Shown here in pieces: positions 1 through 64,000 of a DNA stretch of 64,000 bases. The stretch lies in the sequence record LC680885.1. One strand, written 5' to 3'. A model generated the notes under the pieces. The model saw nothing but the letters and a program-made list of their open reading frames with translations, made no database searches and was not told the DNA's origin. The position numbers were made by a program, and so were the translations under genes. How positions within the stretch are numbered: position 1 is the stretch's first letter; every line of letters begins with the position of its first letter.

Positions 1-2
1 AT

Positions 3-752
3 GTAGGATTAGAAGAAGAACATTTAGGTTTAATATCAATGAAAAATGAATTTTTACTTGATAAACAATTAACAACAGATAAAAAGAAAACTTATGCATC
101 ATCAGTAATTCAACAAGAAGGTAATTTAATTCAACCTCCAGATTTAGATGTTAAAGGTATGGCTATTAGAAAAGTTAACACTAATAAACGTATTAGAGAA
201 TTATTTACTGAAATATTACAAAAAGATATTTTAGAAAATAAAACTGGTGTAGATCGTATTAAGATAATACGTAAATTTAAAGATATTGAAGAAATGATTA
301 AGAAATCATTAGATAATGGAGAAATTGAATTCTTAAAACCGTTTAAAGCTAATAATGCTGAAGTGTATAAAGATCCTTATTCTCAAATGGCTTATAGAGC
401 TGCTTTAGCATGGAATATAATGTTCCCAGAAAAGGAAATAGCACTACCTGCTAAGATATTAGCAGTTAAATTAAATATTAGTACATTTGGAGATATTAAG
501 AATAAGATAACTGATGAAAATACTTTAAATAGATTTAGAGAAGTATTTAAGAATGAAAGTTTAGTTAAAAATGGTTTAAATGTAATTGCAGTTGAAGGTA
601 ATACAATTCCTGAAGAGTTTAGACCTTTTATTGACTATGATAGTATGATTGAAGATCATATTAAACCAGGTAAAGATATTATTGAATCTATAGGAGTTAG
701 AGTATTGGAATCTTCAAATAGCTCATTTGTATCTAATATGATTAAATTCTAA
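3..752 (+). CDS. Family-B DNA polymerase, C-terminal half of a split enzyme (5'-truncated by the window edge)
   Basis: The frame is open upstream of ATG 39 to the window edge (VGLEEEHLGLISMKNEF). Motifs ISMKNE, KKxYA and LDVKGMAIRK match the PolB palm/thumb C-terminus. The exonuclease and motif A half is at 19350. Confidence 0.8.
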   Translation, partial: VGLEEEHLGLISMKNEFLLDKQLTTDKKKTYASSVIQQEGNLIQPPDLDVKGMAIRKVNTNKRIRELFTEILQKDILENKTGVDRIKIIRKFKDIEEMIKKSLDNGEIEFLKPFKANNAEVYKDPYSQMAYRAALAWNIMFPEKEIALPAKILAVKLNISTFGDIKNKITDENTLNRFREVFKNESLVKNGLNVIAVEGNTIPEEFRPFIDYDSMIEDHIKPGKDIIESIGVRVLESSNSSFVSNMIKF

Positions 753-774
753 ATAATTGAATGAGGTATTTATT

Positions 775-1353
775 ATGGAAAAATACTATAAATTTAATTT
801 ATTTGAGTGCATACTAAAAAATATTGGTATGCACTCAGATAAATATGAAAATTTGATAAGTAATATAAATAAAAATTTTACATCTTTATATTTTTATGAC
901 TATGAGATTAATAATAGTGATATAGATAAATTGATATATGATAACATTCAAAAACAATTAATTGATGATAGTTATTTTTTATTTGAAATCAATAATAAAG
1001 AAGAAAGACTATTAGTTGATTTTGAAAATAACCTTTTATATGATAAATATAATGAGAAAATAGGAATGGTTTCTTTAAATAGGATTACTTCTTCTAGAGT
1101 AAATTTATTTTCAGATTTTGAGAATAAATATAGAGATTTAATATTTATGGAAAAAGAAGATATAAAATATGAAAATTTAATTGATATGGGATTTAATATT
1201 GTTACTACTTTTGAAATTTCTACCGTATGTAAAAATAAAATAAATAATTTTAGTTACTTTGGTTTTGATATTAAAGATAATAAAAATAATCTATTAATTG
1301 AATGTGATGAAAAAGAATTCAAAATTAATAAAGTTAAGAATAATTTTATATAA
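775..1353 (+). CDS. Hypothetical protein, conserved-terminus family member
   Basis: SD GAGGT at 763-767 favours ATG 775. N-terminus MEKYYKFNLFE; C-terminus ECDEKEFKINKVKNNFI. Confidence 0.75.
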   Translation: MEKYYKFNLFECILKNIGMHSDKYENLISNINKNFTSLYFYDYEINNSDIDKLIYDNIQKQLIDDSYFLFEINNKEERLLVDFENNLLYDKYNEKIGMVSLNRITSSRVNLFSDFENKYRDLIFMEKEDIKYENLIDMGFNIVTTFEISTVCKNKINNFSYFGFDIKDNKNNLLIECDEKEFKINKVKNNFI

Positions 1354-1381
1354 TTAGAAAAGTTAAAAGATAAATTTATTA

Positions 1382-2131
1382 ATGATTATGAATAAGGAGA
1401 CTTTGAATTTTATGTATAAAGAAGATGAAATGAATACAGGTCATATAGTTGCTGATTGTGATGAAGTTTTAGTAAATATTTCCCCTAAGATAGTTCAATT
1501 AATGCATGAAGATTTTGATTATTACAGTCAATTCTTTAGACTATCTCCAGAGTATAATTACGGTACTCATTACAATACAGTTCTTAATCGTCCTGAATAT
1601 TATATTGACCAATGGTTAGTAAGAAAAGATGTTTATGAAAGATTTTCTGAAGATGAAGTTAATGAAGCTAGAAATAGGTTACAAAATGAAATTATATTTA
1701 AAAAAGATTTATACGATACATTAGAACCAACAAATTTAGCTAAAAGTTTATCATATACAATCAATACACCTTTAATGAATAGATTATCAATTGTAACTAA
1801 AACTTCTGATAATAACTTAAAATCTAAAGAGAAATTTTTGAAAACTTTATTTAGAGGAAGTATGGAAAAGGTTGATATTTATTATCTTGAATCAGATGAA
1901 AAGAAATCAGATGTAATTAATACATTAGGTTATGTTACTAGAATATATGAGGATGAAGTTAGTAATATTAAAGACATTATTATGAATTGTGATAATGTTA
2001 TGCAAACTGGCATCGATATTCCTTCATTAGGATATAACCAAAAATTAGATGAAGCAACTATTATGAAAGCTAAAGAAAAAGAAATAGACTTAAATTATTT
2101 TAGTTATATGAGTAATAGTTTAGTTAATTAA
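1382..2131 (+). CDS. HAD-superfamily phosphatase, 5'(3')-deoxyribonucleotidase-like
   Basis: N-terminal HIVADCDEVLVN fits HAD motif I (DxDxV). Later IVTKT and IYEDE resemble motifs II and IV. Confidence 0.6.
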   Translation: MIMNKETLNFMYKEDEMNTGHIVADCDEVLVNISPKIVQLMHEDFDYYSQFFRLSPEYNYGTHYNTVLNRPEYYIDQWLVRKDVYERFSEDEVNEARNRLQNEIIFKKDLYDTLEPTNLAKSLSYTINTPLMNRLSIVTKTSDNNLKSKEKFLKTLFRGSMEKVDIYYLESDEKKSDVINTLGYVTRIYEDEVSNIKDIIMNCDNVMQTGIDIPSLGYNQKLDEATIMKAKEKEIDLNYFSYMSNSLVN

Positions 2132-2139
2132 TAATTATT

Positions 2140-2168
2140 GCCATGTTAAGTTTATAGCTTAACATGGC
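2140..2168 (+). terminator. Intrinsic terminator hairpin
   Basis: GCCATGTTAAG / CTTAACATGGC 11-bp stem followed by T-rich tracts. Confidence 0.75.
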
Positions 2169-2221
2169 TTTTATATATTTATTTTTTTTTTTATAAAATA
2201 AGATTGGAAGTGAAATGTTAG

Positions 2222-3733
2222 ATGAAAATAGATATGATCAACGTTGATCAAATTATTACAGCCTATGAAGCTAAAGAAGTTACCAATCCTATTTTCTTTG
2301 ATTCAGGAACTTTACCTAAAGAAGACGGTTTATTCTCATATGAAATATTTGGTTTAATAGGTACTGATGAAAGAAAGAACAATGTGGGGTGGATTAATTT
2401 AGGTGGTAAATACTTAAATCCTGTAGCGTATAAAGCTATGAAAGAATTAGATAAGAATATAGATTTATGTATTCAAGGATCTGATTACTTTAAAATTGAA
2501 AAAGGACAATTAGTTCCAGATGAAAATGGTGAAACTGGATTAAATTTCCTATACGATAATTATGAAAATCTTAAATTTAGAAAAAATGATTCTCGTATCC
2601 GAAATGAAAAAATTGATATGCTTAAAAATACTCCTAAAGATAGAATATTTACAGATAAATGGCTTGTAATACCTGCTTTCTATCGTGACTTTAACCCTAA
2701 TGAAACTTCAGGAGAAATTCAAGATACTGAAGAAATAAATGATATGTATGCGAGTATTTTAAGATCTGTAGATTCAATTAGTTTTAACTCATTTGATTTT
2801 GTAGCTAATACGACTAAATATAATATTCAAAATAAATTATTTGAAATATACGTTAAATTAACTTCAGGTGAACTATCAGGTAAAACTGGTATGATGCAAA
2901 GAAATATTTTAGGTAAGACAGTAGATAATAGTACTCGTTCAGTTATTTCATCACCTAAAATCAATTCAAATAAATGGAATGAAATGCAAATTGAATTCGG
3001 TCAATTAGGTGTTCCATTAACTCAATTAGTAACATTGTTCTTACCTTTCTTTAGTAAATATATTATAGACTTTATTGAAATTCATAAAGATGCTTTCCAA
3101 ACTGCTACTGGAACTGATGAAAAGGAATTAACATTAGAAGAAGTATATGAACAATTTGATGATAAATCTATTAAGAATATGTTAGAATACTTTATTAAAG
3201 ACCCTAATGAAAGATTTAGTCCTATATATGTAAATGATAGACAAGGTAAACGTCATAAAGTTAAATTATTTGAAAATACTTTAGGTAGAACTTTTACTGT
3301 AATTGATTTACTTTATATAGCTGCTACAGAAATATGTGAAGATAAGTATGTGGTTTATTCAAGATATCCGATTGAAAATTTCTTGAATGTGGCTCCTGCT
3401 AAAATTAAAATACTAACTACAGTTGATACAATTCCAGAAATTACTTTAGATGATATTGTACTTAAAGATTATCCTAAAGTTGTTCATGAATATCCTGTTG
3501 ATGAAGATGTATTTATAGATACTGCTATTATACACAACAGTTATGCCGGAGCACTTGGTGCAGATTTTGACGGTGATATGATCTCTATTAGATCTTTATG
3601 GACAGTTGAAGCTAATAAAGAAGCTAATAAACTTCTTAATAAGAAAACTAACTATCTAAACTACACTGGTAATTCAGTACGTAATTTGGGTAACGAATCG
3701 GTACAAGCTTTATATTCATTAACTAAAGAATAA
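2222..3733 (+). CDS. rpoC: Phage multisubunit RNA polymerase beta'-like subunit, N-terminal/catalytic part (probably virion RNAP)
   Basis: EDGLFSYEIFG, GWINL, WLVIPAFYRD, GKTGMMQRNILGKTVD, SRYP and the catalytic ADFDGD motif. Virion versus non-virion assignment is inference. Confidence 0.9.
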   Translation: MKIDMINVDQIITAYEAKEVTNPIFFDSGTLPKEDGLFSYEIFGLIGTDERKNNVGWINLGGKYLNPVAYKAMKELDKNIDLCIQGSDYFKIEKGQLVPDENGETGLNFLYDNYENLKFRKNDSRIRNEKIDMLKNTPKDRIFTDKWLVIPAFYRDFNPNETSGEIQDTEEINDMYASILRSVDSISFNSFDFVANTTKYNIQNKLFEIYVKLTSGELSGKTGMMQRNILGKTVDNSTRSVISSPKINSNKWNEMQIEFGQLGVPLTQLVTLFLPFFSKYIIDFIEIHKDAFQTATGTDEKELTLEEVYEQFDDKSIKNMLEYFIKDPNERFSPIYVNDRQGKRHKVKLFENTLGRTFTVIDLLYIAATEICEDKYVVYSRYPIENFLNVAPAKIKILTTVDTIPEITLDDIVLKDYPKVVHEYPVDEDVFIDTAIIHNSYAGALGADFDGDMISIRSLWTVEANKEANKLLNKKTNYLNYTGNSVRNLGNESVQALYSLTKE

Positions 3734-3745
3734 ATTTAAAAAAAT

Positions 3746-3776
3746 GAGGTAACGGACAATTATAGTTCGTTACCTC
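3746..3776 (+). terminator. Terminator hairpin
   Basis: GAGGTAACG / CGTTACCTC inverted repeat just after the stop codon. Confidence 0.65.
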
Positions 3777-3810
3777 TATTATACTGCAAAAACGTATCTA
3801 ATGATATTTT

Positions 3811-3825
3811 AAATTTATATTATAA
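3811..3825 (+). promoter_or_regulatory. Early phage promoter (TATATTAT core) with 5' hairpin at 3832-3852
   Basis: AAATTTATATTATAA; the same motif recurs at nine intergenic sites. Confidence 0.75.
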
Positions 3826-3877
3826 TTATGAAGTTGATAATTATTATCAACTAATTTAAATAAAAGGATGATTTAAT

Positions 3878-4177
3878 ATGAATGAAATTAAAATAATGGA
3901 TACTGAACTACTACAGGAAGCTGTAGAAGGAAAAGAGAATAACGGTGGAGGTTACGAACATACTCGTACCGTTTTCGAATTCCAAGGAAAACAAGGAGTT
4001 TTCGAAGACACTTCTTGTGGTGATTTCGGTAGCAGATTCTTCATGGAATGGGATGGAAAAATGGCTATGTGGGGAAGTATGATTGATGAAGAACTCGAAT
4101 ACAGTGAATTCGATGAACAAGAACAATCAGAACTTCTAAAGCATTTTAGAGTTCCTGTTTTTGAAGAAACAATCTAG
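3878..4177 (+). CDS. Small acidic early protein, stand-alone transcription unit
   Basis: SD AAAGGA; 24 D/E versus 8 K/R in 99 aa; own promoter and terminator. Confidence 0.85.
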   Translation: MNEIKIMDTELLQEAVEGKENNGGGYEHTRTVFEFQGKQGVFEDTSCGDFGSRFFMEWDGKMAMWGSMIDEELEYSEFDEQEQSELLKHFRVPVFEETI

Positions 4178-4196
4178 GACATTAATGTCCTAGATT
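4171..4196 (+). terminator. Terminator hairpin
   Basis: AATCTAGGACAT / ATGTCCTAGATT followed by T-rich tract. Confidence 0.75.
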
Positions 4197-4235
4197 TCTT
4201 TTATTTTTTTTCTAAAAATATTCTATTTTATGATT

Positions 4236-4250
4236 AAATATATATTATAA
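4236..4250 (+). promoter_or_regulatory. Early phage promoter
   Basis: AAATATATATTATAA. Confidence 0.75.
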
Positions 4251-4334
4251 AAATAGATGCAATTAAATATATTGAAAGATGTTGTTTTATATGTAAAGTT
4301 TTAGAAGAATTTAATAAGGGAGCTGAAATAGATA

Positions 4335-4817
4335 ATGATATATTACAAAAATAAAGTAAATGGTGAAATATACGAAGTTAATGATATTCATAGAAAAGAT
4401 GATGCATTTTATTATGTGTTTGGTAATGAATTTAAAAAAGAAAGAATAGGATTATATGAATCAGTGGGTAAAAAAATTGATTTATTTGATAAAGATAAAG
4501 GACATAAAGAATTAAACTTCCAATTAAATTATGACTCATCTAGATTATTTTTAGTTACACATATGAAATATGATAATAATAATCCTTTTGCACCTAAAGC
4601 AGTAGATTTAAAGAATCAAAATTTTGTCGCATCCGATTCTTCAGAAGATCTTTACTATATATTATATAAAAGAATGTGTAATGCAATAGATATACCTTTA
4701 TTAGATTATAATGTATTATTAAAAGAATTTAATTTTGATAATGAAGATATATTTAAAATAATATCAGAAGATTGTAAAGAAGTAAAAGATTTTAAAATTA
4801 GAAATCTTTTTAAATAA
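4335..4817 (+). CDS. Hypothetical, conserved-terminus family; recent paralog of 5545..6036
   Basis: N-terminus MIYYKNKVNGEIYEV; C-terminus FKIISEDCKEVKDFKIRNLFK. Confidence 0.85.
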   Translation: MIYYKNKVNGEIYEVNDIHRKDDAFYYVFGNEFKKERIGLYESVGKKIDLFDKDKGHKELNFQLNYDSSRLFLVTHMKYDNNNPFAPKAVDLKNQNFVASDSSEDLYYILYKRMCNAIDIPLLDYNVLLKEFNFDNEDIFKIISEDCKEVKDFKIRNLFK

Positions 4818-4832
4818 AAGGAGAAATTTTAA

Positions 4833-5534
4833 ATGGAAAATATTAAATTGTATAAAAATCTAGAAAACGGTGATAAATTTACTTTATCTAAAGATGAAAT
4901 TAATAATGGTAGATTTCTTTATAAAGTCATGAAACAAATAAAAAGTAATTTTTATCCATATTATAATTATGAAGACCAACCCATTACAACCAATGGAAAC
5001 TCTTATTTAATTAATAAACAACTGAATTTTCATTTTTATACACATTCTGATATTATTATAAATTTTAAAAATTTAATTGGAATAGATGAAGATATAATAA
5101 TTAAGAGTAATGAAAATAAAGAAAGAAATATTTCATCTTCAATTGTTTGTTTCTCTGATTCTAATACAAATAATGATAGAATTTATGAAAATATATTTCA
5201 AATTGTTTTGAACACAAAAAAGGCTAAGAAAATAAATCGTATGCTAGATAAATATAAAAGCGATAAATATGAAATATCTTCTTATACAATGGATAAAAAT
5301 GAAGTAATTTTTAAAGTTAGTTTCAAACAAGATTATTTGTCTGATAAGAGTAATGACGCTTATGATTCTCTAGATGAATTGATATATTATATGTTAAAGG
5401 ACCTTAGAATTAAGATCGACAATTCGTATATGTATTTTATGGATTATCTAAGATGGAATTTGGAATTTATTGCTGAAGAAATTACTGATAAGGAAGAAAT
5501 TAAAAAATACTTAATTAAAGAAAAATTTAAATAA
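4833..5534 (+). CDS. Hypothetical, conserved-terminus family
   Basis: SD AAGGAG; N-terminus KLYKNLENGDKFTL; C-terminus AEEITDKEEIKKYLIKEKFK. Confidence 0.85.
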   Translation: MENIKLYKNLENGDKFTLSKDEINNGRFLYKVMKQIKSNFYPYYNYEDQPITTNGNSYLINKQLNFHFYTHSDIIINFKNLIGIDEDIIIKSNENKERNISSSIVCFSDSNTNNDRIYENIFQIVLNTKKAKKINRMLDKYKSDKYEISSYTMDKNEVIFKVSFKQDYLSDKSNDAYDSLDELIYYMLKDLRIKIDNSYMYFMDYLRWNLEFIAEEITDKEEIKKYLIKEKFK

Positions 5535-5544
5535 GGAAGTGTAA

Positions 5545-6036
5545 ATGGATATGATATATTACAAAAATAAAGTAAATGGTGAAATATATGAAGTTAATAA
5601 TATTCATAGAAAAGATGATGCATTTTATTATGTATTCAATAATGAATTTAAAAAAGAGAATTCGTCTTTTTATAAATCTTATGGTAAAAAGATTGATTTA
5701 TATGATGAAGACGTAGGAATTATAAAATTGGAGTTTTTCTTAATTTATGATTTTATTAATCTTCATTTAACTACACACTTTTCTTGGGATTTTAATAATA
5801 TTCCTTTTATACCTAAAAATATAGAATTAACAAATCAAAATTTTGTCATATCAGACTCTTCAATTGATCTTTATTATTTATTCTATAAAAGAATATGTGA
5901 TGTGATAGATATAAATATGGCACATTATAATATTCCATTAGGAAAATTTAATTTTGATAATGGAGATATATTTGAAATAATATCAGAAGATTGCAAAGAA
6001 GTAAAAGATCTTAAAGTTAGAAATCATTTTAGATAA
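5545..6036 (+). CDS. Hypothetical, conserved-terminus family; paralog of 4335..4817
   Basis: The first ~30 codons are nearly identical to 4335; C-terminus FEIISEDCKEVKDLKVRNHFR. Confidence 0.85.
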   Translation: MDMIYYKNKVNGEIYEVNNIHRKDDAFYYVFNNEFKKENSSFYKSYGKKIDLYDEDVGIIKLEFFLIYDFINLHLTTHFSWDFNNIPFIPKNIELTNQNFVISDSSIDLYYLFYKRICDVIDINMAHYNIPLGKFNFDNGDIFEIISEDCKEVKDLKVRNHFR

Positions 6037-6041
6037 GGAGA

Positions 6042-6227
6042 TTGATAAATATGAGAAAAGAAATTAGAAAAAATGAAAGTAAACAATTGACTTTACAAGA
6101 AAAATGGGAAATTGATGCAGAATTATACAGAGAGAAAAATAAAGACAAGAAAAAAATAAAAGGGCCAATTATAGGAAAGAAAGTTTCTAAAGAAGAAATG
6201 GAAAGAATCTTAAAAGGAGAAGAATAA
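6042..6227 (+). CDS. Small basic hypothetical protein
   Basis: SD AAGGAG; ATG at 6051 is an alternative start; operon-packed. Confidence 0.7.
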   Translation: MINMRKEIRKNESKQLTLQEKWEIDAELYREKNKDKKKIKGPIIGKKVSKEEMERILKGEE

Positions 6228-6228
6228 A

Positions 6229-6882
6229 ATGTTTAATCACAATATCTTACTATATAAACCTATTAGCATTGATTATAATGATTTTATTGAGTTAAACAAA
6301 GAAAAATATAAAAATGATAGAGAATATATTAAAATGATAAATGTATTTAACTTAATGGAACTGTTAAAAATAGACTCTTTTAAAGATAAAACTTTCTTTG
6401 AAACTGAATGTAAATTAAAATTAAGAGGTTATGATGAATATAAAAATATAAAAGTGGTTTACAATCAATCATTAGACAGTGATCCAATATTCTCTAATTT
6501 AAAAAACTTTAATGCAGAATTAGATATTATAAGTAAAGAAAGAGATAATACTTATATGACTGAAGAATTATTATATGAATACAATATGATGAAAATGAGC
6601 ACATGTATAAATGATAAAGCTAACACTATTACAATTAAAATAAAAAATTTCATTAATTCAAATAAAGAAAATTTTAATAACGATTTTGAATTCCTTATTA
6701 AAGAATTTGAAAATAATTTATTAAAGAATTTAACAGACCTCCATAAATATGAAGACTTACAACTTCTAATTAATAGTGAATATCACAGTTTAAAAGATAT
6801 TAGTGTATATAATGAAAAAATATTTAGACCTGCTACTGATAAAGAGTTTAAGAATTATTTAGTTAAAAAAGGATTTAGATGA
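6229..6882 (+). CDS. Hypothetical, conserved-terminus family
   Basis: C-terminus IFRPATDKEFKNYLVKKGFR. Confidence 0.85.
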   Translation: MFNHNILLYKPISIDYNDFIELNKEKYKNDREYIKMINVFNLMELLKIDSFKDKTFFETECKLKLRGYDEYKNIKVVYNQSLDSDPIFSNLKNFNAELDIISKERDNTYMTEELLYEYNMMKMSTCINDKANTITIKIKNFINSNKENFNNDFEFLIKEFENNLLKNLTDLHKYEDLQLLINSEYHSLKDISVYNEKIFRPATDKEFKNYLVKKGFR

Positions 6883-6893
6883 AAATATGTATT

Positions 6894-6908
6894 AAATATA
6901 TATTATAA
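6894..6908 (+). promoter_or_regulatory. Early phage promoter with 13-bp 5' hairpin at 6913-6943
   Basis: AAATATATATTATAA, then GAGATAATGAATT / AATTCATTATCTC. Confidence 0.8.
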
Positions 6909-6975
6909 AAATGAGATAATGAATTAATATAATTCATTATCTCTATATTAATTTAATTAGGAGAGTGAAAAAGAT

Positions 6976-7584
6976 ATGGATTTAAAAGAGAATAAATTTT
7001 ATTATAATAAAGATATTAATGAGCTTTTTATAATTGGTAAGGATGAAAGTGATATTAACGATAAGATAAATAAATTCTATTATAAAAAATTATTAGAAAA
7101 AAATTTAGATTATCATGGTTTAATTAATAATCTTTATTATAATAGAAATATAAATTTTGATTTAATGGATGATGACGATATATATTTTAGTAATATGTAT
7201 AATGGAATTAGAGAATATATTAAGGTGAGTTATGTAGAATTTTCATGTACAAATTTTGAAGATAATGAAGTAATATTACAGTTAGATACTTTTATTGATA
7301 AAAGCAATGATAAAAATCTTTTAGAAGTTCATAAAGATTCGCATGGTGTTACCATAACAATGGTAAAAGGTTTTTATGAAAAAGATCTTATAAATTATAA
7401 TGAATACAAAAATATTTTAGACAAATTATCTGATCTGTTTGACACAATGCTTAAAGAAGAAAATGATGGAAATATTAAAATCTTTATAAATGATATTGAT
7501 ATATTTGAACCTTATGCATATTTTAGAGAGTTAGAAGACGAAAGAGGAATTAAAAATATTTTGGTTAAGAAAAATTTTATATAA
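6976..7584 (+). CDS. Hypothetical, conserved-terminus family
   Basis: N-terminus KFYYNKDINELFII; C-terminus YFRELEDERGIKNILVKKNFI. Confidence 0.85.
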   Translation: MDLKENKFYYNKDINELFIIGKDESDINDKINKFYYKKLLEKNLDYHGLINNLYYNRNINFDLMDDDDIYFSNMYNGIREYIKVSYVEFSCTNFEDNEVILQLDTFIDKSNDKNLLEVHKDSHGVTITMVKGFYEKDLINYNEYKNILDKLSDLFDTMLKEENDGNIKIFINDIDIFEPYAYFRELEDERGIKNILVKKNFI

Positions 7585-7598
7585 AGGAGATAGATATA

Positions 7599-8219
7599 AT
7601 GGATGTAAATGAATATATAAATAATCATGATTTTTATAGAGTTGGGAATGACGGTCAAGTATTTGTATTTAATAAAGATATATCAAAAGATGAATTAAAT
7701 TCTAAAATATTTACTAAATTATTTTCATGCGAAAATATAGGAATTATACTGTCTGAATGTGGTCATTATATAATAGATGGAAATAATATATTCTTAAGAA
7801 ATAATGATAAAATATTATTAGTCGAAAATATGACTATTGATATAAGTTTATTTAAAGATGATCTAATTGAATTAAATTTTATATTAAATATTGAATCTGA
7901 TCTTTATTCAAAAATTGGTCCTTTTGAAAAAGATAATCATGATCCTTTTTATTATTATAATACTATTATTCAAATAGAAAATAAAGATAACTTTCAACAT
8001 GAATTAATTTCTCATATAACAAATCATTTTAATAAAATGAGTGATGTTGATTTAATGCTTTTAACTACTAAAAATGAAATTAGATTTAATAAAGATTATA
8101 GTATTAATAAAAAATGTATTGATTTTAAATGTAATTTTAATGAAATTTATAAAATATTTAATAAATTAGAAGATGAAAAAGAAATTAAGAAATATATAGT
8201 AAGAGAAAATTTTAAATAA
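7599..8219 (+). CDS. Hypothetical, conserved-terminus family
   Basis: C-terminus IFNKLEDEKEIKKYIVRENFK. Confidence 0.85.
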   Translation: MDVNEYINNHDFYRVGNDGQVFVFNKDISKDELNSKIFTKLFSCENIGIILSECGHYIIDGNNIFLRNNDKILLVENMTIDISLFKDDLIELNFILNIESDLYSKIGPFEKDNHDPFYYYNTIIQIENKDNFQHELISHITNHFNKMSDVDLMLLTTKNEIRFNKDYSINKKCIDFKCNFNEIYKIFNKLEDEKEIKKYIVRENFK

Positions 8220-8232
8220 GGATAGAATAAAT

Positions 8233-8796
8233 ATGAATTTAGATAATATTGTAATATTAAAAAAGAAAAATGATGGTAAATTTGACAATAACAAATTTAT
8301 AGAATTTAATCATAATAATATTAATAATGATGAAATATTAAGTCTTTCTTTAATTACTCTATATACGAGCGTGTATGCATTTTATATAAAAAGTGATGTA
8401 AAACCTGACAATTTTGTTAGTTATTTAGCTAATTTTTATTTAGAAATAGATGGGCATTTAAAAGGACCTTTAAATATAACACATGATGAAAATAATAGAA
8501 TACTTATAATTTATAAAGGAAGACTACCACAAGATATTTTTGAGATTAGAGAATTTAACGTAAATACTAAATTATATGCATACTTAATTAAAGGTGGTAA
8601 TTACAATACGGTAGAAGATGATCTAATCAAATCAATAATCAATGGTTCAGAGTATATAATAAATAATGAAAGAATTAAGCCAAAAATTATTATTAATGGA
8701 GCATATAAGGATATTACAAATGTATTAAATTATTTTGAAAAACTTACTGATGAAAAAGAAATTAAAAAATATCTAATTAAAAAAAATTTTAAGTAG
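8233..8796 (+). CDS. Hypothetical, conserved-terminus family
   Basis: C-terminus YFEKLTDEKEIKKYLIKKNFK. Confidence 0.85.
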   Translation: MNLDNIVILKKKNDGKFDNNKFIEFNHNNINNDEILSLSLITLYTSVYAFYIKSDVKPDNFVSYLANFYLEIDGHLKGPLNITHDENNRILIIYKGRLPQDIFEIREFNVNTKLYAYLIKGGNYNTVEDDLIKSIINGSEYIINNERIKPKIIINGAYKDITNVLNYFEKLTDEKEIKKYLIKKNFK

Positions 8797-8813
8797 AATA
8801 AGGAGGATTAAAT

Positions 8814-9437
8814 TTGGATAAGTCATTATATGTATCGGATATATTCGATGAGAAAGTTATAGGAAGAAAGGATCTTAATAAAGATGAACTTTTTGATTTG
8901 TCATTTAATACAATTTTAAATAATTCTGCTGACACTAGATTTAATAAAGAAGGAATTAGGTTAATGTTATCATTTTCAAAAGGATTAATTTTAAAATTTG
9001 ATTATGCAGACAAATATTTTTATGTGAAAGATTTTATATTTTTAATAGAAAAAGTTGATGGTAACTATGAATTTAATTTTACATTAAGTATTCCAGAATT
9101 TGCAGACAGTGAAATTGAAATTGAATTAGGAATTTTTGAATCGGATAAAGGTCATAGAGAATTTTATTTTAATGATTTTTCTTATTATAAAGAAGGAAAA
9201 ACTTTATTAGAAAGAGCTAAAGAATATTTAATATACGATATTTTTAATAATTATGGTGTTATTTTTAGTATTTTTTCATTAAAAGACAAAAATAGAATTT
9301 TAACAGACGATAATTTTATCATAGATAATAATGATATAGATGAATTTTATAGTCTAAAAAATATAGATAACGTATTTAGAGAAGTAACAAACGAAAAAGA
9401 AATTAAAGAATACTTAGTTCAGAAAGGATTTAGATAA
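8814..9437 (+). CDS. Hypothetical, conserved-terminus family (TTG start)
   Basis: SD AAGGAGG; C-terminus VFREVTNEKEIKEYLVQKGFR. Confidence 0.85.
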   Translation: MDKSLYVSDIFDEKVIGRKDLNKDELFDLSFNTILNNSADTRFNKEGIRLMLSFSKGLILKFDYADKYFYVKDFIFLIEKVDGNYEFNFTLSIPEFADSEIEIELGIFESDKGHREFYFNDFSYYKEGKTLLERAKEYLIYDIFNNYGVIFSIFSLKDKNRILTDDNFIIDNNDIDEFYSLKNIDNVFREVTNEKEIKEYLVQKGFR

Positions 9438-9438
9438 A

Positions 9439-10050
9439 ATGAAAATAGACTTAGAATCTTATGAATACTATTACCATGATGAAGAAAAAATATTAGTTCC
9501 AGTATCATTAGATATGAAGAAAGAAAATGCAAATGAGTTAATGACGTTTGAATATTATAAGAAAGTTTTTAAAAGTTTTAATCATAATATATTTCATAAA
9601 AGAATTCATGATGATAATATACTATTTAGTACTCGATTAAATAAAGTGATTAACAAAAGTACTGGTATATCAATACCTACTTATGATTTATATATACATT
9701 TTGAAATAGATAACTCATTAAATATTATTTCCTTAGAATTAAGTTTTTCAATGGATACAAATCACTTTGATTTATTTAGAACATTCTATAAAGATAAAAT
9801 AGAAGTTATAAATTTTTCAAAGACAGATTTTTTAAAATATAATCAAAATGTAGATAATTTAGAAGATAAAATGGCATGTCTATTAGCTAAATTATTCTTT
9901 GATATGCACAATGATGAAAATGAAGATATTGAAATATATGTAGACAATTTTTACCATGAATCACTAGACATAGCTAAGCCATATAAATATTTTAGATTGA
10001 TGGGAGAAAAAGAAATAAAAAATCTAGCAACTAAAAAAACTTTTAAATAA
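9439..10050 (+). CDS. Hypothetical, conserved-terminus family
   Basis: The SD lies in the upstream gene's KGF codons; C-terminus YFRLMGEKEIKNLATKKTFK. Confidence 0.85.
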   Translation: MKIDLESYEYYYHDEEKILVPVSLDMKKENANELMTFEYYKKVFKSFNHNIFHKRIHDDNILFSTRLNKVINKSTGISIPTYDLYIHFEIDNSLNIISLELSFSMDTNHFDLFRTFYKDKIEVINFSKTDFLKYNQNVDNLEDKMACLLAKLFFDMHNDENEDIEIYVDNFYHESLDIAKPYKYFRLMGEKEIKNLATKKTFK

Positions 10051-10107
10051 TTTAATTAACTTTCTTTTATATTAATAAATACAATGAAAGAGAGTTGAAT
10101 ATAATAA

Positions 10108-10887
10108 ATGTCTGAAACTAATGAAATTGATTTAATATCACAAATCAATGATATGATGGATGAATATAAGATGTTAGTAAAATTTAAAGATAAAATGGAA
10201 AATAAAGAAATTCAATTAGAAAATCGTATACAGGATTTAACTAAGAATTTGAAATATCCTAAACATACATTCGTATCTAATATGGAAGCTAACATTATTA
10301 GTGTAGAAAAAGAAATTAAAGACACTATTATGCAAATGAAAAATGTTAAAAAAGATATTATTGACTTAACTATGAAAGCTCAGAAAATGGCTGAAGATGA
10401 TGAATCTGAAGATAATTATAAAACTCTTGCTAAAAATGTACTTAATGAGCTTAATAATATGTCTAATAAAGATATTTTAAACAGTATGATGGAACCTGAA
10501 GAAGTAAATGATGAAGATACTGATTTTAGTGAAGAATTAGATGCAAAATTGTCACAATTAGATGAAGAAGAGAAATCTATTAATAAAGAAGTAGATCAAA
10601 AAGAAGAATTGAGTCAAGAAATTAATGAACTAGATCAACAAGATTTATCTTCTATATTAAAAGTCTATAAAGGTACATTACAATTCTTTGTTGTAGGAGA
10701 TTCTCCTGAAGAATATGAATTAGTAGTTGCTGATATGGATATGAATATTATTGAAGAAGATGAAATGGAAGATGAATACCCAGAATTATTTACTATGACT
10801 AGAGATCTTATCTTTGAAGATGTTGAAGGTAATGATGAAATAGTTAAAGATGAATTTGGAAATATTTATCAAAAAGCAGAATTTTAA
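10108..10887 (+). CDS. Acidic coiled-coil hypothetical protein
   Basis: Heptad-rich N-half, D/E-rich C-half; AACT-N6-TA at 10058-10069 upstream. Confidence 0.8.
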   Translation: MSETNEIDLISQINDMMDEYKMLVKFKDKMENKEIQLENRIQDLTKNLKYPKHTFVSNMEANIISVEKEIKDTIMQMKNVKKDIIDLTMKAQKMAEDDESEDNYKTLAKNVLNELNNMSNKDILNSMMEPEEVNDEDTDFSEELDAKLSQLDEEEKSINKEVDQKEELSQEINELDQQDLSSILKVYKGTLQFFVVGDSPEEYELVVADMDMNIIEEDEMEDEYPELFTMTRDLIFEDVEGNDEIVKDEFGNIYQKAEF

Positions 10888-10897
10888 ATTATTTTAC

Positions 10898-10928
10898 CCC
10901 ATAATATATTAATACAATATATTATGGG
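10898..10928 (+). terminator. Terminator hairpin
   Basis: CCCATAATATATT / AATATATTATGGG. Confidence 0.65.
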
Positions 10929-10956
10929 TATTTATTATATATGAAGGCTATGTGTT

Positions 10957-11322
10957 ATGGGATTTGAGTTAACGATATATGGAATAAATAAAAGTAAGCA
11001 AAGAGATTTACAATGGTATATTAATCATCATAGATATACTAAAGAGAAGAATCATTTATTTGAATTGGAATTATATAAACCACATGAACTTTTTGATGTA
11101 TTAAAATATAAAGTAATTAATTATAAAAATGAAGATGGTTTTGATATTCAAGTAATAGATGAAAATACTTTAAAAGAGTTAATGGAAAATGAATTAAGAG
11201 AAAATAATTTTGAATATGGCTTAACTCAATATTATGAACTTATGACTGAAATATCCAGAAATAAATATTTTATAAATAATGATAAATTTGATTTTTACCT
11301 AATTTTAGATACATCATTTTAA
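10957..11322 (+). CDS. Hypothetical protein
   Basis: 121-aa ORF with phage-like codon usage. Confidence 0.75.
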   Translation: MGFELTIYGINKSKQRDLQWYINHHRYTKEKNHLFELELYKPHELFDVLKYKVINYKNEDGFDIQVIDENTLKELMENELRENNFEYGLTQYYELMTEISRNKYFINNDKFDFYLILDTSF

Positions 11323-11343
11323 TAATAGGAGAGTGAAATAGAT

Positions 11344-11469
11344 ATGTTAAAAAGATTATACAATTTATTAACTAAGAAAAAATTTGAAAGAAGATTATAC
11401 GACTTTAGATTTAATTATCAAGATCATGAACATTTAAATCAAGTTCATAGAGATTCAAATAATATTTAA
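11344..11469 (+). CDS. Small hypothetical protein (41 aa, not in the ORF track)
   Basis: SD AGGAGAG upstream; MLKRLYNLLTKKKFERRLYDFRFNYQDHEHLNQVHRDSNNI*. Confidence 0.6.
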   Translation: MLKRLYNLLTKKKFERRLYDFRFNYQDHEHLNQVHRDSNNI

Positions 11470-11488
11470 TATGAAAGGATGATTATTA

Positions 11489-11890
11489 ATGCTATCAGAA
11501 TACAGATTAAATTCAAGTAAAGAAGACATTAAACAGCTATTAAGAGATTATGGTTTTAAAAAAGATTCTTATACTAAAGCTTTATTATATAGAAAACGTG
11601 TAACTGACCCAAATGATATTTTATTTATAGTGGCCGAAGTAGTTATTGAAACTAATTCAGATCTAGTTAAATTAAATTACTATGATAGTAAACATAATAG
11701 ATTTAATCCTTCTAATGAATCACCAGAAGTTCAAAAAGGTTTAAGTATATTAGAAGATATGAAAGAAAAAGAATTATTAATTGAACCAGAGTTAACTCAA
11801 AATGAAGAAGAAAAAGAAGTTCTTGATAGACTTAAAGAACAACGTGAAGAAATGGAAAATGGTCAAGTATCACCCAATTCTGAAAATTAG
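11489..11890 (+). CDS. Hypothetical protein
   Basis: SD AAAGGA; 133 aa. Confidence 0.8.
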   Translation: MLSEYRLNSSKEDIKQLLRDYGFKKDSYTKALLYRKRVTDPNDILFIVAEVVIETNSDLVKLNYYDSKHNRFNPSNESPEVQKGLSILEDMKEKELLIEPELTQNEEEKEVLDRLKEQREEMENGQVSPNSEN

Positions 11891-11893
11891 AAT

Positions 11894-11908
11894 AAATATA
11901 TATTATAA
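11894..11908 (+). promoter_or_regulatory. Early phage promoter with 12-bp 5' hairpin at 11916-11945
   Basis: AAATATATATTATAA, then ATCCCAATACTA / TAGTATTGGGAT. Confidence 0.8.
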
Positions 11909-11970
11909 AAATGTTATCCCAATACTATTAAATTAGTATTGGGATTATTATAATAAAAGGAGTTAAGTAA

Positions 11971-12747
11971 ATGGAGAAAATTAAAAAATACTACATTAGT
12001 AAATCGAAAGATGAATTTATGGAATTAACTTTCAATGAAAATGAAACACTCTATTTTGACTTTAAGTGGAAAGTTTTAAGTGAGCTATTCACTACAATGC
12101 AAATAAATTATAATAAGAGATTTCTTATATCTCATGAAGAACATGATGACAATGGTTTAGTTGGTCTTAGAATAAATTTCAATGCTTTTCCCACAGTTAA
12201 ATACAAATATAAGGGTAAGAAAAATAAAATGGAACTTCTTATATACGCTATAATACGCTTTAGTCTAAATGAAGAAGACGATAATTATATTAAGTTTAAA
12301 GCTGTTCCTTTATATAATAATAGTGAAATAGGGAAAAGATTATTTAGTAAAAGATCTGGTATATTTGATGATAATGGTGAACTAAATTTACCGCATGACT
12401 TTAATGAAGAAGTTATGATTCGTTTTTTAAAATATTTTAAAAGTCATATACAAAAAGGTAAAAGACCTTTAGAACTCAAGGATGATTTACACAAGATGTT
12501 TACTACTACAAATAAATTAATTTTTGAATTACTAGATCAGATACAAGATCATTCAGATATTGAATTTCTTATTGCACCCGATTGGGATTTTAGTGGTAAA
12601 GAAATGGAAAAAGAAAAAGGTTTTAGTTTTGAAAAAGAATATGATAAGTATATCAGTTTAAATGATTTCGATGTTGATGCATATTTTAGAGAAATAACTG
12701 ATGAGAAAGAGATTAAAAAATTTAAAGTTAAGAAAGGATTTTCCTAA
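11971..12747 (+). CDS. Hypothetical, conserved-terminus family (subfamily with 14346 and 15144)
   Basis: N-terminus KKYYISKSKDEFMEL; C-terminus YFREITDEKEIKKFKVKKGFS. Confidence 0.85.
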   Translation: MEKIKKYYISKSKDEFMELTFNENETLYFDFKWKVLSELFTTMQINYNKRFLISHEEHDDNGLVGLRINFNAFPTVKYKYKGKKNKMELLIYAIIRFSLNEEDDNYIKFKAVPLYNNSEIGKRLFSKRSGIFDDNGELNLPHDFNEEVMIRFLKYFKSHIQKGKRPLELKDDLHKMFTTTNKLIFELLDQIQDHSDIEFLIAPDWDFSGKEMEKEKGFSFEKEYDKYISLNDFDVDAYFREITDEKEIKKFKVKKGFS

Positions 12748-12748
12748 T

Positions 12749-13567
12749 ATGAAAAATAATACAAAATATTTTATAGATAAAAAAAGAGATGAATTAATTG
12801 AAATTGATAAAGAATATCTTAATCGATATGAGTATATTGCACACGTATTAACTGTCATTGATATGAATAAGCTTTTATATATTGAAGATCATGCTAGATC
12901 CTTTATAAATGGTATTAATATTGAAGAAAATGATGTGGGAAATGGATTGACTTTTAATAATATAGAAATTCATAATAATATCCATTTCAAAAATATAAAT
13001 AGTAAAAATAATGCGTATAAAAATTTTAATACCGATTTTTATATAAACTTCTTTATTGATAGAATGGATAAAGTTAAAACTCAGAATTTTAAGTTAAAAT
13101 TTAATTTTTATAATTCAATATATAAAGAATATTTTAATAAAATTACCAATAATTTATTAAATGAAGATAATTTAGTCAATGAAGGAGTAAATAAAGAAAT
13201 AAGATCTCTTATGAATTTTGAATTATTTAAAAAAGAGTTATATAATACTAAATACAATAATAGTGAATATTTAAATCTTTTTGAAAATTCATCATATATG
13301 AAGGACAATGTTATTGGATTTATAAATAAATTTGAAGGATTATTTTCTAGTGTAATATACCAAAATAACCTTAGTGTATTAATGACTCTTTATGAAATAA
13401 AATACATGTATGAAGATGACATAGATTTTTATATTAATTTTTATAATGAAAATTATGGTTTAGTTAATATATTAGAATTAATCGAAAGTGATGAAAATGA
13501 TTTATTTAAAGAAATTAAAACAGAAAAAGAAATGAAAGCGTTTAAAGTTAGAAAAGGATTCAAATAA
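12749..13567 (+). CDS. Hypothetical, conserved-terminus family
   Basis: Likely start ATG 12749, with SD AAAGGA inside the upstream KKGF codons. N-terminus KYFIDKKRDELIEI; C-terminus LFKEIKTEKEMKAFKVRKGFK. Confidence 0.85.
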   Translation: MKNNTKYFIDKKRDELIEIDKEYLNRYEYIAHVLTVIDMNKLLYIEDHARSFINGINIEENDVGNGLTFNNIEIHNNIHFKNINSKNNAYKNFNTDFYINFFIDRMDKVKTQNFKLKFNFYNSIYKEYFNKITNNLLNEDNLVNEGVNKEIRSLMNFELFKKELYNTKYNNSEYLNLFENSSYMKDNVIGFINKFEGLFSSVIYQNNLSVLMTLYEIKYMYEDDIDFYINFYNENYGLVNILELIESDENDLFKEIKTEKEMKAFKVRKGFK

Positions 13568-13588
13568 TATAAAGAAAGGATTTTTGTA

Positions 13589-14329
13589 ATGGAATATAAT
13601 AATTACTATAGATATAAATTAGATGGAAAAATACTTCACTTTGATATGGATAGAACTGATTTACGTAGAGATAAATTGGCTGAAATATTTACTAAAGTTA
13701 AGATGGAATATATTTATAAAGATAAAAAAATGATTAAAAAAGCAAGAAACTTTATTTACCGATCTAATCTTTCTTTAGAGTATTCTCATTTTAAAGATAA
13801 AGTATTTGTAATCAAACAAATTTCTAAAATGCTAAGTAAAAACAATGTAAGGGATTTATTAATTTACGATACGGATCTTAGTTTAGAATTTAATTCTATT
13901 TTAGACGGTGGTATATTTAAAAAAGATTTTCCAGAAGGATCCTTTTATGAAAAAATAGAAAGTAATATGAATAGAAAATATTTAATTTTAAGTGATAATA
14001 TAAGACACACTAGTGAAAGTTTTGTTGATTTATATGATAAAGATTATATTTTAAATTTTGAAGAAGTAGAATTGCTAGTCAAAGAATTTAATAAAACTCT
14101 TTTAAATTATCTTATGGATTTAATGAGTTATGGAAATCTAGAATTAAAAGTTAGAAAATCGGAGTTAGCATATTTTATGACAGGAATATATACAAAAATG
14201 GAAGAAAACGAAGATAAGTTATTCCCTATATTTGATTATAAATTTTTACTTAATGAATCTGGATTATTTGAAGAGATTACAGATGAGAAAGTTATTAAAG
14301 AATATTTAGTGAAAAATAATTTTAAATAA
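13589..14329 (+). CDS. Hypothetical, conserved-terminus family
   Basis: C-terminus GLFEEITDEKVIKEYLVKNNFK. Confidence 0.85.
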   Translation: MEYNNYYRYKLDGKILHFDMDRTDLRRDKLAEIFTKVKMEYIYKDKKMIKKARNFIYRSNLSLEYSHFKDKVFVIKQISKMLSKNNVRDLLIYDTDLSLEFNSILDGGIFKKDFPEGSFYEKIESNMNRKYLILSDNIRHTSESFVDLYDKDYILNFEEVELLVKEFNKTLLNYLMDLMSYGNLELKVRKSELAYFMTGIYTKMEENEDKLFPIFDYKFLLNESGLFEEITDEKVIKEYLVKNNFK

Positions 14330-14345
14330 AAAGGAGATCAATGTA

Positions 14346-15128
14346 ATGAGTATAAATAAAAGTCATAAAAAATATTTTTTGAGTAAAATGACAGATGATT
14401 TATTTGAAGTTACTAACTTATACAGATATAATATAAATGAAGATTATTTATATCTACCTCAATTACTTTCTAATTTACAAGTAAAAAGTAATGAAGAAAT
14501 AAATATACTTTCTGAAGAGATTGTTGGTAAAGATGATAATGGAGAGAATTTATGGTCAGGAACTATATCAGCTGGATATATTTTTCCAGTTATCAAATAT
14601 AATGTTAATAATAAAAAGACAACGAATATACTTATTATTGATTTTGATATTATTTTCAACGAATCAATAGAAAATGAAAACTATTTAAAAGTTAGAATTG
14701 AAAATCCATACTCTTCAGGTATAAATTCAATAATTTTTAATAGCGTTATTGGCAATATATTAGATGAATCCAATTCTTTAAAAGTACCTTTTAGATTTCA
14801 TATAAATAGCATGGAAGATTTAATATCAGATTTTAATAATGGTACAGAAAATGATTTTAGAAATAATAAAGATTTATACCAAATATTAGTTGAAGTAAAT
14901 AGTTCTATATTGGAAATTTTATCACAAATTAGAGATCATTTTGATATAGAATTCTTTGTATCAGATGGTTGTTTCTCGCACATACCAGAGAATGATAAAA
15001 GAGATAATGATGATATAGATGATAAATACTATAATTTATTTGACGAGTATAAAATGTCTGGAGTATTTGAAGAGATTACAGATGAAAAGATTATTAAAAA
15101 ATATTTAGTGAAAAATAATTTTAAATAA
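14346..15128 (+). CDS. Hypothetical, conserved-terminus family
   Basis: N-terminus KKYFLSKMTDDLFEV; C-terminus GVFEEITDEKIIKKYLVKNNFK. Confidence 0.85.
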   Translation: MSINKSHKKYFLSKMTDDLFEVTNLYRYNINEDYLYLPQLLSNLQVKSNEEINILSEEIVGKDDNGENLWSGTISAGYIFPVIKYNVNNKKTTNILIIDFDIIFNESIENENYLKVRIENPYSSGINSIIFNSVIGNILDESNSLKVPFRFHINSMEDLISDFNNGTENDFRNNKDLYQILVEVNSSILEILSQIRDHFDIEFFVSDGCFSHIPENDKRDNDDIDDKYYNLFDEYKMSGVFEEITDEKIIKKYLVKNNFK

Positions 15129-15143
15129 AAGGAGATTAATATA

Positions 15144-15941
15144 ATGGGTGTAATTAAAAGTAATAAAAAATACTTCCTATGTAAAATAAATGATGAATTA
15201 TTTGAAGTTGATAAGAACAATAGAGATTCATTTTTATATGACTATTTACCTTTAATAATAGCTGAAAAAATAATTAATTCAACTGAAAAAGATTCATATG
15301 AAACTAGTGCATTGGATGTTTATTATAAAAAAGAAGATAACATAATTGAAGGGAATTTAAAATTTTTAGCAAGATGTTTACTTCCCGTCCTGTATAATTT
15401 CAATAATAAAAATTCATTTAAAACAGTTATGACTATCGCAGATTTTAAATTTAAAAGAGATGCTAATAAATCTACTTTTAGTATAGATAAAAATAGTGTT
15501 AATGATAAAATACTATTTCAAATGAGACCTTTAGGAAATGAAATTGATGATATTTTATTTAATAGTATTATAAGTGACCTTTTAAATGAAAATGACGAAA
15601 TAGAAATGAAACAAATGTTATTAATTGGTAATTTTGAAAAATTGTTAAGTGAAATTGATAATCAAAATATAAAACATCATGATGATTTTAAAATTTTAAT
15701 CAAAGATATATTCAATATTTATCTTAATTTATTAAACTCATTAAGTCATCATTTTAATATTGAATTTTTCTTTTCTGAATCTTCTTTTCTAGACATGTTA
15801 AATATTTATGATTATGATATTATTAATAATAAAGATAGTTATAAAATAAATATTTTTGAAGATGATTTAGATGGAATATTTGAAGAGATTACAGATGAAA
15901 AATTTGTTAGAGAATATTTAGTGAAAAATAATTTCAAATAA
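15144..15941 (+). CDS. Hypothetical, conserved-terminus family
   Basis: N-terminus KKYFLCKINDELFEV; C-terminus GIFEEITDEKFVREYLVKNNFK. Confidence 0.85.
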   Translation: MGVIKSNKKYFLCKINDELFEVDKNNRDSFLYDYLPLIIAEKIINSTEKDSYETSALDVYYKKEDNIIEGNLKFLARCLLPVLYNFNNKNSFKTVMTIADFKFKRDANKSTFSIDKNSVNDKILFQMRPLGNEIDDILFNSIISDLLNENDEIEMKQMLLIGNFEKLLSEIDNQNIKHHDDFKILIKDIFNIYLNLLNSLSHHFNIEFFFSESSFLDMLNIYDYDIINNKDSYKINIFEDDLDGIFEEITDEKFVREYLVKNNFK

Positions 15942-15997
15942 AATTAAAAATTTATAGTAACGGAAATATATTTATCAATAGGAGTTGAAACTGGATA

Positions 15998-18733
15998 ATG
16001 AAGATTAAAAGATTAAAGTTAAAGAATTTTATCGGTATTTATGCTGGTATGGGATTAAAAGAAGTTGAAATTGATTTTAGTAAAAGTAAAAATAATATGA
16101 TTATGCTTCTTGGAGATAACGCTTCAGGTAAGACGACAGTTATGTCTAATCTTAATCCATATAGAGAAACTAATGATCAACGTAAAACTATAGTATTAGA
16201 AGATGAAAAAGGTATAAAAGAGATTGATTATATTAAGGGTAATGATGTTTATGAAATTAAACATCATTATGGTAAAAACAGTTCTCAAAATAAATCATTC
16301 ATTAAGAAAAATGGTGAAGAACTTAATGAAAATGGTGGTATTAAATTATTCAATGAAATAGTAGATAAAGAATTAGGTGTATCTAAAGAATACTTTACTG
16401 TAGGTCGTTTAGGCGATAACGTATCAAACTTCATTGACTATACTACAGGTGATCGTAAATCATATATCAATAAATTTGTACCTAATATTGATAGATACTT
16501 AGAAGCTTATAAAGTAGCTAATGAGAAATTAAAAATTATTACTAAAGATTTAAAATCACTTAGATTTGATTTAGACAAATATAAAGAATTTGATGAAATC
16601 AAAAAAGAAAAAGAGAATTTAGAAACTTTAATTGATCAATTACAAAATGAACTTGATGAAGCTAATAAAGATAAAACAACTCATGAAACTAAAATGAATT
16701 CTATCATGGAAGATAAGTACAAAGAGATTCATCCAACTGAATATAAAAATCAATTAATTAATGAAATTAATGAACTTAATCAAGAATTAGAAAAAGAAAG
16801 AAAGTTAAAAGAAGATAATGAGAATTTAAATAAATATACTATTGAATCCGCTAATGAGAAAAAAGATAAAATAGATACTATATTAAATAATACTAATAAT
16901 GAGTTGACTTCTGTTGAAAAAGATAAAGAGAATAATCAAGATAAATTAGATGATTTAATCAGTAGAAAATCTAAAATAGAATCTCGTATGAATGCTATCA
17001 AATTTAATGAAGATTATGATGCTTCTGATGAAATTGATTCAATTCTTGAAGGATATAAAGAAGATTTAGAAGGTATTAAAGATGATGTAGATATTTCTAG
17101 AGGGTCTTTTGTAAGTGAATTCGGTTTACAAATTAAAGATAATATTAAAGAGGATTCATTAAGATTATATGTAAATGATTTAATTTCTAAGGTAGATAAT
17201 TTTAAAGAATTTATTAATGATAATGAATTTAAATATGGTTCTATTCGTGGAGATTTTGAAAGTGAAATTAAAGATAATAATGAAAAAATTTCTATGAACC
17301 AGAATGAATTTAATGAAATTAATACTAAGCTTAATCAAATTAAAGGCAAATCAGACTTATTAAAAATATTAGATCAAAAAGATCATGATCACTATAATGA
17401 ATGTGTATTTGTTCCTTTAGTAGCTGACTTTAAAGACAATGAATTTGATTCAATCTCTGAATTAGAAAATAAAGGTAATCAACTTTATAAAGATAATCAA
17501 GAATTAGAAAAAGATAATAAATTATTATCTAATCATATTGACTTATTACGTAAATTTAATGACATACTTACTAGTAGAAATAGTTTAATTGAATATATTG
17601 GTTTTGAAATGATTGATATTGATAGTATTGAAGAAATATTTACAAATGGTAATACATTCTCTAGTGAACTAAATAGACTTAATTCATTAATTGAAAAGAC
17701 AAATGAAATTCGTACTAATGAAACTAATAGAGATAAATTGACTATTGAATTAGAGAGAAAAGAAAATGCTCTTAAAGAAGATTATTCTAATAAGAAAATA
17801 TTAGATCAATATAAAGAAGATAAAGAAGATTTAGTTAAACAAATTGAAGAAATTAAAAATAAAAATAATGAAATTTCTGAGAATCTTAATTATCTTAATG
17901 GTCGTAAAGAAAAAGCAATTACTAACTTAAATATTATTAATGAATTTATTAATCTAACAGAGAGATCTGAAGAAATTAAATTAAAAATGAAAGATAAAAA
18001 TGATATAGTTGATGACATTGATAAGGATCTTTCAAAATTAAGTAATTTATATGAACTTAATCAAAAAGCAGACAATAAAATTCAATCTATTAAAGATAAT
18101 TTAACTATGAAGAAAAATGATTTAGAATCTACTAAAGAAAAATACTTTGCAGTTAATTCTATTATTACTAAGATTGATGAAATTGAATCAGTGTTATGGA
18201 AATATAATATGGTGGTAGATTCATTAAATCCTAAGAAAGACTCTATACCATTAATATTCATTACTAATTATCTTAAAGATATTGCAGTAAGTACTAATGA
18301 ATTACTTTCAGTTGCTTATAATAATTCATTTAAAATTGACTTTGACTTAACAGATAAAGATTTCTTTATTAATGTGTATAAAGGTAATGGAACTGAGCTG
18401 AAAGATATTAAAGAAGCTTCTCAAGGAGAAACAGCTTTAACTAATATTAGTTTATCTTTATCATTATTAAACAAAGTATCTCAAGATTATAATATTCTAT
18501 ATTTAGATGAAATGGATTCAACGTTAGATTCTAATAATAGAAGAAGATTTGTTGATGTAATTGATAGACAAATTGAATTAATGGGTCTAGAGCAAGTATT
18601 CTTAATTAGTCATAATGATGAATTCTATAGTGCTAATATTGACTTAATTTTACTTAAAGGATATGAAAGTAAAATTGATATTAATAATGAAGAAATGATG
18701 CAAGGTAAAAATGTATTATTTAAAGTAAACTAA
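15998..18733 (+). CDS. sbcC: SbcC/Rad50-like SMC ATPase
   Basis: Walker A GDNASGKT, long coiled coil, signature ASQGE, Walker B/D-loop LYLDEMDSTLD, H-loop LISH. Confidence 0.92.
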   Translation: MKIKRLKLKNFIGIYAGMGLKEVEIDFSKSKNNMIMLLGDNASGKTTVMSNLNPYRETNDQRKTIVLEDEKGIKEIDYIKGNDVYEIKHHYGKNSSQNKSFIKKNGEELNENGGIKLFNEIVDKELGVSKEYFTVGRLGDNVSNFIDYTTGDRKSYINKFVPNIDRYLEAYKVANEKLKIITKDLKSLRFDLDKYKEFDEIKKEKENLETLIDQLQNELDEANKDKTTHETKMNSIMEDKYKEIHPTEYKNQLINEINELNQELEKERKLKEDNENLNKYTIESANEKKDKIDTILNNTNNELTSVEKDKENNQDKLDDLISRKSKIESRMNAIKFNEDYDASDEIDSILEGYKEDLEGIKDDVDISRGSFVSEFGLQIKDNIKEDSLRLYVNDLISKVDNFKEFINDNEFKYGSIRGDFESEIKDNNEKISMNQNEFNEINTKLNQIKGKSDLLKILDQKDHDHYNECVFVPLVADFKDNEFDSISELENKGNQLYKDNQELEKDNKLLSNHIDLLRKFNDILTSRNSLIEYIGFEMIDIDSIEEIFTNGNTFSSELNRLNSLIEKTNEIRTNETNRDKLTIELERKENALKEDYSNKKILDQYKEDKEDLVKQIEEIKNKNNEISENLNYLNGRKEKAITNLNIINEFINLTERSEEIKLKMKDKNDIVDDIDKDLSKLSNLYELNQKADNKIQSIKDNLTMKKNDLESTKEKYFAVNSIITKIDEIESVLWKYNMVVDSLNPKKDSIPLIFITNYLKDIAVSTNELLSVAYNNSFKIDFDLTDKDFFINVYKGNGTELKDIKEASQGETALTNISLSLSLLNKVSQDYNILYLDEMDSTLDSNNRRRFVDVIDRQIELMGLEQVFLISHNDEFYSANIDLILLKGYESKIDINNEEMMQGKNVLFKVN

Positions 18734-18769
18734 AATTTGTTATTAAAAATTTGAGAGGAGTAGATCTAT

Positions 18770-19057
18770 TTGATTCTTAATGTTAATAAAACTTTAGATG
18801 CTAAATTGGAAAAAGAAATGCAGGATGATATTAGAACTGCATTCATTGATAGTACGTTATCACCAATCCTTTATAAAAAATTAGAAGATTTATGTGAAAT
18901 TCATGATAAAGATATAAAACTTTATTATAACCATGATATGATAGAATTTAAAGAATTAAGAAAAAGTTTGATTAGATTTTATAAAGAAAATAATTTAGAT
19001 GAAGACGAATTCATTATAAAGATTAAAAAAGAAGTTATTAAAGATACATTTAAATAG
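18770..19057 (+). CDS. Hypothetical; weak match to the conserved C-terminal motif
   Basis: SD GAGGAG, TTG start; ends FIIKIKKEVIKDTFK. Confidence 0.7.
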   Translation: MILNVNKTLDAKLEKEMQDDIRTAFIDSTLSPILYKKLEDLCEIHDKDIKLYYNHDMIEFKELRKSLIRFYKENNLDEDEFIIKIKKEVIKDTFK

Positions 19058-19073
19058 AAAAGGACGGTTTTAT

Positions 19074-19226
19074 ATGGATAAAAAGAAATTATGGATATTG
19101 ACAGGTATAACTTTTTTAACATCTCTCACAGTAAATTTCATTATTTTATATTATAAAGATAAATATAAAATGGATGATATTGATACAGCAGAAGATCCAT
19201 TTATGAAAGGTCCATTATTTATATAA
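19074..19226 (+). CDS. Small single-pass membrane protein (50 aa, not in the ORF track)
   Basis: SD AAAGGA; MDKKKLWILTGITFLTSLTVNFIILYYKDKYKMDDIDTAEDPFMKGPLFI*. Confidence 0.65.
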   Translation: MDKKKLWILTGITFLTSLTVNFIILYYKDKYKMDDIDTAEDPFMKGPLFI

Positions 19227-19235
19227 TTTAAATAT

Positions 19236-19267
19236 TGCCAAACATTCTTTAAATAGAGTGTTTGGCA
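19236..19267 (+). terminator. Terminator hairpin
   Basis: TGCCAAACA / TGTTTGGCA followed by T-rich tract. Confidence 0.7.
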
Positions 19268-19349
19268 TTTTATATTTTAATTTTTTATGAAATTTAAGTA
19301 ACGATTAAATTATCAAAGTAGCAATTGAATTGAGGAGTGTTCAAAGATA

Positions 19350-21071
19350 ATGGGTAGATTTATTAAATCAACATATTTAAATAAAAAAGAGACACATTCA
19401 GGAAAAGAAAAAGTAGTAATGGTAGTTAAAGAAGAAGACGGTAATAAAAAACATATGGAAATAACTGATCCAATGATGCATTATTATGTAACTAAAGATG
19501 AACATTGGTTACCACCTAATAAAATTGTAGGTTCTATTGAAAAAGATAAAGTAAGAACTGTTACTTGTAAGCATAAAGATATTATCAAATCAGTAGTTAA
19601 AGAAGCTGGTAATGCTCAAGATAAAGCAGAATATGATAGAATTATGAAATCAGGTAATTGGCAAGAATATAGAAAATTAAAAGATTTTCATTTATTAAAT
19701 AATGCTCATGGATCTGATATTAATATAGAAGATTATAATATTAATGAGTATATTAAAAAGAATTTAGATAGTAAAGTCGGTATAGATATATGTCTATTCG
19801 ATATTGAGGTTGATGGTTCTCAAGTAACAGGCTTCCCAGATCCTGAAAAGGCTGAAGCAGAGATAAATATTATAACTGTAGTGGATTGGAGTAAGAAAAA
19901 AGTATTAACATTCGCTCTTAAATATGACACTGATACTTATAGAGAAACTATGGAAGATCAGGATAAGTTAATTAAAGACTTAAATGAAATCTATAATAAT
20001 GAAAATAGTGAAATTGGTAAAGATTTAGGTTTAGAATTTGAAATATATGAATTAGATACAGAAATGCAAGTAATTAAATCTTTCTTATACTATATTAATG
20101 AAATTAGTAAACCTGATATATGTACAGCATGGAATCTAGATTATGACTTCCCTGCAATATTTGAACGTATTAGAGCTAATGGAGAAGATCCTGCAGATTA
20201 TTTCTGTTCTAAAGAATTTGAAGATAAGAAAGCATATTATAAATTAGATAAAAACGCTACAGATATGGCTAATAGATCTTCTACATTTGAGACTAATTCT
20301 TATACTAACTGGATTGACCAATTAGCTTTATATGCAAATATTAATAAACCTAATGGTGCTTTGGAATCAGTTAAGTTAAATGATATTGGAGAAAAAGAAG
20401 CGAGAGTTACTAAAGATGTTTATGAAGGTTCTATTTCTGATTTACATTTTAGAGATTATTACACATTTATACTTTATAATATTAAAGATACTGTATTAGC
20501 TGCATTAATTGAACATAACACTAATATGTTTGATTTATTATTCTCTATTGTAGATATGACTAGAACAAGACCTAGTAAAGCACTTAAGAAAACTATTTGT
20601 TTAAGAAATCGTAGTTCAGTATTCTTTGAAAATCAAGGATACGTATTAAGTAATAACCACTCAAAATTATTATCAGATCCGAATGCAGATAAAATTCGTG
20701 GTGGATTTGTAGCAGATATGATGTTAATTGAACGTAATGGTGATACATTAGTTAAAGGTAGAGATATTAGATCTAATAGATTATTTAGTAATGTTTGTGA
20801 CTTTGACTTGAGTGCTCTATATCCATCTATTATTAGAGCATATAATATAACACCTGAAGGACATGTGGGTAAAATGAATATTCTTGATAAAGATAGAATA
20901 ACAGTGCCTAAGTATGAGGAAGATAAAGATAACTATGATTTTAATACTGAATTCGTAAGTAAGTTTAACAGTCAAGATAGTGTTGCTTTTGCTCAAGAAT
21001 TTCATGGTTTACCTCCTCTTATTAAAGCATCTGATGACATTATTAAAGAATTAGAGGAGGAAATTGGTTAA
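19350..21071 (+). CDS. Family-B DNA polymerase, N-terminal half (3'-5' exonuclease plus motif A)
   Basis: ExoI LFDIEV, ExoII AWNLDYDFP, ExoIII YNIKD, then motif A DFDLSALYPSIIRAYNI. The ORF ends before motifs B and C. Confidence 0.9.
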   Translation: MGRFIKSTYLNKKETHSGKEKVVMVVKEEDGNKKHMEITDPMMHYYVTKDEHWLPPNKIVGSIEKDKVRTVTCKHKDIIKSVVKEAGNAQDKAEYDRIMKSGNWQEYRKLKDFHLLNNAHGSDINIEDYNINEYIKKNLDSKVGIDICLFDIEVDGSQVTGFPDPEKAEAEINIITVVDWSKKKVLTFALKYDTDTYRETMEDQDKLIKDLNEIYNNENSEIGKDLGLEFEIYELDTEMQVIKSFLYYINEISKPDICTAWNLDYDFPAIFERIRANGEDPADYFCSKEFEDKKAYYKLDKNATDMANRSSTFETNSYTNWIDQLALYANINKPNGALESVKLNDIGEKEARVTKDVYEGSISDLHFRDYYTFILYNIKDTVLAALIEHNTNMFDLLFSIVDMTRTRPSKALKKTICLRNRSSVFFENQGYVLSNNHSKLLSDPNADKIRGGFVADMMLIERNGDTLVKGRDIRSNRLFSNVCDFDLSALYPSIIRAYNITPEGHVGKMNILDKDRITVPKYEEDKDNYDFNTEFVSKFNSQDSVAFAQEFHGLPPLIKASDDIIKELEEEIG

Positions 21072-21853
21072 TGTCTATTATTATTGAAGAATCAAAAATA
21101 GTGAATAAATTAGTAATGACTTTTGAAGAAATATCTAAGCTATTCAATAATATTGTTGATGGAAGTAAGTATATTAGTTTAAATAAAAATATTATAACAA
21201 ATCATTCTAAGTCAGATGATAATCCTAATTCAGTTGAAGTGGAAATTATAGAAGATAATCCAATTTACGATTATCTTCTACCTATTGAAAATTGTGTTTT
21301 TAGTGTAGAAGACTTTATTGAAGTAAGAAAAAATAAGGGAGATAAAATTGTTAAAGTTGAATTTTTCAATGAAATCGATAATAGTGGTATTAAAATAACT
21401 AGAGAATCTGATTTAGAAACTACTATTAATGGTGATGAGTTTGATGAAGATTTATTAGATGAAGAATTAAATTATTCATTGGATGCTATTAATTATTTTA
21501 GTTCTTTTGAACCAAGTCTAAATTTCAAATTAGATAATGATAGTTTATTGGAAATTAAGGAAAGAAAACCTTCTGAGTTCTTTAAGTTTATATTCACTGA
21601 AGATGATGTTATTGTTAAAGATCCTTATTATATTTATAATGAAGAAGACTACCTTATTGATTTTAGAACTTCTAAAAAGTATTTATTAGGATTAAAATAT
21701 AAAAAGACTAAAGGAGAAACAGTTTGTCCATTAGTTAAAATAGATGTATACGCCCCAGAAACAACTGTATATAGTGAATTGATTATGATAAAATTTTCAA
21801 TTTACCAAGACAAATTTGTTGCAAAATTGAAGAATTTAGTTTATAATATATAA
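21071..21853 (+). CDS. Hypothetical protein translationally coupled to the DNA polymerase N-half
   Basis: TAATG stop/start overlap; 260 aa, acidic. Confidence 0.8.
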   Translation: MSIIIEESKIVNKLVMTFEEISKLFNNIVDGSKYISLNKNIITNHSKSDDNPNSVEVEIIEDNPIYDYLLPIENCVFSVEDFIEVRKNKGDKIVKVEFFNEIDNSGIKITRESDLETTINGDEFDEDLLDEELNYSLDAINYFSSFEPSLNFKLDNDSLLEIKERKPSEFFKFIFTEDDVIVKDPYYIYNEEDYLIDFRTSKKYLLGLKYKKTKGETVCPLVKIDVYAPETTVYSELIMIKFSIYQDKFVAKLKNLVYNI

Positions 21854-21917
21854 TGTGAAAAAATACTTATAAATTAAGAGAAAATTCTAAAAAGTATTGA
21901 AAAGGAGTGTTTTGAAT

Positions 21918-24362
21918 TTGGCTGATGAGAATAAAACTCAGAGAAGTATAAATAATCTCAACAGAGATATGGTCAGAGGATTAGGCGATGAAGAAAATCC
22001 TAAGAACTTATCTGACAATATAAATGATTTTGATGATAGGCTAAAAAAGATAAGACGTAAAAGTAATCATGGTAATAGTAATGGTGATATTCTATCTTTA
22101 GCATCTAAAGTAAACGGTAAAAGTAGAAATGTTAGAAAATCTAATACCGGTGATGATAAAAAAGATTTCATTAAAGATTTTATAGAAGAGAATATTGAAA
22201 ATCAAGATTTTTCATCTGAAATTGCTAGGGTGTCTAGATACGATGACTATAGAATTATAGATAAATTTATACCTGAAATATCAACAAGTATTGATGTATT
22301 CGCTACTTCTATTATTGCACCTGACGATACTTCTAAATTATCATTGATGTATCGTTATGGTGATACAAATAATAAAGATGAATCAGAAAATAAAGAAGTT
22401 TTAAATGAATTAGATAGAATTGTAAAGAAATACAATTTGGATAATTTAACATATACTTCTATCCGTGAAGGTTTATTATTAGGAGACGTATTCTATATCA
22501 TTAAAGATACTAAATCTGATTTTGAAGAAATACTTAATGAGAATGATGATGTATTAGGAAGAGAAACAAGAGAAGAACAAAAAGTGATTAATGAATCATT
22601 TATAGATCAGAATCTTAAAGAATCTGATTTAGATATTGTCATTAATGAATTTAATAATCAATTTGAAAAACCTATCAAAGATGAAGAGCAGTTAAATGAA
22701 CAAAGAGCTAATTTTAAAAATGAGATACTAAAGAGTATTAATGAAAATGTATCTTTCTTTGAAAATTCTTCTGAATTACTATCTGATATAGGTAAATACA
22801 AAGGTTCTAATGATTTACAAGCATTTTTAAATAAAGCAGATGACAAAAATAAATCTAGTAAATTAAAATCTGGTTCTGTATATTTCAGATCTGTTGAACC
22901 TGAAGATATGATTAAATTAGAAATTGATGGTATGTGTATTGGTTATCTTTATATTGAACCTGATTCTGGAACTGATTTAAGAGGTGGAGCTAATCCTCTA
23001 TTATCTGCTATGAATAATTTAATGGGAGACGGTTATCAGAAGCAAGGTCAAACAGGATCATTCTCAGGTGGTATGGGAGTTACTAACTTAGATCCTGTTA
23101 CTGGTAATGTTGCAGGAAATAATATGTCTAGTAATTCCAAAAATCCTAATTCAGGAATGAATGCTACATCTGGATCATATTATGAAAATGGAAATACTGT
23201 TATGGCGTATCAAGGTTTAGTTGATGTTATAGTTAAAGGTATATCTCAAAAAATCAATATGGACTTCATTAATAAAAATGATTCATTTAAAGATATCATA
23301 TATAGATTAATACGTAAGAATTATATTATTGAAAATGGTATTAAAATGACTTTCTTAGAAGCTGATGAAGTATTTCATCACAAATTAGACAGTCAAAAAA
23401 CTTATGGAGTTTCTAAACTTAATAAATCATTATTCTTTGCTAAATTATATTTAAGTACATTAATAACTACAATGATGGTTAAATTAAATCAATCAAGAGA
23501 TAGACGTGTATTTAGAGTTAATGCAGGTTTAGATGATGATTATGAGGGAACTGTAGAAGAAATAATTCGTAATGTAAGACAAAATGAAATGTCTACAGGT
23601 TTATTTGGTGATGGAACTTCAGTTCAAACATTGTTCAATCAAGTAGGTAACTTAGAAAACATGTACATTCCTCAAAATAAAGAAGGTACTTCACCTTTAG
23701 AAATAGATACAATTTCTGGTATCCAAGTTGATATTAATGATGAATTCTTAGAATGGCTTAAGAAATCAGTTATATCAGGTACAGGAGTTCCTTTAAACTA
23801 TATTGATGCTGAAACTGAAACTGATTATGCACGTTCATTATCAATGCAGAATAATAACTTTGTAAGACGTGTAGTTAACTATCAAAAATCTTTCGGGGAA
23901 TTCTATACTGAAGTTTTAAGAAAGCTTTACTATCTAGAAAATGTAAATAGCAAAGATAAAAAGTATAATGAAGAACTAAATAATAGACTACAAGAAATTG
24001 AAGCTTACTTCCCAGCACCTGTATTCTTAAACTTAGGAAACCTTAATGAAGAAGTTGGAGCTGTTACACAAATGATAGACTTCTTAGTTCCTTTATACAC
24101 TTCAGAAGCTACTGGTGACGAAGAAGAAGATGATAATGAAAAATTAAAACGTCTATTCCGTAAAGAATTAGTTCAACAAGAATTCATGTCTAATTTAGAT
24201 TATGATAGATACGAAGACATTATTAACAATATTAAAGATGAAATAAATAAAGATAAAAAGAAAAATGACATGGTAAATAGCAATAATGCTGATGAAGACG
24301 ATTTATCTTCTTCAGATGATTCTGAAAATAATTCAGACGATAATTTTGAGGATGATTTCTAA
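21918..24362 (+). CDS. Portal protein (phiKZ/T4 gp20-like)
   Basis: TTG start after SD AAAGGAG. RYDDYRIIDKFIPEISTSID, SRDRRVFRVNAG (compare gp20 RAPERRVFYIDVG) and ISGTGVPLNY. Confidence 0.75.
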   Translation: MADENKTQRSINNLNRDMVRGLGDEENPKNLSDNINDFDDRLKKIRRKSNHGNSNGDILSLASKVNGKSRNVRKSNTGDDKKDFIKDFIEENIENQDFSSEIARVSRYDDYRIIDKFIPEISTSIDVFATSIIAPDDTSKLSLMYRYGDTNNKDESENKEVLNELDRIVKKYNLDNLTYTSIREGLLLGDVFYIIKDTKSDFEEILNENDDVLGRETREEQKVINESFIDQNLKESDLDIVINEFNNQFEKPIKDEEQLNEQRANFKNEILKSINENVSFFENSSELLSDIGKYKGSNDLQAFLNKADDKNKSSKLKSGSVYFRSVEPEDMIKLEIDGMCIGYLYIEPDSGTDLRGGANPLLSAMNNLMGDGYQKQGQTGSFSGGMGVTNLDPVTGNVAGNNMSSNSKNPNSGMNATSGSYYENGNTVMAYQGLVDVIVKGISQKINMDFINKNDSFKDIIYRLIRKNYIIENGIKMTFLEADEVFHHKLDSQKTYGVSKLNKSLFFAKLYLSTLITTMMVKLNQSRDRRVFRVNAGLDDDYEGTVEEIIRNVRQNEMSTGLFGDGTSVQTLFNQVGNLENMYIPQNKEGTSPLEIDTISGIQVDINDEFLEWLKKSVISGTGVPLNYIDAETETDYARSLSMQNNNFVRRVVNYQKSFGEFYTEVLRKLYYLENVNSKDKKYNEELNNRLQEIEAYFPAPVFLNLGNLNEEVGAVTQMIDFLVPLYTSEATGDEEEDDNEKLKRLFRKELVQQEFMSNLDYDRYEDIINNIKDEINKDKKKNDMVNSNNADEDDLSSSDDSENNSDDNFEDDF

Positions 24363-24403
24363 TATTAACATTTGAATAACGGATTAAATACAATTCGTTA
24401 TTC

Positions 24404-24416
24404 AAATTTATATTAT
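24404..24416 (+). promoter_or_regulatory. Early phage promoter overlapping the upstream terminator hairpin (24371-24406)
   Basis: AAATTTATATTAT upstream of the RNAP beta'C gene. Confidence 0.7.
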
Positions 24417-24462
24417 ATAAGTGTAGTACATAATATTTATTTATAAGGAGAATGAATTAGAT

Positions 24463-26376
24463 ATGACAAATGAAGAAATTGTTTTAGATTTAAAATTAGG
24501 TAAGTATAATGATTATTTACACTCAGATAATTATTTTGAAATTTTAGAAGATTTAAAGAAAGATATTATTAGTAATCCTCAAAAAAGAATGGAAGACTAT
24601 TTTGAAGACAATATATCTAAAAGTAATTATTTCACTTTATTAGTATTAGGTAAACCTTTTAGAGATATGAATAAAGAGTTTACGGAAGAATACTTAGTTA
24701 ATCCAACTGATATTGAAGATTATTATGATTATTTTGACAAAGTTGTTGTTAATTTTATTCATGAAGGACATGATCCAATAAAAGTTAGTCAATCTATTGC
24801 ATTTATTATTGATGAATTAACTATATTTTCAAATGAATATATTTTACCTTTAGATGGACCATCTATTTCATTATACGATATTATGAGATTGGCTAATGAA
24901 GATAAAGAAGTAGAAAAATTAATTAACTTTGATAAAGAAGATATTGACCCTAGCTTAAACTATCAGCAAATTATCAATGAAGTTCAAAAACCTAATATGC
25001 ATAAATTAATTGATCGTATTAAATCTGATAAAGAAAATGATTATAAAACTTTCTTACATTCAGGAACAGGTATTAATAAGATACAATTGAATGAGGTTTT
25101 AAGTTTCGTAGGATACAAACCAGATATTCGTGGCGATGTTGTAACTGATATTATTGATACCTCATTCATGCGTGGTTTAAAAGATACAACACAATTTGCT
25201 ATTGATGCAGAATCTTCATTAAACGCATTAATGAACTCTAAGAATAAAGTACGTGAATCAGGATACTTAAACCGTAAAATTACTTTATTAACTTCAGATT
25301 TAAAATTATCAGAAAATGAAGATTGTGAAAGTAAACATTTTGTTTACGTTAATATGAATAGTCAAGATAAATTAGATAGATTTAATGATAGATTCTATTA
25401 TGATGATACAGATCAAGAATTAAAATTAATTAATTCTAAAGAAGATAGTCATTTAATAGGACAGATTGTTCCATTACGTTCTCCTATTACATGTGCTGAA
25501 TCTAAAGGAAAAATATGTCAAACTTGTTATGGTAAACGTTTATATAACATTAATAGAAACTTATCTGTAGGTATATTAGCTACTTTAAGATTAACAGAAC
25601 CTATGACTCAAAAATTACTATCAACAAAACACTTACAAGCTGTACAGTTATCTGAATTCTCTTGGCCAGATATCTTTAAAGAACACTTTGAATTCTCTGG
25701 AGACAATATTGTTCCACGTAATGAAAAGACTAAGGTTATTATTGATGAAATGGTTATTAATGAAGATTATGAATATGGAAGATATAAAGCTAACAGTTTT
25801 AAATTTAAAGTAGGTACTAAAACTCATACTGTTAAATCACCTGTAACTCTTAAAATACCAGATCAAAATATTGAAACTATGGATAAGTTTTACGATGAAG
25901 ATGAAAATGCATTTATATTCAGTATGAAAGACTTAAAAGAGAATTTCTTATTCAATATTAAAATTAAAAATGAAGGTGTTGCTGACCCACTTCTTAAAAT
26001 ACGTTCTATATTAGAAAGTACTAAATACATTAGAAATGATTATGAAGAAAATAACTATCAAGCAATGTTCAATGATGTAACAGATTTATTACTTAAATCA
26101 GGTACAGACGTTATGAGTGTTCATTTAGAGACTATTATTAGAAACATGGTATTCTTAAATGAAGATTATAAAGAAAGAACTAAATATAGAGATCCTGAAT
26201 TTGAACCTGATATTGAATTGAAAAATGTAGGTAGTGCTATTTTAAGTTCACCTTCACCAGTTCAATCATTAATCTTTGAAAAGATTAAAGCTCAGTTAAG
26301 CACTGATGAAACTAATAACTTCTTCAGTAAAGATGGGGATTCAATGTTCGATCCGTTATTTGATTTTGATATTTAA
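24463..26376 (+). CDS. rpoC: Non-virion RNA polymerase beta'-like subunit, C-terminal part (AR9 gp154-like)
   Basis: SGTGINKIQL, VGYKPD, SFMRGL, SGYLNRK, DCES, RSPITC, ICQTCYG, PMTQKLLSTKH and VHLETIIRNM. The early promoter fits a non-virion RNAP. Confidence 0.9.
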   Translation: MTNEEIVLDLKLGKYNDYLHSDNYFEILEDLKKDIISNPQKRMEDYFEDNISKSNYFTLLVLGKPFRDMNKEFTEEYLVNPTDIEDYYDYFDKVVVNFIHEGHDPIKVSQSIAFIIDELTIFSNEYILPLDGPSISLYDIMRLANEDKEVEKLINFDKEDIDPSLNYQQIINEVQKPNMHKLIDRIKSDKENDYKTFLHSGTGINKIQLNEVLSFVGYKPDIRGDVVTDIIDTSFMRGLKDTTQFAIDAESSLNALMNSKNKVRESGYLNRKITLLTSDLKLSENEDCESKHFVYVNMNSQDKLDRFNDRFYYDDTDQELKLINSKEDSHLIGQIVPLRSPITCAESKGKICQTCYGKRLYNINRNLSVGILATLRLTEPMTQKLLSTKHLQAVQLSEFSWPDIFKEHFEFSGDNIVPRNEKTKVIIDEMVINEDYEYGRYKANSFKFKVGTKTHTVKSPVTLKIPDQNIETMDKFYDEDENAFIFSMKDLKENFLFNIKIKNEGVADPLLKIRSILESTKYIRNDYEENNYQAMFNDVTDLLLKSGTDVMSVHLETIIRNMVFLNEDYKERTKYRDPEFEPDIELKNVGSAILSSPSPVQSLIFEKIKAQLSTDETNNFFSKDGDSMFDPLFDFDI

Positions 26377-26389
26377 AACAATATAATTC

Positions 26390-26421
26390 AACCAAACTTC
26401 TATTAACTTAGGAGTTTGGTT
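26390..26421 (+). terminator. Terminator hairpin
   Basis: AACCAAACTTC / GGAGTTTGGTT. Confidence 0.6.
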
Positions 26422-26449
26422 ATATATAATAACTTTGGAGGTTTTTAAT

Positions 26450-26740
26450 ATGGAAAATATACCAGAATATAGTTTATTAGGGAAATATAATTTTAATTAT
26501 GATAAAGAGAAATTAATAATGTCTATAATAAAAAATTGTCATATTGTCTTTAACACTCTTAATGAGGATGGAGAAAGAGATATTTATTTATTATCTGATT
26601 TAGAAATTAGTGACGATGGAATATTTTCTTTTGTATTAACTAAAGATGATTTACCAGTATCAGTTCATAATTTCTCAATTAAAGAAGTATATAATTTTGA
26701 TGAACTTAATAAATTAATAGTGAAAGAAATTAATTCTTAA
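26450..26740 (+). CDS. Hypothetical protein
   Basis: SD GGAGG at 26437-26441 favours ATG 26450. Confidence 0.7.
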   Translation: MENIPEYSLLGKYNFNYDKEKLIMSIIKNCHIVFNTLNEDGERDIYLLSDLEISDDGIFSFVLTKDDLPVSVHNFSIKEVYNFDELNKLIVKEINS

Positions 26741-26807
26741 AAAATTAATTTTTTATAATAACTGATAGATATAAAATTTTAAAGCAAAAAGGAGAATTTA
26801 ATTTAAC

Positions 26808-27254
26808 ATGGAAATTTTCAAATTAAAAGAATTAGAAGGTAAACAAGAACAAACAATCGAATTAACTGGTGATGATAAAAACCTTAAAGAAATTAGAGAG
26901 GCATTCTTTAACAGTCAATCAGGTACTTATATGGTAAATAAAACTATCAATGACAATATTGAAGAGTTCTTCAAACATTCTGAAGACGGAGTAACTGTAG
27001 ATGATGTTTATAAACTTAATGTAATTGTTGAAGATGATAAACAAATTACTTTAGTTAAAGCTGAAAAAGATGATCAATTTAAGAAAGGTTGTTTCTACAT
27101 GGTATTTGACTTAATGGGTTCTGTACCTGTTTATACTGATTTAGAAAATCCTGAAGCTACATTTGATTTGTCTGGTATGTTTAAAGAAGATGGATTTAAT
27201 TTCTTTGAAACTATTGCAGAAGTATTCCCTACTACTATTGAGCTTAAACAATAA
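26808..27254 (+). CDS. Acidic hypothetical protein
   Basis: SD AAGGAG; AACT-N6-TA at 26760-26771. Confidence 0.8.
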   Translation: MEIFKLKELEGKQEQTIELTGDDKNLKEIREAFFNSQSGTYMVNKTINDNIEEFFKHSEDGVTVDDVYKLNVIVEDDKQITLVKAEKDDQFKKGCFYMVFDLMGSVPVYTDLENPEATFDLSGMFKEDGFNFFETIAEVFPTTIELKQ

Positions 27255-27271
27255 AGAAAGAAGCTGATAAT

Positions 27272-28819
27272 ATGGTAGTATTAAATGAAACAAGAAAAAT
27301 AAAAGTATCTGTATATCCTACTCGTATATTAGTTGAAAATTACGAGTTAGGATTTTGTTCTGCAATAGAAAGTTATCTATCAGTATGGGATAAAATATAT
27401 CATAAACATACTTATAAAGCTTTCAAATATGATGAAGAAAATAAAACTATATCTTTTCCAGCAGGTATTAATACTAAATTATTATTACAGTCATTAAAAA
27501 ATCATGGAGAAATTGATTATCAAGATTTTAGAGCAGTTGAAAATTTATTCTTTAAACCTAAGCCAAATTATGATGTTAAAATGAATTTTAAACCTAGAGA
27601 TCTTTTACAAAGAAAAGCTATAGAATTTTTAAATTCATTTAGTATATATGATCCATCAACACAAAAATTTCTTTCATTACAAACTGGTGAAGGTAAAACT
27701 TTCTGTGCTTTAAAATCAGTTATTGACAGAGAATTAGTACCTATGATTTTTGTTAATAACAATAAACTTAAAGAACAATGGGAAGAAAAAATAAAAGAGT
27801 ACACTAATGTTGATGATGAAAAGATATATGTGATTCAAGGGAGATCAAGTATTAATAAATTATTTAAAATGAAATCTAAAGAGAGAAATAAAATAGATTT
27901 CTATATAGTAATGTATAAAACGTTAAATTCTTTTATTCAAGAAGATGAAGAAAGATTACAAGAATTACTATTAAAAACTAAAGTAGGTATTAAAATATTT
28001 GATGAAGCACATTTAGATTTTCGAAGTTTAACTAATATTGATATACAAACAGATTTACCATCAATATACTTATCAGCTACACCTAGAAGATCTGACAAAT
28101 CAGAGAATATGGTATTTAGTAATATATTCTTAAAAACACCTATATTTAGTTCTGATAATTACGATAGACAAATCGCTAATAATAGAAAAATACCATCTAA
28201 ATATCATGATGTATTTATTATCAGATGGAATAGTAATCCTAAAGAAATTGAATTAGCTGATTTCATGAAAGCTTCTAAACGTAATGGTCTTAATGTAAAT
28301 CATTATAGTAAATACTTAATTGAAGAAGATAAAAGAAGAAAAGAATACTTTGATATTGTATTCAATATTATTAATAATGTCATTATGAAAGAAGAAGTTA
28401 AAAAGACTGTAGTTATGTTTAAATTAAAGAATATGATAGACGATTTTTATTCATATTTAGAAGATAAACTTGGACCTGAAGGATTAGAATTCTTAAACTG
28501 TATTAGATATTATGATGGTATTGATAAAGAAGAAAAAGATAAAGTATTAGAATCTAACTTAATTATTACTACTGATTTATCTTTAGGAACTGGAATAGAT
28601 ATACCTGATTTAAAAGCTGTAATTAATACAGTTCCTTTATCAAGTGAAAGTAAAGTAACTCAAATTATGGGTAGATTAAGATATATTGAAAATGAAAAAT
28701 TAATGTTCTTTGATCTAATTGATCATGGATTTAAGAAATTAGTTTCTCAAGGAAGTAATAGATTAAGAAATGTATATAAGAAGAAAGCTTTAAATATAAC
28801 TGATTTTAAAATTAAATAA
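27272..28819 (+). CDS. Superfamily 2 DEAH helicase (UvsW-like)
   Basis: QTGEGKT, IFDEAH, LSATP, LGTGIDIP and QIMGRLR motifs. Confidence 0.9.
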   Translation: MVVLNETRKIKVSVYPTRILVENYELGFCSAIESYLSVWDKIYHKHTYKAFKYDEENKTISFPAGINTKLLLQSLKNHGEIDYQDFRAVENLFFKPKPNYDVKMNFKPRDLLQRKAIEFLNSFSIYDPSTQKFLSLQTGEGKTFCALKSVIDRELVPMIFVNNNKLKEQWEEKIKEYTNVDDEKIYVIQGRSSINKLFKMKSKERNKIDFYIVMYKTLNSFIQEDEERLQELLLKTKVGIKIFDEAHLDFRSLTNIDIQTDLPSIYLSATPRRSDKSENMVFSNIFLKTPIFSSDNYDRQIANNRKIPSKYHDVFIIRWNSNPKEIELADFMKASKRNGLNVNHYSKYLIEEDKRRKEYFDIVFNIINNVIMKEEVKKTVVMFKLKNMIDDFYSYLEDKLGPEGLEFLNCIRYYDGIDKEEKDKVLESNLIITTDLSLGTGIDIPDLKAVINTVPLSSESKVTQIMGRLRYIENEKLMFFDLIDHGFKKLVSQGSNRLRNVYKKKALNITDFKIK

Positions 28820-28839
28820 TGAAAGGTTGTTGAGGTATT

Positions 28840-29550
28840 GTGTCCATTATATCTCGTGGAGAGGCTATTGATAATTATCAATACCTCAATGAATTATTTA
28901 TAAGTTTTAGAAAAGAAATTAATGAATTTTTATCTAGTGAGATATTTAAGATTAATCATACTGATTTTAAAAACTCTATTATAGGTAGTGTTAATTCAGA
29001 ATTTAAAGTTAAGGAAGAAAAAGATTCAATATGCTTATTATTAGAAGATAAATTTATTGAATTCGACCTTTATGAAGGATTTATTATCCTTTACAACTTT
29101 AAAGAGAATATTAGTTTAATGAAAGAAAAAATTGATATCCAAAAATCTATAATAGAAAATAAATTAGATACTAGATATAATTCTAATAATAAACTTAAAA
29201 ATAAGAATAAAAAGCTTAATAATGAAATAACTGAAAAGAATAATGAACTTAATGAAAGAATTAAATTAGGTGTTTTAACTAATGCATTACTAAATATGTT
29301 AAGAATGCCCAATTCATTTAAATTAAAAGAAGAAATAGATGAACTTAATAAAAGTATTGAGAAAAATAATCTAATTATAGAGAATAATGATAGTAATATA
29401 AAATTATTAGAAGAAGATAAGAAAGATATTAGTAAATATGATTTTAGGTTTGCCAATGATAAATATCTATTCAATAAGATTAGTGAGTTTGTACAGTACT
29501 TTAAAAACGAATATGGTTTTGAATTTTATATTAAAAATGATACTATATAA
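28840..29550 (+). CDS. Coiled-coil hypothetical; paralog of 29562..30218
   Basis: KEINEFLSSEIFK vs EEINRFFNNDLFK; IEFDL vs IIFDL; KNEYGFEFYI vs ENKFGIKFIF. Confidence 0.75.
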   Translation: MSIISRGEAIDNYQYLNELFISFRKEINEFLSSEIFKINHTDFKNSIIGSVNSEFKVKEEKDSICLLLEDKFIEFDLYEGFIILYNFKENISLMKEKIDIQKSIIENKLDTRYNSNNKLKNKNKKLNNEITEKNNELNERIKLGVLTNALLNMLRMPNSFKLKEEIDELNKSIEKNNLIIENNDSNIKLLEEDKKDISKYDFRFANDKYLFNKISEFVQYFKNEYGFEFYIKNDTI

Positions 29551-29561
29551 GGAGTAAATAT

Positions 29562-30218
29562 ATGAATAGAGAATTAAGCAAATTAAGTTTAGAAGAGTTG
29601 AATGATTTAAAAGAAGAAATCAATAGATTTTTCAATAATGATTTATTTAAATTTCCAAGAAAAGGACTTGTAGAACATTTAACTTTACCTGTAGAACATT
29701 ATAATCTTTTAATAAGAAATATAATAGAAGATAGTGAATTGAAATTTACTTTTGTTGGTGCTGATATGATTATTTTTGATTTAAATGATTTGAAGGTGAA
29801 GATGTCTAATAAATATAAACATAACCTTCAATTAGCCAAAAAATCTCTATACTATAATTATGACGGTTTTTCAGATAGAGAAAGACTTTCAGATGTAATA
29901 AAAAACGAAAAAGAGTTAATAGAAGAAAGGTTTTTATTTGAAAATAATATAAAAGCTATTAATAATGAAATATCAAATATAGAGAATAAATTTGGTATTA
30001 AATTTATTTTTAGTGAAAATTTTGAAGGATACGAAATAGAAATAAATGAAAAATCTGATGAAGCAGAAATTTATATTTTAAAAAATAAAGAAGAAACTGA
30101 AAAAGATAATATAATTGAAGATAATAAAGTTACTAAAGAAAGTAATGAACATGAAATTACACATAGTAAAAAAGATTCTTTAATTAAAAGAATAATTAAG
30201 AGAGTGGTGAAATTTTAA
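29562..30218 (+). CDS. Coiled-coil hypothetical; paralog of 28840..29550
   Basis: See paralog; SD AAGGAG. Confidence 0.75.
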   Translation: MNRELSKLSLEELNDLKEEINRFFNNDLFKFPRKGLVEHLTLPVEHYNLLIRNIIEDSELKFTFVGADMIIFDLNDLKVKMSNKYKHNLQLAKKSLYYNYDGFSDRERLSDVIKNEKELIEERFLFENNIKAINNEISNIENKFGIKFIFSENFEGYEIEINEKSDEAEIYILKNKEETEKDNIIEDNKVTKESNEHEITHSKKDSLIKRIIKRVVKF

Positions 30219-30818
30219 ATGACTGAAGAAAAATTACCTGCATTAAATATTATTGCTTCTGCAGTAACTACTACACCTAAGACTAATACAGAGTTTATTA
30301 ATATGACATTTATGGTGGATAATCCTAAATTTAAAGATATGTATTTAGAATTTTCTGACATTGATTTATCAGAAGTATTTAAAAACGAAATGCTTAAAGA
30401 AGCTTATGAAAACGGTCAATTAGCAGAGTATACTAAAATTGATCAGACTTTAGATAATTACAATATTAGAATGATTAAAGATGATACAGTTATACAAATA
30501 CAACGTATTAGAGATTACTTTGAAGAATTATCTGAATATGCTGATAAATTAATATTCTGGGTTGATGAGATTACTTTATGGTCTCAGTTAATAGAATTAG
30601 TTTATGGAGGTTCATCAGATAACACATATGAATTACCTTCATATATTGACTTCCAACCTATTGACATAAAATCAGTAGTTAGAATGTCAGCTATAAGAGA
30701 TAATGATTATTCATATGCAGAAGAATTAATGGGAACAAGTGAATCACTAACAGATTCATCTTTATCAATTTCATCATTCTTATTAACATTCATTAAAAAT
30801 GCTGGAATATTAAAATAA
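30219..30818 (+). CDS. Probable catalytically dead DEDDh 3'-5' exoribonuclease-like protein (Rv2179c-type fold)
   Basis: The spacing pattern TEFINMTF..MYLEFSDID..LIFWVDEITLWSQLIEL..LPSYIDFQPIDI resembles that family, but the acidic catalytic residues are missing. Confidence 0.45.
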   Translation: MTEEKLPALNIIASAVTTTPKTNTEFINMTFMVDNPKFKDMYLEFSDIDLSEVFKNEMLKEAYENGQLAEYTKIDQTLDNYNIRMIKDDTVIQIQRIRDYFEELSEYADKLIFWVDEITLWSQLIELVYGGSSDNTYELPSYIDFQPIDIKSVVRMSAIRDNDYSYAEELMGTSESLTDSSLSISSFLLTFIKNAGILK

Positions 30819-30824
30819 ATTTTT

Positions 30825-30839
30825 AAATATATATTATAA
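30825..30839 (+). promoter_or_regulatory. Early phage promoter with 5' hairpin at 30845-30869
   Basis: AAATATATATTATAA. Confidence 0.8.
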
Positions 30840-30900
30840 AGATGTATTAATAATAGAATATTATTAATATAAATAATTTAAATGGAGAGTGTCAGATATT

Positions 30901-32145
30901 ATGTTAACAAATTTTAAAGATCATTTACACAGAGGCGGAAACCTTTCAGTTTCAATTTATACTTTATTTACTAGAAAGAATAAAAATACTGGTAATGCTA
31001 TTCATGGTGAATATATTAATACGTATCAATCAAGTCAATATAACAATGTACCTTTCTTAAGTGAAATTGAAAATAATGGTAATCATTATATTTCTTTCTC
31101 TTATAACAAATTTCAACAAGGTCAAGCACCTATTCGTGAAGATGTATTAATTAGTTATCCACATTTACAAGAATTTAATAATTTCTTAAAAGCAACTTAT
31201 ACAAGTATTAGTGAGAATTTTAATAATATTTTCTCTAATAATCAAGTTAATCCAGATTACCAACAACATATTTGGCAATCACCAAAATTAGTGTCTGGTA
31301 AAGAAATTGCTATTGCTCCTGCAGTAATTCAAAATAATAGAACTAATAATTTTGAAATTGGTTTTAATATTATGGTAAATGATACTAATAAATATGATTT
31401 TGTATCAGCTAATACATTTATCAGTTTAGTTAATTTATTAGTTAGAATTACTAATGATCCATTAACATTCAGAAATCAATGTGTACAAGCTGAAATGCAA
31501 GCTAAAGAAATTGAAAATAATCAGTTATTAAAAGGGTTATTAAGAGCTCAAGGTTTACCTACAGACATGAGTAATCATCATATGGATGAAAAATCAGCTC
31601 AAGGTAATGCTCCACGTAATAATAACTTTAATAATAACAATGGTGGAGGTTTCAATAACAATAATCAATTCGGTAATTTTGGTGGTAATAACGGAAATTT
31701 TAACCAAGCTCCACAACAAAATAAATTTAATCAACAACAATCTAATAACCAATCTCAAGGAAATTCTTTTGGAAATTTTAATCAACCTCAACAACAACAG
31801 AATCAACAATCGGTACAACAGAATGACAATCCTTTCAATGTGAGTCCGCAACAATCAGCACCACAACAAAGTAATAGTAGTAATCCATTTGATGTTGGTC
31901 AAACGGATCAAATTAGTGATGATGATTTACCATTTGAAACTAAAGGAACTCCACAACAAGATGATAGACAAATTGATAAATCTAACATGTTTAAAGATGC
32001 TGAAGTTAACAAAGAATCAGGTTCTTTAGAAGACTTATCAAATACCGTAAATAATGAAAGTGAAGGTAAAGCTAGTTCTTTACTAGACGATTTCATTAAA
32101 AAAGGTAAAGAATCAGAACAAGAAGATGACGATTTAGGAATTTAA
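30901..32145 (+). CDS. Putative single-stranded DNA-binding protein with Q/N-rich linker and two acidic tails
   Basis: ~220-aa beta-rich N-domain, G/N/Q/F low-complexity region, internal ISDDDLPF and terminal EDDDLGI. Confidence 0.5.
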   Translation: MLTNFKDHLHRGGNLSVSIYTLFTRKNKNTGNAIHGEYINTYQSSQYNNVPFLSEIENNGNHYISFSYNKFQQGQAPIREDVLISYPHLQEFNNFLKATYTSISENFNNIFSNNQVNPDYQQHIWQSPKLVSGKEIAIAPAVIQNNRTNNFEIGFNIMVNDTNKYDFVSANTFISLVNLLVRITNDPLTFRNQCVQAEMQAKEIENNQLLKGLLRAQGLPTDMSNHHMDEKSAQGNAPRNNNFNNNNGGGFNNNNQFGNFGGNNGNFNQAPQQNKFNQQQSNNQSQGNSFGNFNQPQQQQNQQSVQQNDNPFNVSPQQSAPQQSNSSNPFDVGQTDQISDDDLPFETKGTPQQDDRQIDKSNMFKDAEVNKESGSLEDLSNTVNNESEGKASSLLDDFIKKGKESEQEDDDLGI

Positions 32146-32156
32146 GAATTAAATAA

Positions 32157-32198
32157 TATATGATCTAATATGGATAAACATCTGTATTAGATCATATA
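32157..32198 (+). terminator. Terminator hairpin
   Basis: TATATGATCTAATA / TATTAGATCATATA followed by T-rich tract. Confidence 0.7.
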
Positions 32199-32229
32199 TA
32201 CCTTTTATTTTTTATAAAAAATAAATAAA

Positions 32230-33081
32230 GTGAGTGAATATTATATGGCAAATAAAAAGGATCTAAGTGAGTTAGAAAGAATTATAAGTAGTATGGACAC
32301 TATTGATGTTAGAGAAGTTTTTAAAGATGTAAGAAGTTCAGATAATGTTAATGAAGAAGATGATTTAAATTCATCTAAATATAAAGGTGATATTAAAGGT
32401 TTAGTAACTAAAGAAGAGTATGAAAGTCTTCCATATTTAGGTAAACGTGTTATTCAGTTTATGGAAAATATTGCAGCTGATAAAGAAAATTTAGACTTTG
32501 AATCTTATTTTGAAAGATATGCAAAAGCATATGGTAAAGATGAAATTGATTCATTTAAAAACACTATGTATAGACTTAAAAGTAGTAAGGTTTTTACAAT
32601 ACAATCATTAATGACAATTACTGAAGCTATTGATTATAAAGTTCATATAATAACTGAAGAATTTAAAGGTATGGATGAATTAAGATTATATGAACCTAAA
32701 CGTAAAGTTAAATCTTCTAGATTTATGGGTAAATTAAAATTTGATTTAATGCCAGATGTTATATATGAAGACTTTATATTAGAGTTTGTAGAGTTTTTAG
32801 AAGAATTAGGAAAAGAAGGATATACTTTTGAGATGTTATTCGGAGAACTTGAAAATACTTCTGATGAGAAAAATCCTATAAGTAAAATTAAATCATCTAT
32901 GGATAAAATGATTAAGCAAGGTAAACTTACTTGGAAGACTATGGAAACTATAACAGAATCTTTAGGTATGAATATTAAAGTTGATTTTATAAAAGAAGTT
33001 ATTGATACTGATGAAGTCAATAAAATTGATGCTTCTAATCAAATACAACTAGAAGATGATAATATAATTCATAAGAAATAA
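32230..33081 (+). CDS. Tandem XRE-like helix-turn-helix protein
   Basis: Two repeats: KNTMYRLKSSKVFTIQSLMTITEAIDYKVHI and KSSMDKMIKQGKLTWKTMETITESLGMNIKV. ATG 32245 is an alternative start. Confidence 0.55.
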   Translation: MSEYYMANKKDLSELERIISSMDTIDVREVFKDVRSSDNVNEEDDLNSSKYKGDIKGLVTKEEYESLPYLGKRVIQFMENIAADKENLDFESYFERYAKAYGKDEIDSFKNTMYRLKSSKVFTIQSLMTITEAIDYKVHIITEEFKGMDELRLYEPKRKVKSSRFMGKLKFDLMPDVIYEDFILEFVEFLEELGKEGYTFEMLFGELENTSDEKNPISKIKSSMDKMIKQGKLTWKTMETITESLGMNIKVDFIKEVIDTDEVNKIDASNQIQLEDDNIIHKK

Positions 33082-33087
33082 AATATA

Positions 33088-33119
33088 TCCCCTAACCTTA
33101 TTAATTTAAGGTTAGGGGA
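33088..33119. terminator. Bidirectional terminator; copy of the dispersed CCCTAACCTT palindrome
   Basis: 13-bp stem between convergent genes. Confidence 0.8.
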
Positions 33120-33137
33120 ATTTATATCATTTTTTTT

Positions 33138-34568
33138 TTATTCTGTTGTAGTTTCTTCTGGAGTTTCTTCTACTTGTGAAGTAGAAATAGTAACACTAAC
33201 ATCTTTACTTACACTATCAGAAGTGACTTTAACTTTAGCAGTTCCTGCAGCTTTAGCAGTTACAAGACCACTGTTGTTAACTGAAGCATACTCAGATCCT
33301 TCAGTAATAGAGTAACTTACAGAGTTTGTAGATGGTTGAATTTTAACGTCTAACTGTTGAGTTGATTCTGCATCTATGTTAACTTCTTCTGGAGTAACAG
33401 TTAGACTCTTAGTCTTTAAACGGCTTACATTAACCTCTACATTTTTAGAAACATCATCTGATTTAACTGTAACGTTTGCAGTTCCTTCAGAAATACCAGT
33501 AATATTTCCGTTATTATCAACTGAAGCAAATTCAGAACCGTCTTTTAATTCAAAGCTTACTTTTCTTCCTTCTGGTTCAGTAGTAACCTCTAATTTCTGA
33601 GTTTGTTCTGCTTCAATATTAACTGTCTCTGGAGTAACAGTTATACTTTTAGTTTGATTAATGCTTTCAAATTTTCCATCTTTAGGATCATAAACAGAAT
33701 ATTCAATTTTCTTATCAATTTCGTTTTGTATAGTTTCCTCATCTAAAATGCGGATATTGAAATTAACAATATTGTCTTGAATACTTCTCTCAATTACTTT
33801 AACTAAAATTTCACCAGTCTTACTAAAGAATAATAAACGATTTTTATCTGCTTGATATCTAGCATAACTTTCATCACTAACATTTACAGATAATAATTGT
33901 AATAGATTTTCTTTAGCTACAGGAGTGACTTCTTTAGTATCGAAATCTTTATAACCTAAGATTTTATCTAAAGGTAAAGCAGATTCTTTAAGAACGTTAA
34001 TATCTTGTTGTAATTGAACAAGGCGACCTGTAAATTTACCATATTCTTTAACTTTAATAAAGACTGAATCTTTAACACGTTCAAATAAGTTTTTATGACC
34101 TTCAGAAATAGCGATATCATAATTTTCTGAAGCATCTTTAGGGAAGTATAATTTAAGTTCATATTCTTCATTAACTTCTAAATCAGAAGTAGGTAAACTT
34201 AAGATTTCAGATTTAATATCTTTAGCAGTATAAGTTTTAACTACAGACTTATCTGAAAGTTTGATTAAGTCAAATTTTAATAATCCTAATACATCACGAG
34301 CATCTACAGGATTAATATAGAAAGGTACATTAATAAACTTACCAGTTTCTCCTTCAGATTTGAAGTAAACTGTTCTTCTATCATATTTAATTTTACCAGT
34401 TTCAGGAAGAGGTTGAACATCAGTAACAGTCCAACCAGCTTGTTTTAAGCTAGCTAGATCATTACTAGAAAGAATAACGTTTTCACGAGGTCCACGTTCA
34501 CCTAATCCTAAAAATGGAATTAATTTTTCATCTAATAATTTTACTTTAAAGTAGTTAGTAGTAGCCAT
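33138..34568 (-). CDS. Virion protein with two C-terminal Ig-like (Big_2) domains
   Basis: Two repeats SITVTPETVNIEAEQTQKLEV...ASVDNNGNITGISEGTANVTV and SLTVTPEEVNIDAESTQQLDV...ASVNNSGLVTAKAAGTAKVKV. Confidence 0.85.
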   Translation of the reverse strand: MATTNYFKVKLLDEKLIPFLGLGERGPRENVILSSNDLASLKQAGWTVTDVQPLPETGKIKYDRRTVYFKSEGETGKFINVPFYINPVDARDVLGLLKFDLIKLSDKSVVKTYTAKDIKSEILSLPTSDLEVNEEYELKLYFPKDASENYDIAISEGHKNLFERVKDSVFIKVKEYGKFTGRLVQLQQDINVLKESALPLDKILGYKDFDTKEVTPVAKENLLQLLSVNVSDESYARYQADKNRLLFFSKTGEILVKVIERSIQDNIVNFNIRILDEETIQNEIDKKIEYSVYDPKDGKFESINQTKSITVTPETVNIEAEQTQKLEVTTEPEGRKVSFELKDGSEFASVDNNGNITGISEGTANVTVKSDDVSKNVEVNVSRLKTKSLTVTPEEVNIDAESTQQLDVKIQPSTNSVSYSITEGSEYASVNNSGLVTAKAAGTAKVKVTSDSVSKDVSVTISTSQVEETPEETTTE

Positions 34569-34591
34569 TCTTAGAATTCACTTTCCTTTCT

Positions 34592-35140
34592 TTATTTTTC
34601 TAATAGTAAATCAATTAAATCTTGTTTACGAGCATTTTTATTATACTCAATTTCTTTAGAATCTAATTCTTCTTTAAGCTCAGCTACAGTGAATTCATTT
34701 AAATCTTCTTCTGTAACTTCGACTTCTTCAGAACCTTGTTCTTCTACTTTTTCTTCGTTAGTAGGAGCTTCTTCAGAACTTTGTTCTTCTTTAGTTTCTT
34801 CTTTTACTTCGTCTGATACTTCGCTATCTGTTCCTTCATCCACTTGCTTCTCTTCGCTGCTGCTTTCATCATTGCTCTGTTCCTCTTGTGATTGCGTATC
34901 ATTTGATTCAGAAACTGCTTCATTTTTATCTTCACTCTTATTTTCTTTTTTATTTGATTTATCGCTTGGATATACATAGTCTTCATCAACAATTGTTACT
35001 TGTAAACCTAAACGTCTAAATAAACGAATTTGTGAACCTGAAGCACGGAAAGGTTTAACAAAAGGACCTTTACCTTTACCAGGCACAAATGCTTTTTCAT
35101 TAATAATAATGAAATTATTATCTTCATTGAAATTTAACAT
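34592..35140 (-). CDS. Acidic low-complexity protein with C-terminal HeH/SAP/Rho-N-like domain
   Basis: Ends TVAELKEELDSKEIEYNKNARKQDLIDLL; N-terminal VPGKGKGP module. Confidence 0.7.
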   Translation of the reverse strand: MLNFNEDNNFIIINEKAFVPGKGKGPFVKPFRASGSQIRLFRRLGLQVTIVDEDYVYPSDKSNKKENKSEDKNEAVSESNDTQSQEEQSNDESSSEEKQVDEGTDSEVSDEVKEETKEEQSSEEAPTNEEKVEEQGSEEVEVTEEDLNEFTVAELKEELDSKEIEYNKNARKQDLIDLLLEK

Positions 35141-35212
35141 AAATTAGTAATCTCCTTTACCATATTTTATTTTATAAATAAAAGTTAAGGAAGGATCTTA
35201 TAAAAATCCTTC

Positions 35213-36010
35213 TTAACTAAATGTTCCCCATGCGTTACCAATACGTTGTCCTTTACCATTTGATTTACCAATTGGCACGTATACATATTGTCCTTTAAAT
35301 TTACCTGAAACCCAGATAAGACCATCAAAGTCTTGGATTTCTTCGTATTTAATAGAGTCGCCTTTTTTCATGAATGGACCTGTAGGCCATCCAGTCCATG
35401 GACCATTTTTACGAGTAATAATTCCTGAAGCAACATTACATTTGAAAGTAGCTTTTTCAGTTTTCCATAGAATACCTGCTGAATTACGTTTCCATTTAGC
35501 AGATGTAACAGCTTTCTTAGGAGCTGCTTTCTTAACTACTTTTTTCTTAGGAGCTGCTTTCTTAGTAGTTGCTTTTTTAGTAGCTGTACTACTAAAGGCT
35601 GGACGAATTACTCCCCAAAATCCTGTATAATCATGGAATACTTTAGCTGCAGGTGAACCATTGCTACCTGCGTTAAACCAGTTCTGGTCAATTGAATAGA
35701 AATTGTTTAAGTTAGCTGAAGTGATAATACCTGTATGACCATAAACATCATATGGAGGATTAGCCCAAATAGCTATATCTCCTGGTTGAGGTAAGAATGA
35801 TGGAGTATTTTTAATAAGTTTCCATCCTGAAGGCATTGTATTACTTTTAAGATCTTTAGCGTTACCCCAAGGCCAGAATTTTCCATCAGTTAAATAATTA
35901 CAATAACCGATAGTCAAATCCATACATTGAGCTCCATAAGCTCCATCCATGTCAAGTCTACGACCAATACGATTATTAACCCAATTCAAAGCTTGAGTTT
36001 TAGTTTTCAT
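35213..36010 (-). CDS. Endolysin 1: CHAP peptidase + K/A-rich linker + SH3b
   Basis: DGAYGAQCMDL (catalytic Cys), GHTGII (His), DQNW; C-terminal SH3_5-type domain. Confidence 0.92.
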   Translation of the reverse strand: MKTKTQALNWVNNRIGRRLDMDGAYGAQCMDLTIGYCNYLTDGKFWPWGNAKDLKSNTMPSGWKLIKNTPSFLPQPGDIAIWANPPYDVYGHTGIITSANLNNFYSIDQNWFNAGSNGSPAAKVFHDYTGFWGVIRPAFSSTATKKATTKKAAPKKKVVKKAAPKKAVTSAKWKRNSAGILWKTEKATFKCNVASGIITRKNGPWTGWPTGPFMKKGDSIKYEEIQDFDGLIWVSGKFKGQYVYVPIGKSNGKGQRIGNAWGTFS

Positions 36011-36052
36011 ATTTTATTCAAACCCTTTCGATAAATTTTCTTTATTTCTTTA

Positions 36053-36064
36053 TATTTAGTTGTT
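36053..36064 (-). promoter_or_regulatory. Late promoter AACA-N6-TA
   Basis: Reads AACAACTAAATA on the minus strand. Confidence 0.7.
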
Positions 36065-36105
36065 CTTTTATAAAAATAATATGTTTCATAATAGTATAAA
36101 AATAA

Positions 36106-36142
36106 ATACCCTAACGAATCTTTAATATGATCGTTAGGGTAT
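36106..36142. terminator. Terminator hairpin (CCCTAAC family)
   Basis: ATACCCTAACGA / TCGTTAGGGTAT. Confidence 0.7.
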
Positions 36143-36175
36143 ATAAAATTATAATTTAAATTATAGAATCATTTA

Positions 36176-37126
36176 TTAGCTAAATGTTCCCCATGCTGGA
36201 CCAATACGTTTACCGTTACCATTTGATTTACCTACTGGTACGTATACATATTGTCCCTTAAATTTACCTGAAACCCAAATATATCCGTTAAAATCTTGGA
36301 TTTCATCATATTTAATAGTATCACCTTTAGACATACGAGGACCTTGAGGCCATCCAGTCCATGGACCATTTTTACGAGTAATAATTCCTACAGATACACC
36401 ACATTTGAAAGTAGCTTTTTCAGTTTTCCATAGAATACCTGCTGAATTACGTTTCCAAGTAGTTGAAGTTTCAGTACTTGTTTTCTTAGGTTTAGCAGGT
36501 GCTTTAGTTTTAGTAGTAGATTTAGTTGCTGTTGAAGTTTTAGCTGTAGAAGTAGCACCATTTTTCATATAAGCTAGAACCTTTTTATCTACATTAGAAA
36601 CACTACGAGACATACCGCATGCAGCTAATAAGTTACCTGGATCTTGTTTGTCTGCTTGGATATCTTGATGCCCTGGCATATTTGTACTTGCATTAATTTT
36701 ATATTCTTTACATAAGAAAGCAAGAACACGACAATAGTTATCAAATGATTTTAATGAACGACTTCTATTAGAGAAGTAACATCCTTCAACACCAATAGCA
36801 CCATCATTAGCATCAATACCATACCAAGAATTATCAGTAGGTGTATTGTACATAACATGCCATGCTTTTTCATCTAAAGGAACACAGATAATACATTCTT
36901 TATCATCAACAAAGATATGAGCTGACGCTGTATAGTTCCAATCAATATTATATGTGTTACGGTAATAATCAACATTATTTTGAGCTGTTGTATTAGGGTT
37001 TCCTGTGTCATGAGCAACAATAAATTTAGGTCCGTTAAGCTTGTCTCCAGCTCTACGAGTACCTATTGGTAAAAAATCAGTATAAACAGGAACACCGTTC
37101 CATGTACCGATATGTTTTTTAGCCAT
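36176..37126 (-). CDS. Endolysin 2: N-acetylmuramoyl-L-alanine amidase (Amidase_2) + SH3b
   Basis: IVAHDTGN, SAHIFVDD, AWH, GVEGC, PGHQD and DPG motifs; SH3b nearly identical to endolysin 1. Confidence 0.92.
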   Translation of the reverse strand: MAKKHIGTWNGVPVYTDFLPIGTRRAGDKLNGPKFIVAHDTGNPNTTAQNNVDYYRNTYNIDWNYTASAHIFVDDKECIICVPLDEKAWHVMYNTPTDNSWYGIDANDGAIGVEGCYFSNRSRSLKSFDNYCRVLAFLCKEYKINASTNMPGHQDIQADKQDPGNLLAACGMSRSVSNVDKKVLAYMKNGATSTAKTSTATKSTTKTKAPAKPKKTSTETSTTWKRNSAGILWKTEKATFKCGVSVGIITRKNGPWTGWPQGPRMSKGDTIKYDEIQDFNGYIWVSGKFKGQYVYVPVGKSNGNGKRIGPAWGTFS

Positions 37127-37174
37127 AAAAAATTTCCTCCTTGATATTTATATTACTAATTAAAGTAATTTCTA

Positions 37175-37186
37175 TATTTAAGTGTT
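37175..37186 (-). promoter_or_regulatory. Late promoter AACA-N6-TA
   Basis: Reads AACACTTAAATA on the minus strand. Confidence 0.7.
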
Positions 37187-37194
37187 CTATATTT

Positions 37195-39534
37195 TTAATA
37201 CTTGATTTCTGTAGATACGATTAATTTATTTTGGTATCTTCCACCTCTAGTGTAAACTTTACTATCAGTGTCACCTACATTAATACTATTTTCAGATCCA
37301 TAACCTATACATTCATCTAAGAATAAATTACTACCTGATGAAGCTTGGAAGTCTTTTCCTTGATAACTTTCAAATGCAATACAACCTAAATTCCATGATT
37401 GCGTGTCTGCATTTACATCAGCTACATTACCTCCATCATTTCTTCCATATATACCATTTATTCTAATGATTTTTAATCCATCATGAGTAGTTGATCCGTT
37501 ATTTGATTTAACACCATTCAATCCTTTATCGGTTCCATTATCCATACCTATACAATTAATTTCTATTATATTAGGTTTAGAACCATCGGCTCCAATATGA
37601 TAATTTAAACCATCAAAACTATTATAATTACCTTTACAGCTATCAAGAATAATATCTTTACCACCAACAATAGCAAGACCATTGTAACTTGAAGCGGAAT
37701 GATAAAAATTACATTTCTTAAAGAATGCACTGTTATTTGAAGTTAAATTCAATTCAACACAGTTTCTTCCACCATATATATTTAAATTTTCAAAATATAT
37801 ATTTGAAGCTAGACTTGTTAACTGTATATTTGAAGAAGATATTAAAGGTATTACATTACTATTTGAAGGTTTATTATCATTAATATTTGAATAAACTTTA
37901 GTGCCATCAGTAAACCATGAATTAGGCGTGTTTTCAACTTCATCAATACTATTTACTTTCTTTATATCAATACTATTATCTAGAGTTACAACTTTATCGG
38001 TAGAAGATCTACTAAATTCATAAGTTCTATTTTTATCAGAAGTTAGTGTCCATGAAGGTTCATCAGCCATAATAATATTCACATTATTACCTGTACCTAT
38101 TATATTAATGCTTTTATTAAAGGCTTTTGTAATTAATGCACCACCAATTCTAAAATAATTGCCATCAGCAACCATAATTGTATCATTATCATTGACTTTA
38201 GGTATTACTACTTTAAAAGATTTAAATGGGGTTTCTTTAGATAAACCATCATTAGAATCATTACCATTAACAGCATCTAAGTAGTAAGTAGTTCCTCCTG
38301 ATAATCTATTAGTAGTTATATCATATTTCACTCCAAAAGTACCTTTTCCATCAGTAACAATTCTATTTTTTAATATTTCATTACCATAATTGAAATCATT
38401 AGGTTTTCTAACTGTTATTGGAAGAGTAGGTGCATAATTACCATCAAGACCGGGTAAACCTTGTAGACCTTGAGTTCCAATCTTACCTGTATCACCTTTT
38501 AACCCATTTAATTGTTCTTCAGTAAAATCAGAGTACTCGAAAGGATCTCCTTTTTCACCTTTTAATAGATCTAATTGTTCTTGAGTGAAATCGGAATATT
38601 CAAAAGGGTCACCTTTTTCACCTTTTAACTCAGATAACTGTTCTTCAGTAAAATCAGAGTACTCGAAAGGATCTCCTTTTAATCCATTTAACTGCTCTTC
38701 AGTAAAATCAGAGTATTTGAAGGGGTCGCCTTTAGGACCTTGTATACCTGGATCACCTTCATACATTTCGGCATTTTCTATCATATAATTCTTAAGATTT
38801 TCTTTATAATCTAATAAATTATTTTCAAAATCATCTATTTTATTATTAAATGAATCTTGTGAAGTTTTTAATTCTTCAGATTTATCTTTTATAAGATTTA
38901 ATTTTTCTTCAACCTTAATTACATCATTTTCCATGTTCTTAACATAATTTGTAGTCTCACTAAGTTTTTCCATTTCATCATTAAGACTCATTGTATTGTT
39001 ATAATTACTATTGAATTGTTCTCTTACAGTTTCAAAATCAGTTAAAGTATCTTTCATACTACTTAATTTATTATTCATATCTTCTATTGTTGAAATTACA
39101 TCTTCTTTTTCAGATTGGAGGTCTAATTTTTTATCTTCAATACTATATTTAAAACTATCTAGCTCACTCAAATATGAATTAAGATTATCATCATCAATTA
39201 AATTTTCTTTAATTAAGTTAAGTTTTTCTTCCGCTTTTCCATTAATATTATCTATATCATTAGATATTATTTTTATCTGTTTAAAAGCTTCATTTACTTG
39301 AAGATACTTTTGTTTTATAAAATCTTCAATAGAGAAATAATCAGCTACGTCATATTCTCCATCTGAATTTAGATCAACATATTCATTTTTATTTACCTTT
39401 ACATATTGAATATTCATTAAATCATAATAATCTAATGTATTTCTATCAACATAATAAGGTTTATTTATAGGTCCCATACCTTTACCCGGAATATAAGTTT
39501 TTTGAGGAACTATAATTAGTACACTATCTTCCAT
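37195..39534 (-). CDS. Tail fibre/spike-like protein: coiled coil, collagen-like repeats, C-terminal beta-helix
   Basis: G-X-Y triplets, KGDPFEYSDFTEEQL repeats, YYLDAVNGNDSNDGLSKETPFKS (typical beta-helix N-cap) and a parallel beta-helix-like C-terminus. Confidence 0.75.
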   Translation of the reverse strand: MEDSVLIIVPQKTYIPGKGMGPINKPYYVDRNTLDYYDLMNIQYVKVNKNEYVDLNSDGEYDVADYFSIEDFIKQKYLQVNEAFKQIKIISNDIDNINGKAEEKLNLIKENLIDDDNLNSYLSELDSFKYSIEDKKLDLQSEKEDVISTIEDMNNKLSSMKDTLTDFETVREQFNSNYNNTMSLNDEMEKLSETTNYVKNMENDVIKVEEKLNLIKDKSEELKTSQDSFNNKIDDFENNLLDYKENLKNYMIENAEMYEGDPGIQGPKGDPFKYSDFTEEQLNGLKGDPFEYSDFTEEQLSELKGEKGDPFEYSDFTQEQLDLLKGEKGDPFEYSDFTEEQLNGLKGDTGKIGTQGLQGLPGLDGNYAPTLPITVRKPNDFNYGNEILKNRIVTDGKGTFGVKYDITTNRLSGGTTYYLDAVNGNDSNDGLSKETPFKSFKVVIPKVNDNDTIMVADGNYFRIGGALITKAFNKSINIIGTGNNVNIIMADEPSWTLTSDKNRTYEFSRSSTDKVVTLDNSIDIKKVNSIDEVENTPNSWFTDGTKVYSNINDNKPSNSNVIPLISSSNIQLTSLASNIYFENLNIYGGRNCVELNLTSNNSAFFKKCNFYHSASSYNGLAIVGGKDIILDSCKGNYNSFDGLNYHIGADGSKPNIIEINCIGMDNGTDKGLNGVKSNNGSTTHDGLKIIRINGIYGRNDGGNVADVNADTQSWNLGCIAFESYQGKDFQASSGSNLFLDECIGYGSENSINVGDTDSKVYTRGGRYQNKLIVSTEIKY
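38500..38733 (-). repeat. Four intragenic tandem repeats (54/63/63/54 nt)
   Basis: Encodes KGDPF(K/E)YSDFT(E/Q)EQLxxL(KGE) four times. Confidence 0.9.
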
Positions 39535-39572
39535 ACTATATTTCCACTCCTTTAAATTTGATCTGTAAAATC

Positions 39573-39650
39573 CCCCTAATATATTTTTAAATCGATGATT
39601 ATTCTATTCTTATAATTATTGGCTCATCGTTTAAAGTTATATATTAGGGG
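39573..39650. terminator. Long bulged hairpin between two minus-strand genes
   Basis: CCCCTAATATAT / ATATATTAGGGG outer stem plus TTTAAA-CGATGA / TCATCG-TTTAAA inner stem. Confidence 0.55.
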
Positions 39651-39713
39651 AACTAATTTTAGTCGAAAAAACTAACGAAAATTAATTTTTATTATATAAT
39701 AATGTTATAAATT

Positions 39714-41639
39714 TTAACCATTAATAATTTTAAAAATATTTTCGTTTAATAAATCTCTTTCTAATCTACTTTCTTCAGAAAGTTTTTCCATCAATTCTTC
39801 TTCTGTATATTCATCAAAAGATACAGAATTATATCCATTAATAGAAATAGAAGATTCATTAACTTGAATTGATTTATTTACATTTAGATCATTAATGCTT
39901 TCTTCTAAGAATTTTTTAAGGCGTGTTTCATCTCTATTAGGTACATTTTCATAGGCTTCAAACACTATATCTTCATAGTATTCTTCTAATGATTCTTCAA
40001 AACCTTCATAAAGTGAATCATCTTTATTTTTTAATTGGAAATTAATATCTTCTTCTAGCAATTCTAAATTAACTTCTTCAGATAATCTTTCTTTAACATC
40101 TTCGTTAACTTCATCTAAAGGATTAAGATAATTTTCTAATAAACCTGATTCTGATTCATTATTAACACGTTGAATTGTATTCATATTGAATTCTTTTTCT
40201 AAGTTTTCTAAAGTTATTTCATTATCTGTATAGAATTCTTTAAGAACTTTATTTACTTTAGGTTCAACTACAATAACTTTCTTAAATCCTAAACCGAAAT
40301 CAACTTTATCAACTAATAATGAAGAAGGATTATATACTTTAGGAACTTCATCCATATAAGATTCTTTACTAATAACGATATCAACACGTTTACCTAAAGA
40401 TTCAGATAAAGCATTTGTATATCTAATTAAGTCTTTAATTGTGTAAGTTTCATTAACTTCTTCTTCATTAATAACTTTAGTTTTAAATTCAATATCAGTA
40501 GATCCACAATTTTCACATACTAATTCATCTTCATTAACGTTAGGATCAACTGTTTCTTGAACTCCACATTCGTTACAAATTACTTCTCCAACTTCTTTAG
40601 AACCTTTTAAGGCTTCTTCAAGTTCTTCATTACAATTCTCACATACTAATTCATTTGATTCATTCATTGTTAGATTGCTTCCACAATTTTCACAAACAGC
40701 TTTTCCATTTTCAATTTTACCAGTTTCACTTAAAATACGTCTAACAGTTTCAATTGATTCATTAGTAACAAAAATCTGTTTTTCATTTTCGTTCTCTAAT
40801 TTAAATGTATTTAATAGAGTTTCATGAATTTTCTCTGCATGATTTTTAAAAGATTTAACTACAGCAAAATCAGAATCTTCTCTCATATATACATATGGGA
40901 AAGCTTGATTGTTTTTATCATCAACATAATTTTCATTAGCAATTATATTTTGTTTTTCAGTATTAACTTCTTTAGATTCTGGAGTACCAATAGCATATCC
41001 TACTTCAGCAGGAGTGTCTAATATTCCATTTTTTAAATCTACAAAAGTAAATTCAGGTGCTGGATCTTTATCGTATAAATAAGTTTCAGTAACTGCTCCT
41101 CCAACACTTGGAGAACCATTTGCAGCAGACAAACCTCCATCACTAACAGAACTTGCATTGGTATTTGCATTAGAAGTACTTACTGAATAAGTCGCATGTG
41201 GACCAAAAGTAGTAGGAACCATCATTTGAGAATCTAAGAATTTAGCTCTTAATTCAGAATATCCTGGTTGTTTCTTATCTTCATCATCGTCTTCTTTTTC
41301 ATCTTCGAATAAATAATCTTCTTCAACAGAAATTTCAGGATCTGAATTAGCTACATCAGTAATGATAACTTCATCTTTATCAGCCACGATTGGTTGATCG
41401 TAATCAGGATGATCCGAATCAATTACTTGAACATCGTCTTCATCTTCAGCATCTTCAATTTCATCAAGATCATCAGATTCCTCATCATCAATTTCTTCTT
41501 CATCTTCATTAATTATTTCGTTAAACATTTCTTCTAATTCTTCATCATCTTCAGGAATATCACGTTTTAATTCTTCATTTTCATCATCATTTAAATCATC
41601 TTCAAATAATAACATATCATTTTTATTTTCTTCAGACAT
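39714..41639 (-). CDS. Highly acidic protein with CxxC zinc-ribbon repeats; probable internal head/scaffold protein
   Basis: CENCG, CENCN, CNECG, CENCG; very D/E-rich; many (I/L/V)-N-E motifs. Confidence 0.6.
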   Translation of the reverse strand: MSEENKNDMLLFEDDLNDDENEELKRDIPEDDEELEEMFNEIINEDEEEIDDEESDDLDEIEDAEDEDDVQVIDSDHPDYDQPIVADKDEVIITDVANSDPEISVEEDYLFEDEKEDDDEDKKQPGYSELRAKFLDSQMMVPTTFGPHATYSVSTSNANTNASSVSDGGLSAANGSPSVGGAVTETYLYDKDPAPEFTFVDLKNGILDTPAEVGYAIGTPESKEVNTEKQNIIANENYVDDKNNQAFPYVYMREDSDFAVVKSFKNHAEKIHETLLNTFKLENENEKQIFVTNESIETVRRILSETGKIENGKAVCENCGSNLTMNESNELVCENCNEELEEALKGSKEVGEVICNECGVQETVDPNVNEDELVCENCGSTDIEFKTKVINEEEVNETYTIKDLIRYTNALSESLGKRVDIVISKESYMDEVPKVYNPSSLLVDKVDFGLGFKKVIVVEPKVNKVLKEFYTDNEITLENLEKEFNMNTIQRVNNESESGLLENYLNPLDEVNEDVKERLSEEVNLELLEEDINFQLKNKDDSLYEGFEESLEEYYEDIVFEAYENVPNRDETRLKKFLEESINDLNVNKSIQVNESSISINGYNSVSFDEYTEEELMEKLSEESRLERDLLNENIFKIING

Positions 41640-41659
41640 TTTTAAATATCCTCCTTAAA

Positions 41660-42928
41660 TTATTTTCTAAAAGTTCCTTCAATACTATCTTTAATAATAA
41701 ATAATATACACGGAAGTAATACATAATCTTCCATATTCATATCATATTTATCATCATAGTAATTAAACACTTTACTTAATATTTTTTCTTCTATCTTTTC
41801 ATCATTCATATACATTGAGATTAATTTATATCTATCATCAAAGTAAGTTAAACTTTTAGTGCCTTGATAGTCTTCATTAACTTCATTAATCTTAGTTAAA
41901 TTACTCAATTCTATAAAATCGTTTAATCCATCTAATACTTCAGTGTCTTCTATACTTTTATGAACGAAGCTTATTTCTTTATACTTCTCTCTAAACATTT
42001 TTAAGAAATTATCCTTAGTGTCATTAAGAGTAATAACATTAGGTAAAGTCTTTTTATCCTTTAATTTTTCATATAGAGAGAATTTATAATTCTTTTGATT
42101 TATTCTTTCATTCTTAGGATTTTTATCTTTATAAGGTAATATATTAGAAAGATAAGTACTAGATTTTACTAATAGATTATTGTCATAAATAAATCTGGAT
42201 AAATTCAAATCAATATATTTAGTTGATGCGACTGCACTAAATTCATCTTCATAGTAAATAAAAGTATTTAATGAAGAATTATAGAAATGATCAATAAATA
42301 TTTGTGAAAATTCATCAGCGTATTTAATGCTATGATTGACTTGATAGAAATCTTCTTCTAGTATCAATGATTTATTATCTGTTCCAATATTGGAAAATAC
42401 TGTTCTATATACGTTTGATACCTGATTTTCAATATCTTCTGTATTAACATTAAAATTCTGATATTGTATTTTATAGTAAGCGGAATTCTCTAATGAACTC
42501 ATTTCTACATTAGTTACACGATATATTCTACTAGTTGCATTTTCTTTAGACTGATATTGAAATACAATAAAATCATCTGGTAAAGGTTCAATAGTACCTG
42601 GCAATATAACTGCTTCAGATTCTAAATCTTTTTCAGTTCCCCATTCCTCATCCCATTCAATTGTAGGATTCATTTCAGCTACGTTATACAAAGGGAAGTC
42701 TTTTAATTTATTATATTTCAAAGGAGAATTATCTCCAATAATTTCTTCAACATTATCTAGTGAACGATCAGAGGTAGATTTCTCATGATCTTTACTATAG
42801 TATGTAACAAAACTAGGAGCACCTGCTTGAAACTTACTATATTTTTCTGTACCGGATAAATATGAGGATACGTAACTATTTACAATATCTTTTGGTTGTA
42901 ATTCATCATTTGATATAAATGTACCCAT
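41660..42928 (-). CDS. Virion structural protein (possible neck/head-completion protein)
   Basis: Late promoter upstream. VTYYSKD..IIGDNSPLKYNKLKDFPLY..ILPGTIEPLPDDF resembles conserved jumbo-phage structural proteins. Confidence 0.5.
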   Translation of the reverse strand: MGTFISNDELQPKDIVNSYVSSYLSGTEKYSKFQAGAPSFVTYYSKDHEKSTSDRSLDNVEEIIGDNSPLKYNKLKDFPLYNVAEMNPTIEWDEEWGTEKDLESEAVILPGTIEPLPDDFIVFQYQSKENATSRIYRVTNVEMSSLENSAYYKIQYQNFNVNTEDIENQVSNVYRTVFSNIGTDNKSLILEEDFYQVNHSIKYADEFSQIFIDHFYNSSLNTFIYYEDEFSAVASTKYIDLNLSRFIYDNNLLVKSSTYLSNILPYKDKNPKNERINQKNYKFSLYEKLKDKKTLPNVITLNDTKDNFLKMFREKYKEISFVHKSIEDTEVLDGLNDFIELSNLTKINEVNEDYQGTKSLTYFDDRYKLISMYMNDEKIEEKILSKVFNYYDDKYDMNMEDYVLLPCILFIIKDSIEGTFRK

Positions 42929-42967
42929 ATATTCTCATTATCCTCACTTTCTTTATTAAATTTCGTA

Positions 42968-42979
42968 TATGGTATTGTT
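42968..42979 (-). promoter_or_regulatory. Late promoter AACA-N6-TA
   Basis: Reads AACAATACCATA on the minus strand. Confidence 0.7.
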
Positions 42980-43006
42980 ATCTTTGAATTTTGTTTTAAT
43001 ATAATA

Positions 43007-43045
43007 ATCCCAATACCTTAATATTATATTAATAGGTATTGGGAT
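43007..43045. terminator. Terminator hairpin
   Basis: ATCCCAATACCT / AGGTATTGGGAT. Confidence 0.7.
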
Positions 43046-43063
43046 AAAATATTTTATAAAAAA

Positions 43064-43573
43064 TTAAAGACCAAATTCTTTATCTAAAGATTCTTCTAAA
43101 GAACTAATATCTTCATTAGTTTGTTCTTCTTCTTTAACAGCTTCAAATAAGCTAAATAAAGCTTCTTCAACAGGACTTACAACTGAATCAATTTTATTTT
43201 CCATAGCTTCATTTAATTTAGTAGGTAATTTTTTGAATAGAGCAATGTATTTCTTTTCATTATTTCTAGCCCAAGCTTCTGCTTTTTTAGGACTTTGGAA
43301 AGCACATACTCGAATAAAACGATTTAAAATAGATGTTTTACCTTTAGCATCAATTACTCTGTAAGTAAATATAACTGTTCCATCTTCATGAGCATCTAAA
43401 GCAAATTCATTTTCATCAAATTTTTTACCTTTAGCGATAACTTTAGCTTTCTTTTTAGTAGCACGTGCTATGAATTTTTCCTCTGTATCTTTATCAGAAG
43501 GGTTTACCATTTTTCTTAATGTATCCTTCACATTAGCTTCATTTAATAATGTTTCTTGTAAAAAATCTTCCAT
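43064..43573 (-). CDS. Probable internal head protein; paralog of the C-domain of 43615..44643
   Basis: KKAEAWARNNEKKYIALFKKLP vs KEAQKWVQSNGNKFVSIFKKAP; ends SSLEESLDKEFGL. Confidence 0.6.
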   Translation of the reverse strand: MEDFLQETLLNEANVKDTLRKMVNPSDKDTEEKFIARATKKKAKVIAKGKKFDENEFALDAHEDGTVIFTYRVIDAKGKTSILNRFIRVCAFQSPKKAEAWARNNEKKYIALFKKLPTKLNEAMENKIDSVVSPVEEALFSLFEAVKEEEQTNEDISSLEESLDKEFGL

Positions 43574-43614
43574 AATTATAATTCCTACTTTCGTAATTTA
43601 TTTTTCTATATAAT

Positions 43615-44643
43615 TTAGTTTAGTTTAAATTCCTCATCTAATATTTTTTCTAAATTTTCAATAACTTTATCATCTTCATCAATTTCAGGTTTCTTATCAG
43701 GAGCTTTCTTGAAGATAGATACAAATTTATTTCCATTACTTTGAACCCATTTTTGTGCTTCTTTGAAACGATCTGCAACTATTCCAATAGGTATTCTTCG
43801 AATTTTATCTTTACCTTTATATTTAACAGGTACTTCTAAAGCAGCGTTTTTACCACCAGTACGTTTGGCTACTACTACAACATTACTTGAATCAATCCTA
43901 ATACCTTTACTTTTAGCTTTTATTTTAAAATTCATACAAGCTTTAGCAAAATCCGCTTCAAGCGTATCAGGCTCAACAATTCCTTCTTGAACTGCAACGT
44001 CTGAAGTATTACCACAATCTTCACATACTAATTGTCCTGATTCATTTGGAGACATTTTAGATCCACATTCTTCACAAATAGGTTCTTCTTTATCAGTATC
44101 AATATCTCTTTTTAATTCTTCATTTAATTTTTTCTTACTATTTTTCAATTTCTCTTTATATTCTGCAATCTTTCTTTTTTTCTCTTTTTTATCTTTAGTA
44201 TTTTTAATATCTTCAATATCTTTTCGAAGTTCTAATTTTAATTTATCCTTCTTAATTCTACTTTCAGCAGCTTTTTTAGCTTCATCTGAAGGTTTCATCT
44301 TTTTAAGTTCAGGAAAAACTAATGACTTATTTTTATTCATTATTCTTTCATACTGTCCACCTGAAGCAATAGTTCTATTAATTCTAACTACAGCAAAATC
44401 TCTTTCTGTATTTTCTCCACTAACTAGATTTTTACATTTTACTTCTAAGTTTATATTAGTTCCCATATAAACAAATTTAATAGGTTGGAAGTTAGCATAT
44501 CCTTGTTTTGTTAAACCATCTATCCCTTTTTGATATTGGTTTATGATAACACCTATCATGCTTTTAAAAAAATCTTGTTCTGGATCTTCATTAACTAAAT
44601 TAAATTCTTTGTCTAGAGATTCTTCTAAAGATTTCAAATCCAT
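43615..44643 (-). CDS. Probable internal head protein with zinc ribbon
   Basis: Starts MDLKSLEESLDKEFNLVNE; contains CEECGSKMSPNESGQLVCEDCG; ends LEKILDEEFKLN. Confidence 0.6.
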   Translation of the reverse strand: MDLKSLEESLDKEFNLVNEDPEQDFFKSMIGVIINQYQKGIDGLTKQGYANFQPIKFVYMGTNINLEVKCKNLVSGENTERDFAVVRINRTIASGGQYERIMNKNKSLVFPELKKMKPSDEAKKAAESRIKKDKLKLELRKDIEDIKNTKDKKEKKRKIAEYKEKLKNSKKKLNEELKRDIDTDKEEPICEECGSKMSPNESGQLVCEDCGNTSDVAVQEGIVEPDTLEADFAKACMNFKIKAKSKGIRIDSSNVVVVAKRTGGKNAALEVPVKYKGKDKIRRIPIGIVADRFKEAQKWVQSNGNKFVSIFKKAPDKKPEIDEDDKVIENLEKILDEEFKLN

Positions 44644-44675
44644 TATATTTTCCTCATTTCTATTTATTTTATTAA

Positions 44676-44687
44676 TATTAATGTGTT
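44676..44687 (-). promoter_or_regulatory. Late promoter AACA-N6-TA
   Basis: Reads AACACATTAATA on the minus strand. Confidence 0.7.
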
Positions 44688-44710
44688 AAAATAATGATTT
44701 ATTAAAAATA

Positions 44711-44739
44711 ACCCTAACCAAAGTATAAATGGTTAGGGT
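44711..44739. terminator. Terminator hairpin (CCCTAAC family)
   Basis: ACCCTAACCA / TGGTTAGGGT. Confidence 0.7.
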
Positions 44740-44747
44740 ATATAATA

Positions 44748-47700
44748 TTAAAGCATATCTTTTACTTTACGTTTTAATTCTATTAAAGCTTTATTAGTTG
44801 CCAGCATTAAATAAATATCAGTAGTCATACGAGATACGATACTTAATGGAGAGAATATAGCTTCAATTTCTTCGTCAGGTCTATATTCTGCATAAGGAGA
44901 TTCATTAGGAGGAGTAACATCAGCAATAACTGTTTTACATGCACCGTAGAAACTGATCTTATCACCAATACTCATATCATCTTCATACTCTGTGAAGATT
45001 TCAATAAGCACTCCATCTACTTTCTCACCTTTAATTTTCTCACTATTAATTTTCTCTACAGCTGGAATATCTACATCTAATCCAGGTAATGTAGATTTAT
45101 TATCTTTAACTGCATTTTTGTATTCTCTATATTTACTTTTAGATTTATTAATATAACTATTAACTAATTTAGCTAATGTAGGAGACATATTTTCAATATC
45201 ATCATTATAATAGATATTTACTTTTTTAATTTCTCCAGTATATTTAGATCTAACAGCTCTATTAGAAATATCTTGTATTTCTTGTTCGAATTCAGAACCG
45301 ATTTTATCTAATAAAGAACCAATACCTTCATCATCAAATGAATTCTCAAATATCATTAATGGGTCTCCTGTACGTACATTTTGACCTTCTTTAACAATAT
45401 ATTGAATATTCGTACTAGAAGCTAAGTTGACTGTTTTCTTCATAGTAACTTTAGTTGACATTGCTTCAGACATACTATTAGAAATAATAGAACTATCTTC
45501 GTACGTGCCATAGCTTGAAGCAACTGCAACTTTAGATAATTTACCAGCAGCAAATTGAATATCATTATTACTGCCAGATCCTGCAAAGTAACTATCATTT
45601 TTAGCCAATACTTGTCCTTTATTAAATTTCTTACCTACTTCAAATTGTGGAGTAAGTTTATTATTTTGATAGAAACCACCATTAGAGTTTTTAGCAAGTT
45701 TTTCAGATATATCAATTACATCTTTATCTCCATTAATGTATTCAACAAGCATTAATCCTGTTTTCTCATTAACAGAAGTTACTTTCCCATCTTCTTTAGC
45801 TTTAAAAGCAAAAGTATCTGAAATTTGATAGGCTAAAGATTTATCTACACCAGATCCAACTAATGGACGGTCATTTGTTTTAGTAGCGATTAAATGTTTA
45901 GCTTGGGTACCTGTCATTCCTATTCTCGGACTATCTGCATGTCTACTAGTATATGGGTTCAATAATTCTAATGGAGTATATAAAGCTGTATCACTTACAT
46001 CTTTTTTACTACCATCAGTATATCCACGAGTAGATTTAATCTGTGTATCATATGAAAGTTGTCTAACTATACCTACTTTATTACTGTCAGGTGTGCTTAT
46101 TCCTAATATACCTTGCATACTTTCATCATAAGAACGAATATCAGGTTCATATGATTGTTCAGAGTTACGTCCAGCAGGACCTTTAAATGTAACAGAAGTC
46201 ATCTTATCTATTTCTAAGTTAGGGTTTAAATCAGATACTTCATCTACTGTAGGTTGTTCCATAATAGTTTTAATTAATTGATCTTGTTTAACTGAAATAT
46301 TCTTAGGATTTTTATTATTATAAGAATCTGAATATTCTTTATAAGCATTTGCCATCATTTTATACAATAATGCGTTAATTTGCTCTGGTCCACGTACACG
46401 ATAAATTCCCATATCATTATGATCTCTAGCCGATACATCTTCTAACATCGTATTAGCTAATAGTAATAATTCAACCATATTATCAGGAAGTTTTAAATCT
46501 CTTAATACTTCTTTAGTAATAGGATCCATTGCTAAATCCATAGTATTTTTAATACCTTTACCAACATTACGACTGTAGAATTTATCATTGAAATATTCTA
46601 AGTAAGGTGTTTCAGTTTCAAAATCACTGAAATTGTATTGTGAAGTAGGTAATACAGTTAATCCAGACATTAATAAATCAAATCTTAATTTATCAGTAGA
46701 GTATATTAAATAACCGTCTTGGAATTTAATCTTATTCTTTTTATCATGAATGCTAATTCTTTCATTCTCAGTAGTAAATTTATAATCAACTTCATAAAGA
46801 TCAAGAATATTAGTTAAACCTTTATAGAAACCTAATAATAGAATTGTAGGTACTAGTTTATTAGTAATTTTAACACGTGAAAATGCCATCGTCTTATTAG
46901 ATTGAATATTCTTACTGAATTTCTTATCAATAACTCCAAAGTCAACTTCATTATCTAGTTTATCAATAATGTAATCAAATATATTTACTTCCATAGATTT
47001 AATATTAGATTTACTACATTCATACATAACAGATTCTGTTTTATCTGCTAATATTAATTTAGATTTATTAATATTATAACCAATAGGGAAATATTTATCT
47101 TGATCATAATCAATCTTAGATAAACTAGCACTATCAGAAATCATACCTAATAAACTTCTTTGGTTGAATTCAAGTACATTAGTACCATCTTGGAAATTTA
47201 ATATATTTCTAGATAAACTATTATAGATAACTGAAGTTACATATTTATTATTGATTAAAGAAGCATTACCCTTTTTAACAGATAAGTTAGATTTATTTTC
47301 AATATAATCTATAACTTGATCATCTTCAATAACTTTCTTAATCCATTCAGTTTCAGCATTTTCTTTATAACCGAATTTTTCTATAATGAATTTATTATAG
47401 TTAGTTGTAATCCAAACAGTATCAGGTTTATATTTAACGATTGGCCACATCATTAATTGTTTAGTTAATACTTTTTTACCGCCATTAAGTTTCATATATT
47501 TGCCGTCAATAACTTTAGGAACATCAAATTTAACATTATGAGTTAAACCATCTGGACTTCTAAATTGGACTTTAACTGTATTTTTTAATGACTGACTATC
47601 TGAATTATCTTCAATATTCATTTTATTAATAAATACCGGAATATCTTCATTGTCATTAAAGCTTTTCATTATATCAATAAAGTCTTTATTAAATGTTTTT

Positions 47701-49001
47701 TGCATATAAGAGATATCAAAATCATTAGAAGCAATGTTATTAATAGTCTCTTCATTGATATTATTAATATTTTCATTAATTTCTCTATCGATTAATTTAT
47801 CTTCAGAAAAACTAAAATCTTCTAAATCATTAAGGTATTCATCTTGTTTCTTAGATAAAGCTAATATCTTTTTAGTATTTTTAAGAGCTTCATCACCAAT
47901 GCTAGATTTATTTTTAATATTTCTTTTAATTGATTTAAATGAATCATTCTTGTCTAATACATCTGAATATAAAGTTTCTGTATCAATATCAATTAAATCT
48001 TTATTATCATTTAATTCTTTTTCAATTATCATAGCTATATTATATTCATCATCAACATCCATTTCAGTATTGTCTAATGATCTAATATAACTTATTGTAG
48101 AATCTATTTTATTAGATATTTTTTCTAACTGTTCATCATTTTCATATTCAACTTCATCATTCTGAGCTTCGATAGGATCAATTGTTCCTACATTATCAAA
48201 TGCTTTCTTTTTAATTACTCCATCTACAGCTTCAGTATTATCATCATCTTCAACTTTACTAATTTCATCAGTATCCAATGCTTGTGTATTAGTGTCAATG
48301 ATTCTTCTTAATCTTTGTCTAAGTCTCATATTAAGTTTATTATAATCTTTGTAATCAAATTTAAACATTATTCCATTATCTAATGAGACAAATAATAAAT
48401 CAACATTTTGATTTTCACCATGAGGTAATTCTTCTTGATTCTTAATCATCATGAATAAGCTTGACATGAAATCTTTTGTATTAGGTCTAATAGCTTGTTG
48501 AGAAGGTTTATTATATCCATCAACATTAATTACATAAAGTAAATTATTATAATCTTCTGTATTATTTAAAGAGTTAAAAGTTGATTTAATTGAATTTAAT
48601 ACTGTATTAAAGTTTTTAGTCATTAATGATTTATCTTCTAAATCAATAAATTTAGTTGAATCAACAATATAGTTTCTACCTTTAAATAATTTCTCATTTC
48701 TTTCAACTCTATACTGTTTATAAGATTTAGATTTAATTTCTTTTTGATAATCTGTTATATTCGTTAATAATCTAGTTCTTCTATTTTGAGTTCTATACAA
48801 TCTTGGTGTATAGATATTCTTGAAATTCTGATGATATAATAATCCACTATTTAAGAAATCAGTAAATGAATTTTCTTTAAAACCTTTATAAATAACTAAC
48901 TGGTCTTTTTTCTTATCTTTGATTTCTTCATCAATAGCTTTAATTTTATATCCAGATATTGAATAGAATTTAAGATTTTTTAATCTATTAAGATATTTCA
49001 A
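44748..49001 (-). CDS. rpoB: Virion RNA polymerase beta-like subunit
   Basis: 1417 aa; RHADSPRIGMTGTQAKH, YGTYEDSSIIS, GDKISFYGACKTV and FSPLSIVSRM align with beta conserved regions. The long N-terminal extension is typical of phiKZ gp178-like subunits. Confidence 0.9.
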   Translation of the reverse strand: MKYLNRLKNLKFYSISGYKIKAIDEEIKDKKKDQLVIYKGFKENSFTDFLNSGLLYHQNFKNIYTPRLYRTQNRRTRLLTNITDYQKEIKSKSYKQYRVERNEKLFKGRNYIVDSTKFIDLEDKSLMTKNFNTVLNSIKSTFNSLNNTEDYNNLLYVINVDGYNKPSQQAIRPNTKDFMSSLFMMIKNQEELPHGENQNVDLLFVSLDNGIMFKFDYKDYNKLNMRLRQRLRRIIDTNTQALDTDEISKVEDDDNTEAVDGVIKKKAFDNVGTIDPIEAQNDEVEYENDEQLEKISNKIDSTISYIRSLDNTEMDVDDEYNIAMIIEKELNDNKDLIDIDTETLYSDVLDKNDSFKSIKRNIKNKSSIGDEALKNTKKILALSKKQDEYLNDLEDFSFSEDKLIDREINENINNINEETINNIASNDFDISYMQKTFNKDFIDIMKSFNDNEDIPVFINKMNIEDNSDSQSLKNTVKVQFRSPDGLTHNVKFDVPKVIDGKYMKLNGGKKVLTKQLMMWPIVKYKPDTVWITTNYNKFIIEKFGYKENAETEWIKKVIEDDQVIDYIENKSNLSVKKGNASLINNKYVTSVIYNSLSRNILNFQDGTNVLEFNQRSLLGMISDSASLSKIDYDQDKYFPIGYNINKSKLILADKTESVMYECSKSNIKSMEVNIFDYIIDKLDNEVDFGVIDKKFSKNIQSNKTMAFSRVKITNKLVPTILLLGFYKGLTNILDLYEVDYKFTTENERISIHDKKNKIKFQDGYLIYSTDKLRFDLLMSGLTVLPTSQYNFSDFETETPYLEYFNDKFYSRNVGKGIKNTMDLAMDPITKEVLRDLKLPDNMVELLLLANTMLEDVSARDHNDMGIYRVRGPEQINALLYKMMANAYKEYSDSYNNKNPKNISVKQDQLIKTIMEQPTVDEVSDLNPNLEIDKMTSVTFKGPAGRNSEQSYEPDIRSYDESMQGILGISTPDSNKVGIVRQLSYDTQIKSTRGYTDGSKKDVSDTALYTPLELLNPYTSRHADSPRIGMTGTQAKHLIATKTNDRPLVGSGVDKSLAYQISDTFAFKAKEDGKVTSVNEKTGLMLVEYINGDKDVIDISEKLAKNSNGGFYQNNKLTPQFEVGKKFNKGQVLAKNDSYFAGSGSNNDIQFAAGKLSKVAVASSYGTYEDSSIISNSMSEAMSTKVTMKKTVNLASSTNIQYIVKEGQNVRTGDPLMIFENSFDDEGIGSLLDKIGSEFEQEIQDISNRAVRSKYTGEIKKVNIYYNDDIENMSPTLAKLVNSYINKSKSKYREYKNAVKDNKSTLPGLDVDIPAVEKINSEKIKGEKVDGVLIEIFTEYEDDMSIGDKISFYGACKTVIADVTPPNESPYAEYRPDEEIEAIFSPLSIVSRMTTDIYLMLATNKALIELKRKVKDML

Positions 49002-49418
49002 TTATGCCATTCCTTTCCGTATTTAATTTTATTGATTAATATATTTATATTACTTTTATTTTATAATATTATTCAATAAATTTCCTATATACAATAGTTT
49101 TGATTACTATCATTATGTATTTTAATTGGATTTATAAAAATAAAATAACGAACTATGTGAGTTATTTTTAAATACATTTTTATGAAATAAAAATGTGTAC
49201 TATCCCCTCATAATATTTTAATTTATATAAATATACTATAAGAATAGTATATTTATTATTATAATATTTTATTATAATATAATTATAATATTCCGGACAC
49301 TTTCAAATTTTTTATCACATAATGGTACAAATTTATAATTTTTTAAATAATTAATATAAAAATATTTATTAACTTCATACATATTGTTTAATTATATAAA
49401 AATTATAAAATACTCAGT

Positions 49419-49430
49419 AACATCTAAATA
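49419..49430 (+). promoter_or_regulatory. Late promoter AACA-N6-TA
   Basis: AACATCTAAATA upstream of TTG 49462. Confidence 0.7.
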
Positions 49431-49461
49431 TCAATAAAATAATGAAAGAAGTGAAAATAAA

Positions 49462-50688
49462 TTGGCTAATATGAATTATGAAAATAAAACACTTAATGAA
49501 AAAGAAGTATCGACATTATTAAGTGTTGGTAAAGATGACATTACATTAGACAAGTTAAAAGAATTATTTGCTTTTAGACAAAATACAGAACCAATGTATA
49601 ATCCAACGGATAAATTTACATTAAAGAAAGATCTAGTCTATAATAAAAAAGATGAAAAAACTACTGTAGGTAGATATATATTTAATAAATTTATTTTAGA
49701 TAATAAAATTGGACCGATTATAGGCTATATGAATCGTGATATGGGCGGTTCTGGAGTAGGTAAACTTCAATCTGATTTATCAAATTTATTACTTAATGAT
49801 ATTATTACTACACAAGAAATGTCAAATTATATCGATAAATTACAATGGTTAGGTTTCTCTATAGCCAGTTTTATTAATTCTAGTCTAACTACTACAATGA
49901 TGACTGCTACTGAAAAAGTTAAACAGAAAAAAGAAGAGTTATTAGTTAAATATGAAAAAGCATTGAATACTCCTGGAGAGGAATTAAATGCAATATCAGT
50001 TATTGAAAAAGAATTAATCAATTTAAGTAAAGAAGAATTAAAAGGTTTAGCTGATTTAGATATTTATGATAGTGGTTCACGTGGTTCATTCGGCAATAAC
50101 TATAAATTAACTGCATTAATTCGTGGAGCAAATAAAAACTTTGCTGATCCAAGTAAAATTAGAATTGCTAAAAGCTCACTAGCTGAAGGAATTGATCCTA
50201 ATGAACTTTATATGTTTGGAGATATTATGACTGCAGGTTCAGCTGGACGTGCACTAGGTACTCAAGAAGGAGGGTATCAGGCTAAGCAACTAATGTCGGC
50301 CTTCCAAACAACTGTTTTAGATAAAAAAGGTTCTGACTGTAGAACAAATCATTTCCTTAAATTAATATTAGATAAATCAAACGCATCATTAATGATGTAT
50401 AGATATTTTAAAGATAATAACGCAAGATCAGGTCAATTAGTTTTATTAACTCCTGAAAATGTAGATGATTACATGGGTAGAGTTTTAGAATTTAGAAGTC
50501 CTATGTATTGTGCAAGTGAAGATATTTGTAGTAAATGTGCAGGAGAATTACCATATAAATTAGGAATTGAAAATATTGGTCTATTAGTTAACCAAGTTGC
50601 TCAAGCAATCGTAACAAGTTCAATGAAATCTTTCCATGATATGACGATTAAACAAAATGAAATAGATATAGAAAGTTATATAGAATAA
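49462..50688 (+). CDS. rpoC: Virion RNA polymerase beta'-like subunit, C-terminal part
   Basis: TTVGRYIFN, IYDSGSRG, GTQEGGY, DCRT, RSPMYC, ICSKCAG and MKSFH. The late promoter supports the virion enzyme. Confidence 0.9.
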   Translation: MANMNYENKTLNEKEVSTLLSVGKDDITLDKLKELFAFRQNTEPMYNPTDKFTLKKDLVYNKKDEKTTVGRYIFNKFILDNKIGPIIGYMNRDMGGSGVGKLQSDLSNLLLNDIITTQEMSNYIDKLQWLGFSIASFINSSLTTTMMTATEKVKQKKEELLVKYEKALNTPGEELNAISVIEKELINLSKEELKGLADLDIYDSGSRGSFGNNYKLTALIRGANKNFADPSKIRIAKSSLAEGIDPNELYMFGDIMTAGSAGRALGTQEGGYQAKQLMSAFQTTVLDKKGSDCRTNHFLKLILDKSNASLMMYRYFKDNNARSGQLVLLTPENVDDYMGRVLEFRSPMYCASEDICSKCAGELPYKLGIENIGLLVNQVAQAIVTSSMKSFHDMTIKQNEIDIESYIE

Positions 50689-50695
50689 CATAGAT

Positions 50696-50727
50696 AGGAT
50701 AACAATCATTAAATTGATTGTTATCCT
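50696..50727 (+). terminator. Terminator hairpin
   Basis: AGGATAACAATCA / TGATTGTTATCCT. Confidence 0.7.
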
Positions 50728-50753
50728 TATTTTATTGGATTAAATCGTTCTTT

Positions 50754-50768
50754 AAATTTATATTATAA
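50754..50768 (+). promoter_or_regulatory. Early phage promoter
   Basis: AAATTTATATTATAA. Confidence 0.75.
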
Positions 50769-50826
50769 TTATGAGGTGAATGATGTGTATTAATGTGATA
50801 TACTTATAATTATAAAAATAAATTTA

Positions 50827-52920
50827 ATGGAGATGAAATGGATAATGTTAGGTAAAGAAATAATGAGAAGATCTGAAATAATTTACGATGATACGGATAT
50901 AAAAACTGTTTTAAATTTAGATCCGGATAAAGATTACATAAATGAAGAAGAGGATATCGAATATATCTGTCCTAAACATGGTAAACAAAAAAGAAAAATA
51001 AAACAACATTTAGAAAAGAAAGGTTGTTTCGAGTGTCAATACGATAATAAGTCTAAAAAGACTAAAGGTAAAGATTTATTAGGAGAGTTTTACAAAAGAT
51101 TTGGAGAAGATGTTTTTGATTATCCAGATATAGAAGAAGATCGTGTATATTCATCTAGAGAAAAAATAAAGATAGTTTGTTTTAAACATGGAGAGTTCAC
51201 TAGACAAATTAGAGAACATAATACAAAAGCTAAAATATGTGATAAATGTAAATTAGAGGATGGAGGAAAAGATTTTAAAAAGAAACAATTTAAAGAAAGA
51301 TTGAGAAATGAAAATTATGAAATGTATAAGATTACCGATTTTTCTGAGACTGTATTTGAAGGGTTAACTAATTTTATGTATGTTAGATGTAAAAAACATG
51401 ATACGATTAACAAAATACAACCTAGATCATTACTAAGTAAGAATAGTAATGGGTGTTCAAAATGTAGAAGTGAAAAACTATTAAAAAGTAGAAGATCTAA
51501 TAACAAGGTATATAACGTGGAAGATATTTTTAACATATATAAACAAAAAGGAAATCTTTTAAATACTGCGACTAAATATCTTGAAAATTTAAATCTCGAA
51601 CAAAGAAAAGAGTTATTCTTAATGATATCCAAACATAATTTTGGAAATAAGTATGACTATTCTTTAATAGAAAAAGAAAAAAATAATTTTAAATCTAGAG
51701 ATAAAGTAACACTAATATGTAAAGAACATAATGTCGAATTTAAACAAAATATATCACACCACTATAAAGGTAGGTTAGGTTGTGATAAGTGTAAAAAGGA
51801 TAATGTGTCTAAAAGTATATCTGACTCATACAGATTTTCTAAAAGAACAGATATAAAACCTGAAGAATTAATAAAAGAAGTGGATAATGAAAATTTCAAA
51901 GATAATGAGATAAGAAAAATAGTGAGATTAATGAATTTTGAAGATAAAGGAAAATATTACAGATTATTAGGGAAAAAGATTAAGGGAGATAAATATAACT
52001 ATGATAAATTAGTGTATAACGGTGATAGTGTTCAGGTAACTATAACATGTAAAAAACATGGAGATTTTAAACAGGTAATATACGATCACTTTTTCCAAGA
52101 TCATAATTGTAATAAATGTTCAAAGATCGTATCCAAACAAGAACTTAAATTAAGTAATGATTTGGAAAAATATTTTACAGTTAAAAATTCTTTAAGAAGA
52201 ATATTTGAGGATAAAAGAAAAGAAATTGATATATTTATCAAAGATATTAATTTAGGTATAGAGATAAATGGTCTAAGATGGCATTCAAATGATATAAAAA
52301 AGGAGGATGAAAATAATTTTGCAAGATACCATCAATTTAGTAAAATGAATGAATCTGAATGTTTAGGTATAAAATTATTAAACTTCTATGACGATGAAAT
52401 AAATATAAAGAAAAATGAAATTTCTTATTCTAAAATAATGAAAGAAATTTTATTATTTAATAATTCCTTTAATATTAAAAATATAGATTTAAAAGATTTA
52501 GAGATGAAAAAGATATCTTATAATTTCATAAAGAAATTTTATAAGAAACATTCACTAGAATTCTTTAATGAAGAAGATAAAAATTATAGAGGAATATTCT
52601 ATAAAGGTTATATAGTTTCCGTATTCTCATTTAATAATAAGAACGAATGTCATAACTATAGCACGAATTACAATTTAAATGAAGATATTGATTTAATATT
52701 AGATGCTTACCCTAATACCATTTTTAATATTAGATCAGATTCTTATAATAGATATAAATTTCAAGATTATGGGTTCATTACAATAAATAAAACTCTACCG
52801 CAATATAGAAATTTCAATAAAAAAGGTTTAACTAAAAATAGATATAAAAGATTAGAAAAGAGGGATACTAATAATCCTAATAGAATTTATGATTGTGGTA
52901 GAACTATCATGATTTACTAA
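50827..52920 (+). CDS. Hef-like putative homing endonuclease: multiple CxKH..CxxC zinc-finger repeats + Vsr/PD-(D/E)xK-type nuclease
   Basis: Five CxKH(G/D/N)...CxxC units; EIDIFIKDINLGIEINGLRWHS; terminal RIYDCG. The real start is possibly ATG 50845. Confidence 0.75.
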   Translation: MEMKWIMLGKEIMRRSEIIYDDTDIKTVLNLDPDKDYINEEEDIEYICPKHGKQKRKIKQHLEKKGCFECQYDNKSKKTKGKDLLGEFYKRFGEDVFDYPDIEEDRVYSSREKIKIVCFKHGEFTRQIREHNTKAKICDKCKLEDGGKDFKKKQFKERLRNENYEMYKITDFSETVFEGLTNFMYVRCKKHDTINKIQPRSLLSKNSNGCSKCRSEKLLKSRRSNNKVYNVEDIFNIYKQKGNLLNTATKYLENLNLEQRKELFLMISKHNFGNKYDYSLIEKEKNNFKSRDKVTLICKEHNVEFKQNISHHYKGRLGCDKCKKDNVSKSISDSYRFSKRTDIKPEELIKEVDNENFKDNEIRKIVRLMNFEDKGKYYRLLGKKIKGDKYNYDKLVYNGDSVQVTITCKKHGDFKQVIYDHFFQDHNCNKCSKIVSKQELKLSNDLEKYFTVKNSLRRIFEDKRKEIDIFIKDINLGIEINGLRWHSNDIKKEDENNFARYHQFSKMNESECLGIKLLNFYDDEINIKKNEISYSKIMKEILLFNNSFNIKNIDLKDLEMKKISYNFIKKFYKKHSLEFFNEEDKNYRGIFYKGYIVSVFSFNNKNECHNYSTNYNLNEDIDLILDAYPNTIFNIRSDSYNRYKFQDYGFITINKTLPQYRNFNKKGLTKNRYKRLEKRDTNNPNRIYDCGRTIMIY

Positions 52921-52956
52921 TATAATACAGTGACATTAATTTGTCACTGTATTATA
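52921..52956 (+). terminator. Terminator hairpin
   Basis: 15-bp perfect stem TATAATACAGTGACA / TGTCACTGTATTATA, then a long T run. Confidence 0.8.
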
Positions 52957-53160
52957 ATTATTTTTTTTTTTATTTAGGATTTATAAATAACTATTTTAAT
53001 ATAGTAATAGATATATTTCTATTTACTATATTCGTAAATTCTTTTTCTTACTCAATCTCGTAATTTGTTTTGCGTCAAGCAGGTTACATGGGCCTCCTAC
53101 CCGTATAATATTGTACTACACCTAAGTGGATCATAGAAAATGGTCCACTTTGTTTATCAT

Positions 53161-53232
53161 TGTCCCATAGCTCAACGGTAGAGCGATCGGCTGTTAACCG
53201 GTTTGTTGAAAGTTCGAATCTTTCTGGGACAG
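53161..53232 (+). tRNA. trnN: tRNA-Asn (GTT)
   Basis: Acceptor TGTCCCA/TGGGACA, D-arm GCTC-AACGGTA-GAGC, anticodon loop CT-GTT-AA, T-arm GAAAG-TTCGAAT-CTTTC; CCA not encoded. Confidence 0.93.
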
Positions 53233-53236
53233 CTTA

Positions 53237-53313
53237 TGTTCTTGTTGCTACTGGTTAAAGCATATCGAGTAAATCGGTATTTTGTGAGTTCGACTCTCAC
53301 CAAGAACACGCCA
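53237..53313 (+). ncRNA. tRNA-like element with a non-canonical anticodon loop
   Basis: Acceptor (T)GTTCTTG/CAAGAAC(A), D-arm GCT/AGC, stem TATCG/CGGTA with loop AGTAAAT (no U33), T-arm GTGAG-TTCGACT-CTCAC, then CGCCA. Confidence 0.7.
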
Positions 53314-53315
53314 AT

Positions 53316-53660
53316 AGGATTAATCATCCTTACACTAAGGCTGCAGACTTAGTGTGAATAAAATACAGTATGAGTTATATGCCACTCTTATACTGTTAGA
53401 TTCAACTAATGCTAAGGCATATCATTAGTTGTAAAAATTTAAAACTTATATCTAATTTACGTTTAGTTATTAGATTGTATTTTTGTTAAAGAGGACTTAT
53501 TTTACTTAATTGTAATAAGTATCTGACTTTAACTTAATTGGTTTTCTAGTTTTGACCCTAACAATAAAAAACTAGACTATTAAATATTTTATTTCTTTTT
53601 AGCTCACAACTTAAAAGAAAAACTAGGTGGATCATTTTATGCTTTTTTGATCGACTAAAA
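53316..53660 (+). ncRNA. Candidate structured non-coding RNA of about nine tandem hairpins
   Basis: No ORF; consecutive stems, several with 7-9 perfect base pairs; ends just before the terminator at 53678-53708. Confidence 0.55.
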
Positions 53661-53677
53661 ACTAATAAAGCACCCTT

Positions 53678-53708
53678 ACCCTAACCTCATTAATTTGAAG
53701 GTTAGGGT
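53678..53708 (+). terminator. Terminator (CCCTAACCT family)
   Basis: ACCCTAACCT / AGGTTAGGGT. Confidence 0.75.
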
Positions 53709-53726
53709 TATTTTATACATAGTTTT

Positions 53727-53741
53727 AAATATATATTATAA
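53727..53741 (+). promoter_or_regulatory. Early phage promoter with 5' hairpin at 53745-53762
   Basis: AAATATATATTATAA. Confidence 0.8.
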
Positions 53742-53793
53742 AAATGAGATATAATTGTCTCAAATACTTTTATAATATGGAGATGAAAAAGAT

Positions 53794-55743
53794 ATGATAG
53801 GTTCAAAGATTAGAAAATCATTAAATGAAAAATTTGGTTATCATTATAAGTTTTTATTAGAAGATTTTAAGAAAGATTATGATTTAAATAATGATACAAT
53901 TATGGTAACTAAAGAAGCTAGTGACATCACAAAAGAATATAAAATAAAATCATTAAAGTATACTAAAGACATTGAAAAATTAGACAAAGACTTTAAGAAA
54001 GAGGAAGAAGAATTAAATATTAGAAAATCTAGAATTTTTAATTTAGATGAATTAGGTTTAGATGAAGACCTTAGAAACATCTGTAAGTATATAGACAGCA
54101 CTACTAAATTAAAAGTAAAAGTTAGAGAGTATAAAAAAGAAAGTAAAGAAAATATTGAATTCTTTTACAAAAATTTTGCTAATTATACTTATAATAGTGT
54201 AATATATGATATGAGTCAGTTTAAGCCATCAACAATTAGATCTAACCAGAAAGTTATATGTAGAAAACATGGTCCTTTCTTTACCACTCCAGTAGATTTC
54301 TTTATAAAGAAAAAAGGATGTCCGGTGTGTGAAAAAGAAACGGAAGAAGAAAAGAAAGATACTAGTTGGAAGGATGAATTCATAGAAAATAAAAATGAAA
54401 AAATATATCAAGAAGTAAAGGAAGAGAAAGAAAAGGAAAATAAAAAATCTAAAAAAGAAAAGGTAGATGTGAAAAAAGAAAATAAAAAACTTTTAGATGA
54501 AGTATTAAATCCACCTGAATTAGGATATTATAGAGAACCGGATAAGATACCTAATACTGAAAAAGAAAATGAGAGATTCTTGAAGAGTATTAAAGAAATA
54601 GATAGTAAATTTGAAGAACCTAAAGAAGTTGAAGAACCAAAGGAAATTGTTAAACCTAAATTAAATAAAAAGACAGTTGATCAAATAATAGGAGACGATA
54701 ATACTAATCTAAGCAGAAAAATTAGATATATAAATAAAAATATTTATACAGAAAATGAAAGACAAGATTTCTATAAAAAATTAACTGACCGCAAACATGG
54801 TAAAAATAAATATAAGATTGATAAATTTAGACCTAAGACAGTTAAAGAAAAACAAGAAGTAATTTGTCTTAAGCATGGTCCTTTTAAAGTAACAGCTGAA
54901 GAATTATTAATTAGAGGTAGACAGTGCCCTAAATGTTCTTCTACTAGTACTTCTATAACAGAAACTTTTGTAAGAGAATATATTCAGAGTTTAGATTTTG
55001 AAGTTAATAATTATGAAATAGAAGATTTAATCAAACCTTATGGCGTTGATATAGTTATTGAAAATTTAAAATTGGCTATTGAAGTTCAAGGTATCAAATA
55101 TCATTCATCTGAAACACGATCAGAGGCTTCAAATAAATATCATCAATTAAGAAAATTAAAAATGCTAGAAAATAAAGGTTATCGTTTATTGAATATATAC
55201 GATGATGAAATTCCTAATAAGAATAAAGGAATTGGTTGGGATAAATTTGGTAGATTCTTATCTGAATTAATGATGTTTGATAAAAGATTTGATATTGAAG
55301 AAATGGATACTAATTCAATAAAAATAGATACAATTAGTTATTACAAATTCAGAGAATTCTTTGAAAACTCTAGACAAGAATTTGTTACTGGTGATACAGA
55401 ATATAAAGGAGTGGTTTATAAGAATAAATTAATTTCAGTATTCTCTTATAATAAAGAAACACGAGAATGTCATAACTATCATACTATGACAAATAATAAA
55501 TTTGATTTAGAATTAATTAATAGAAAATACAAAGATTTAAAATTTATAGTTAAAAGAGATTCTTATGTGGCGTATAAAATGAAAAGTCATGATATGTTAC
55601 CAATAGCAGAAACGGAACCTGATTTCTGTAACTTTTCAAAGACTAATGGAAATAGAAAAAATAACTATATAAGACAAAAAAGAAAGGATGAAAATGATAA
55701 AAACAAAGTATATAACTGTGGAAATATAATTTTTGTATTTTAA
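53794..55743 (+). CDS. Hef-like putative homing endonuclease; paralog of 50827..52920
   Basis: CRKHGPF..CPVC and CLKHGPF..CPKC; VDIVIENLKLAIEVQGIKYHS; ECHNY; terminal KVYNCG. Confidence 0.75.
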   Translation: MIGSKIRKSLNEKFGYHYKFLLEDFKKDYDLNNDTIMVTKEASDITKEYKIKSLKYTKDIEKLDKDFKKEEEELNIRKSRIFNLDELGLDEDLRNICKYIDSTTKLKVKVREYKKESKENIEFFYKNFANYTYNSVIYDMSQFKPSTIRSNQKVICRKHGPFFTTPVDFFIKKKGCPVCEKETEEEKKDTSWKDEFIENKNEKIYQEVKEEKEKENKKSKKEKVDVKKENKKLLDEVLNPPELGYYREPDKIPNTEKENERFLKSIKEIDSKFEEPKEVEEPKEIVKPKLNKKTVDQIIGDDNTNLSRKIRYINKNIYTENERQDFYKKLTDRKHGKNKYKIDKFRPKTVKEKQEVICLKHGPFKVTAEELLIRGRQCPKCSSTSTSITETFVREYIQSLDFEVNNYEIEDLIKPYGVDIVIENLKLAIEVQGIKYHSSETRSEASNKYHQLRKLKMLENKGYRLLNIYDDEIPNKNKGIGWDKFGRFLSELMMFDKRFDIEEMDTNSIKIDTISYYKFREFFENSRQEFVTGDTEYKGVVYKNKLISVFSYNKETRECHNYHTMTNNKFDLELINRKYKDLKFIVKRDSYVAYKMKSHDMLPIAETEPDFCNFSKTNGNRKNNYIRQKRKDENDKNKVYNCGNIIFVF

Positions 55744-55749
55744 ATAATA

Positions 55750-55779
55750 ACCCTAACCTTATTAATTTAAGGTTAGGGT
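55750..55779. terminator. Bidirectional terminator; 28-bp core identical to the 33089 copy
   Basis: CCCTAACCTTATTAATTTAAGGTTAGGG between convergent genes. Confidence 0.8.
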
Positions 55780-55795
55780 ATTTTATATTTTTTTT

Positions 55796-56479
55796 TTATT
55801 GAATTATCTTATTTGGTTTAACTTCACTTTTCATTTTGATTTCAGTTTTAACTTTGTCAAGAACTTCTGATTCATATAAAGAAGGATCTTCTTCATATTT
55901 TTTAGTCATCTTCTTAACAGCTTCTAATTTATTTTCTAATGGTGCTTCTAATTCTACTTGATTAAATAACCCTTCAAAATTACCGAAAACAAATTCTTCA
56001 TTTAATGGAATAAACAGATCTCCATTGTGTGCTAACTCATGAGCAGTATAAGACAAAGGTACAATTCCTATATTACCCTCAAAATGTATTTTAATAACAT
56101 CTTCAGCTATTTTAAAACTTTCATATGATTTTTTATACTCATAATTAGTTTTAAGTTTTTCTCTGTAGCTAGACACTATATCATATAAAGACAATGGGTA
56201 GTGGTGCATTTCTATAGTTAATCGCTTATCATCATTTATATCAACTTCTGGTATAAACTTACATTTAGTAAGATCCATTTCTGTTTTCAAAGCTTTAATA
56301 AATGATTTGTATTCATATGAGCTTCTAACTATTTTTTCAATATATTTATTAAATGTCTCTTCAGACTTTATATCATCTTCATTATTATACATTTCAAATT
56401 TCTTTGTTTCATCTACATTTAATTCTATTGTTTCGATTAATTTTGGAAGGTCTTTTTTATCTACTTTTGGCATTTGCAT
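55796..56479 (-). CDS. Conserved phage protein with HNH-like motif
   Basis: C..IEMHHYP ... VPLSYTAHELAHNG; late promoter at 56524-56535. Confidence 0.55.
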   Translation of the reverse strand: MQMPKVDKKDLPKLIETIELNVDETKKFEMYNNEDDIKSEETFNKYIEKIVRSSYEYKSFIKALKTEMDLTKCKFIPEVDINDDKRLTIEMHHYPLSLYDIVSSYREKLKTNYEYKKSYESFKIAEDVIKIHFEGNIGIVPLSYTAHELAHNGDLFIPLNEEFVFGNFEGLFNQVELEAPLENKLEAVKKMTKKYEEDPSLYESEVLDKVKTEIKMKSEVKPNKIIQ

Positions 56480-56523
56480 AGATTTAATACCTTCTTTCTA
56501 ATTTTCTTTTATCTATATTAGTA

Positions 56524-56535
56524 TAATTAAATGTT
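56524..56535 (-). promoter_or_regulatory. Late promoter AACA-N6-TA
   Basis: Reads AACATTTAATTA on the minus strand. Confidence 0.7.
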
Positions 56536-56576
56536 ATGAATATTTTTTAGTCTTTATGCGTTTCATGTAAATTTTT

Positions 56577-56591
56577 AAATATATATTATAA
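56577..56591 (+). promoter_or_regulatory. Early phage promoter with 5' hairpin at 56595-56623
   Basis: AAATATATATTATAA. Confidence 0.8.
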
Positions 56592-56653
56592 AAGTGAAGT
56601 ACTAATTAGCTAATAGTATTTCATAAAAATTACACTAGGAGAGTGAATCGGAT

Positions 56654-58738
56654 ATGAGTAGAATAATACTAAAGAAAAACAACTTGTCAGAAGAAAATAT
56701 CAGTTTAAAGGAGGTTAAACGTTGGTTTAAGAAAGAAATAGATTTTAATCAACCATCTAAAATGATAAATGATAAAAATTATGTAAATAATGTAAATAAT
56801 CTTTTTGATGGTGTTATTAATACTATGAAAGAAAATAAAATAACAGATACAATGTTTAGATTTATTTCCAATGATAATAATGAAGATACTAGAAATATTT
56901 TTATTATTTATTCAATTGATAGTATTCCTTTTGTTACTAGAGTATATGGACCAAAAATGAATCTTAAAGATAAAAATAGTGATGTAAATGTAAACGCATT
57001 ATTAAAATTTGTTAAATCAAGCATCATTGACAATTTAATGATTTACAAATTTTATAAAACTACAGATTTTAGTTTCCATAAAAAACTAAGTAGTTTCGGT
57101 AATTATGAAAGAAATACATTATATGATTTAATTGCTGAAATTAATAAAGATGCTATTATTGCAGCATATAAAGAACTAAGTGTGGATAATTTAGGTAGTT
57201 ACTTAATTTCATTAGACAATGAGGAACTACTAAATAAATCTTATGATGCAATTAATTATTTTGATTTACTAATGGATGCTAATATAAATGTTAGAAGTAA
57301 AGAAGGTAAATTGATTCAAAAGATTGACAGAAATGATATATTTTCAAATAGAACATATTCTGAAGTGTTTACATTTAGTCAACGTTCAGATTATTATTTC
57401 GCTAGTAATCCATTATTCAATATTCCAAAAGTAAGTGATGTAAGGGATGATACTAGAGTAGATTTATTTATATGTACAAATGGAAAAGAACAAAAAATAA
57501 GAGATACAAGTGTCTTAACTAGAGAAAATTTATATTTCAATCCATTTAGACAACGATTCTTGTCAGTTAGCTATGAACATCCTATTAGAGAGACATTGAT
57601 ATATGATTTATTCTTAAGTTTCTTCGGTATAGAAAATATTGAAAATACTTTAAAGAGATTTACATTTGAACTTCTTCAAGGTGTTTATTCAGGAATATAT
57701 TCTAAAGGGAATGTTAATGAAATTACTTCAAAATCATATTTATTAAATTCAGAAAATAAACGTGGATATACTAAGAAGAAGAAAAATGAGTATCCATTAA
57801 AAATGAACATATCAGAAACGTTAAGCACTAGTACTCATATAGTAGGATATACTTTATTCAATAACTTCTTATTTGAATATATACAGTCAAGTAATAAAAC
57901 TATAAAACTTGATGATTTTAATGTTATAAAATTAATGAAATTCATTACTTTTGAAAATAATAACACTGATTTTAATGAAGATATTAAAAATGTCTTTACG
58001 TCAAGAAAAGATATATTTAATGGTAATAAACGTATTAATACATCTTCGCATAGATATACAAATCTAAAACTAGGTTTAGAATCTTCATTAAATACAATAT
58101 TTAATGAGGATAAAAATTATATTGATGCATTTACTAATCAATATCAAAATATAATTGAAGGAAAATATACATTTTCTAAACCTGAAAAAGAAAGTATTAT
58201 TGAAATCAATAATGAAGATGAATTAAAAGAAATGCAGGAAGAAATTAAATCAAAAGATTCTAATATAGAACATGTAGAAGAAACTAAAGAAGAAACTAAA
58301 AATGATAAAAAAGAGGAGAAATTAAATATGTCATATCAAATTATTAAAGAAAATAAATTTACTAAAGATGTATCATTTAAATATGCAGGTTCTACACATA
58401 GAATTGATAAAATTCGCAAAGGTGATATTGAATTAGAAATTGCTAAACGTAAATTATTCATTAATAAATTAATTAATGATAATACTAAATTTGCTTTCGT
58501 AGATAGCGTAGAGTTCTCGGATAGTCATACTATTAAAGTTACTAATATTGATGGTGAAGTTCAATTTGTTAGTGATTATGTTGATGTTCTTGAAGGAACA
58601 GATACTTTAGAAGAAATTAGAATTAAAGTTACTAATAAAGATTTAGATAGTGATGAAAATTTAGTTAAATTAATTACTGGTGAAGAAACTGATATTAATT
58701 CTTTAGATGAAGAAATCTTAGATTCATTTATGGTTTAA
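56654..58738 (+). CDS. Large early hypothetical protein; possible internal in-frame start at 58328
   Basis: SD AGGAGAG; internal GAGGAG 9 nt before ATG 58328. Confidence 0.8.
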   Translation: MSRIILKKNNLSEENISLKEVKRWFKKEIDFNQPSKMINDKNYVNNVNNLFDGVINTMKENKITDTMFRFISNDNNEDTRNIFIIYSIDSIPFVTRVYGPKMNLKDKNSDVNVNALLKFVKSSIIDNLMIYKFYKTTDFSFHKKLSSFGNYERNTLYDLIAEINKDAIIAAYKELSVDNLGSYLISLDNEELLNKSYDAINYFDLLMDANINVRSKEGKLIQKIDRNDIFSNRTYSEVFTFSQRSDYYFASNPLFNIPKVSDVRDDTRVDLFICTNGKEQKIRDTSVLTRENLYFNPFRQRFLSVSYEHPIRETLIYDLFLSFFGIENIENTLKRFTFELLQGVYSGIYSKGNVNEITSKSYLLNSENKRGYTKKKKNEYPLKMNISETLSTSTHIVGYTLFNNFLFEYIQSSNKTIKLDDFNVIKLMKFITFENNNTDFNEDIKNVFTSRKDIFNGNKRINTSSHRYTNLKLGLESSLNTIFNEDKNYIDAFTNQYQNIIEGKYTFSKPEKESIIEINNEDELKEMQEEIKSKDSNIEHVEETKEETKNDKKEEKLNMSYQIIKENKFTKDVSFKYAGSTHRIDKIRKGDIELEIAKRKLFINKLINDNTKFAFVDSVEFSDSHTIKVTNIDGEVQFVSDYVDVLEGTDTLEEIRIKVTNKDLDSDENLVKLITGEETDINSLDEEILDSFMV

Positions 58739-58782
58739 TAAAATTAACAAATGCTAAAAACTTTTTAATTATCTATTAAAAT

Positions 58783-58806
58783 GAAGAGAGTTTAAATACT
58801 CTCTTC
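58783..58806 (+). terminator. Terminator hairpin
   Basis: GAAGAGAGT / ACTCTCTTC, then a T run. Confidence 0.7.
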
Positions 58807-58846
58807 TTTATTTTTTTTTTTATAACTTTTAGGGACGTGTATAAGA

Positions 58847-59458
58847 TTGATAGACTTTAAAAAAATGCTTAAAGAGAATGCTAGGAACATAGAAATTTAT
58901 TGTGATGGAGCAATAAAAGGTGTTAAATCTAAAGGAACTAAATATGGAGGTTTAGGTATTATACCTGTTGAAGATGATATATTTGATTATCTTGCAATAC
59001 CTTATATAGGAGAAGATTTAACTAATAATAAATTAGAAATACTATCAGTACTATTTTCAATAATGTTTGCTATGGATTCTTGTGATCATAAAGGTAAAAT
59101 TAATATTAATATAAAATCAGACAGTCAATATGTAGTTAATAGTTACAATAAATATATTGATAATTGGATTGAAAATGGATGGAAAACTAATTCTGGATCT
59201 GATGTTAAAAATATAGAATTATGGGAATTAATGAATAGAATTAAATCTTATGTAAATAGAAATAGATATAAATATTATATTGATGTTCAATGGACTAAAG
59301 GACATAGTAATGAAAAATATAATGATTTAGCTGATGAATATGCAGTAAAAGCTAAAATGGAAGCTATAGAAAATAATGACAGTGCTTTTTCTATAGAATA
59401 TGCTATTGATAAAGCTAATAAATTTATAACTAAATTAGAAAAGAAAGAGGTATTGTAA
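58847..59458 (+). CDS. rnhA: Ribonuclease HI
   Basis: IYCDGA, TNNKLE, KSDSQYVVN, NGWK, VKNIELW, WTKGH and NDLADEYA. Confidence 0.92.
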   Translation: MIDFKKMLKENARNIEIYCDGAIKGVKSKGTKYGGLGIIPVEDDIFDYLAIPYIGEDLTNNKLEILSVLFSIMFAMDSCDHKGKININIKSDSQYVVNSYNKYIDNWIENGWKTNSGSDVKNIELWELMNRIKSYVNRNRYKYYIDVQWTKGHSNEKYNDLADEYAVKAKMEAIENNDSAFSIEYAIDKANKFITKLEKKEVL

Positions 59459-60013
59459 ATGGCAACTAAAATAGATTTTAATAATGAAGACGATTATAAT
59501 GATGTATTAAATATAAATGATTGGAATAGACTATGTATGGACTTCTGTATTAGATCTGCTAGTATTAGTAAATGTGCTGCTAAACAAGTCAGCTCAATTG
59601 TAGCTGATAAAGATTCTATATTTTCTCTTGGAGTAAATGGTTCTTTTCCGGGTAAACTAAATTGTAATGAAATATTTAAAAAAGAAGATGGAATTTGGTA
59701 TGTAAAAGATCTTAATGAAGAAACTAATTTAATTGAATGGGTTAAATGTGAAGATCAAGAACAACATCATAAATGGTCTTTATTAAATGAAGTTCATGCT
59801 GAAATAAATGCTTTATCTAAAATGAATAAAAAAGGTATTTCTACTGAAGGGTTAGACTTATATTGTACTCACTCACCATGTTATAATTGTGCTAAAAGTA
59901 TAATTGCTGCTGGAATTAAAAATGTCTATTTTAATGAATTATATGATGGTTATGAAGATGTTATGGAATTATTAGTTTCAAATAATGTTAACTTCATTAA
60001 AGTGGAGGTCTAG
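59459..60013 (+). CDS. dCMP deaminase
   Basis: HAEINAL and SPCYNC zinc-binding motifs; GVNG. Confidence 0.92.
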   Translation: MATKIDFNNEDDYNDVLNINDWNRLCMDFCIRSASISKCAAKQVSSIVADKDSIFSLGVNGSFPGKLNCNEIFKKEDGIWYVKDLNEETNLIEWVKCEDQEQHHKWSLLNEVHAEINALSKMNKKGISTEGLDLYCTHSPCYNCAKSIIAAGIKNVYFNELYDGYEDVMELLVSNNVNFIKVEV

Positions 60014-60017
60014 AATT

Positions 60018-60197
60018 ATGTCTTGGTTACCTCTATCAATATTTATATTTATAGGAATATTACTTATTTTATCAACAAATGAAACAAAAAGAATGGTAAG
60101 AACTGAAAAATTGAAAGAAGAAAAAGATTATTTAAAAAGACAAAGATTTAACAATTTAAGGAACAGTCAAAGAAAGCGAGGAAAAAATAGATGTTAG
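60018..60197 (+). CDS. Small membrane protein
   Basis: SD GGAGG at 60004 favours ATG 60018; N-terminal hydrophobic segment followed by a basic tail. Confidence 0.7.
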   Translation: MSWLPLSIFIFIGILLILSTNETKRMVRTEKLKEEKDYLKRQRFNNLRNSQRKRGKNRC

Positions 60198-60682
60198 ATA
60201 ATGTAATTATACTTAGTGTTTTATCTATAGCATTCTTTTTAACTACTTTAACATTTATATTTTTAACAATTCATTTTAGAAAAGAATTAGTTAAAAATAT
60301 TAAAATGAATAAAAATTATAGAGATAAAATAGCTATTTTAGAAAAGCAAACAACTGGAAAAGATGTATTAGATTCATTAAATTCTATGATCGATGAGTTT
60401 TTAAAACCTACTTATGATTTAACTATAGAAGAAACATACATGGATTTAAAATTAGACAATCCTCTAGTTTCAACTAGAAATATAACTATATCTGAACAAA
60501 GAAAAAATGTTATACTTGAAGATGTATTTGAGAAATTCATGAATTATTTATCCGATGATTTTAAAAATAAATTATCTTTGATATATAAGGAAGATGAAAT
60601 AGAGAATATTGTACTAGATATAATGTACTATAAATTAACTGTATATATAAAAGAACGTAATGAGTTACAAAAAAATTCTTAA
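60191..60682 (+). CDS. Single-pass membrane protein
   Basis: VIILSVLSIAFFLTTLTFIFLTI transmembrane segment, then coiled coil. Confidence 0.8.
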   Translation: MLDNVIILSVLSIAFFLTTLTFIFLTIHFRKELVKNIKMNKNYRDKIAILEKQTTGKDVLDSLNSMIDEFLKPTYDLTIEETYMDLKLDNPLVSTRNITISEQRKNVILEDVFEKFMNYLSDDFKNKLSLIYKEDEIENIVLDIMYYKLTVYIKERNELQKNS

Positions 60683-60688
60683 AAATAT

Positions 60689-60718
60689 CCCCTAACCTTA
60701 AATTAATAAGGTTAGGGG
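60689..60718. terminator. Bidirectional terminator; reverse-complement copy of the 28-bp element
   Basis: CCCTAACCTTAAATTAATAAGGTTAGGG. Confidence 0.8.
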
Positions 60719-60736
60719 TTTATATTATTTTTTTTT

Positions 60737-61504
60737 TTATAATAAAACATTTATTAAATCTGTTAAAAATCTCAATTGATTTTTATAAGATAAATCTTCA
60801 ATTCTTACTTCTTCATCAATATCATCTTCAATATACATTTCCAATGTATCCATTTCAATGATATATTTATTTTCAATTATATCTTTATAATAACCAGAAG
60901 TTAAATTATAATTAATCATATTATCTTTAAATAATAAAAGTTTCTTATACAAATCCATTTTATCTTTCTTTTTATCTTCCCAAAGACACTCTATTAAAAA
61001 TTTAAACATGTAATCCATATGATGTTCCTTAACGCCATTTTGATAACCTTTTACATCTATTTTATTTTGATATAAGTTTATATAGTGTTCTTTACCTAAT
61101 ACATTTATATAATTATCATACTCTTCACTTTCAGCAAATCTAACATGTTTTGATATCTTTAAATTATTACATTTCTTACCAATAACAAATATAGCATCTT
61201 TTTTAATACTTAAAATATCACTATCTTTAAGATTATTATTCTCTATAAAGATTTTTCTAGCTATCTTAAAACCATTCATTAAAACTTCATTCATTTTTTT
61301 ATTACTTCTCAACATTTTACCAATAATAACATTTCTTTCATATTTCTGAGTATTTCTTAATTTATTATATTGTTCTTCATTAAGATAACCTGAATCATAT
61401 AATATATTCATACCAGCTGATTTAATATCATATTCAGTAATTACAGTATCTTTAATATATCTTACGTCTGATGTGTAATTAGTTTTCATGTATAAATTAG
61501 ACAC
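60737..61504 (-). CDS. Divergent stand-alone PolB-palm-like protein
   Basis: ITEYDIKSAG (motif A-like) and ILSIKKDAIFV (motif C-like). Confidence 0.5.
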   Translation of the reverse strand: MSNLYMKTNYTSDVRYIKDTVITEYDIKSAGMNILYDSGYLNEEQYNKLRNTQKYERNVIIGKMLRSNKKMNEVLMNGFKIARKIFIENNNLKDSDILSIKKDAIFVIGKKCNNLKISKHVRFAESEEYDNYINVLGKEHYINLYQNKIDVKGYQNGVKEHHMDYMFKFLIECLWEDKKKDKMDLYKKLLLFKDNMINYNLTSGYYKDIIENKYIIEMDTLEMYIEDDIDEEVRIEDLSYKNQLRFLTDLINVLL

Positions 61505-61575
61505 TGCAATTACCTCCTCTATAATATTTTAATAAACCAATTACTATTTAAAAATACATTAGCTAAGCAATTCAT

Positions 61576-61710
61576 TTATAATCCTCCTATATAATCATCG
61601 CCAGCCTCTTTACTAATTTCATATTCTCTCTCAATATCTTCTTCTGATTTACCTTGTAATCCTTCTGCAACTTCACCATATTCATCAAGTAAAAAATCTA
61701 AAAATCCCAT
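61576..61710 (-). CDS. Small acidic hypothetical protein (44 aa, not in the ORF track)
   Basis: SD GAGGAGG; MGFLDFLLDEYGEVAEGLQGKSEEDIEREYEISKEAGDDYIGGL*. Confidence 0.65.
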   Translation of the reverse strand: MGFLDFLLDEYGEVAEGLQGKSEEDIEREYEISKEAGDDYIGGL

Positions 61711-61754
61711 TATAAAACCTCCTCAAAATTGTAATCTAATTATCTTCGTAAATT

Positions 61755-62315
61755 TTAATTCTTAACAAAGTTATGTTTCATCAATGTCTTAATAAATTCT
61801 TTATTAGTTAACCAATCTCCAGTATTATTAACTACTTCAAGATCAGTTACTTCATCTAAATCTTTCTTTTCTTTCTCTAAATCTTCTTTATTTCTTCCTT
61901 CACGTTTAACTTGATTCTTTTCATTAACTACTTGAATAGTAATGATGTCAGAATCTTCACCATATTTCTCTTTAATATCTCTTACAGAAGCATCTCTGCC
62001 TTCTCTATTTACAATAATAATATTTACATTATAAATACCATTTTGTGGATATTCTAAACTTTGATCAATTGTACCGTAATAATTTTCATAGAAATTAGTC
62101 TTAGCTATTAAATTACCTTTCATATCATCATATTCTTCTTTATTTAAGAATACATAATCTACGCCATTTTTCTCATCTTCTCTTTGCTTTCTAGTAGTTA
62201 CTTGATCTAATTTTTTAAAGAATAAATGAGGATAATCTTTTTGATCTGATAAATTATTTGCCAATACAGTCTTTCCTGAACCTGATACACCACATAATAA
62301 GATAAACTTTTTCAT
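61755..62315 (-). CDS. gmk: Guanylate kinase-like nucleotide kinase
   Basis: GVSGSGKT P-loop; TTRKQREDEKNGVDYVF. Confidence 0.85.
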   Translation of the reverse strand: MKKFILLCGVSGSGKTVLANNLSDQKDYPHLFFKKLDQVTTRKQREDEKNGVDYVFLNKEEYDDMKGNLIAKTNFYENYYGTIDQSLEYPQNGIYNVNIIIVNREGRDASVRDIKEKYGEDSDIITIQVVNEKNQVKREGRNKEDLEKEKKDLDEVTDLEVVNNTGDWLTNKEFIKTLMKHNFVKN

Positions 62316-62391
62316 AACTAGAAACGACCTCCAAATTTTATTATCTAATATTATTTGGTTTTCTATATTTTTTAGAAAAATTCGTTATAAA

Positions 62392-63123
62392 TTATGATTT
62401 AATTCCATCAGATTCTCTTAATTTATCAATTAATTCTATAAATTCATTGTATTTCTTATCTACAATTTTAAGATAATTATATTGAGAATTAGAAGCAACT
62501 TCATCTTTTTTCTTTTCTTTTAATTCATCACGTTTTTGGTAGTGATTATTTTTACCTTTAATTTCTATTAATAAATTAAAATCAGGAAGATAAAAATCAG
62601 GCATGTAGAAATGTTTCTTATTAGCAAACGTATAAGGAATAGCTATATTAGAAGGAGATAATACATTATTAGATTTAAAATCCATTTGTTTATCTAAGAA
62701 TTCTAAGAAATCTTTTTCATAAGATCCAACATATTGAGTAGGTAAACCTTTACCAGAACTCCAATGATATTTACCTGAAATTCTTCTATTTTCTAACATT
62801 TTATTTTGCATTTCAGGGTCATTTAATAAAGTAGTCTTACCGTATTTTTTATTCATTCTATCTTTAAATTGTTGTCTATATTTATCTTTACATACTTTAT
62901 CATGTACACGTTCATACTTTTCAGTTTGTTCATTAAATTTAGTAGGTTTACCGCATATAATGCACGTACCATGTGTTTTCTTATTTCTGAAATTAAAATA
63001 TACATTAGCTGCAGATAATTCACCTAATTCTTTTTCATGAAATTTCTCCATATGATTATAAAGACCTTTTTTATCTACATATTTCTTTGTACAGAATGGA
63101 CATTTATGATATTTTGTAGCCAT
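62392..63123 (-). CDS. C2H2 zinc finger + PD-(D/E)xK endonuclease
   Basis: CPFC..HMEKFH, CIICG, and YMPDFYLPDFNLLIEIKG. Confidence 0.7.
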   Translation of the reverse strand: MATKYHKCPFCTKKYVDKKGLYNHMEKFHEKELGELSAANVYFNFRNKKTHGTCIICGKPTKFNEQTEKYERVHDKVCKDKYRQQFKDRMNKKYGKTTLLNDPEMQNKMLENRRISGKYHWSSGKGLPTQYVGSYEKDFLEFLDKQMDFKSNNVLSPSNIAIPYTFANKKHFYMPDFYLPDFNLLIEIKGKNNHYQKRDELKEKKKDEVASNSQYNYLKIVDKKYNEFIELIDKLRESDGIKS

Positions 63124-63163
63124 TATTAATTTTCACCGTTCTTTCATTATCATTATTTAAGTA

Positions 63164-63189
63164 TAAATGCTTGTTTCTATTGTTTTGTT
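63164..63189 (-). promoter_or_regulatory. Two tandem late promoter motifs
   Basis: AACAAGCATTTA (63164-63175) and AACAAAACAATA (63178-63189), both on the minus strand. Confidence 0.6.
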
Positions 63190-63302
63190 ATAAAAAATTA
63201 AGAACGCATTTATTTATAAATATAATATTATATAGTACATTAATTGAAAGTTGGTGATAGCTAATCGCTAATAAAAAGAAACATTTTAGAAATGAAATAT
63301 TC

Positions 63303-63704
63303 ATGGCTCAAAATATCTATAATCGTCAACATATGTTAGAAGATATGGAAGCTATGGGTCAAACAATCCAGAATTTAATTATAATGAAAAAAGGAACTTA
63401 TCCTAATACTCCAAATTTAGGAGTAGGAATAGAAGATTATTTATTTGAAATACTAGATAACGAAACTATATCTGATATTACTAGTAATATTAATAATCAG
63501 ATAAGTCAATATATAGTATCTTCTTCTGTTAATATAGATGTTAAAGTAATACAATTAAAAAATAGTAATGCAAATTTAAATAGTTTAAAAATTGACGTTA
63601 CATTATCAGATACAATTGATATTTCTAACGTACAAAGTTTTTCTTATGTGTTTGCGGCTAATATGTTAACTAGGAAAATGGTAACTAAACTTGTCTTAAG
63701 CTAA
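63303..63704 (+). CDS. Baseplate wedge subunit, gp25-like
   Basis: IQNLIIMKKGTYPNTPNLGVGIEDYLFE fits the GPW/gp25 signature. Confidence 0.7.
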   Translation: MAQNIYNRQHMLEDMEAMGQTIQNLIIMKKGTYPNTPNLGVGIEDYLFEILDNETISDITSNINNQISQYIVSSSVNIDVKVIQLKNSNANLNSLKIDVTLSDTIDISNVQSFSYVFAANMLTRKMVTKLVLS

Positions 63705-63746
63705 GACTTTAAAAATAATAAAAGAAAAGAATGGAGAAATAGATAA

Positions 63747-64000
63747 ATGGTAAAAAAAGCAGATAACAATGAACTTAATGATTTTATGTCTGAAGAAGAA
63801 TTAAATGAAGTTAGTCAAGGTTCTTCTAATAATGATGAGAAACAAGAACAGAAACAAAGTACTCAAAAACAACAACATAATAAAAATAATCAAGGTAATA
63901 AAAAGAAAAATAACAATCGCAGAAGAAATAATAATAAACATAATCAACAAGATAAGAAACAAAATCAAAATAGCAAATCAGCAATTCCAACTCAAAGAAA
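63747..64000 (+). CDS. Hypothetical protein with Q/N/K-rich N-terminus (3'-truncated)
   Basis: SD GGAG; open to the window edge. Confidence 0.7.
   Translation, partial: MVKKADNNELNDFMSEEELNEVSQGSSNNDEKQEQKQSTQKQQHNKNNQGNKKKNNNRRRNNNKHNQQDKKQNQNSKSAIPTQR

Follow-up and report, generated by a model that had tools for sequence, protein, structure and literature searches.

Why would a phage keep a large set of small proteins whose bodies can hardly be aligned while their ends stay alike? The question is raised by bases 62001–126000 of LC680885.1, the genome of the Staphylococcus jumbo phage S6; this stretch of 64,000 nucleotides is referred to below as the window. The C-termini of 15 open reading frames of the same (+) strand, lying between positions 775 and 15941, possess a common motif of about 20 residues, hereafter the tag (Table 1). 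Arrays of these genes lie on either side of a conserved block of genes, which is itself situated between the genes for virion RNA polymerase beta-prime and the SbcC-like ATPase. An earlier note, made by reading the same DNA, knew of no description of such a tagged family, and our literature search likewise found none.

Table 1. Tagged genes and associated elements in the window. Bit values are leave-one-out scores against the tag profile.
Feature	Position	Strand	Remarks
Tagged gene, 192 aa	775..1353	+	Solitary, upstream of the virion RNA polymerase beta-prime gene; aromatic-pair N-terminal motif present; 8.8 bits
Terminator-like hairpin	4171–4196		Just upstream of the 4241 promoter motif
Early-promoter-like 14-mer	4241..4254	+	Exact octamer-containing copy, ahead of sub-cluster 1
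Tagged gene, 160 aa	4335..4817	+	Tag profile; smallest in the window; 67% identical to 5545
Tagged gene, 233 aa	4833..5534	+	15.6 bits
Tagged gene, 163 aa	5545..6036	+	Tag profile; recent duplicate of 4335
Small untagged interleaved gene	6051..6227	+	ORF 6042 of the earlier note; GenBank start 6051
Tagged gene, 217 aa	6229..6882	+	Tag profile
Early-promoter-like 14-mer, directly followed by a hairpin	6899–6912; 6913–6943	+	14-bp stem; ahead of sub-cluster 2
Tagged gene, 202 aa	6976..7584	+	Tag profile
Tagged gene, 206 aa	7599..8219	+	Tag profile
Tagged gene, 187 aa	8233..8796	+	38.8 bits
Tagged gene, 207 aa	8814..9437	+	Tag profile; TTG start
Tagged gene, 203 aa	9439..10050	+	Degenerate tag; 10.4 bits
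Untagged four-gene block (10108, 10957, 11344, 11489)	10108..11890	+	Separates tagged clusters
Early-promoter-like 14-mer, then a hairpin	11899–11912; 11916–11945	+	Ahead of sub-cluster 3
Tagged gene, 258 aa	11971..12747	+	Tag profile; long sub-family
Tagged gene, 272 aa	12749..13567	+	Tag profile; length from ATG 12749; GenBank start 12701, overlapping the preceding tag
Tagged gene, 246 aa	13589..14329	+	41 bits
Tagged gene, 260 aa	14346..15128	+	Tag profile; confident AlphaFold2 model
Tagged gene, 265 aa	15144..15941	+	Tag profile; final array member, with the SbcC-like ATPase gene coming next

Tagged proteins and the conservation of their ends

A profile built from the final 22 residues and run against 631 six-frame segments of the window matches the 15 ORFs alone, with a sharp drop to the next score. 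Leave-one-out scores of the members range from 8.8 to 41 bits (lowest for ORFs 775 and 9439), and none of 140 other C-termini in the window exceeds 4.2 bits. Both measures uphold the assignment of the tag to all 15 ORFs named in the earlier note, and the interleaved genes (6051, 10108, 10957, 11344 and 11489) lack it, as had been claimed for all of them but 11344. The 95-aa ORF at 18770..19057 (+), proposed as a weak member, has no PHROG match and scores at or below noise for the tag profile, and we reject it. The shared motif, far above chance, and the arrangement of members in same-strand tandem arrays identify one paralogous family.

Among 106 distinct tags, Phe occupies position −2 in 99%, Lys is found at −10 in 90% and at −13 in 80%, and a hydrophobic residue is present at −11 in 98% and at −6 in 94%. 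The tags are net positive and the bodies mostly acidic. The proteins, 140–300 residues long, are predicted to be soluble and contain no hydrophobic segment long enough for a membrane span. The N-terminal motif, consisting of an aromatic pair followed by a Gly/Asp turn and a hydrophobic stretch, is weaker than the tag, as the earlier note had it, and is enriched in the family: the pair occurs within the first 13 residues of 21 of the 35 tagged S6 proteins (11 of the 15 in the window), versus 13 of 178 other long ORFs.

Codon pairs specifying the same residue within the tag differ synonymously in 27% of cases, versus 28% expected for independent draws based on the codon usage of these genes; since the synonymous sites are saturated, conservation acts on the protein. 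An alternative would be that the 3′ ends serve as a DNA or RNA element (promoter, terminator, coupling site or recombination cassette) or have been equalized by recent gene conversion. The tags do lie 1–20 bases upstream of the ribosome-binding site of the next gene, and DNA similarity between phages often restarts inside them. However, the scrambled synonymous sites contradict this explanation, and the motif appears in one reading frame only, exactly at the C-termini of ORFs, so that we consider it extremely improbable.

Divergent bodies and the predicted fold

With 25 residues trimmed from the N-terminus and 24 from the C-terminus, the middles form at least 10 classes that sequence methods fail to link. 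Among the window sub-families, hhalign connects just 11971, 14346 and 15144 (probability of homology to 14346 of 98% for 11971 and 97% for 15144), while jackhmmer adds three links, joining 4833, 6229 and 7599 with one sub-family apiece that occurs in relatives only; other bodies stay unlinked. Homology along the whole length across the family was not detected by either method, in agreement with the earlier description of the middles as mostly unalignable. Mean pairwise identity amounts to 43.5% over the last 20 residues versus 16.5% over the aligned middles. No curated family was found above threshold for the 15 window proteins and 10 further tagged S6 proteins encoded outside the window compared with Pfam-A and/or PHROGs v4, and an NCBIfam scan of 10 window members likewise returned sub-threshold chance matches only.

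The AlphaFold2 model of 14346 (pLDDT 79, pTM 0.83) is a single compact domain in which both ends are confident. Its N-terminus is predicted to form a hairpin (residues 8–13 and 19–23) and its tag a strand (241–244) followed by a helix (247–259). The basic C-terminal helix ends in the almost invariant Phe, the second-last residue. The earlier suggestion that the two ends fold together is partly supported, in that both are confident parts of one compact domain, where they may touch. The model of 4335 is poor (pLDDT 47.6), with a TM-score of just 0.47 to that of a 94%-identical protein. Foldseek produced end-to-end alignments of the 14346 model with family proteins of 202–215 residues (E 3e-5 to 4e-4, probability 0.97–1.0, TM-score 0.46–0.49 for the two best), although these TM-scores are borderline, the targets are library models of uncertain quality, and the query was the one confident model. 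Judging by their length, the matched proteins probably belong to other sub-families. The bodies may be hypervariable inserts, as the earlier note proposed, or versions of one diverged fold. No solved fold in the PDB matched the model in Foldseek (best E 0.09, TM about 0.15), nor did a sequence-profile search of the PDB give a match (best E 0.38–0.44).

Selection on the protein keeps the N-terminal beta-hairpin and the C-terminal strand and basic helix constant. We lean, somewhat beyond even chances, towards a clade-specific expansion of early cytoplasmic proteins built on one scaffold with constant ends. All members would share this scaffold, and the ends, as part of the folded domain, may serve as a structural clasp, as an interaction face present on every member, or as both. 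Conservation of the charged residues (Lys at −13 and −10) exceeds the usual need of a structural helix, which favours a shared binding partner.

Alternatively, the tag, alone or jointly with the N-terminal hairpin, could be a portable docking or sorting signal bringing unrelated cargo to one hub, an explanation we regard as unlikely but deserving attention. Such a hub might be a protein, from either host or phage, or else a compartment or machine. A signal of this kind would be in line with the unlinked middle classes, with tags so much alike on middles at noise level, with near-invariant Lys and net positive charge on mostly acidic bodies, and with the preservation of the tag in a more divergent metagenomic relative. 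However, AlphaFold2 places the tag, as a confidently predicted strand and helix, within a compact domain, none of the tagged proteins compared with Pfam-A, PHROGs and NCBIfam carries a recognisable domain, all being orphans, and the full-length Foldseek matches reach shorter proteins of the family, probably from other sub-families. Furthermore, an amphipathic membrane helix is not supported (mean hydrophobic moment of the tags 0.21 vs a background of 0.26), and no hub candidate was identified.

Early-promoter motifs, phylogenetic range and gene turnover

An exact 14-mer including the published early-promoter octamer, which is the consensus reported for MarsHill and AR9, begins at 4241, 6899 and 11899, accounting for three of its four exact copies in the window. 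These positions agree with the earlier claim that the three sub-clusters starting with 4335, 6976 and 11971 stand behind early promoters. The S6 genome as a whole has eight exact copies, half of which stand immediately ahead of a tagged gene. Going by the promoter motif upstream, the tagged proteins are probably made early, and their synthesis would start from promoters read by the virion-borne RNA polymerase.

The tag could also act as a capsid-packaging mark whose bearers would reach the cell along with the DNA. These phages package proteins, the virion RNA polymerase among them, and paralogous families of packaged proteins occur in other jumbo phages. However, none of the 15 proteins in the virion proteome of phage DC4, a shallow dataset, is tagged; annotations of MarsHill, Machias and PB50 mark just the neighbouring ATPase, and no tagged gene, as virion-associated; and the genes follow early-promoter motifs instead of lying amid late structural genes. 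We therefore find capsid loading improbable. Absence from the DC4 virion proteome, together with the predicted fold of the tag, its lack of amphipathicity and the lack of recognisable carrier families, also leaves the separable sorting signal considered in the earlier note less supported.

Across the entire S6 genome, an iterated profile detects about 35 tagged ORFs, approximately 13% (one in eight) of its annotated genes, and those beyond the 15 sit outside the window; the family size of 15–16 given earlier is thus correct for the window (15) but not as a total. The tag search in related phages, proposed in the same note, recovered 9–16 tagged ORFs in the corresponding region of each of six relatives and 13 on one metagenomic contig representing a more divergent relative. 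No tagged ORFs were found in the matching regions (41 kb) of Bacillus phage AR9 and Listeria phage LPJP1, and no tagged proteins in an IMG/VR search; a search of 1.84 billion protein representatives yielded 18 matches. As far as sequence comparison can tell, AR9-like jumbo phages of Staphylococcus are the only carriers of the family, which is greatly expanded in them.

Copy number differs among relatives, and whole genes have been gained, lost or replaced between close ones; ORF 775 has orthologues in MarsHill and PALS_2. Where a relative has replaced a gene, DNA similarity often restarts in the last 60 bases of that gene. As a by-product of protein conservation, the 60 tag-coding bases may offer stretches of similarity where whole gene cassettes can be swapped. 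The body of 6229 is just 41–45% identical to that of most relatives, while the tag is 75–83% identical. The middles of tagged genes diverge 5–40 times faster than neighbouring genes. Their dN/dS is about 0.2–0.8, versus 0.05–0.26 for neighbours. In the untagged block 10108..11890 dN/dS is 0.06–0.36, and its first gene is a homologue of AR9 g142 (E 2e-6; 31% identity across 213 columns). Since dN/dS stays below 1 in nearly all pairs, the middles are still constrained and positive selection is not proven; two near-identical pairs exceed 1, but from very few differences.

Relaxed dN/dS, rising to about 0.8 in divergent pairs, and the variable copy number might also be expected of decaying or selfish arrays, functionless duplicates whose ends merely change slowly. 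However, all 15 reading frames in the window are intact and have ribosome-binding sites, dN/dS below 1 prevails, and the ends are conserved across the clade, including the distant metagenomic relative. We accordingly give this explanation very little credence.

Comparison with known systems and a possible role

Bacillus phage G possesses a zinc-ribbon family of about 35 copies, a lineage-specific expansion in a jumbo phage (Iyer et al. 2021, PMC7824862). The S6 family resembles it in having dozens of paralogues, a similar copy number and a presumed regulatory or conflict role, but has no recognisable domain, and its ends alone are conserved on bodies that cannot be linked. Poxvirus ankyrin-repeat proteins attach to one host hub through their C-terminal F-box-like (PRANC) domain. 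As large, fast-evolving paralogues combining a variable body with a short constant helical C-terminus, they appear to be the closest analogue for a docking function of the tag; however, the host here is bacterial, the S6 body is not a repeat protein, and no relationship in sequence or fold was found.

T4 internal proteins and the paralogous inner-body proteins of phiKZ-like phages are late products found in virions and carry cleaved N-terminal capsid-targeting signals. They share with the S6 proteins a short common terminal signal on differing phage proteins and, among jumbo phages, the occurrence of paralogue families, whereas the S6 tag is C-terminal, its genes follow early-promoter motifs, and it is missing from the DC4 virion proteome. 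In T4-type hyperplastic regions, early-promoter stem-loop cassettes flank arrays of small and variable early genes, and it is intergenic DNA that is shared. Promoter-plus-hairpin units at the S6 cluster boundaries (6899–6943 and 11899–11945) and single-gene exchange are reminiscent of them, but what the S6 genes, all of one family, have in common is a protein motif. Polymorphic and polyvalent conflict proteins of phages and plasmids also join a constant to a diversifying module; unlike the small single-domain orphans of S6, they are long and multi-domain, with recognisable domains.

Under the favoured reading of one expanded scaffold, the proteins would work in the cytoplasm as a varied collection of binders, the variable body giving every copy its own target, in host takeover or counter-defence. 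Such an effector role is only a guess; the rapid divergence and gene turnover of the family are compatible with an arms-race arsenal.

Conserved C-terminal tag and weak N-terminal motif

Fifteen plus-strand ORFs of the window, starting at 775, 4335, 4833, 5545, 6229, 6976, 7599, 8233, 8814, 9439, 11971, 12749, 13589, 14346 and 15144, end in a common motif of about 20 residues (hereafter the tag), as the earlier note had proposed. A profile built on the C-terminal 22 residues retrieves exactly these fifteen among 631 six-frame window segments, the next score being at noise level. The result is not circular, because members still score when left out of the profile one by one: left-out members receive 8.8–41 bits, versus no more than 4.2 bits for the best of 140 other C-termini. 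The same scoring rules out a compositional artefact of the 22% G+C genome. ORF 18770, previously listed as a weak member, falls among these other C-termini scoring at most 4.2 bits and is therefore rejected, while the genes interleaved between the tagged ones (6051, 10108, 10957, 11344 and 11489) lack the tag, as claimed.

Mean pairwise identity reaches 43.5% over the last 20 residues versus 16.5% over the aligned middles, the latter being about the level produced by optimised alignment of unrelated sequence. Where two tags share a residue, the codons differ in 27% of pairs, versus 28% expected from independent draws on the genes' own codon usage, so the synonymous sites of the tag are saturated. 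This indicates that the conservation of the tag is at the protein level, and old. A DNA-level element (promoter or terminator) or a gene-conversion tract behind the repeated ends is ruled out by the same codon analysis. Conservation by tag column, calculated from 106 distinct tags of 128 members, is listed in the table.

The N-terminal motif suspected earlier is weak but real: an aromatic pair within the first 13 residues is found in 21 of the 35 tagged S6 proteins versus 13 of 178 other long ORFs. The pair is followed seven positions later by Gly (12/21) or Asp (4/21) and then by a hydrophobic stretch. The four window members devoid of the pair possess a similar hydrophobic-aromatic variant, judging from their sequences. 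GenBank places the start of S6_0720 within the tag of the preceding gene; this annotated start is probably too early, since the ATG at 12749 yields an N-terminus matching both the family motif and the relatives.

Features of phage S6. Tag positions are counted from the C-terminus; kb values refer to record LC680885.1 and remaining coordinates to the window (record coordinate = window coordinate + 62000)
Feature	Position	Content
Tag column	-1	basic, 83%
Tag column	-2	Phe, 99%
Tag column	-6	hydrophobic, 94%
Tag column	-10	Lys, 90%
Tag column	-11	hydrophobic, 98%
Tag column	-12	acidic, 80%
Tag column	-13	Lys, 80%
Tag column	-14	acidic, 76%
Tagged ORFs	47.7 kb	one
Tagged ORFs	58.3–60.3 kb	three
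Tagged ORFs	62.8–77.9 kb	the fifteen in the window
Tagged ORFs	179.5 kb	
Tagged ORFs	213.5 kb	
Tagged ORFs	218.5–221.9 kb	tandem run of seven, ~150 residues each, very clear N-terminal motif
Tagged ORFs	240.3 kb	
Tagged ORFs	242.9–246.9 kb	six
Virion RNA polymerase beta-prime piece	2222–3733	
Terminator-like hairpin, first boundary	4171–4196	
Early-promoter-like motif, first boundary	4241–4254	
Early-promoter-like motif and hairpin	6899–6943	strong hairpin, 12–14 bp stem
Untagged gene	10108–10887	acidic product, 259 residues
Early-promoter-like motif and hairpin	11899–11945	strong hairpin, 12–14 bp stem
Annotated start of S6_0720	12701–12748	start at 12701; 47-base overlap with the preceding gene's tag
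SbcC/SMC-like ATPase gene	15998–18733	911 residues, directly after the last tagged gene
DNA polymerase gene	19350–21071	

Diverging middles and turnover of single genes

To compare the parts between the constant ends (bodies), 25 residues were trimmed from the N-terminus and 24 from the C-terminus, and profiles were built from orthologues in seven phages. With hhalign, 11971, 14346 and 15144 are linked at 97–98% probability, and all other pairs stay at or below 14%. Body-only jackhmmer searches, in a set where 241 further S6 ORFs served as negative controls, give a similar picture and additionally tie each of 4833, 6229 and 7599 to a sub-family confined to the relatives; no negative control is drawn in. 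The bodies thus form at least 10 classes left unlinked by hhalign and jackhmmer, which bears out the claim that the middles are mostly unalignable. The many full-length pairings returned by BLASTP without composition correction were due to the ends and to composition, and were lost once the ends were removed.

Between orthologues, the dN/dS of tagged bodies is 0.2–0.8; for the SbcC-like ATPase, the RNA polymerase piece, a deoxyribonucleotidase-like gene and the untagged interleaved genes it is 0.05–0.26, with two values near 0.35. Orthologue comparison also shows that the bodies change more than the tags. Neighbouring proteins are 97–98% identical between S6 and the related phage MarsHill, whereas tagged bodies share only 41–94%. 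The dS of several tagged "orthologues" is several times that of their neighbours, which suggests that a more distant allele has taken their place and not that they mutate faster. Relatives differ in gene content by single genes, and where an S6 gene is absent from a relative, DNA similarity often picks up again inside its last 60 bases. This fits cassette exchange at the tag; tag conservation alone could also yield it.

Range of the family and expression context

The 12 kb around the finding are identical (100%) to phage S6 (LC680885.1, bases 66000–78000) and share 82–98% identity with nine other Staphylococcus jumbo phages (PALS_2, UFV_DC4, PB50, MarsHill, Madawaska, AH12, Machias, LY01 and SA1). 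G+C content across the region is 20–27%, and the S6 annotation gives every gene as hypothetical. S6 carries the virion RNA polymerase beta-prime piece and the DNA polymerase gene without interruption; according to annotations, introns or homing-endonuclease genes split them in MarsHill, Machias, PB50, AH12, PALS_2 or AR9.

Searches of the whole genome and of related phages with a profile of the tag had been suggested in the earlier note; they extend the family within S6 and to its relatives, beyond the initial fifteen. Piecewise scanning of the whole record with the iterated profile identifies about 35 tagged ORFs, about 20 of them outside the window, a few weak, and all on a single strand; they correspond to approximately 13% of the 273 annotated features. 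Matching regions of six relatives possess 9–16 tagged genes apiece. A more distant relative, represented by a 17-kb metagenomic contig (Logan ERR10857033), encodes 13 with gene order kept; an untagged array gene of this uncultured, more divergent relative (6773–7483) has a hydrophobic N-terminus.

When 1.84 billion protein representatives were searched with HMMER, the family profile retrieved only 18 proteins at E ≤ 0.001, all resembling proteins of the S6 clade. In Bacillus phage AR9 and Listeria phage LPJP1, the corresponding 41 kb contain no tagged gene, and AR9 has only five small genes at the position of the S6 arrays. The untagged gene 10108 is homologous to AR9 g142, so the tagged arrays appear to have been inserted, in this clade only, to both sides of a conserved block. 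This gene is part of the block flanked by the arrays, and LPJP1 possesses a similar gene at the same position. An IMG/VR scan gave 592 pattern matches, none of which was confirmed. No curated family in Pfam or PHROGs matches any of 25 tagged proteins compared with one or both (15 from the window and 10 from outside), and NCBIfam likewise has none for the 10 window members compared with it. The family is unmentioned in the genome papers on MarsHill, DC4 and PALS2 and in a comparative review of jumbo phages, and full-text literature searches found no description of it.

The MarsHill preprint describes an AT-rich early-promoter consensus, common to AR9, read by the virion RNA polymerase and located upstream of 29 genes. 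The three tagged sub-clusters, opening at 4335, 6976 and 11971, had been claimed to begin at early promoters; indeed, an exact 14-mer containing the octamer lies directly ahead of each, at 4241, 6899 and 11899. The window contains only one further exact copy, and four of the eight copies in S6 directly precede a tagged gene. Since intergenic gaps within the arrays are 1–21 bases long and contain ribosome-binding sites, each array is probably transcribed as a unit. Early timing of the tagged genes would be in line with these motifs. At the second and third boundaries a hairpin lies within a few bases downstream of the 14-mer, the two hairpins differing in sequence; at the first, a terminator-like hairpin precedes the motif instead. 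This combination of 14-mer and hairpin is reminiscent of T4-type phages, in which promoter-plus-stem-loop cassettes occur at variable regions.

Predicted structure and possible role of the constant ends

For 4335, the smallest member, only a poor model was obtained (pLDDT 47.6). For 14346 (260 residues; 25 aligned sequences) a single compact alpha/beta domain is predicted with pLDDT 79 and pTM 0.83. In this model an N-terminal hairpin (residues 8–13 and 19–23) is followed by a helix, a five-stranded antiparallel sheet and further helices, and the tag forms a strand (241–244) and a helix (247–259) at pLDDT 83–89. Secondary-structure elements come in the same order in the poor 4335 model, in smaller number.

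Among solved structures, Foldseek finds no match to the 14346 model (best E 0.09, TM ~0.15), and a PDB sequence search reveals no solved protein related to the tagged ones. Among predicted viral structures, eight unnamed proteins are matched. Four of them (249–286 residues) match well and evidently represent the 14346 sub-family itself. Three others (206, 202 and 215 residues) are aligned over the full length at 10–16% identity with TM of 0.49, 0.46 and 0.29, respectively; judged by length alone, they look like other sub-families. Such TM figures are strongly limited by model quality, as even a library protein with 94% identity to 4335 gives its poor model a TM of only 0.47. The Foldseek results are consistent with one shared architecture, without proving it.

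None of the tagged proteins has a hydrophobic segment of membrane-spanning length, and the terminal helix is not amphipathic, which rules out a membrane-targeting helix. The bodies are mostly acidic (pI 4.4–5.9), and in all 15 window members the net charge of the last 14 residues is +1 to +4. The DC4 virion proteome (15 proteins) contains no tagged member. The "virion associated protein" located under the MarsHill match is the neighbouring SbcC-like ATPase and no tagged gene; in Machias and PB50, too, the annotations give this label to the ATPase.

Collectively, the tagged genes make up a family restricted to one clade and heavily expanded there, whose ends are kept constant by selection on the protein and whose middle changes fast. 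They lie behind early-promoter motifs and encode proteins predicted to be soluble, with a fold, according to one confident model, unseen among solved structures. We hypothesize that the members are built on one scaffold, with the constant ends being part of the fold, and that they may act early in the cytoplasm, diversified against host targets.

The main alternative is that the constant ends serve to dock the proteins onto a common hub. Docking is favoured by the near-invariant lysines of the tag; however, the tag is predicted to be folded and is absent from any recognisable protein. We consider it rather unlikely that the ends plug ~35 divergent early proteins into one hub, be it a complex of host proteins or a machinery of the phage, with the tag DNA acting as a crossover point for swapping cargo cassettes. 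A common scaffold and docking are not mutually exclusive. If docking were true, it would represent a tagged adaptor/effector system in a phage, following a logic like that of the F-box-type adaptor families known from large eukaryotic viruses.

This single family accounts for about one in eight genes of these Staphylococcus aureus jumbo phages, and, as it is described in none of the databases or papers searched, a large share of their "hypothetical" genes comes down to one question. Constant ends, a fast-changing, unalignable middle and genes replaced singly make an unusual pattern that provides a concrete handle: the tag profile picks out all members in new genomes, and the constant ends point to a common structural or binding role. 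These jumbo phages are under consideration for therapy and are known transducers, and the role of their largest gene family is therefore useful to know.

What the first reader, a model, noticed from the sequence alone, without database searches (positions are those of the whole stretch)
53316..53660. Array of about nine back-to-back hairpins after the tRNAs: candidate novel ncRNA
Seen stems: AGGAT/ATCCT (53316-30); TACACTAAG/CTTAGTGTG (53331-56); ACAGTAT-GAG/CTC-ATACTGT (53365-96); CAACTAATG/CATTAGTTG (53403-31); ATCTAAT/ATTAGAT (~53450-75); GTTAAAG..ACTTAT/ATAAGT..CTTTAAC (53485-533); TCTAGTTTT/AAAACTAGA (53545-76); TTTCTTTT/AAAAGAAA (53592-620); GATCA/TGATC (~53626-56). The stems share no sequence, the loops are mostly 7-14 nt, there is no ORF, and a terminator follows. 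Established: large phage ncRNAs (GOLLD, ROOL) often lie next to tRNA genes. Inference: a ~350-nt structured RNA, or a precursor diced into small RNAs or protein sponges.
Basis: partly seen in the sequence, partly recalled or inferred. Interest (0 to 1): 0.75.

Follow-up and report, generated by a model that had tools for sequence, protein, structure and literature searches.

The report
New structured RNA in staphylococcal jumbo phages
The hairpin array is real: it is a conserved structured non-coding RNA that matches no described RNA family, sits behind a tRNA-shaped element in ten giant Staphylococcus phages, keeps its loops almost unchanged while its stems mutate in compensating pairs, and has no known job yet.

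Summary
The window is Staphylococcus jumbo phage S6. All nine hairpins exist at the stated coordinates. The 873-nt gap that holds them is the largest and most structured non-coding stretch in the window.

Ten related phages carry the locus. Its 5' part is a 126-nt, four-hairpin core (53311-53436) of near-constant length (126 nt; 127 in SA1). In the core, 96.5% of cells pair and 15 of 41 pairs show compensatory changes. Stems diverge about as fast as synonymous sites. Loops and linkers are 90-93% identical. G:U pairs far outnumber A:C, so the plus-strand RNA is what is selected.

A cloverleaf "tRNA-like" element (53238-53308) with a non-decoding anticodon arm precedes the core in every phage. 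The true tRNA-Asn is often lost. The 3' half (hairpins 5-9) is modular and less well supported. An intrinsic terminator ends the unit.

Loop 3 (AUAUGCC) and loop 4 (GGCAUAU) are complementary, and loop 2 holds the palindrome CUGCAG. This suggests loop-loop contacts but does not prove them.

No Rfam family matches. No copy was found outside this phage clade. Published genome papers call the region decaying tRNAs.

Verdict: a real, apparently undescribed phage ncRNA. Expression and function are untested.

The parts
52925..52952 (+). Intrinsic terminator of the upstream homing-endonuclease-like gene; left boundary of the non-coding gap
   Evidence: 15-bp stem plus T-run found by the terminator scan; coordinates.
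53124..53150 (+). Leader hairpin (terminator-like, followed by a U-rich run) just before tRNA-Asn
   Evidence: Found by the terminator scan. The stem is rebuilt with a different sequence in the AH12/PB50/Machias clade, and there is a U:G wobble in S6 where MarsHill has U:A (alignment). Its 5' arm repeats at 53623.
53161..53233 (+). tRNA-Asn (GUU), a true tRNA
   Evidence: ARAGORN; Rfam tRNA 67.7 bits. Absent in MarsHill, LY01, DC4 and AH12, so it is dispensable for the locus.
53238..53308 (+). tRNA-like element: cloverleaf with 7-bp acceptor stem, D arm with GG, canonical T arm and discriminator A, but a 7-bp 'anticodon' stem with a 5-nt loop
   Evidence: The MFE fold is a cloverleaf in S6, LY01, SA1, AH12 and PB50. 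3 of 7 acceptor pairs and 1 of 5 T-stem pairs show compensatory change, with 100% of cells paired. ARAGORN and Rfam tRNA do not call it in S6. The anticodon arm carries 16-33 nt inserts in AH12/PB50/Machias. The DC4 paper lists it as a 'pseudo-tRNA Leu' (PMC10638138). It is present in all ten phages.
53311..53436 (+). 126-nt conserved core of the ncRNA (hp1-hp4 with linkers)
   Evidence: Length is 126 nt in nine phages and 127 in SA1. 96.5% of cells are paired, 15/41 pairs are compensatory, 0/500 shuffles reach the observed values, and slid controls give 26-39% paired. The covariance model scores 133-154 bits in each phage, with a single copy per locus.
53316..53330 (+). hp1: AGGAU/AUCCU stem, loop UAAUC; invariant in stem and loop
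   Evidence: All 15 nt are identical in ten phages, so there is no covariation information.
53331..53356 (+). hp2: 9-bp stem, invariant 8-nt loop GCUGCAGA containing the palindrome CUGCAG (53340-53347)
   Evidence: 6 of 9 pairs show compensatory change; 0 of 8 loop columns vary.
53365..53396 (+). hp3: 10-11-bp stem, loop with AUAUGCC (53377-53383)
   Evidence: 5 of 11 pairs are compensatory. A conserved G:U pair (columns 63:80) would be C:A on the other strand.
53403..53431 (+). hp4: 9-bp stem, loop with GGCAUAU (53416-53422), complementary to the hp3 loop
   Evidence: 4 of 9 pairs are compensatory. The 7-nt loop-loop complementarity is kept in all phages. The only change (SA1, A to G) keeps a G:U pair. 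The chance of 7 nt or more for this loop pair is 0.006, and for any of the 36 loop pairs 0.12.
53450..53475 (+). hp5: variable module
   Evidence: Present in the MFE fold. Absent in Madawaska and AH12 and replaced in SA1. No compensatory change.
53485..53533 (+). hp6: long hairpin with a conserved internal loop (GAGGA / AUCUGA)
   Evidence: Present in the MFE fold. 2 of 15 pairs are compensatory; the inner stem is ACUUAU/AUAAGU in S6 and ACUCAU/AUGAGU in SA1. Absent in Madawaska, truncated in LY01.
53545..53576 (+). hp7: stem invariant in all ten phages (GGUUUUCUAGUU ... AAAACUAGACUAUUAAA), loop variable in length and sequence
   Evidence: The S6 loop ACCCUAAC equals the 5' arm of the recurrent terminator stem.
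53592..53620 (+). hp8: UUUCUUUU/AAAAGAAA; clade-specific module
   Evidence: Present in the MFE fold. Conserved in the S6-to-SA1 group and not in AH12/PB50/Machias. No compensatory change.
53624..53672 (+). hp9 (GAUCA/UGAUC, 53630-52), with a possible pseudoknot (UGCUUU 53640-45 with AAAGCA 53667-72) and an SD-like UAGGUGGA plus a 3-codon mini-ORF (53639-50)
   Evidence: SA1 has GACCA/UGGUC, one compensatory pair. The pseudoknot arms are invariant in the 7 phages that have them. The mini-ORF peptide is not conserved: MLF* in S6, longer and different in MarsHill and SA1 (read).
53679..53716 (+). Intrinsic terminator ending the unit (CCCUAACCU ... AGGUUAGGG plus U-run)
   Evidence: The stem is invariant in ten phages. 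The same stem recurs 5 times in the window as a general phage terminator.
53727..53739 (+). AR9-type early promoter of the downstream gene; right boundary, not part of the RNA
   Evidence: Identical to the annotated AR9 early promoter AAATATATATTAT. There are six copies in the window, none upstream of the RNA.

Best explanation
Shown:
- The stretch from 53238 to 53716 encodes, on the + strand, a conserved structured RNA specific to the MarsHill/S6 clade of Staphylococcus jumbo phages.
- It consists of a tRNA-shaped element that cannot decode, a 126-nt four-hairpin core, a variable set of further hairpins, and an intrinsic terminator.
- In the core the stems drift at about the synonymous rate while keeping their pairing. 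The loops and linkers are nearly frozen.

Inferred, step 1: The RNA is made as one transcript with tRNA-Asn where that gene is present. The host tRNA-processing enzymes cut it free. RNase P would cut 5' of the tRNA-like element. RNase Z would cut after its discriminator A, because no CCA is encoded. This leaves a roughly 400-nt RNA that begins a few nucleotides before hp1.

Inferred, step 2: The frozen unpaired nucleotides are contact surfaces. Loop 3 and loop 4 pair with each other, within one molecule or between molecules. The palindromic loop 2 can pair with itself in a second molecule. The core would therefore adopt a defined tertiary or oligomeric shape.

Inferred, step 3 (least certain): In that shape it binds and holds a host or phage factor, acting as a decoy or scaffold during infection. 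It would not act as an antisense RNA or as a cis-regulator of a neighbouring gene.
For: Identity and distribution: the window is 100% identical to phage S6, and the locus occurs in ten Staphylococcus jumbo phages.

Structure under selection:
- Core: 96.5% of cells paired and 15/41 compensatory pairs, against 0/500 shuffles and 26-39% paired when partners are slid.
- Whole unit: 22/108 compensatory pairs.
- S6 versus AH12, SA1 or Machias: stems 68-71% identical, unpaired positions 90-93%, and synonymous third positions of the flanking genes 69-78%.
- Core length is near-constant at 126 nt, 127 in SA1.

Strand: about 29 G:U cells against 3 A:C cells in the predicted pairs (my tally from the pair types). 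The core alone has about 16 G:U cells and at most 10 non-standard cells of any kind.

tRNA-like element: it folds as a cloverleaf in all clades, and its acceptor and T stems covary. It is retained in all ten phages, while tRNA-Asn is missing in four. The deletions and the DC4 gene insertion end 3-4 nt before it.

Loop contacts: the 7-nt complementarity has P = 0.006 for that loop pair. The single substitution, in SA1, preserves pairing as G:U.

Not cis-regulatory: a terminator and a separate early promoter lie between the RNA and the next gene.

Precedent: the phage RNAs ROOL and GOLLD lie near tRNA islands and assemble through kissing loops (PMC12286853).
Against: - No expression data exist. 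No canonical early promoter lies upstream, and a terminator-like hairpin sits just before tRNA-Asn.
- In DC4 an inserted gene replaced the whole leader, yet the RNA is unchanged. That event is too recent to be informative.
- Sampling is shallow: ten genomes, about six or seven independent lineages, one phage clade.
- The loops are invariant, so the loop-loop pairing cannot be tested by covariation. After correcting for all loop pairs the complementarity has P = 0.12, and a 6-nt palindrome in an 8-nt loop has P = 0.08 at this base composition.
- A 6-nt linker between an 11-bp and a 9-bp hairpin makes a full 7-bp intramolecular kiss geometrically strained (my estimate, not computed).
- hp5 and hp8 show no covariation, and whole modules are gained and lost. 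This fits independent hairpins as well as it fits one fold.
- The minus strand also folds well, with z = -4.2.
- Cleavage by RNase P and RNase Z is inferred from general tRNA biology and was not tested.
Confidence: 0.6

Rival explanations
1. The unit is a precursor whose hairpins act independently after dicing, each as a small RNA or as a binding site for a different protein (a sponge array). It would not be one folded RNA.
For: Whole hairpins are gained and lost between phages. hp5 is absent in Madawaska and AH12. hp6 is absent in Madawaska. SA1, PB50 and Machias have an extra hairpin with loop CUGYCAW, and SA1 has a further long hairpin. Each hairpin has its own loop sequence. The extra hairpin's loop resembles the hp2 loop (CUGCAGA).
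Against: The core keeps a near-constant length (126 nt; 127 in SA1) and invariant linkers: 0 of 6 and 2 of 9 variable linker columns. Independent modules would not need this. Loops 3 and 4 are complementary to each other. No known bacterial pathway dices hairpin arrays of this kind.
Confidence: 0.2
2. The region is a graveyard of decaying tRNA genes, as the genome papers suggest, and the hairpins are neutral leftovers.
For: [quoted passage not shown] The DC4 paper lists a pseudo-tRNA-Leu here. tRNA-Asn is lost in four phages. The 3' half of the tRNA-like element is 76% identical to that of tRNA-Asn.
Against: Neutral decay does not produce compensatory changes in 15 of 41 core pairs. It also does not keep loops more conserved than synonymous sites or hold the length near-constant. 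The hairpins do not resemble tRNA arms: stems are 9-11 bp and loops 8-12 nt.
Confidence: 0.04
3. The conserved hairpins act in DNA. They could be a replication origin, a recombination or packaging site, or the recognition region of the flanking homing endonucleases.
For: Both strands fold well. The locus is flanked by two paralogous homing-endonuclease-like genes, and DC4 has a third inserted here. Homing endonucleases often target conserved RNA genes; I recall that phage T4 SegB cuts in the T4 tRNA region (from memory, not checked).
Against: G:U pairs are tolerated on the + strand, about 29 cells, and would be C:A mismatches on the other strand or in a cruciform. The reverse case occurs 3 times (my tally). 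The unit is bounded by a tRNA-like element and an intrinsic terminator, which are both RNA-level signals. Being an endonuclease target is compatible with being an RNA gene, so this is not a true rival.
Confidence: 0.05
4. The region is a long 3' trailer of the tRNA operon. Its hairpins would only stabilise the transcript or reinforce termination for the phage's unusual RNA polymerases.
For: hp5 and hp7 are followed by U-rich runs. The unit ends in a terminator, and a terminator-like hairpin precedes it.
Against: Stabilisers and terminators need stems, not invariant loops and linkers. The tRNA the trailer would serve is dispensable while the trailer is kept. Most of the hairpins lack a U-tract.
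Confidence: 0.05
5. The array is a guide-RNA array of a known kind: a CRISPR or RNA anti-CRISPR repeat, or a TIGR stem-loop array.
For: Some TIGR arrays are tandem stem-loops with variable palindromic stems and short conserved UG / CCA motifs in the loops, and they occur in phages (PMC12045711). The hp3 loop contains UGCCA, and the extra hairpin of PB50 has CUGCCAA.
Against: There are no direct repeats. The loops are 5-14 nt, too short for two 8-12-nt spacers. The stems covary to keep pairing across phages rather than turning over. The four neighbouring proteins have no Nop or Cas domain.
Confidence: 0.02

Closest known systems
ROOL and GOLLD (large ornate phage and prophage RNAs)
   Same: They are phage-encoded, non-coding and several hundred nucleotides long. 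They lie beside tRNA genes and have no known function. Their conserved loops form kissing contacts, which in ROOL and GOLLD build multimeric cages (PMC12286853).
   Different: There is no sequence or structure match to any Rfam family at E <= 10. This RNA is smaller, about 400 nt, and looks like a linear string of simple hairpins rather than a multi-junction pseudoknotted fold. It has a tRNA-like 5' module. It is confined to one clade of ten Staphylococcus phages. Oligomerisation here is only a hypothesis.
Phage T4 stable RNAs 'species 1 and 2' (rnaC, rnaD) in the tRNA gene cluster (recalled from the literature, not checked here)
   Same: They are small stable RNAs of unknown function, encoded with phage tRNAs and released from the same precursor by tRNA-processing enzymes. 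The region also carries a free-standing homing endonuclease gene.
   Different: There is no detectable similarity. The host and phage group differ. The T4 RNAs are about 120-140 nt, not an array of about nine hairpins.
Murine gammaherpesvirus 68 TMERs (tRNA-like element followed by stem-loops)
   Same: The layout is the same: a non-aminoacylated viral tRNA-like element directly followed by hairpins, with the tRNA 3'-processing enzyme freeing the hairpins (PMC4337559 was listed; the processing detail is from memory).
   Different: That is a eukaryotic virus using a pol III transcript, and its hairpins are pre-microRNAs fed into a pathway that bacteria lack. There are one or two hairpins per unit, not nine.
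phi29-family packaging RNA (pRNA)
   Same: It is an RNA of a Firmicute phage in which two loops of one molecule are mutually complementary and pair between molecules to build a ring (from memory).
   Different: Nothing in Rfam matched this region. pRNA belongs to small podoviruses with protein-primed genomes and sits at the genome end. S6-type phages package with a terminase, and nothing links this RNA to packaging.
Bacterial Y RNA-like YrlA
   Same: It is a non-coding RNA that contains a tRNA-like domain, and it also occurs in phages (PMC4201824, listed).
   Different: In YrlA the tRNA-like part is an internal domain closed by a Ro-binding stem. No Rfam family matched here. No Ro (Rsr) partner is known to me in S. 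aureus.

Membership tests
GOLLD / ROOL / any Rfam 15 family | Match to the family covariance model (sequence plus structure) | tested here: not met
   A cmscan of the whole window at gathering thresholds finds only tRNA-Asn. A cmscan of 52900-53800 at E <= 10 gives only weak chance-level hits to snoRNA, miRNA and similar families, all below half their gathering score.
GOLLD / ROOL | Location next to tRNA genes in a phage or prophage | tested here: met
   The RNA lies directly downstream of tRNA-Asn and a tRNA-like element in phage S6. This is a contextual feature, not sufficient for membership.
tRNA (for the element at 53238-53308) | Cloverleaf with 7-bp acceptor stem, D arm, T arm with a UUCRAnU loop, and a discriminator base | tested here: met
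   The MFE fold is a cloverleaf in five representatives. The acceptor and T stems covary.
tRNA (for the element at 53238-53308) | 5-bp anticodon stem with a 7-nt loop carrying U33 and an anticodon; detection by tRNA finders | tested here: not met
   S6 and LY01 have a 7-bp stem with a 5-nt loop. AH12, PB50 and Machias have 16-33-nt inserts. In S6 neither ARAGORN nor Rfam RF00005 calls it. ARAGORN calls 'tRNA-???' in SA1 and AH12.
Intrinsic terminator (53679-53716) | G+C-containing stem followed by a U-run at the end of a transcription unit | tested here: met
   The stem CCCUAACCU/AGGUUAGGG is followed by UUAUUUUAU. The same stem plus T-run follows other genes five times in the window. The simple scan missed it because its loop exceeds 8 nt.
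TIGR arrays (dual-repeat or stem-loop type) | Adjacent Nop-domain Tas protein | tested here: not met
   Pfam scan of the four neighbouring proteins finds only zinc-ribbon and DUF559/REase-like domains. The rest of the phage genome was not scanned.
TIGR arrays (dual-repeat or stem-loop type) | Units holding two 8-12-nt spacers flanked by box C / box D motifs | tested here: not met
   Loops are 5-14 nt. No repeat units are present. The feature definition comes from PMC12045711.
CRISPR array / RNA anti-CRISPR solitary repeats | Direct repeats of about 28-37 nt separated by spacers | tested here: not met
   Only two-copy direct matches turn up (9-29 nt, mostly under 80% identical; one is the tRNA-Asn/tRNA-like paralogy); nothing resembles a repeat-spacer array.
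Group II intron (seen at the syntenic site in Listeria phage LPJP1) | Domain 5/6 and D1-D4 models | tested here: not met
   LPJP1 matches Intron_gpII (66 bits) and group-II-D1D4-5. The S6 region matches neither.
Self-assembling RNAs (pRNA-, ROOL- or DIS-like) | Oligomer formation through loop-loop pairing | not testable with these tools
   Only the sequence prerequisites are seen: complementary loops 3 and 4 and a palindromic loop 2. Testing needs native gels, SEC-MALS or cryo-EM.

The most novel reading that the evidence does not exclude
The 126-nt core is a self-assembling RNA. This is plausible because the 6-nt linker is too short for a comfortable 7-bp kiss within one molecule. The palindromic loop 2 (G-CUGCAG-A, built like the HIV-1 dimerisation loop) would join such units. 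The result would be a ring, filament or cage that forms in infected cells. The tRNA-like element would serve as the processing handle, and the variable 3' hairpins would be displayed on the outside as binding sites. This would be a small hairpin-built counterpart of the ROOL and GOLLD nanocages, in a phage of a major pathogen.
Probability: 0.15. Interest if true: 0.85.

Novelty: new variant of a known kind. Interest (0 to 1): 0.62.

Why it matters
Phage-encoded structured RNAs beside tRNA genes (GOLLD, ROOL, the T4 stable RNAs) are a long-standing puzzle, because none has a known function. This one is small and simple, made of plain hairpins. It occurs in culturable phages of the genetically tractable host Staphylococcus aureus. 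It also makes clear, testable predictions: two complementary loops, one palindromic loop and a tRNA-like processing handle. That makes it a convenient system for asking what such RNAs do.

It also corrects the published view that this region of the S6/MarsHill-type genomes is only decaying tRNA genes. The "pseudo-tRNA" is in fact the most faithfully kept tRNA-shaped element of the locus. These phages are being considered for therapy and are generalized transducers, so an unannotated conserved RNA gene is worth knowing about.

Tried and rejected
1. Rfam: nothing but tRNA-Asn.
2. More distant copies. Two motif patterns and one three-block loop pattern (GCTGCAGA ... TATGCCA ... AAGGCATAT) found nothing in IMG/VR, JGI metagenomes or GTDB genomes. 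blastn against 50,697 phage records found only the ten Staphylococcus jumbo phages.
3. Synteny. The gene after the RNAP beta'-mid gene was inspected in Bacillus phages BpSp and AR9 and in Listeria phage LPJP1. The covariance model found nothing at E < 0.05. LPJP1 has an ORF-less group II intron there instead.
4. Metagenomic relatives of the RNAP gene. One S6-like contig carries the core, cut by the contig end (L015, 64.7 bits). Two more divergent contigs (about 70% identity) lack it, and one of them has only about 100 nt between the two genes.
5. Host mimicry by the invariant hp1. The 15-mer hits a taxonomically random set of genomes with no Staphylococcus among the rows listed, as expected by chance.
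6. Link to the reverse-transcriptase repeat arrays (ART) described in MarsHill. That locus is elsewhere in the genome (gp206 versus gp162-164 here). Its repeat core is not enriched in the window.
7. Second copies. The covariance model finds one copy per locus. The extra BLAST 'places' were copies of the common terminator stem.
8. A conserved small protein. No ORF of 30 aa or more is present, and the SD-plus-AUG mini-ORF at 53639 encodes different peptides in different phages.
9. A K-turn in the hp6 internal loop and a T-loop in hp1 were considered by eye. I dropped both because the spacing does not fit.
10. Promoter. No AR9-type early promoter lies upstream. The sigma-70-type scan gave only background-level hits. 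A conserved GTATAAT at 53103-53109 and a conserved AATAACTA...AATATAG at 52986-53004 are candidates only.
Full report
**What the window is.** The 901 nt around the finding are 100% identical to Staphylococcus jumbo phage S6 (LC680885.1). The same stretch occurs, at 71-99.6% identity, in nine other Staphylococcus jumbo phages: PALS_2, UFV_DC4, MarsHill, LY01, Madawaska, SA1, AH12, PB50 and Machias. The finding lies in an 873-nt non-coding gap (52921-53793). Upstream is a 697-aa ORF and downstream a 649-aa ORF, both on the + strand.

**Checking the observation.**
- The unconstrained minimum-energy fold of 53311-53674 reproduces each of them.
- The energy is well below that of dinucleotide shuffles: z = -4.55 without the terminator, -5.3 with it, and -2.6 for the 3' half alone.
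- Among the six gaps of at least 180 nt between long ORFs in the window, this one is the largest and by far the most structured. Its z is about -9.4 and its energy -27 kcal/mol per 100 nt. The others range from z = -2.9 to +1.5.
- No ORF of 30 aa or more lies in 53352-53708.
- The hairpins share no repeat.
- A terminator follows at 53679-53716.

**Comparative evidence.** I aligned the region from the ten phages. The first four hairpins with their linkers form a block of 126 nt, 127 in SA1. I tested a structure of hp1-hp4 plus a loop 3 / loop 4 contact on this block.
- 96.5% of cells pair.
- 15 of 41 pairs carry changes on both sides.
- None of 500 column shuffles reaches the observed pairing, compensatory-pair counts or covariation score (the count of extra pair types is no higher than in shuffles).
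- Sliding the 3' partners by 1-3 columns drops pairing to 26-39%.
- Per helix, compensatory pairs number 6/9 in hp2, 5/11 in hp3 and 4/9 in hp4. hp1 never varies.

The pattern of conservation is the reverse of what neutral sequence shows. Between S6 and the most distant phages (SA1, AH12, PB50, Machias) stem positions are 68-71% identical. Unpaired positions are 90-93% identical. Synonymous third positions in the two flanking genes are 69-78% identical. So the stems drift at roughly the neutral rate while keeping their pairing, and the loops and linkers are under strong constraint.

G:U pairs are frequent and A:C pairs rare, about 29 versus 3 cells in my tally of the pair types. One G:U pair in hp3 is kept in most phages. 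This points to the + strand RNA as the selected molecule, not DNA and not the minus strand.

**The tRNA-shaped element.** ARAGORN and Rfam find one true tRNA, tRNA-Asn(GUU), at 53161-53233. Five nucleotides later a second element begins (53238-53308).
- It folds by MFE into a cloverleaf with a 7-bp acceptor stem, a D arm with GG, a canonical T arm and discriminator A.
- Its "anticodon" arm is a 7-bp stem with a 5-nt loop in S6 and LY01. It carries 16-33-nt inserts in AH12, PB50 and Machias.
- Its acceptor and T stems covary, at 3/7 and 1/5 pairs, with 100% of cells paired.
- It is present in all ten phages, immediately before the core.
- The true tRNA-Asn is missing in MarsHill, LY01, DC4 and AH12.
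- In DC4 an inserted homing-endonuclease gene has replaced everything upstream, up to 3-4 nt before the tRNA-like element.

The genome papers treat these as degenerating tRNAs or a "pseudo-tRNA Leu", and they do not mention the hairpins. The selection pattern says otherwise. The tRNA shape is kept, the decoding part is not, and the element travels with the hairpin RNA.

**The 3' half.** Hairpins 5-9 are less uniform.
- hp7 is present in all ten phages. Its stem and flanks are invariant (GGUUUUCUAGUU ... AAAACUAGACUAUUAAA) and its loop is free to vary.
- hp6 has two compensatory pairs and a conserved internal loop, but is missing in Madawaska.
- hp5 is missing in Madawaska and AH12.
- hp8 and hp9 are confined to the S6-to-SA1 group. 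hp9 has one compensatory pair, in SA1.
- SA1, PB50 and Machias have an extra hairpin after hp4. Its stems are unrelated between phages, but it shares a loop CUGYCAW that resembles the hp2 loop.
- SA1 has one more long hairpin.

The unit is therefore a constant 5' part (tRNA-like element plus core), hp7, a terminator, and a changeable set of hairpin modules.

**Loop contacts.**
- Loop 3 contains AUAUGCC and loop 4 contains GGCAUAU, seven complementary bases kept in all phages. The only substitution (SA1, A to G) still gives a G:U pair.
- With random loops of the same sizes and composition, this particular pair reaches 7 nt in 0.6% of trials. Any of the 36 loop pairs does so in 12%. The complementarity is suggestive, not proven.
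- Loop 2, GCUGCAGA, is invariant and holds a 6-nt palindrome flanked by purines. A palindrome alone is not rare here, at 8%.
- By my own geometric estimate, an 11-bp and a 9-bp hairpin joined by six nucleotides cannot easily form a full coaxial 7-bp kiss within one molecule. That leaves a partial intramolecular contact or pairing between molecules.
- Both kinds of contact occur in the phage RNAs ROOL and GOLLD, which lie near tRNA islands and assemble into cages through kissing loops (PMC12286853).

**How it most likely works.**
- Shown: a conserved, + strand, structured RNA with frozen unpaired nucleotides. A tRNA-like element bounds it on the 5' side and a terminator on the 3' side. A separate AR9-type early promoter then serves the next gene, so it is not that gene's leader.
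- Inferred from general tRNA biology: RNase P and RNase Z cut at the tRNA-like element, which encodes no CCA, and free the roughly 400-nt RNA.
- Inferred from the conservation pattern: the loops and linkers are contact surfaces that give the core a defined tertiary or oligomeric shape. In that shape it binds a host or phage factor.
- Which factor is unknown. I rate the existence of the selected RNA structure at about 0.9, the processing step at about 0.5, and the fold-and-bind mechanism at about 0.3.

**Comparison with known systems.**
- No Rfam 15 family matches, including at E <= 10, so it is not a member of GOLLD, ROOL or any other curated family.
- It shares their setting (phage, next to tRNAs, function unknown). 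It may share their use of loop-loop contacts.
- Its layout, a tRNA-like element followed by hairpins, recalls the TMER genes of murine gammaherpesvirus 68.
- Its pair of complementary loops recalls phi29 pRNA.
- It fails the defining features of TIGR and CRISPR arrays. It has no repeats, its loops are too short for spacers, and no Nop or Cas protein lies next to it.
- It also fails those of group II introns.

**Distribution.**
- Pattern scans of IMG/VR, JGI metagenomes and GTDB genomes found no further copy.
- The syntenic sites of AR9, BpSp and LPJP1 lack it.
- One metagenomic contig from an S6-like phage carries it (L015). Two contigs from more distant relatives do not.
- As far as these data reach, it is confined to one clade.

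**Weak points.**
- No expression data exist and no clear promoter was found.
- A terminator-like hairpin sits just before tRNA-Asn.
- Only about six or seven independent lineages are sampled.
- The loop-loop contacts are not supported by covariation.
- The modular 3' half fits a "string of independent hairpins" model as well as a single fold.

**Verdict.** This is a real and, as far as I could find, undescribed phage non-coding RNA: a new family within the known kind "structured phage RNAs beside tRNA genes". Interest is moderate to high. It is restricted in distribution and has no known function, but it has unusually clean and testable features in a tractable phage-host pair.

Noticed in passing
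window 50827-52920 and 53794-55743: The two ORFs flanking the RNA locus are paralogs, 32% identical over 328 aa. Both have zinc-ribbon motifs, and the 649-aa one also a weak sub-threshold DUF559/REase-like match; the paralogy extends over that region. Their counterparts are annotated 'Hef-like homing endonuclease' in AR9 and DC4. The 697-aa copy is absent in MarsHill, Madawaska and SA1. DC4 has a third such gene that replaced tRNA-Asn and the leader. The locus is a hotspot for homing-endonuclease insertion.
   Followed up: partly
window 33090, 44712, 53679, 55751, 60690: The same terminator hairpin, (A/C)CCCTAACC...GGTTAGGG followed by a T-run, recurs five times in 64 kb. This is a genome-wide stereotyped terminator. 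The loop of hp7 (ACCCUAAC, 53555-53562) is identical to its 5' arm, so it could pair with the 3' arm of any of these terminators.
   Followed up: partly
window 4236, 6894, 11894, 30825, 53727, 56577 (+ strand): There are six exact copies of AAATATATATTATAAA. The first 13 nt equal the annotated early (virion RNA polymerase) promoter of Bacillus phage AR9. None lies upstream of the tRNA / ncRNA unit.
   Followed up: partly
L013 (Listeria phage LPJP1, MZ422438.1) 7227-7822: The 865-nt unannotated gap after the RNAP beta'-mid gene holds an ORF-less group II intron. Rfam gives Intron_gpII 66 bits and group-II-D1D4-5 43 bits, both above gathering. It apparently lies outside any annotated gene.
   Followed up: partly
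window 53122-53134 and 53623-53635: A 13-nt direct repeat, CTA(A/G)GTGGATCAT, brackets the tRNA / ncRNA unit. One copy is the 5' arm of the leader hairpin and the other the 5' arm of hp9. It is seen only in the S6 subclade and its meaning is unknown.
   Followed up: no
window 53624-53650: A strong Shine-Dalgarno-like UAGGUGGA is followed after 7 nt by AUG CUU UUU UGA, a three-codon mini-ORF inside hp9. The initiation region is conserved in the S6-to-SA1 group, but the peptide differs in length and sequence between phages.
   Followed up: partly
L007 (PB50) 1934-2038, L008 (Machias) 1934-2038, L006 (AH12) 1952-2038: In this clade the tRNA-like element carries a 16-33-nt insert in its anticodon arm, which extends it into a long hairpin. 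A further 'tRNA-???' call with a 2-nt anticodon lies just after the RNAP gene (L007 1431-1502).
   Followed up: partly
window 53001-53029: An AT-only hairpin or palindrome in the leader is rebuilt with a different sequence in SA1 (ATATAGAAATTT/AAATTTCTATAT) and in AH12 (TATAATAGA/TCTATTATA). It lies next to a conserved AATAACTA...AATATAG motif at 52986-53004. It could be an operator or promoter element, or part of the primary transcript.
   Followed up: no
window 49002-49461 and 19058-19349: Two further non-coding gaps of 460 and 292 nt show mild excess structure (z about -2 to -3). No Rfam match was found in the first. The RNAP gene next to it is split by introns in LY01, AH12 and Machias.
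   Followed up: partly
L016 (metagenome contig Ga0079226_10037127) 64-163: A more distant relative (about 71% identity at the RNAP C-terminus) has only about 100 nt between the RNAP gene and the 645-aa endonuclease-like gene. The tRNA / ncRNA unit is therefore absent at this site outside the GenBank clade.
   Followed up: partly
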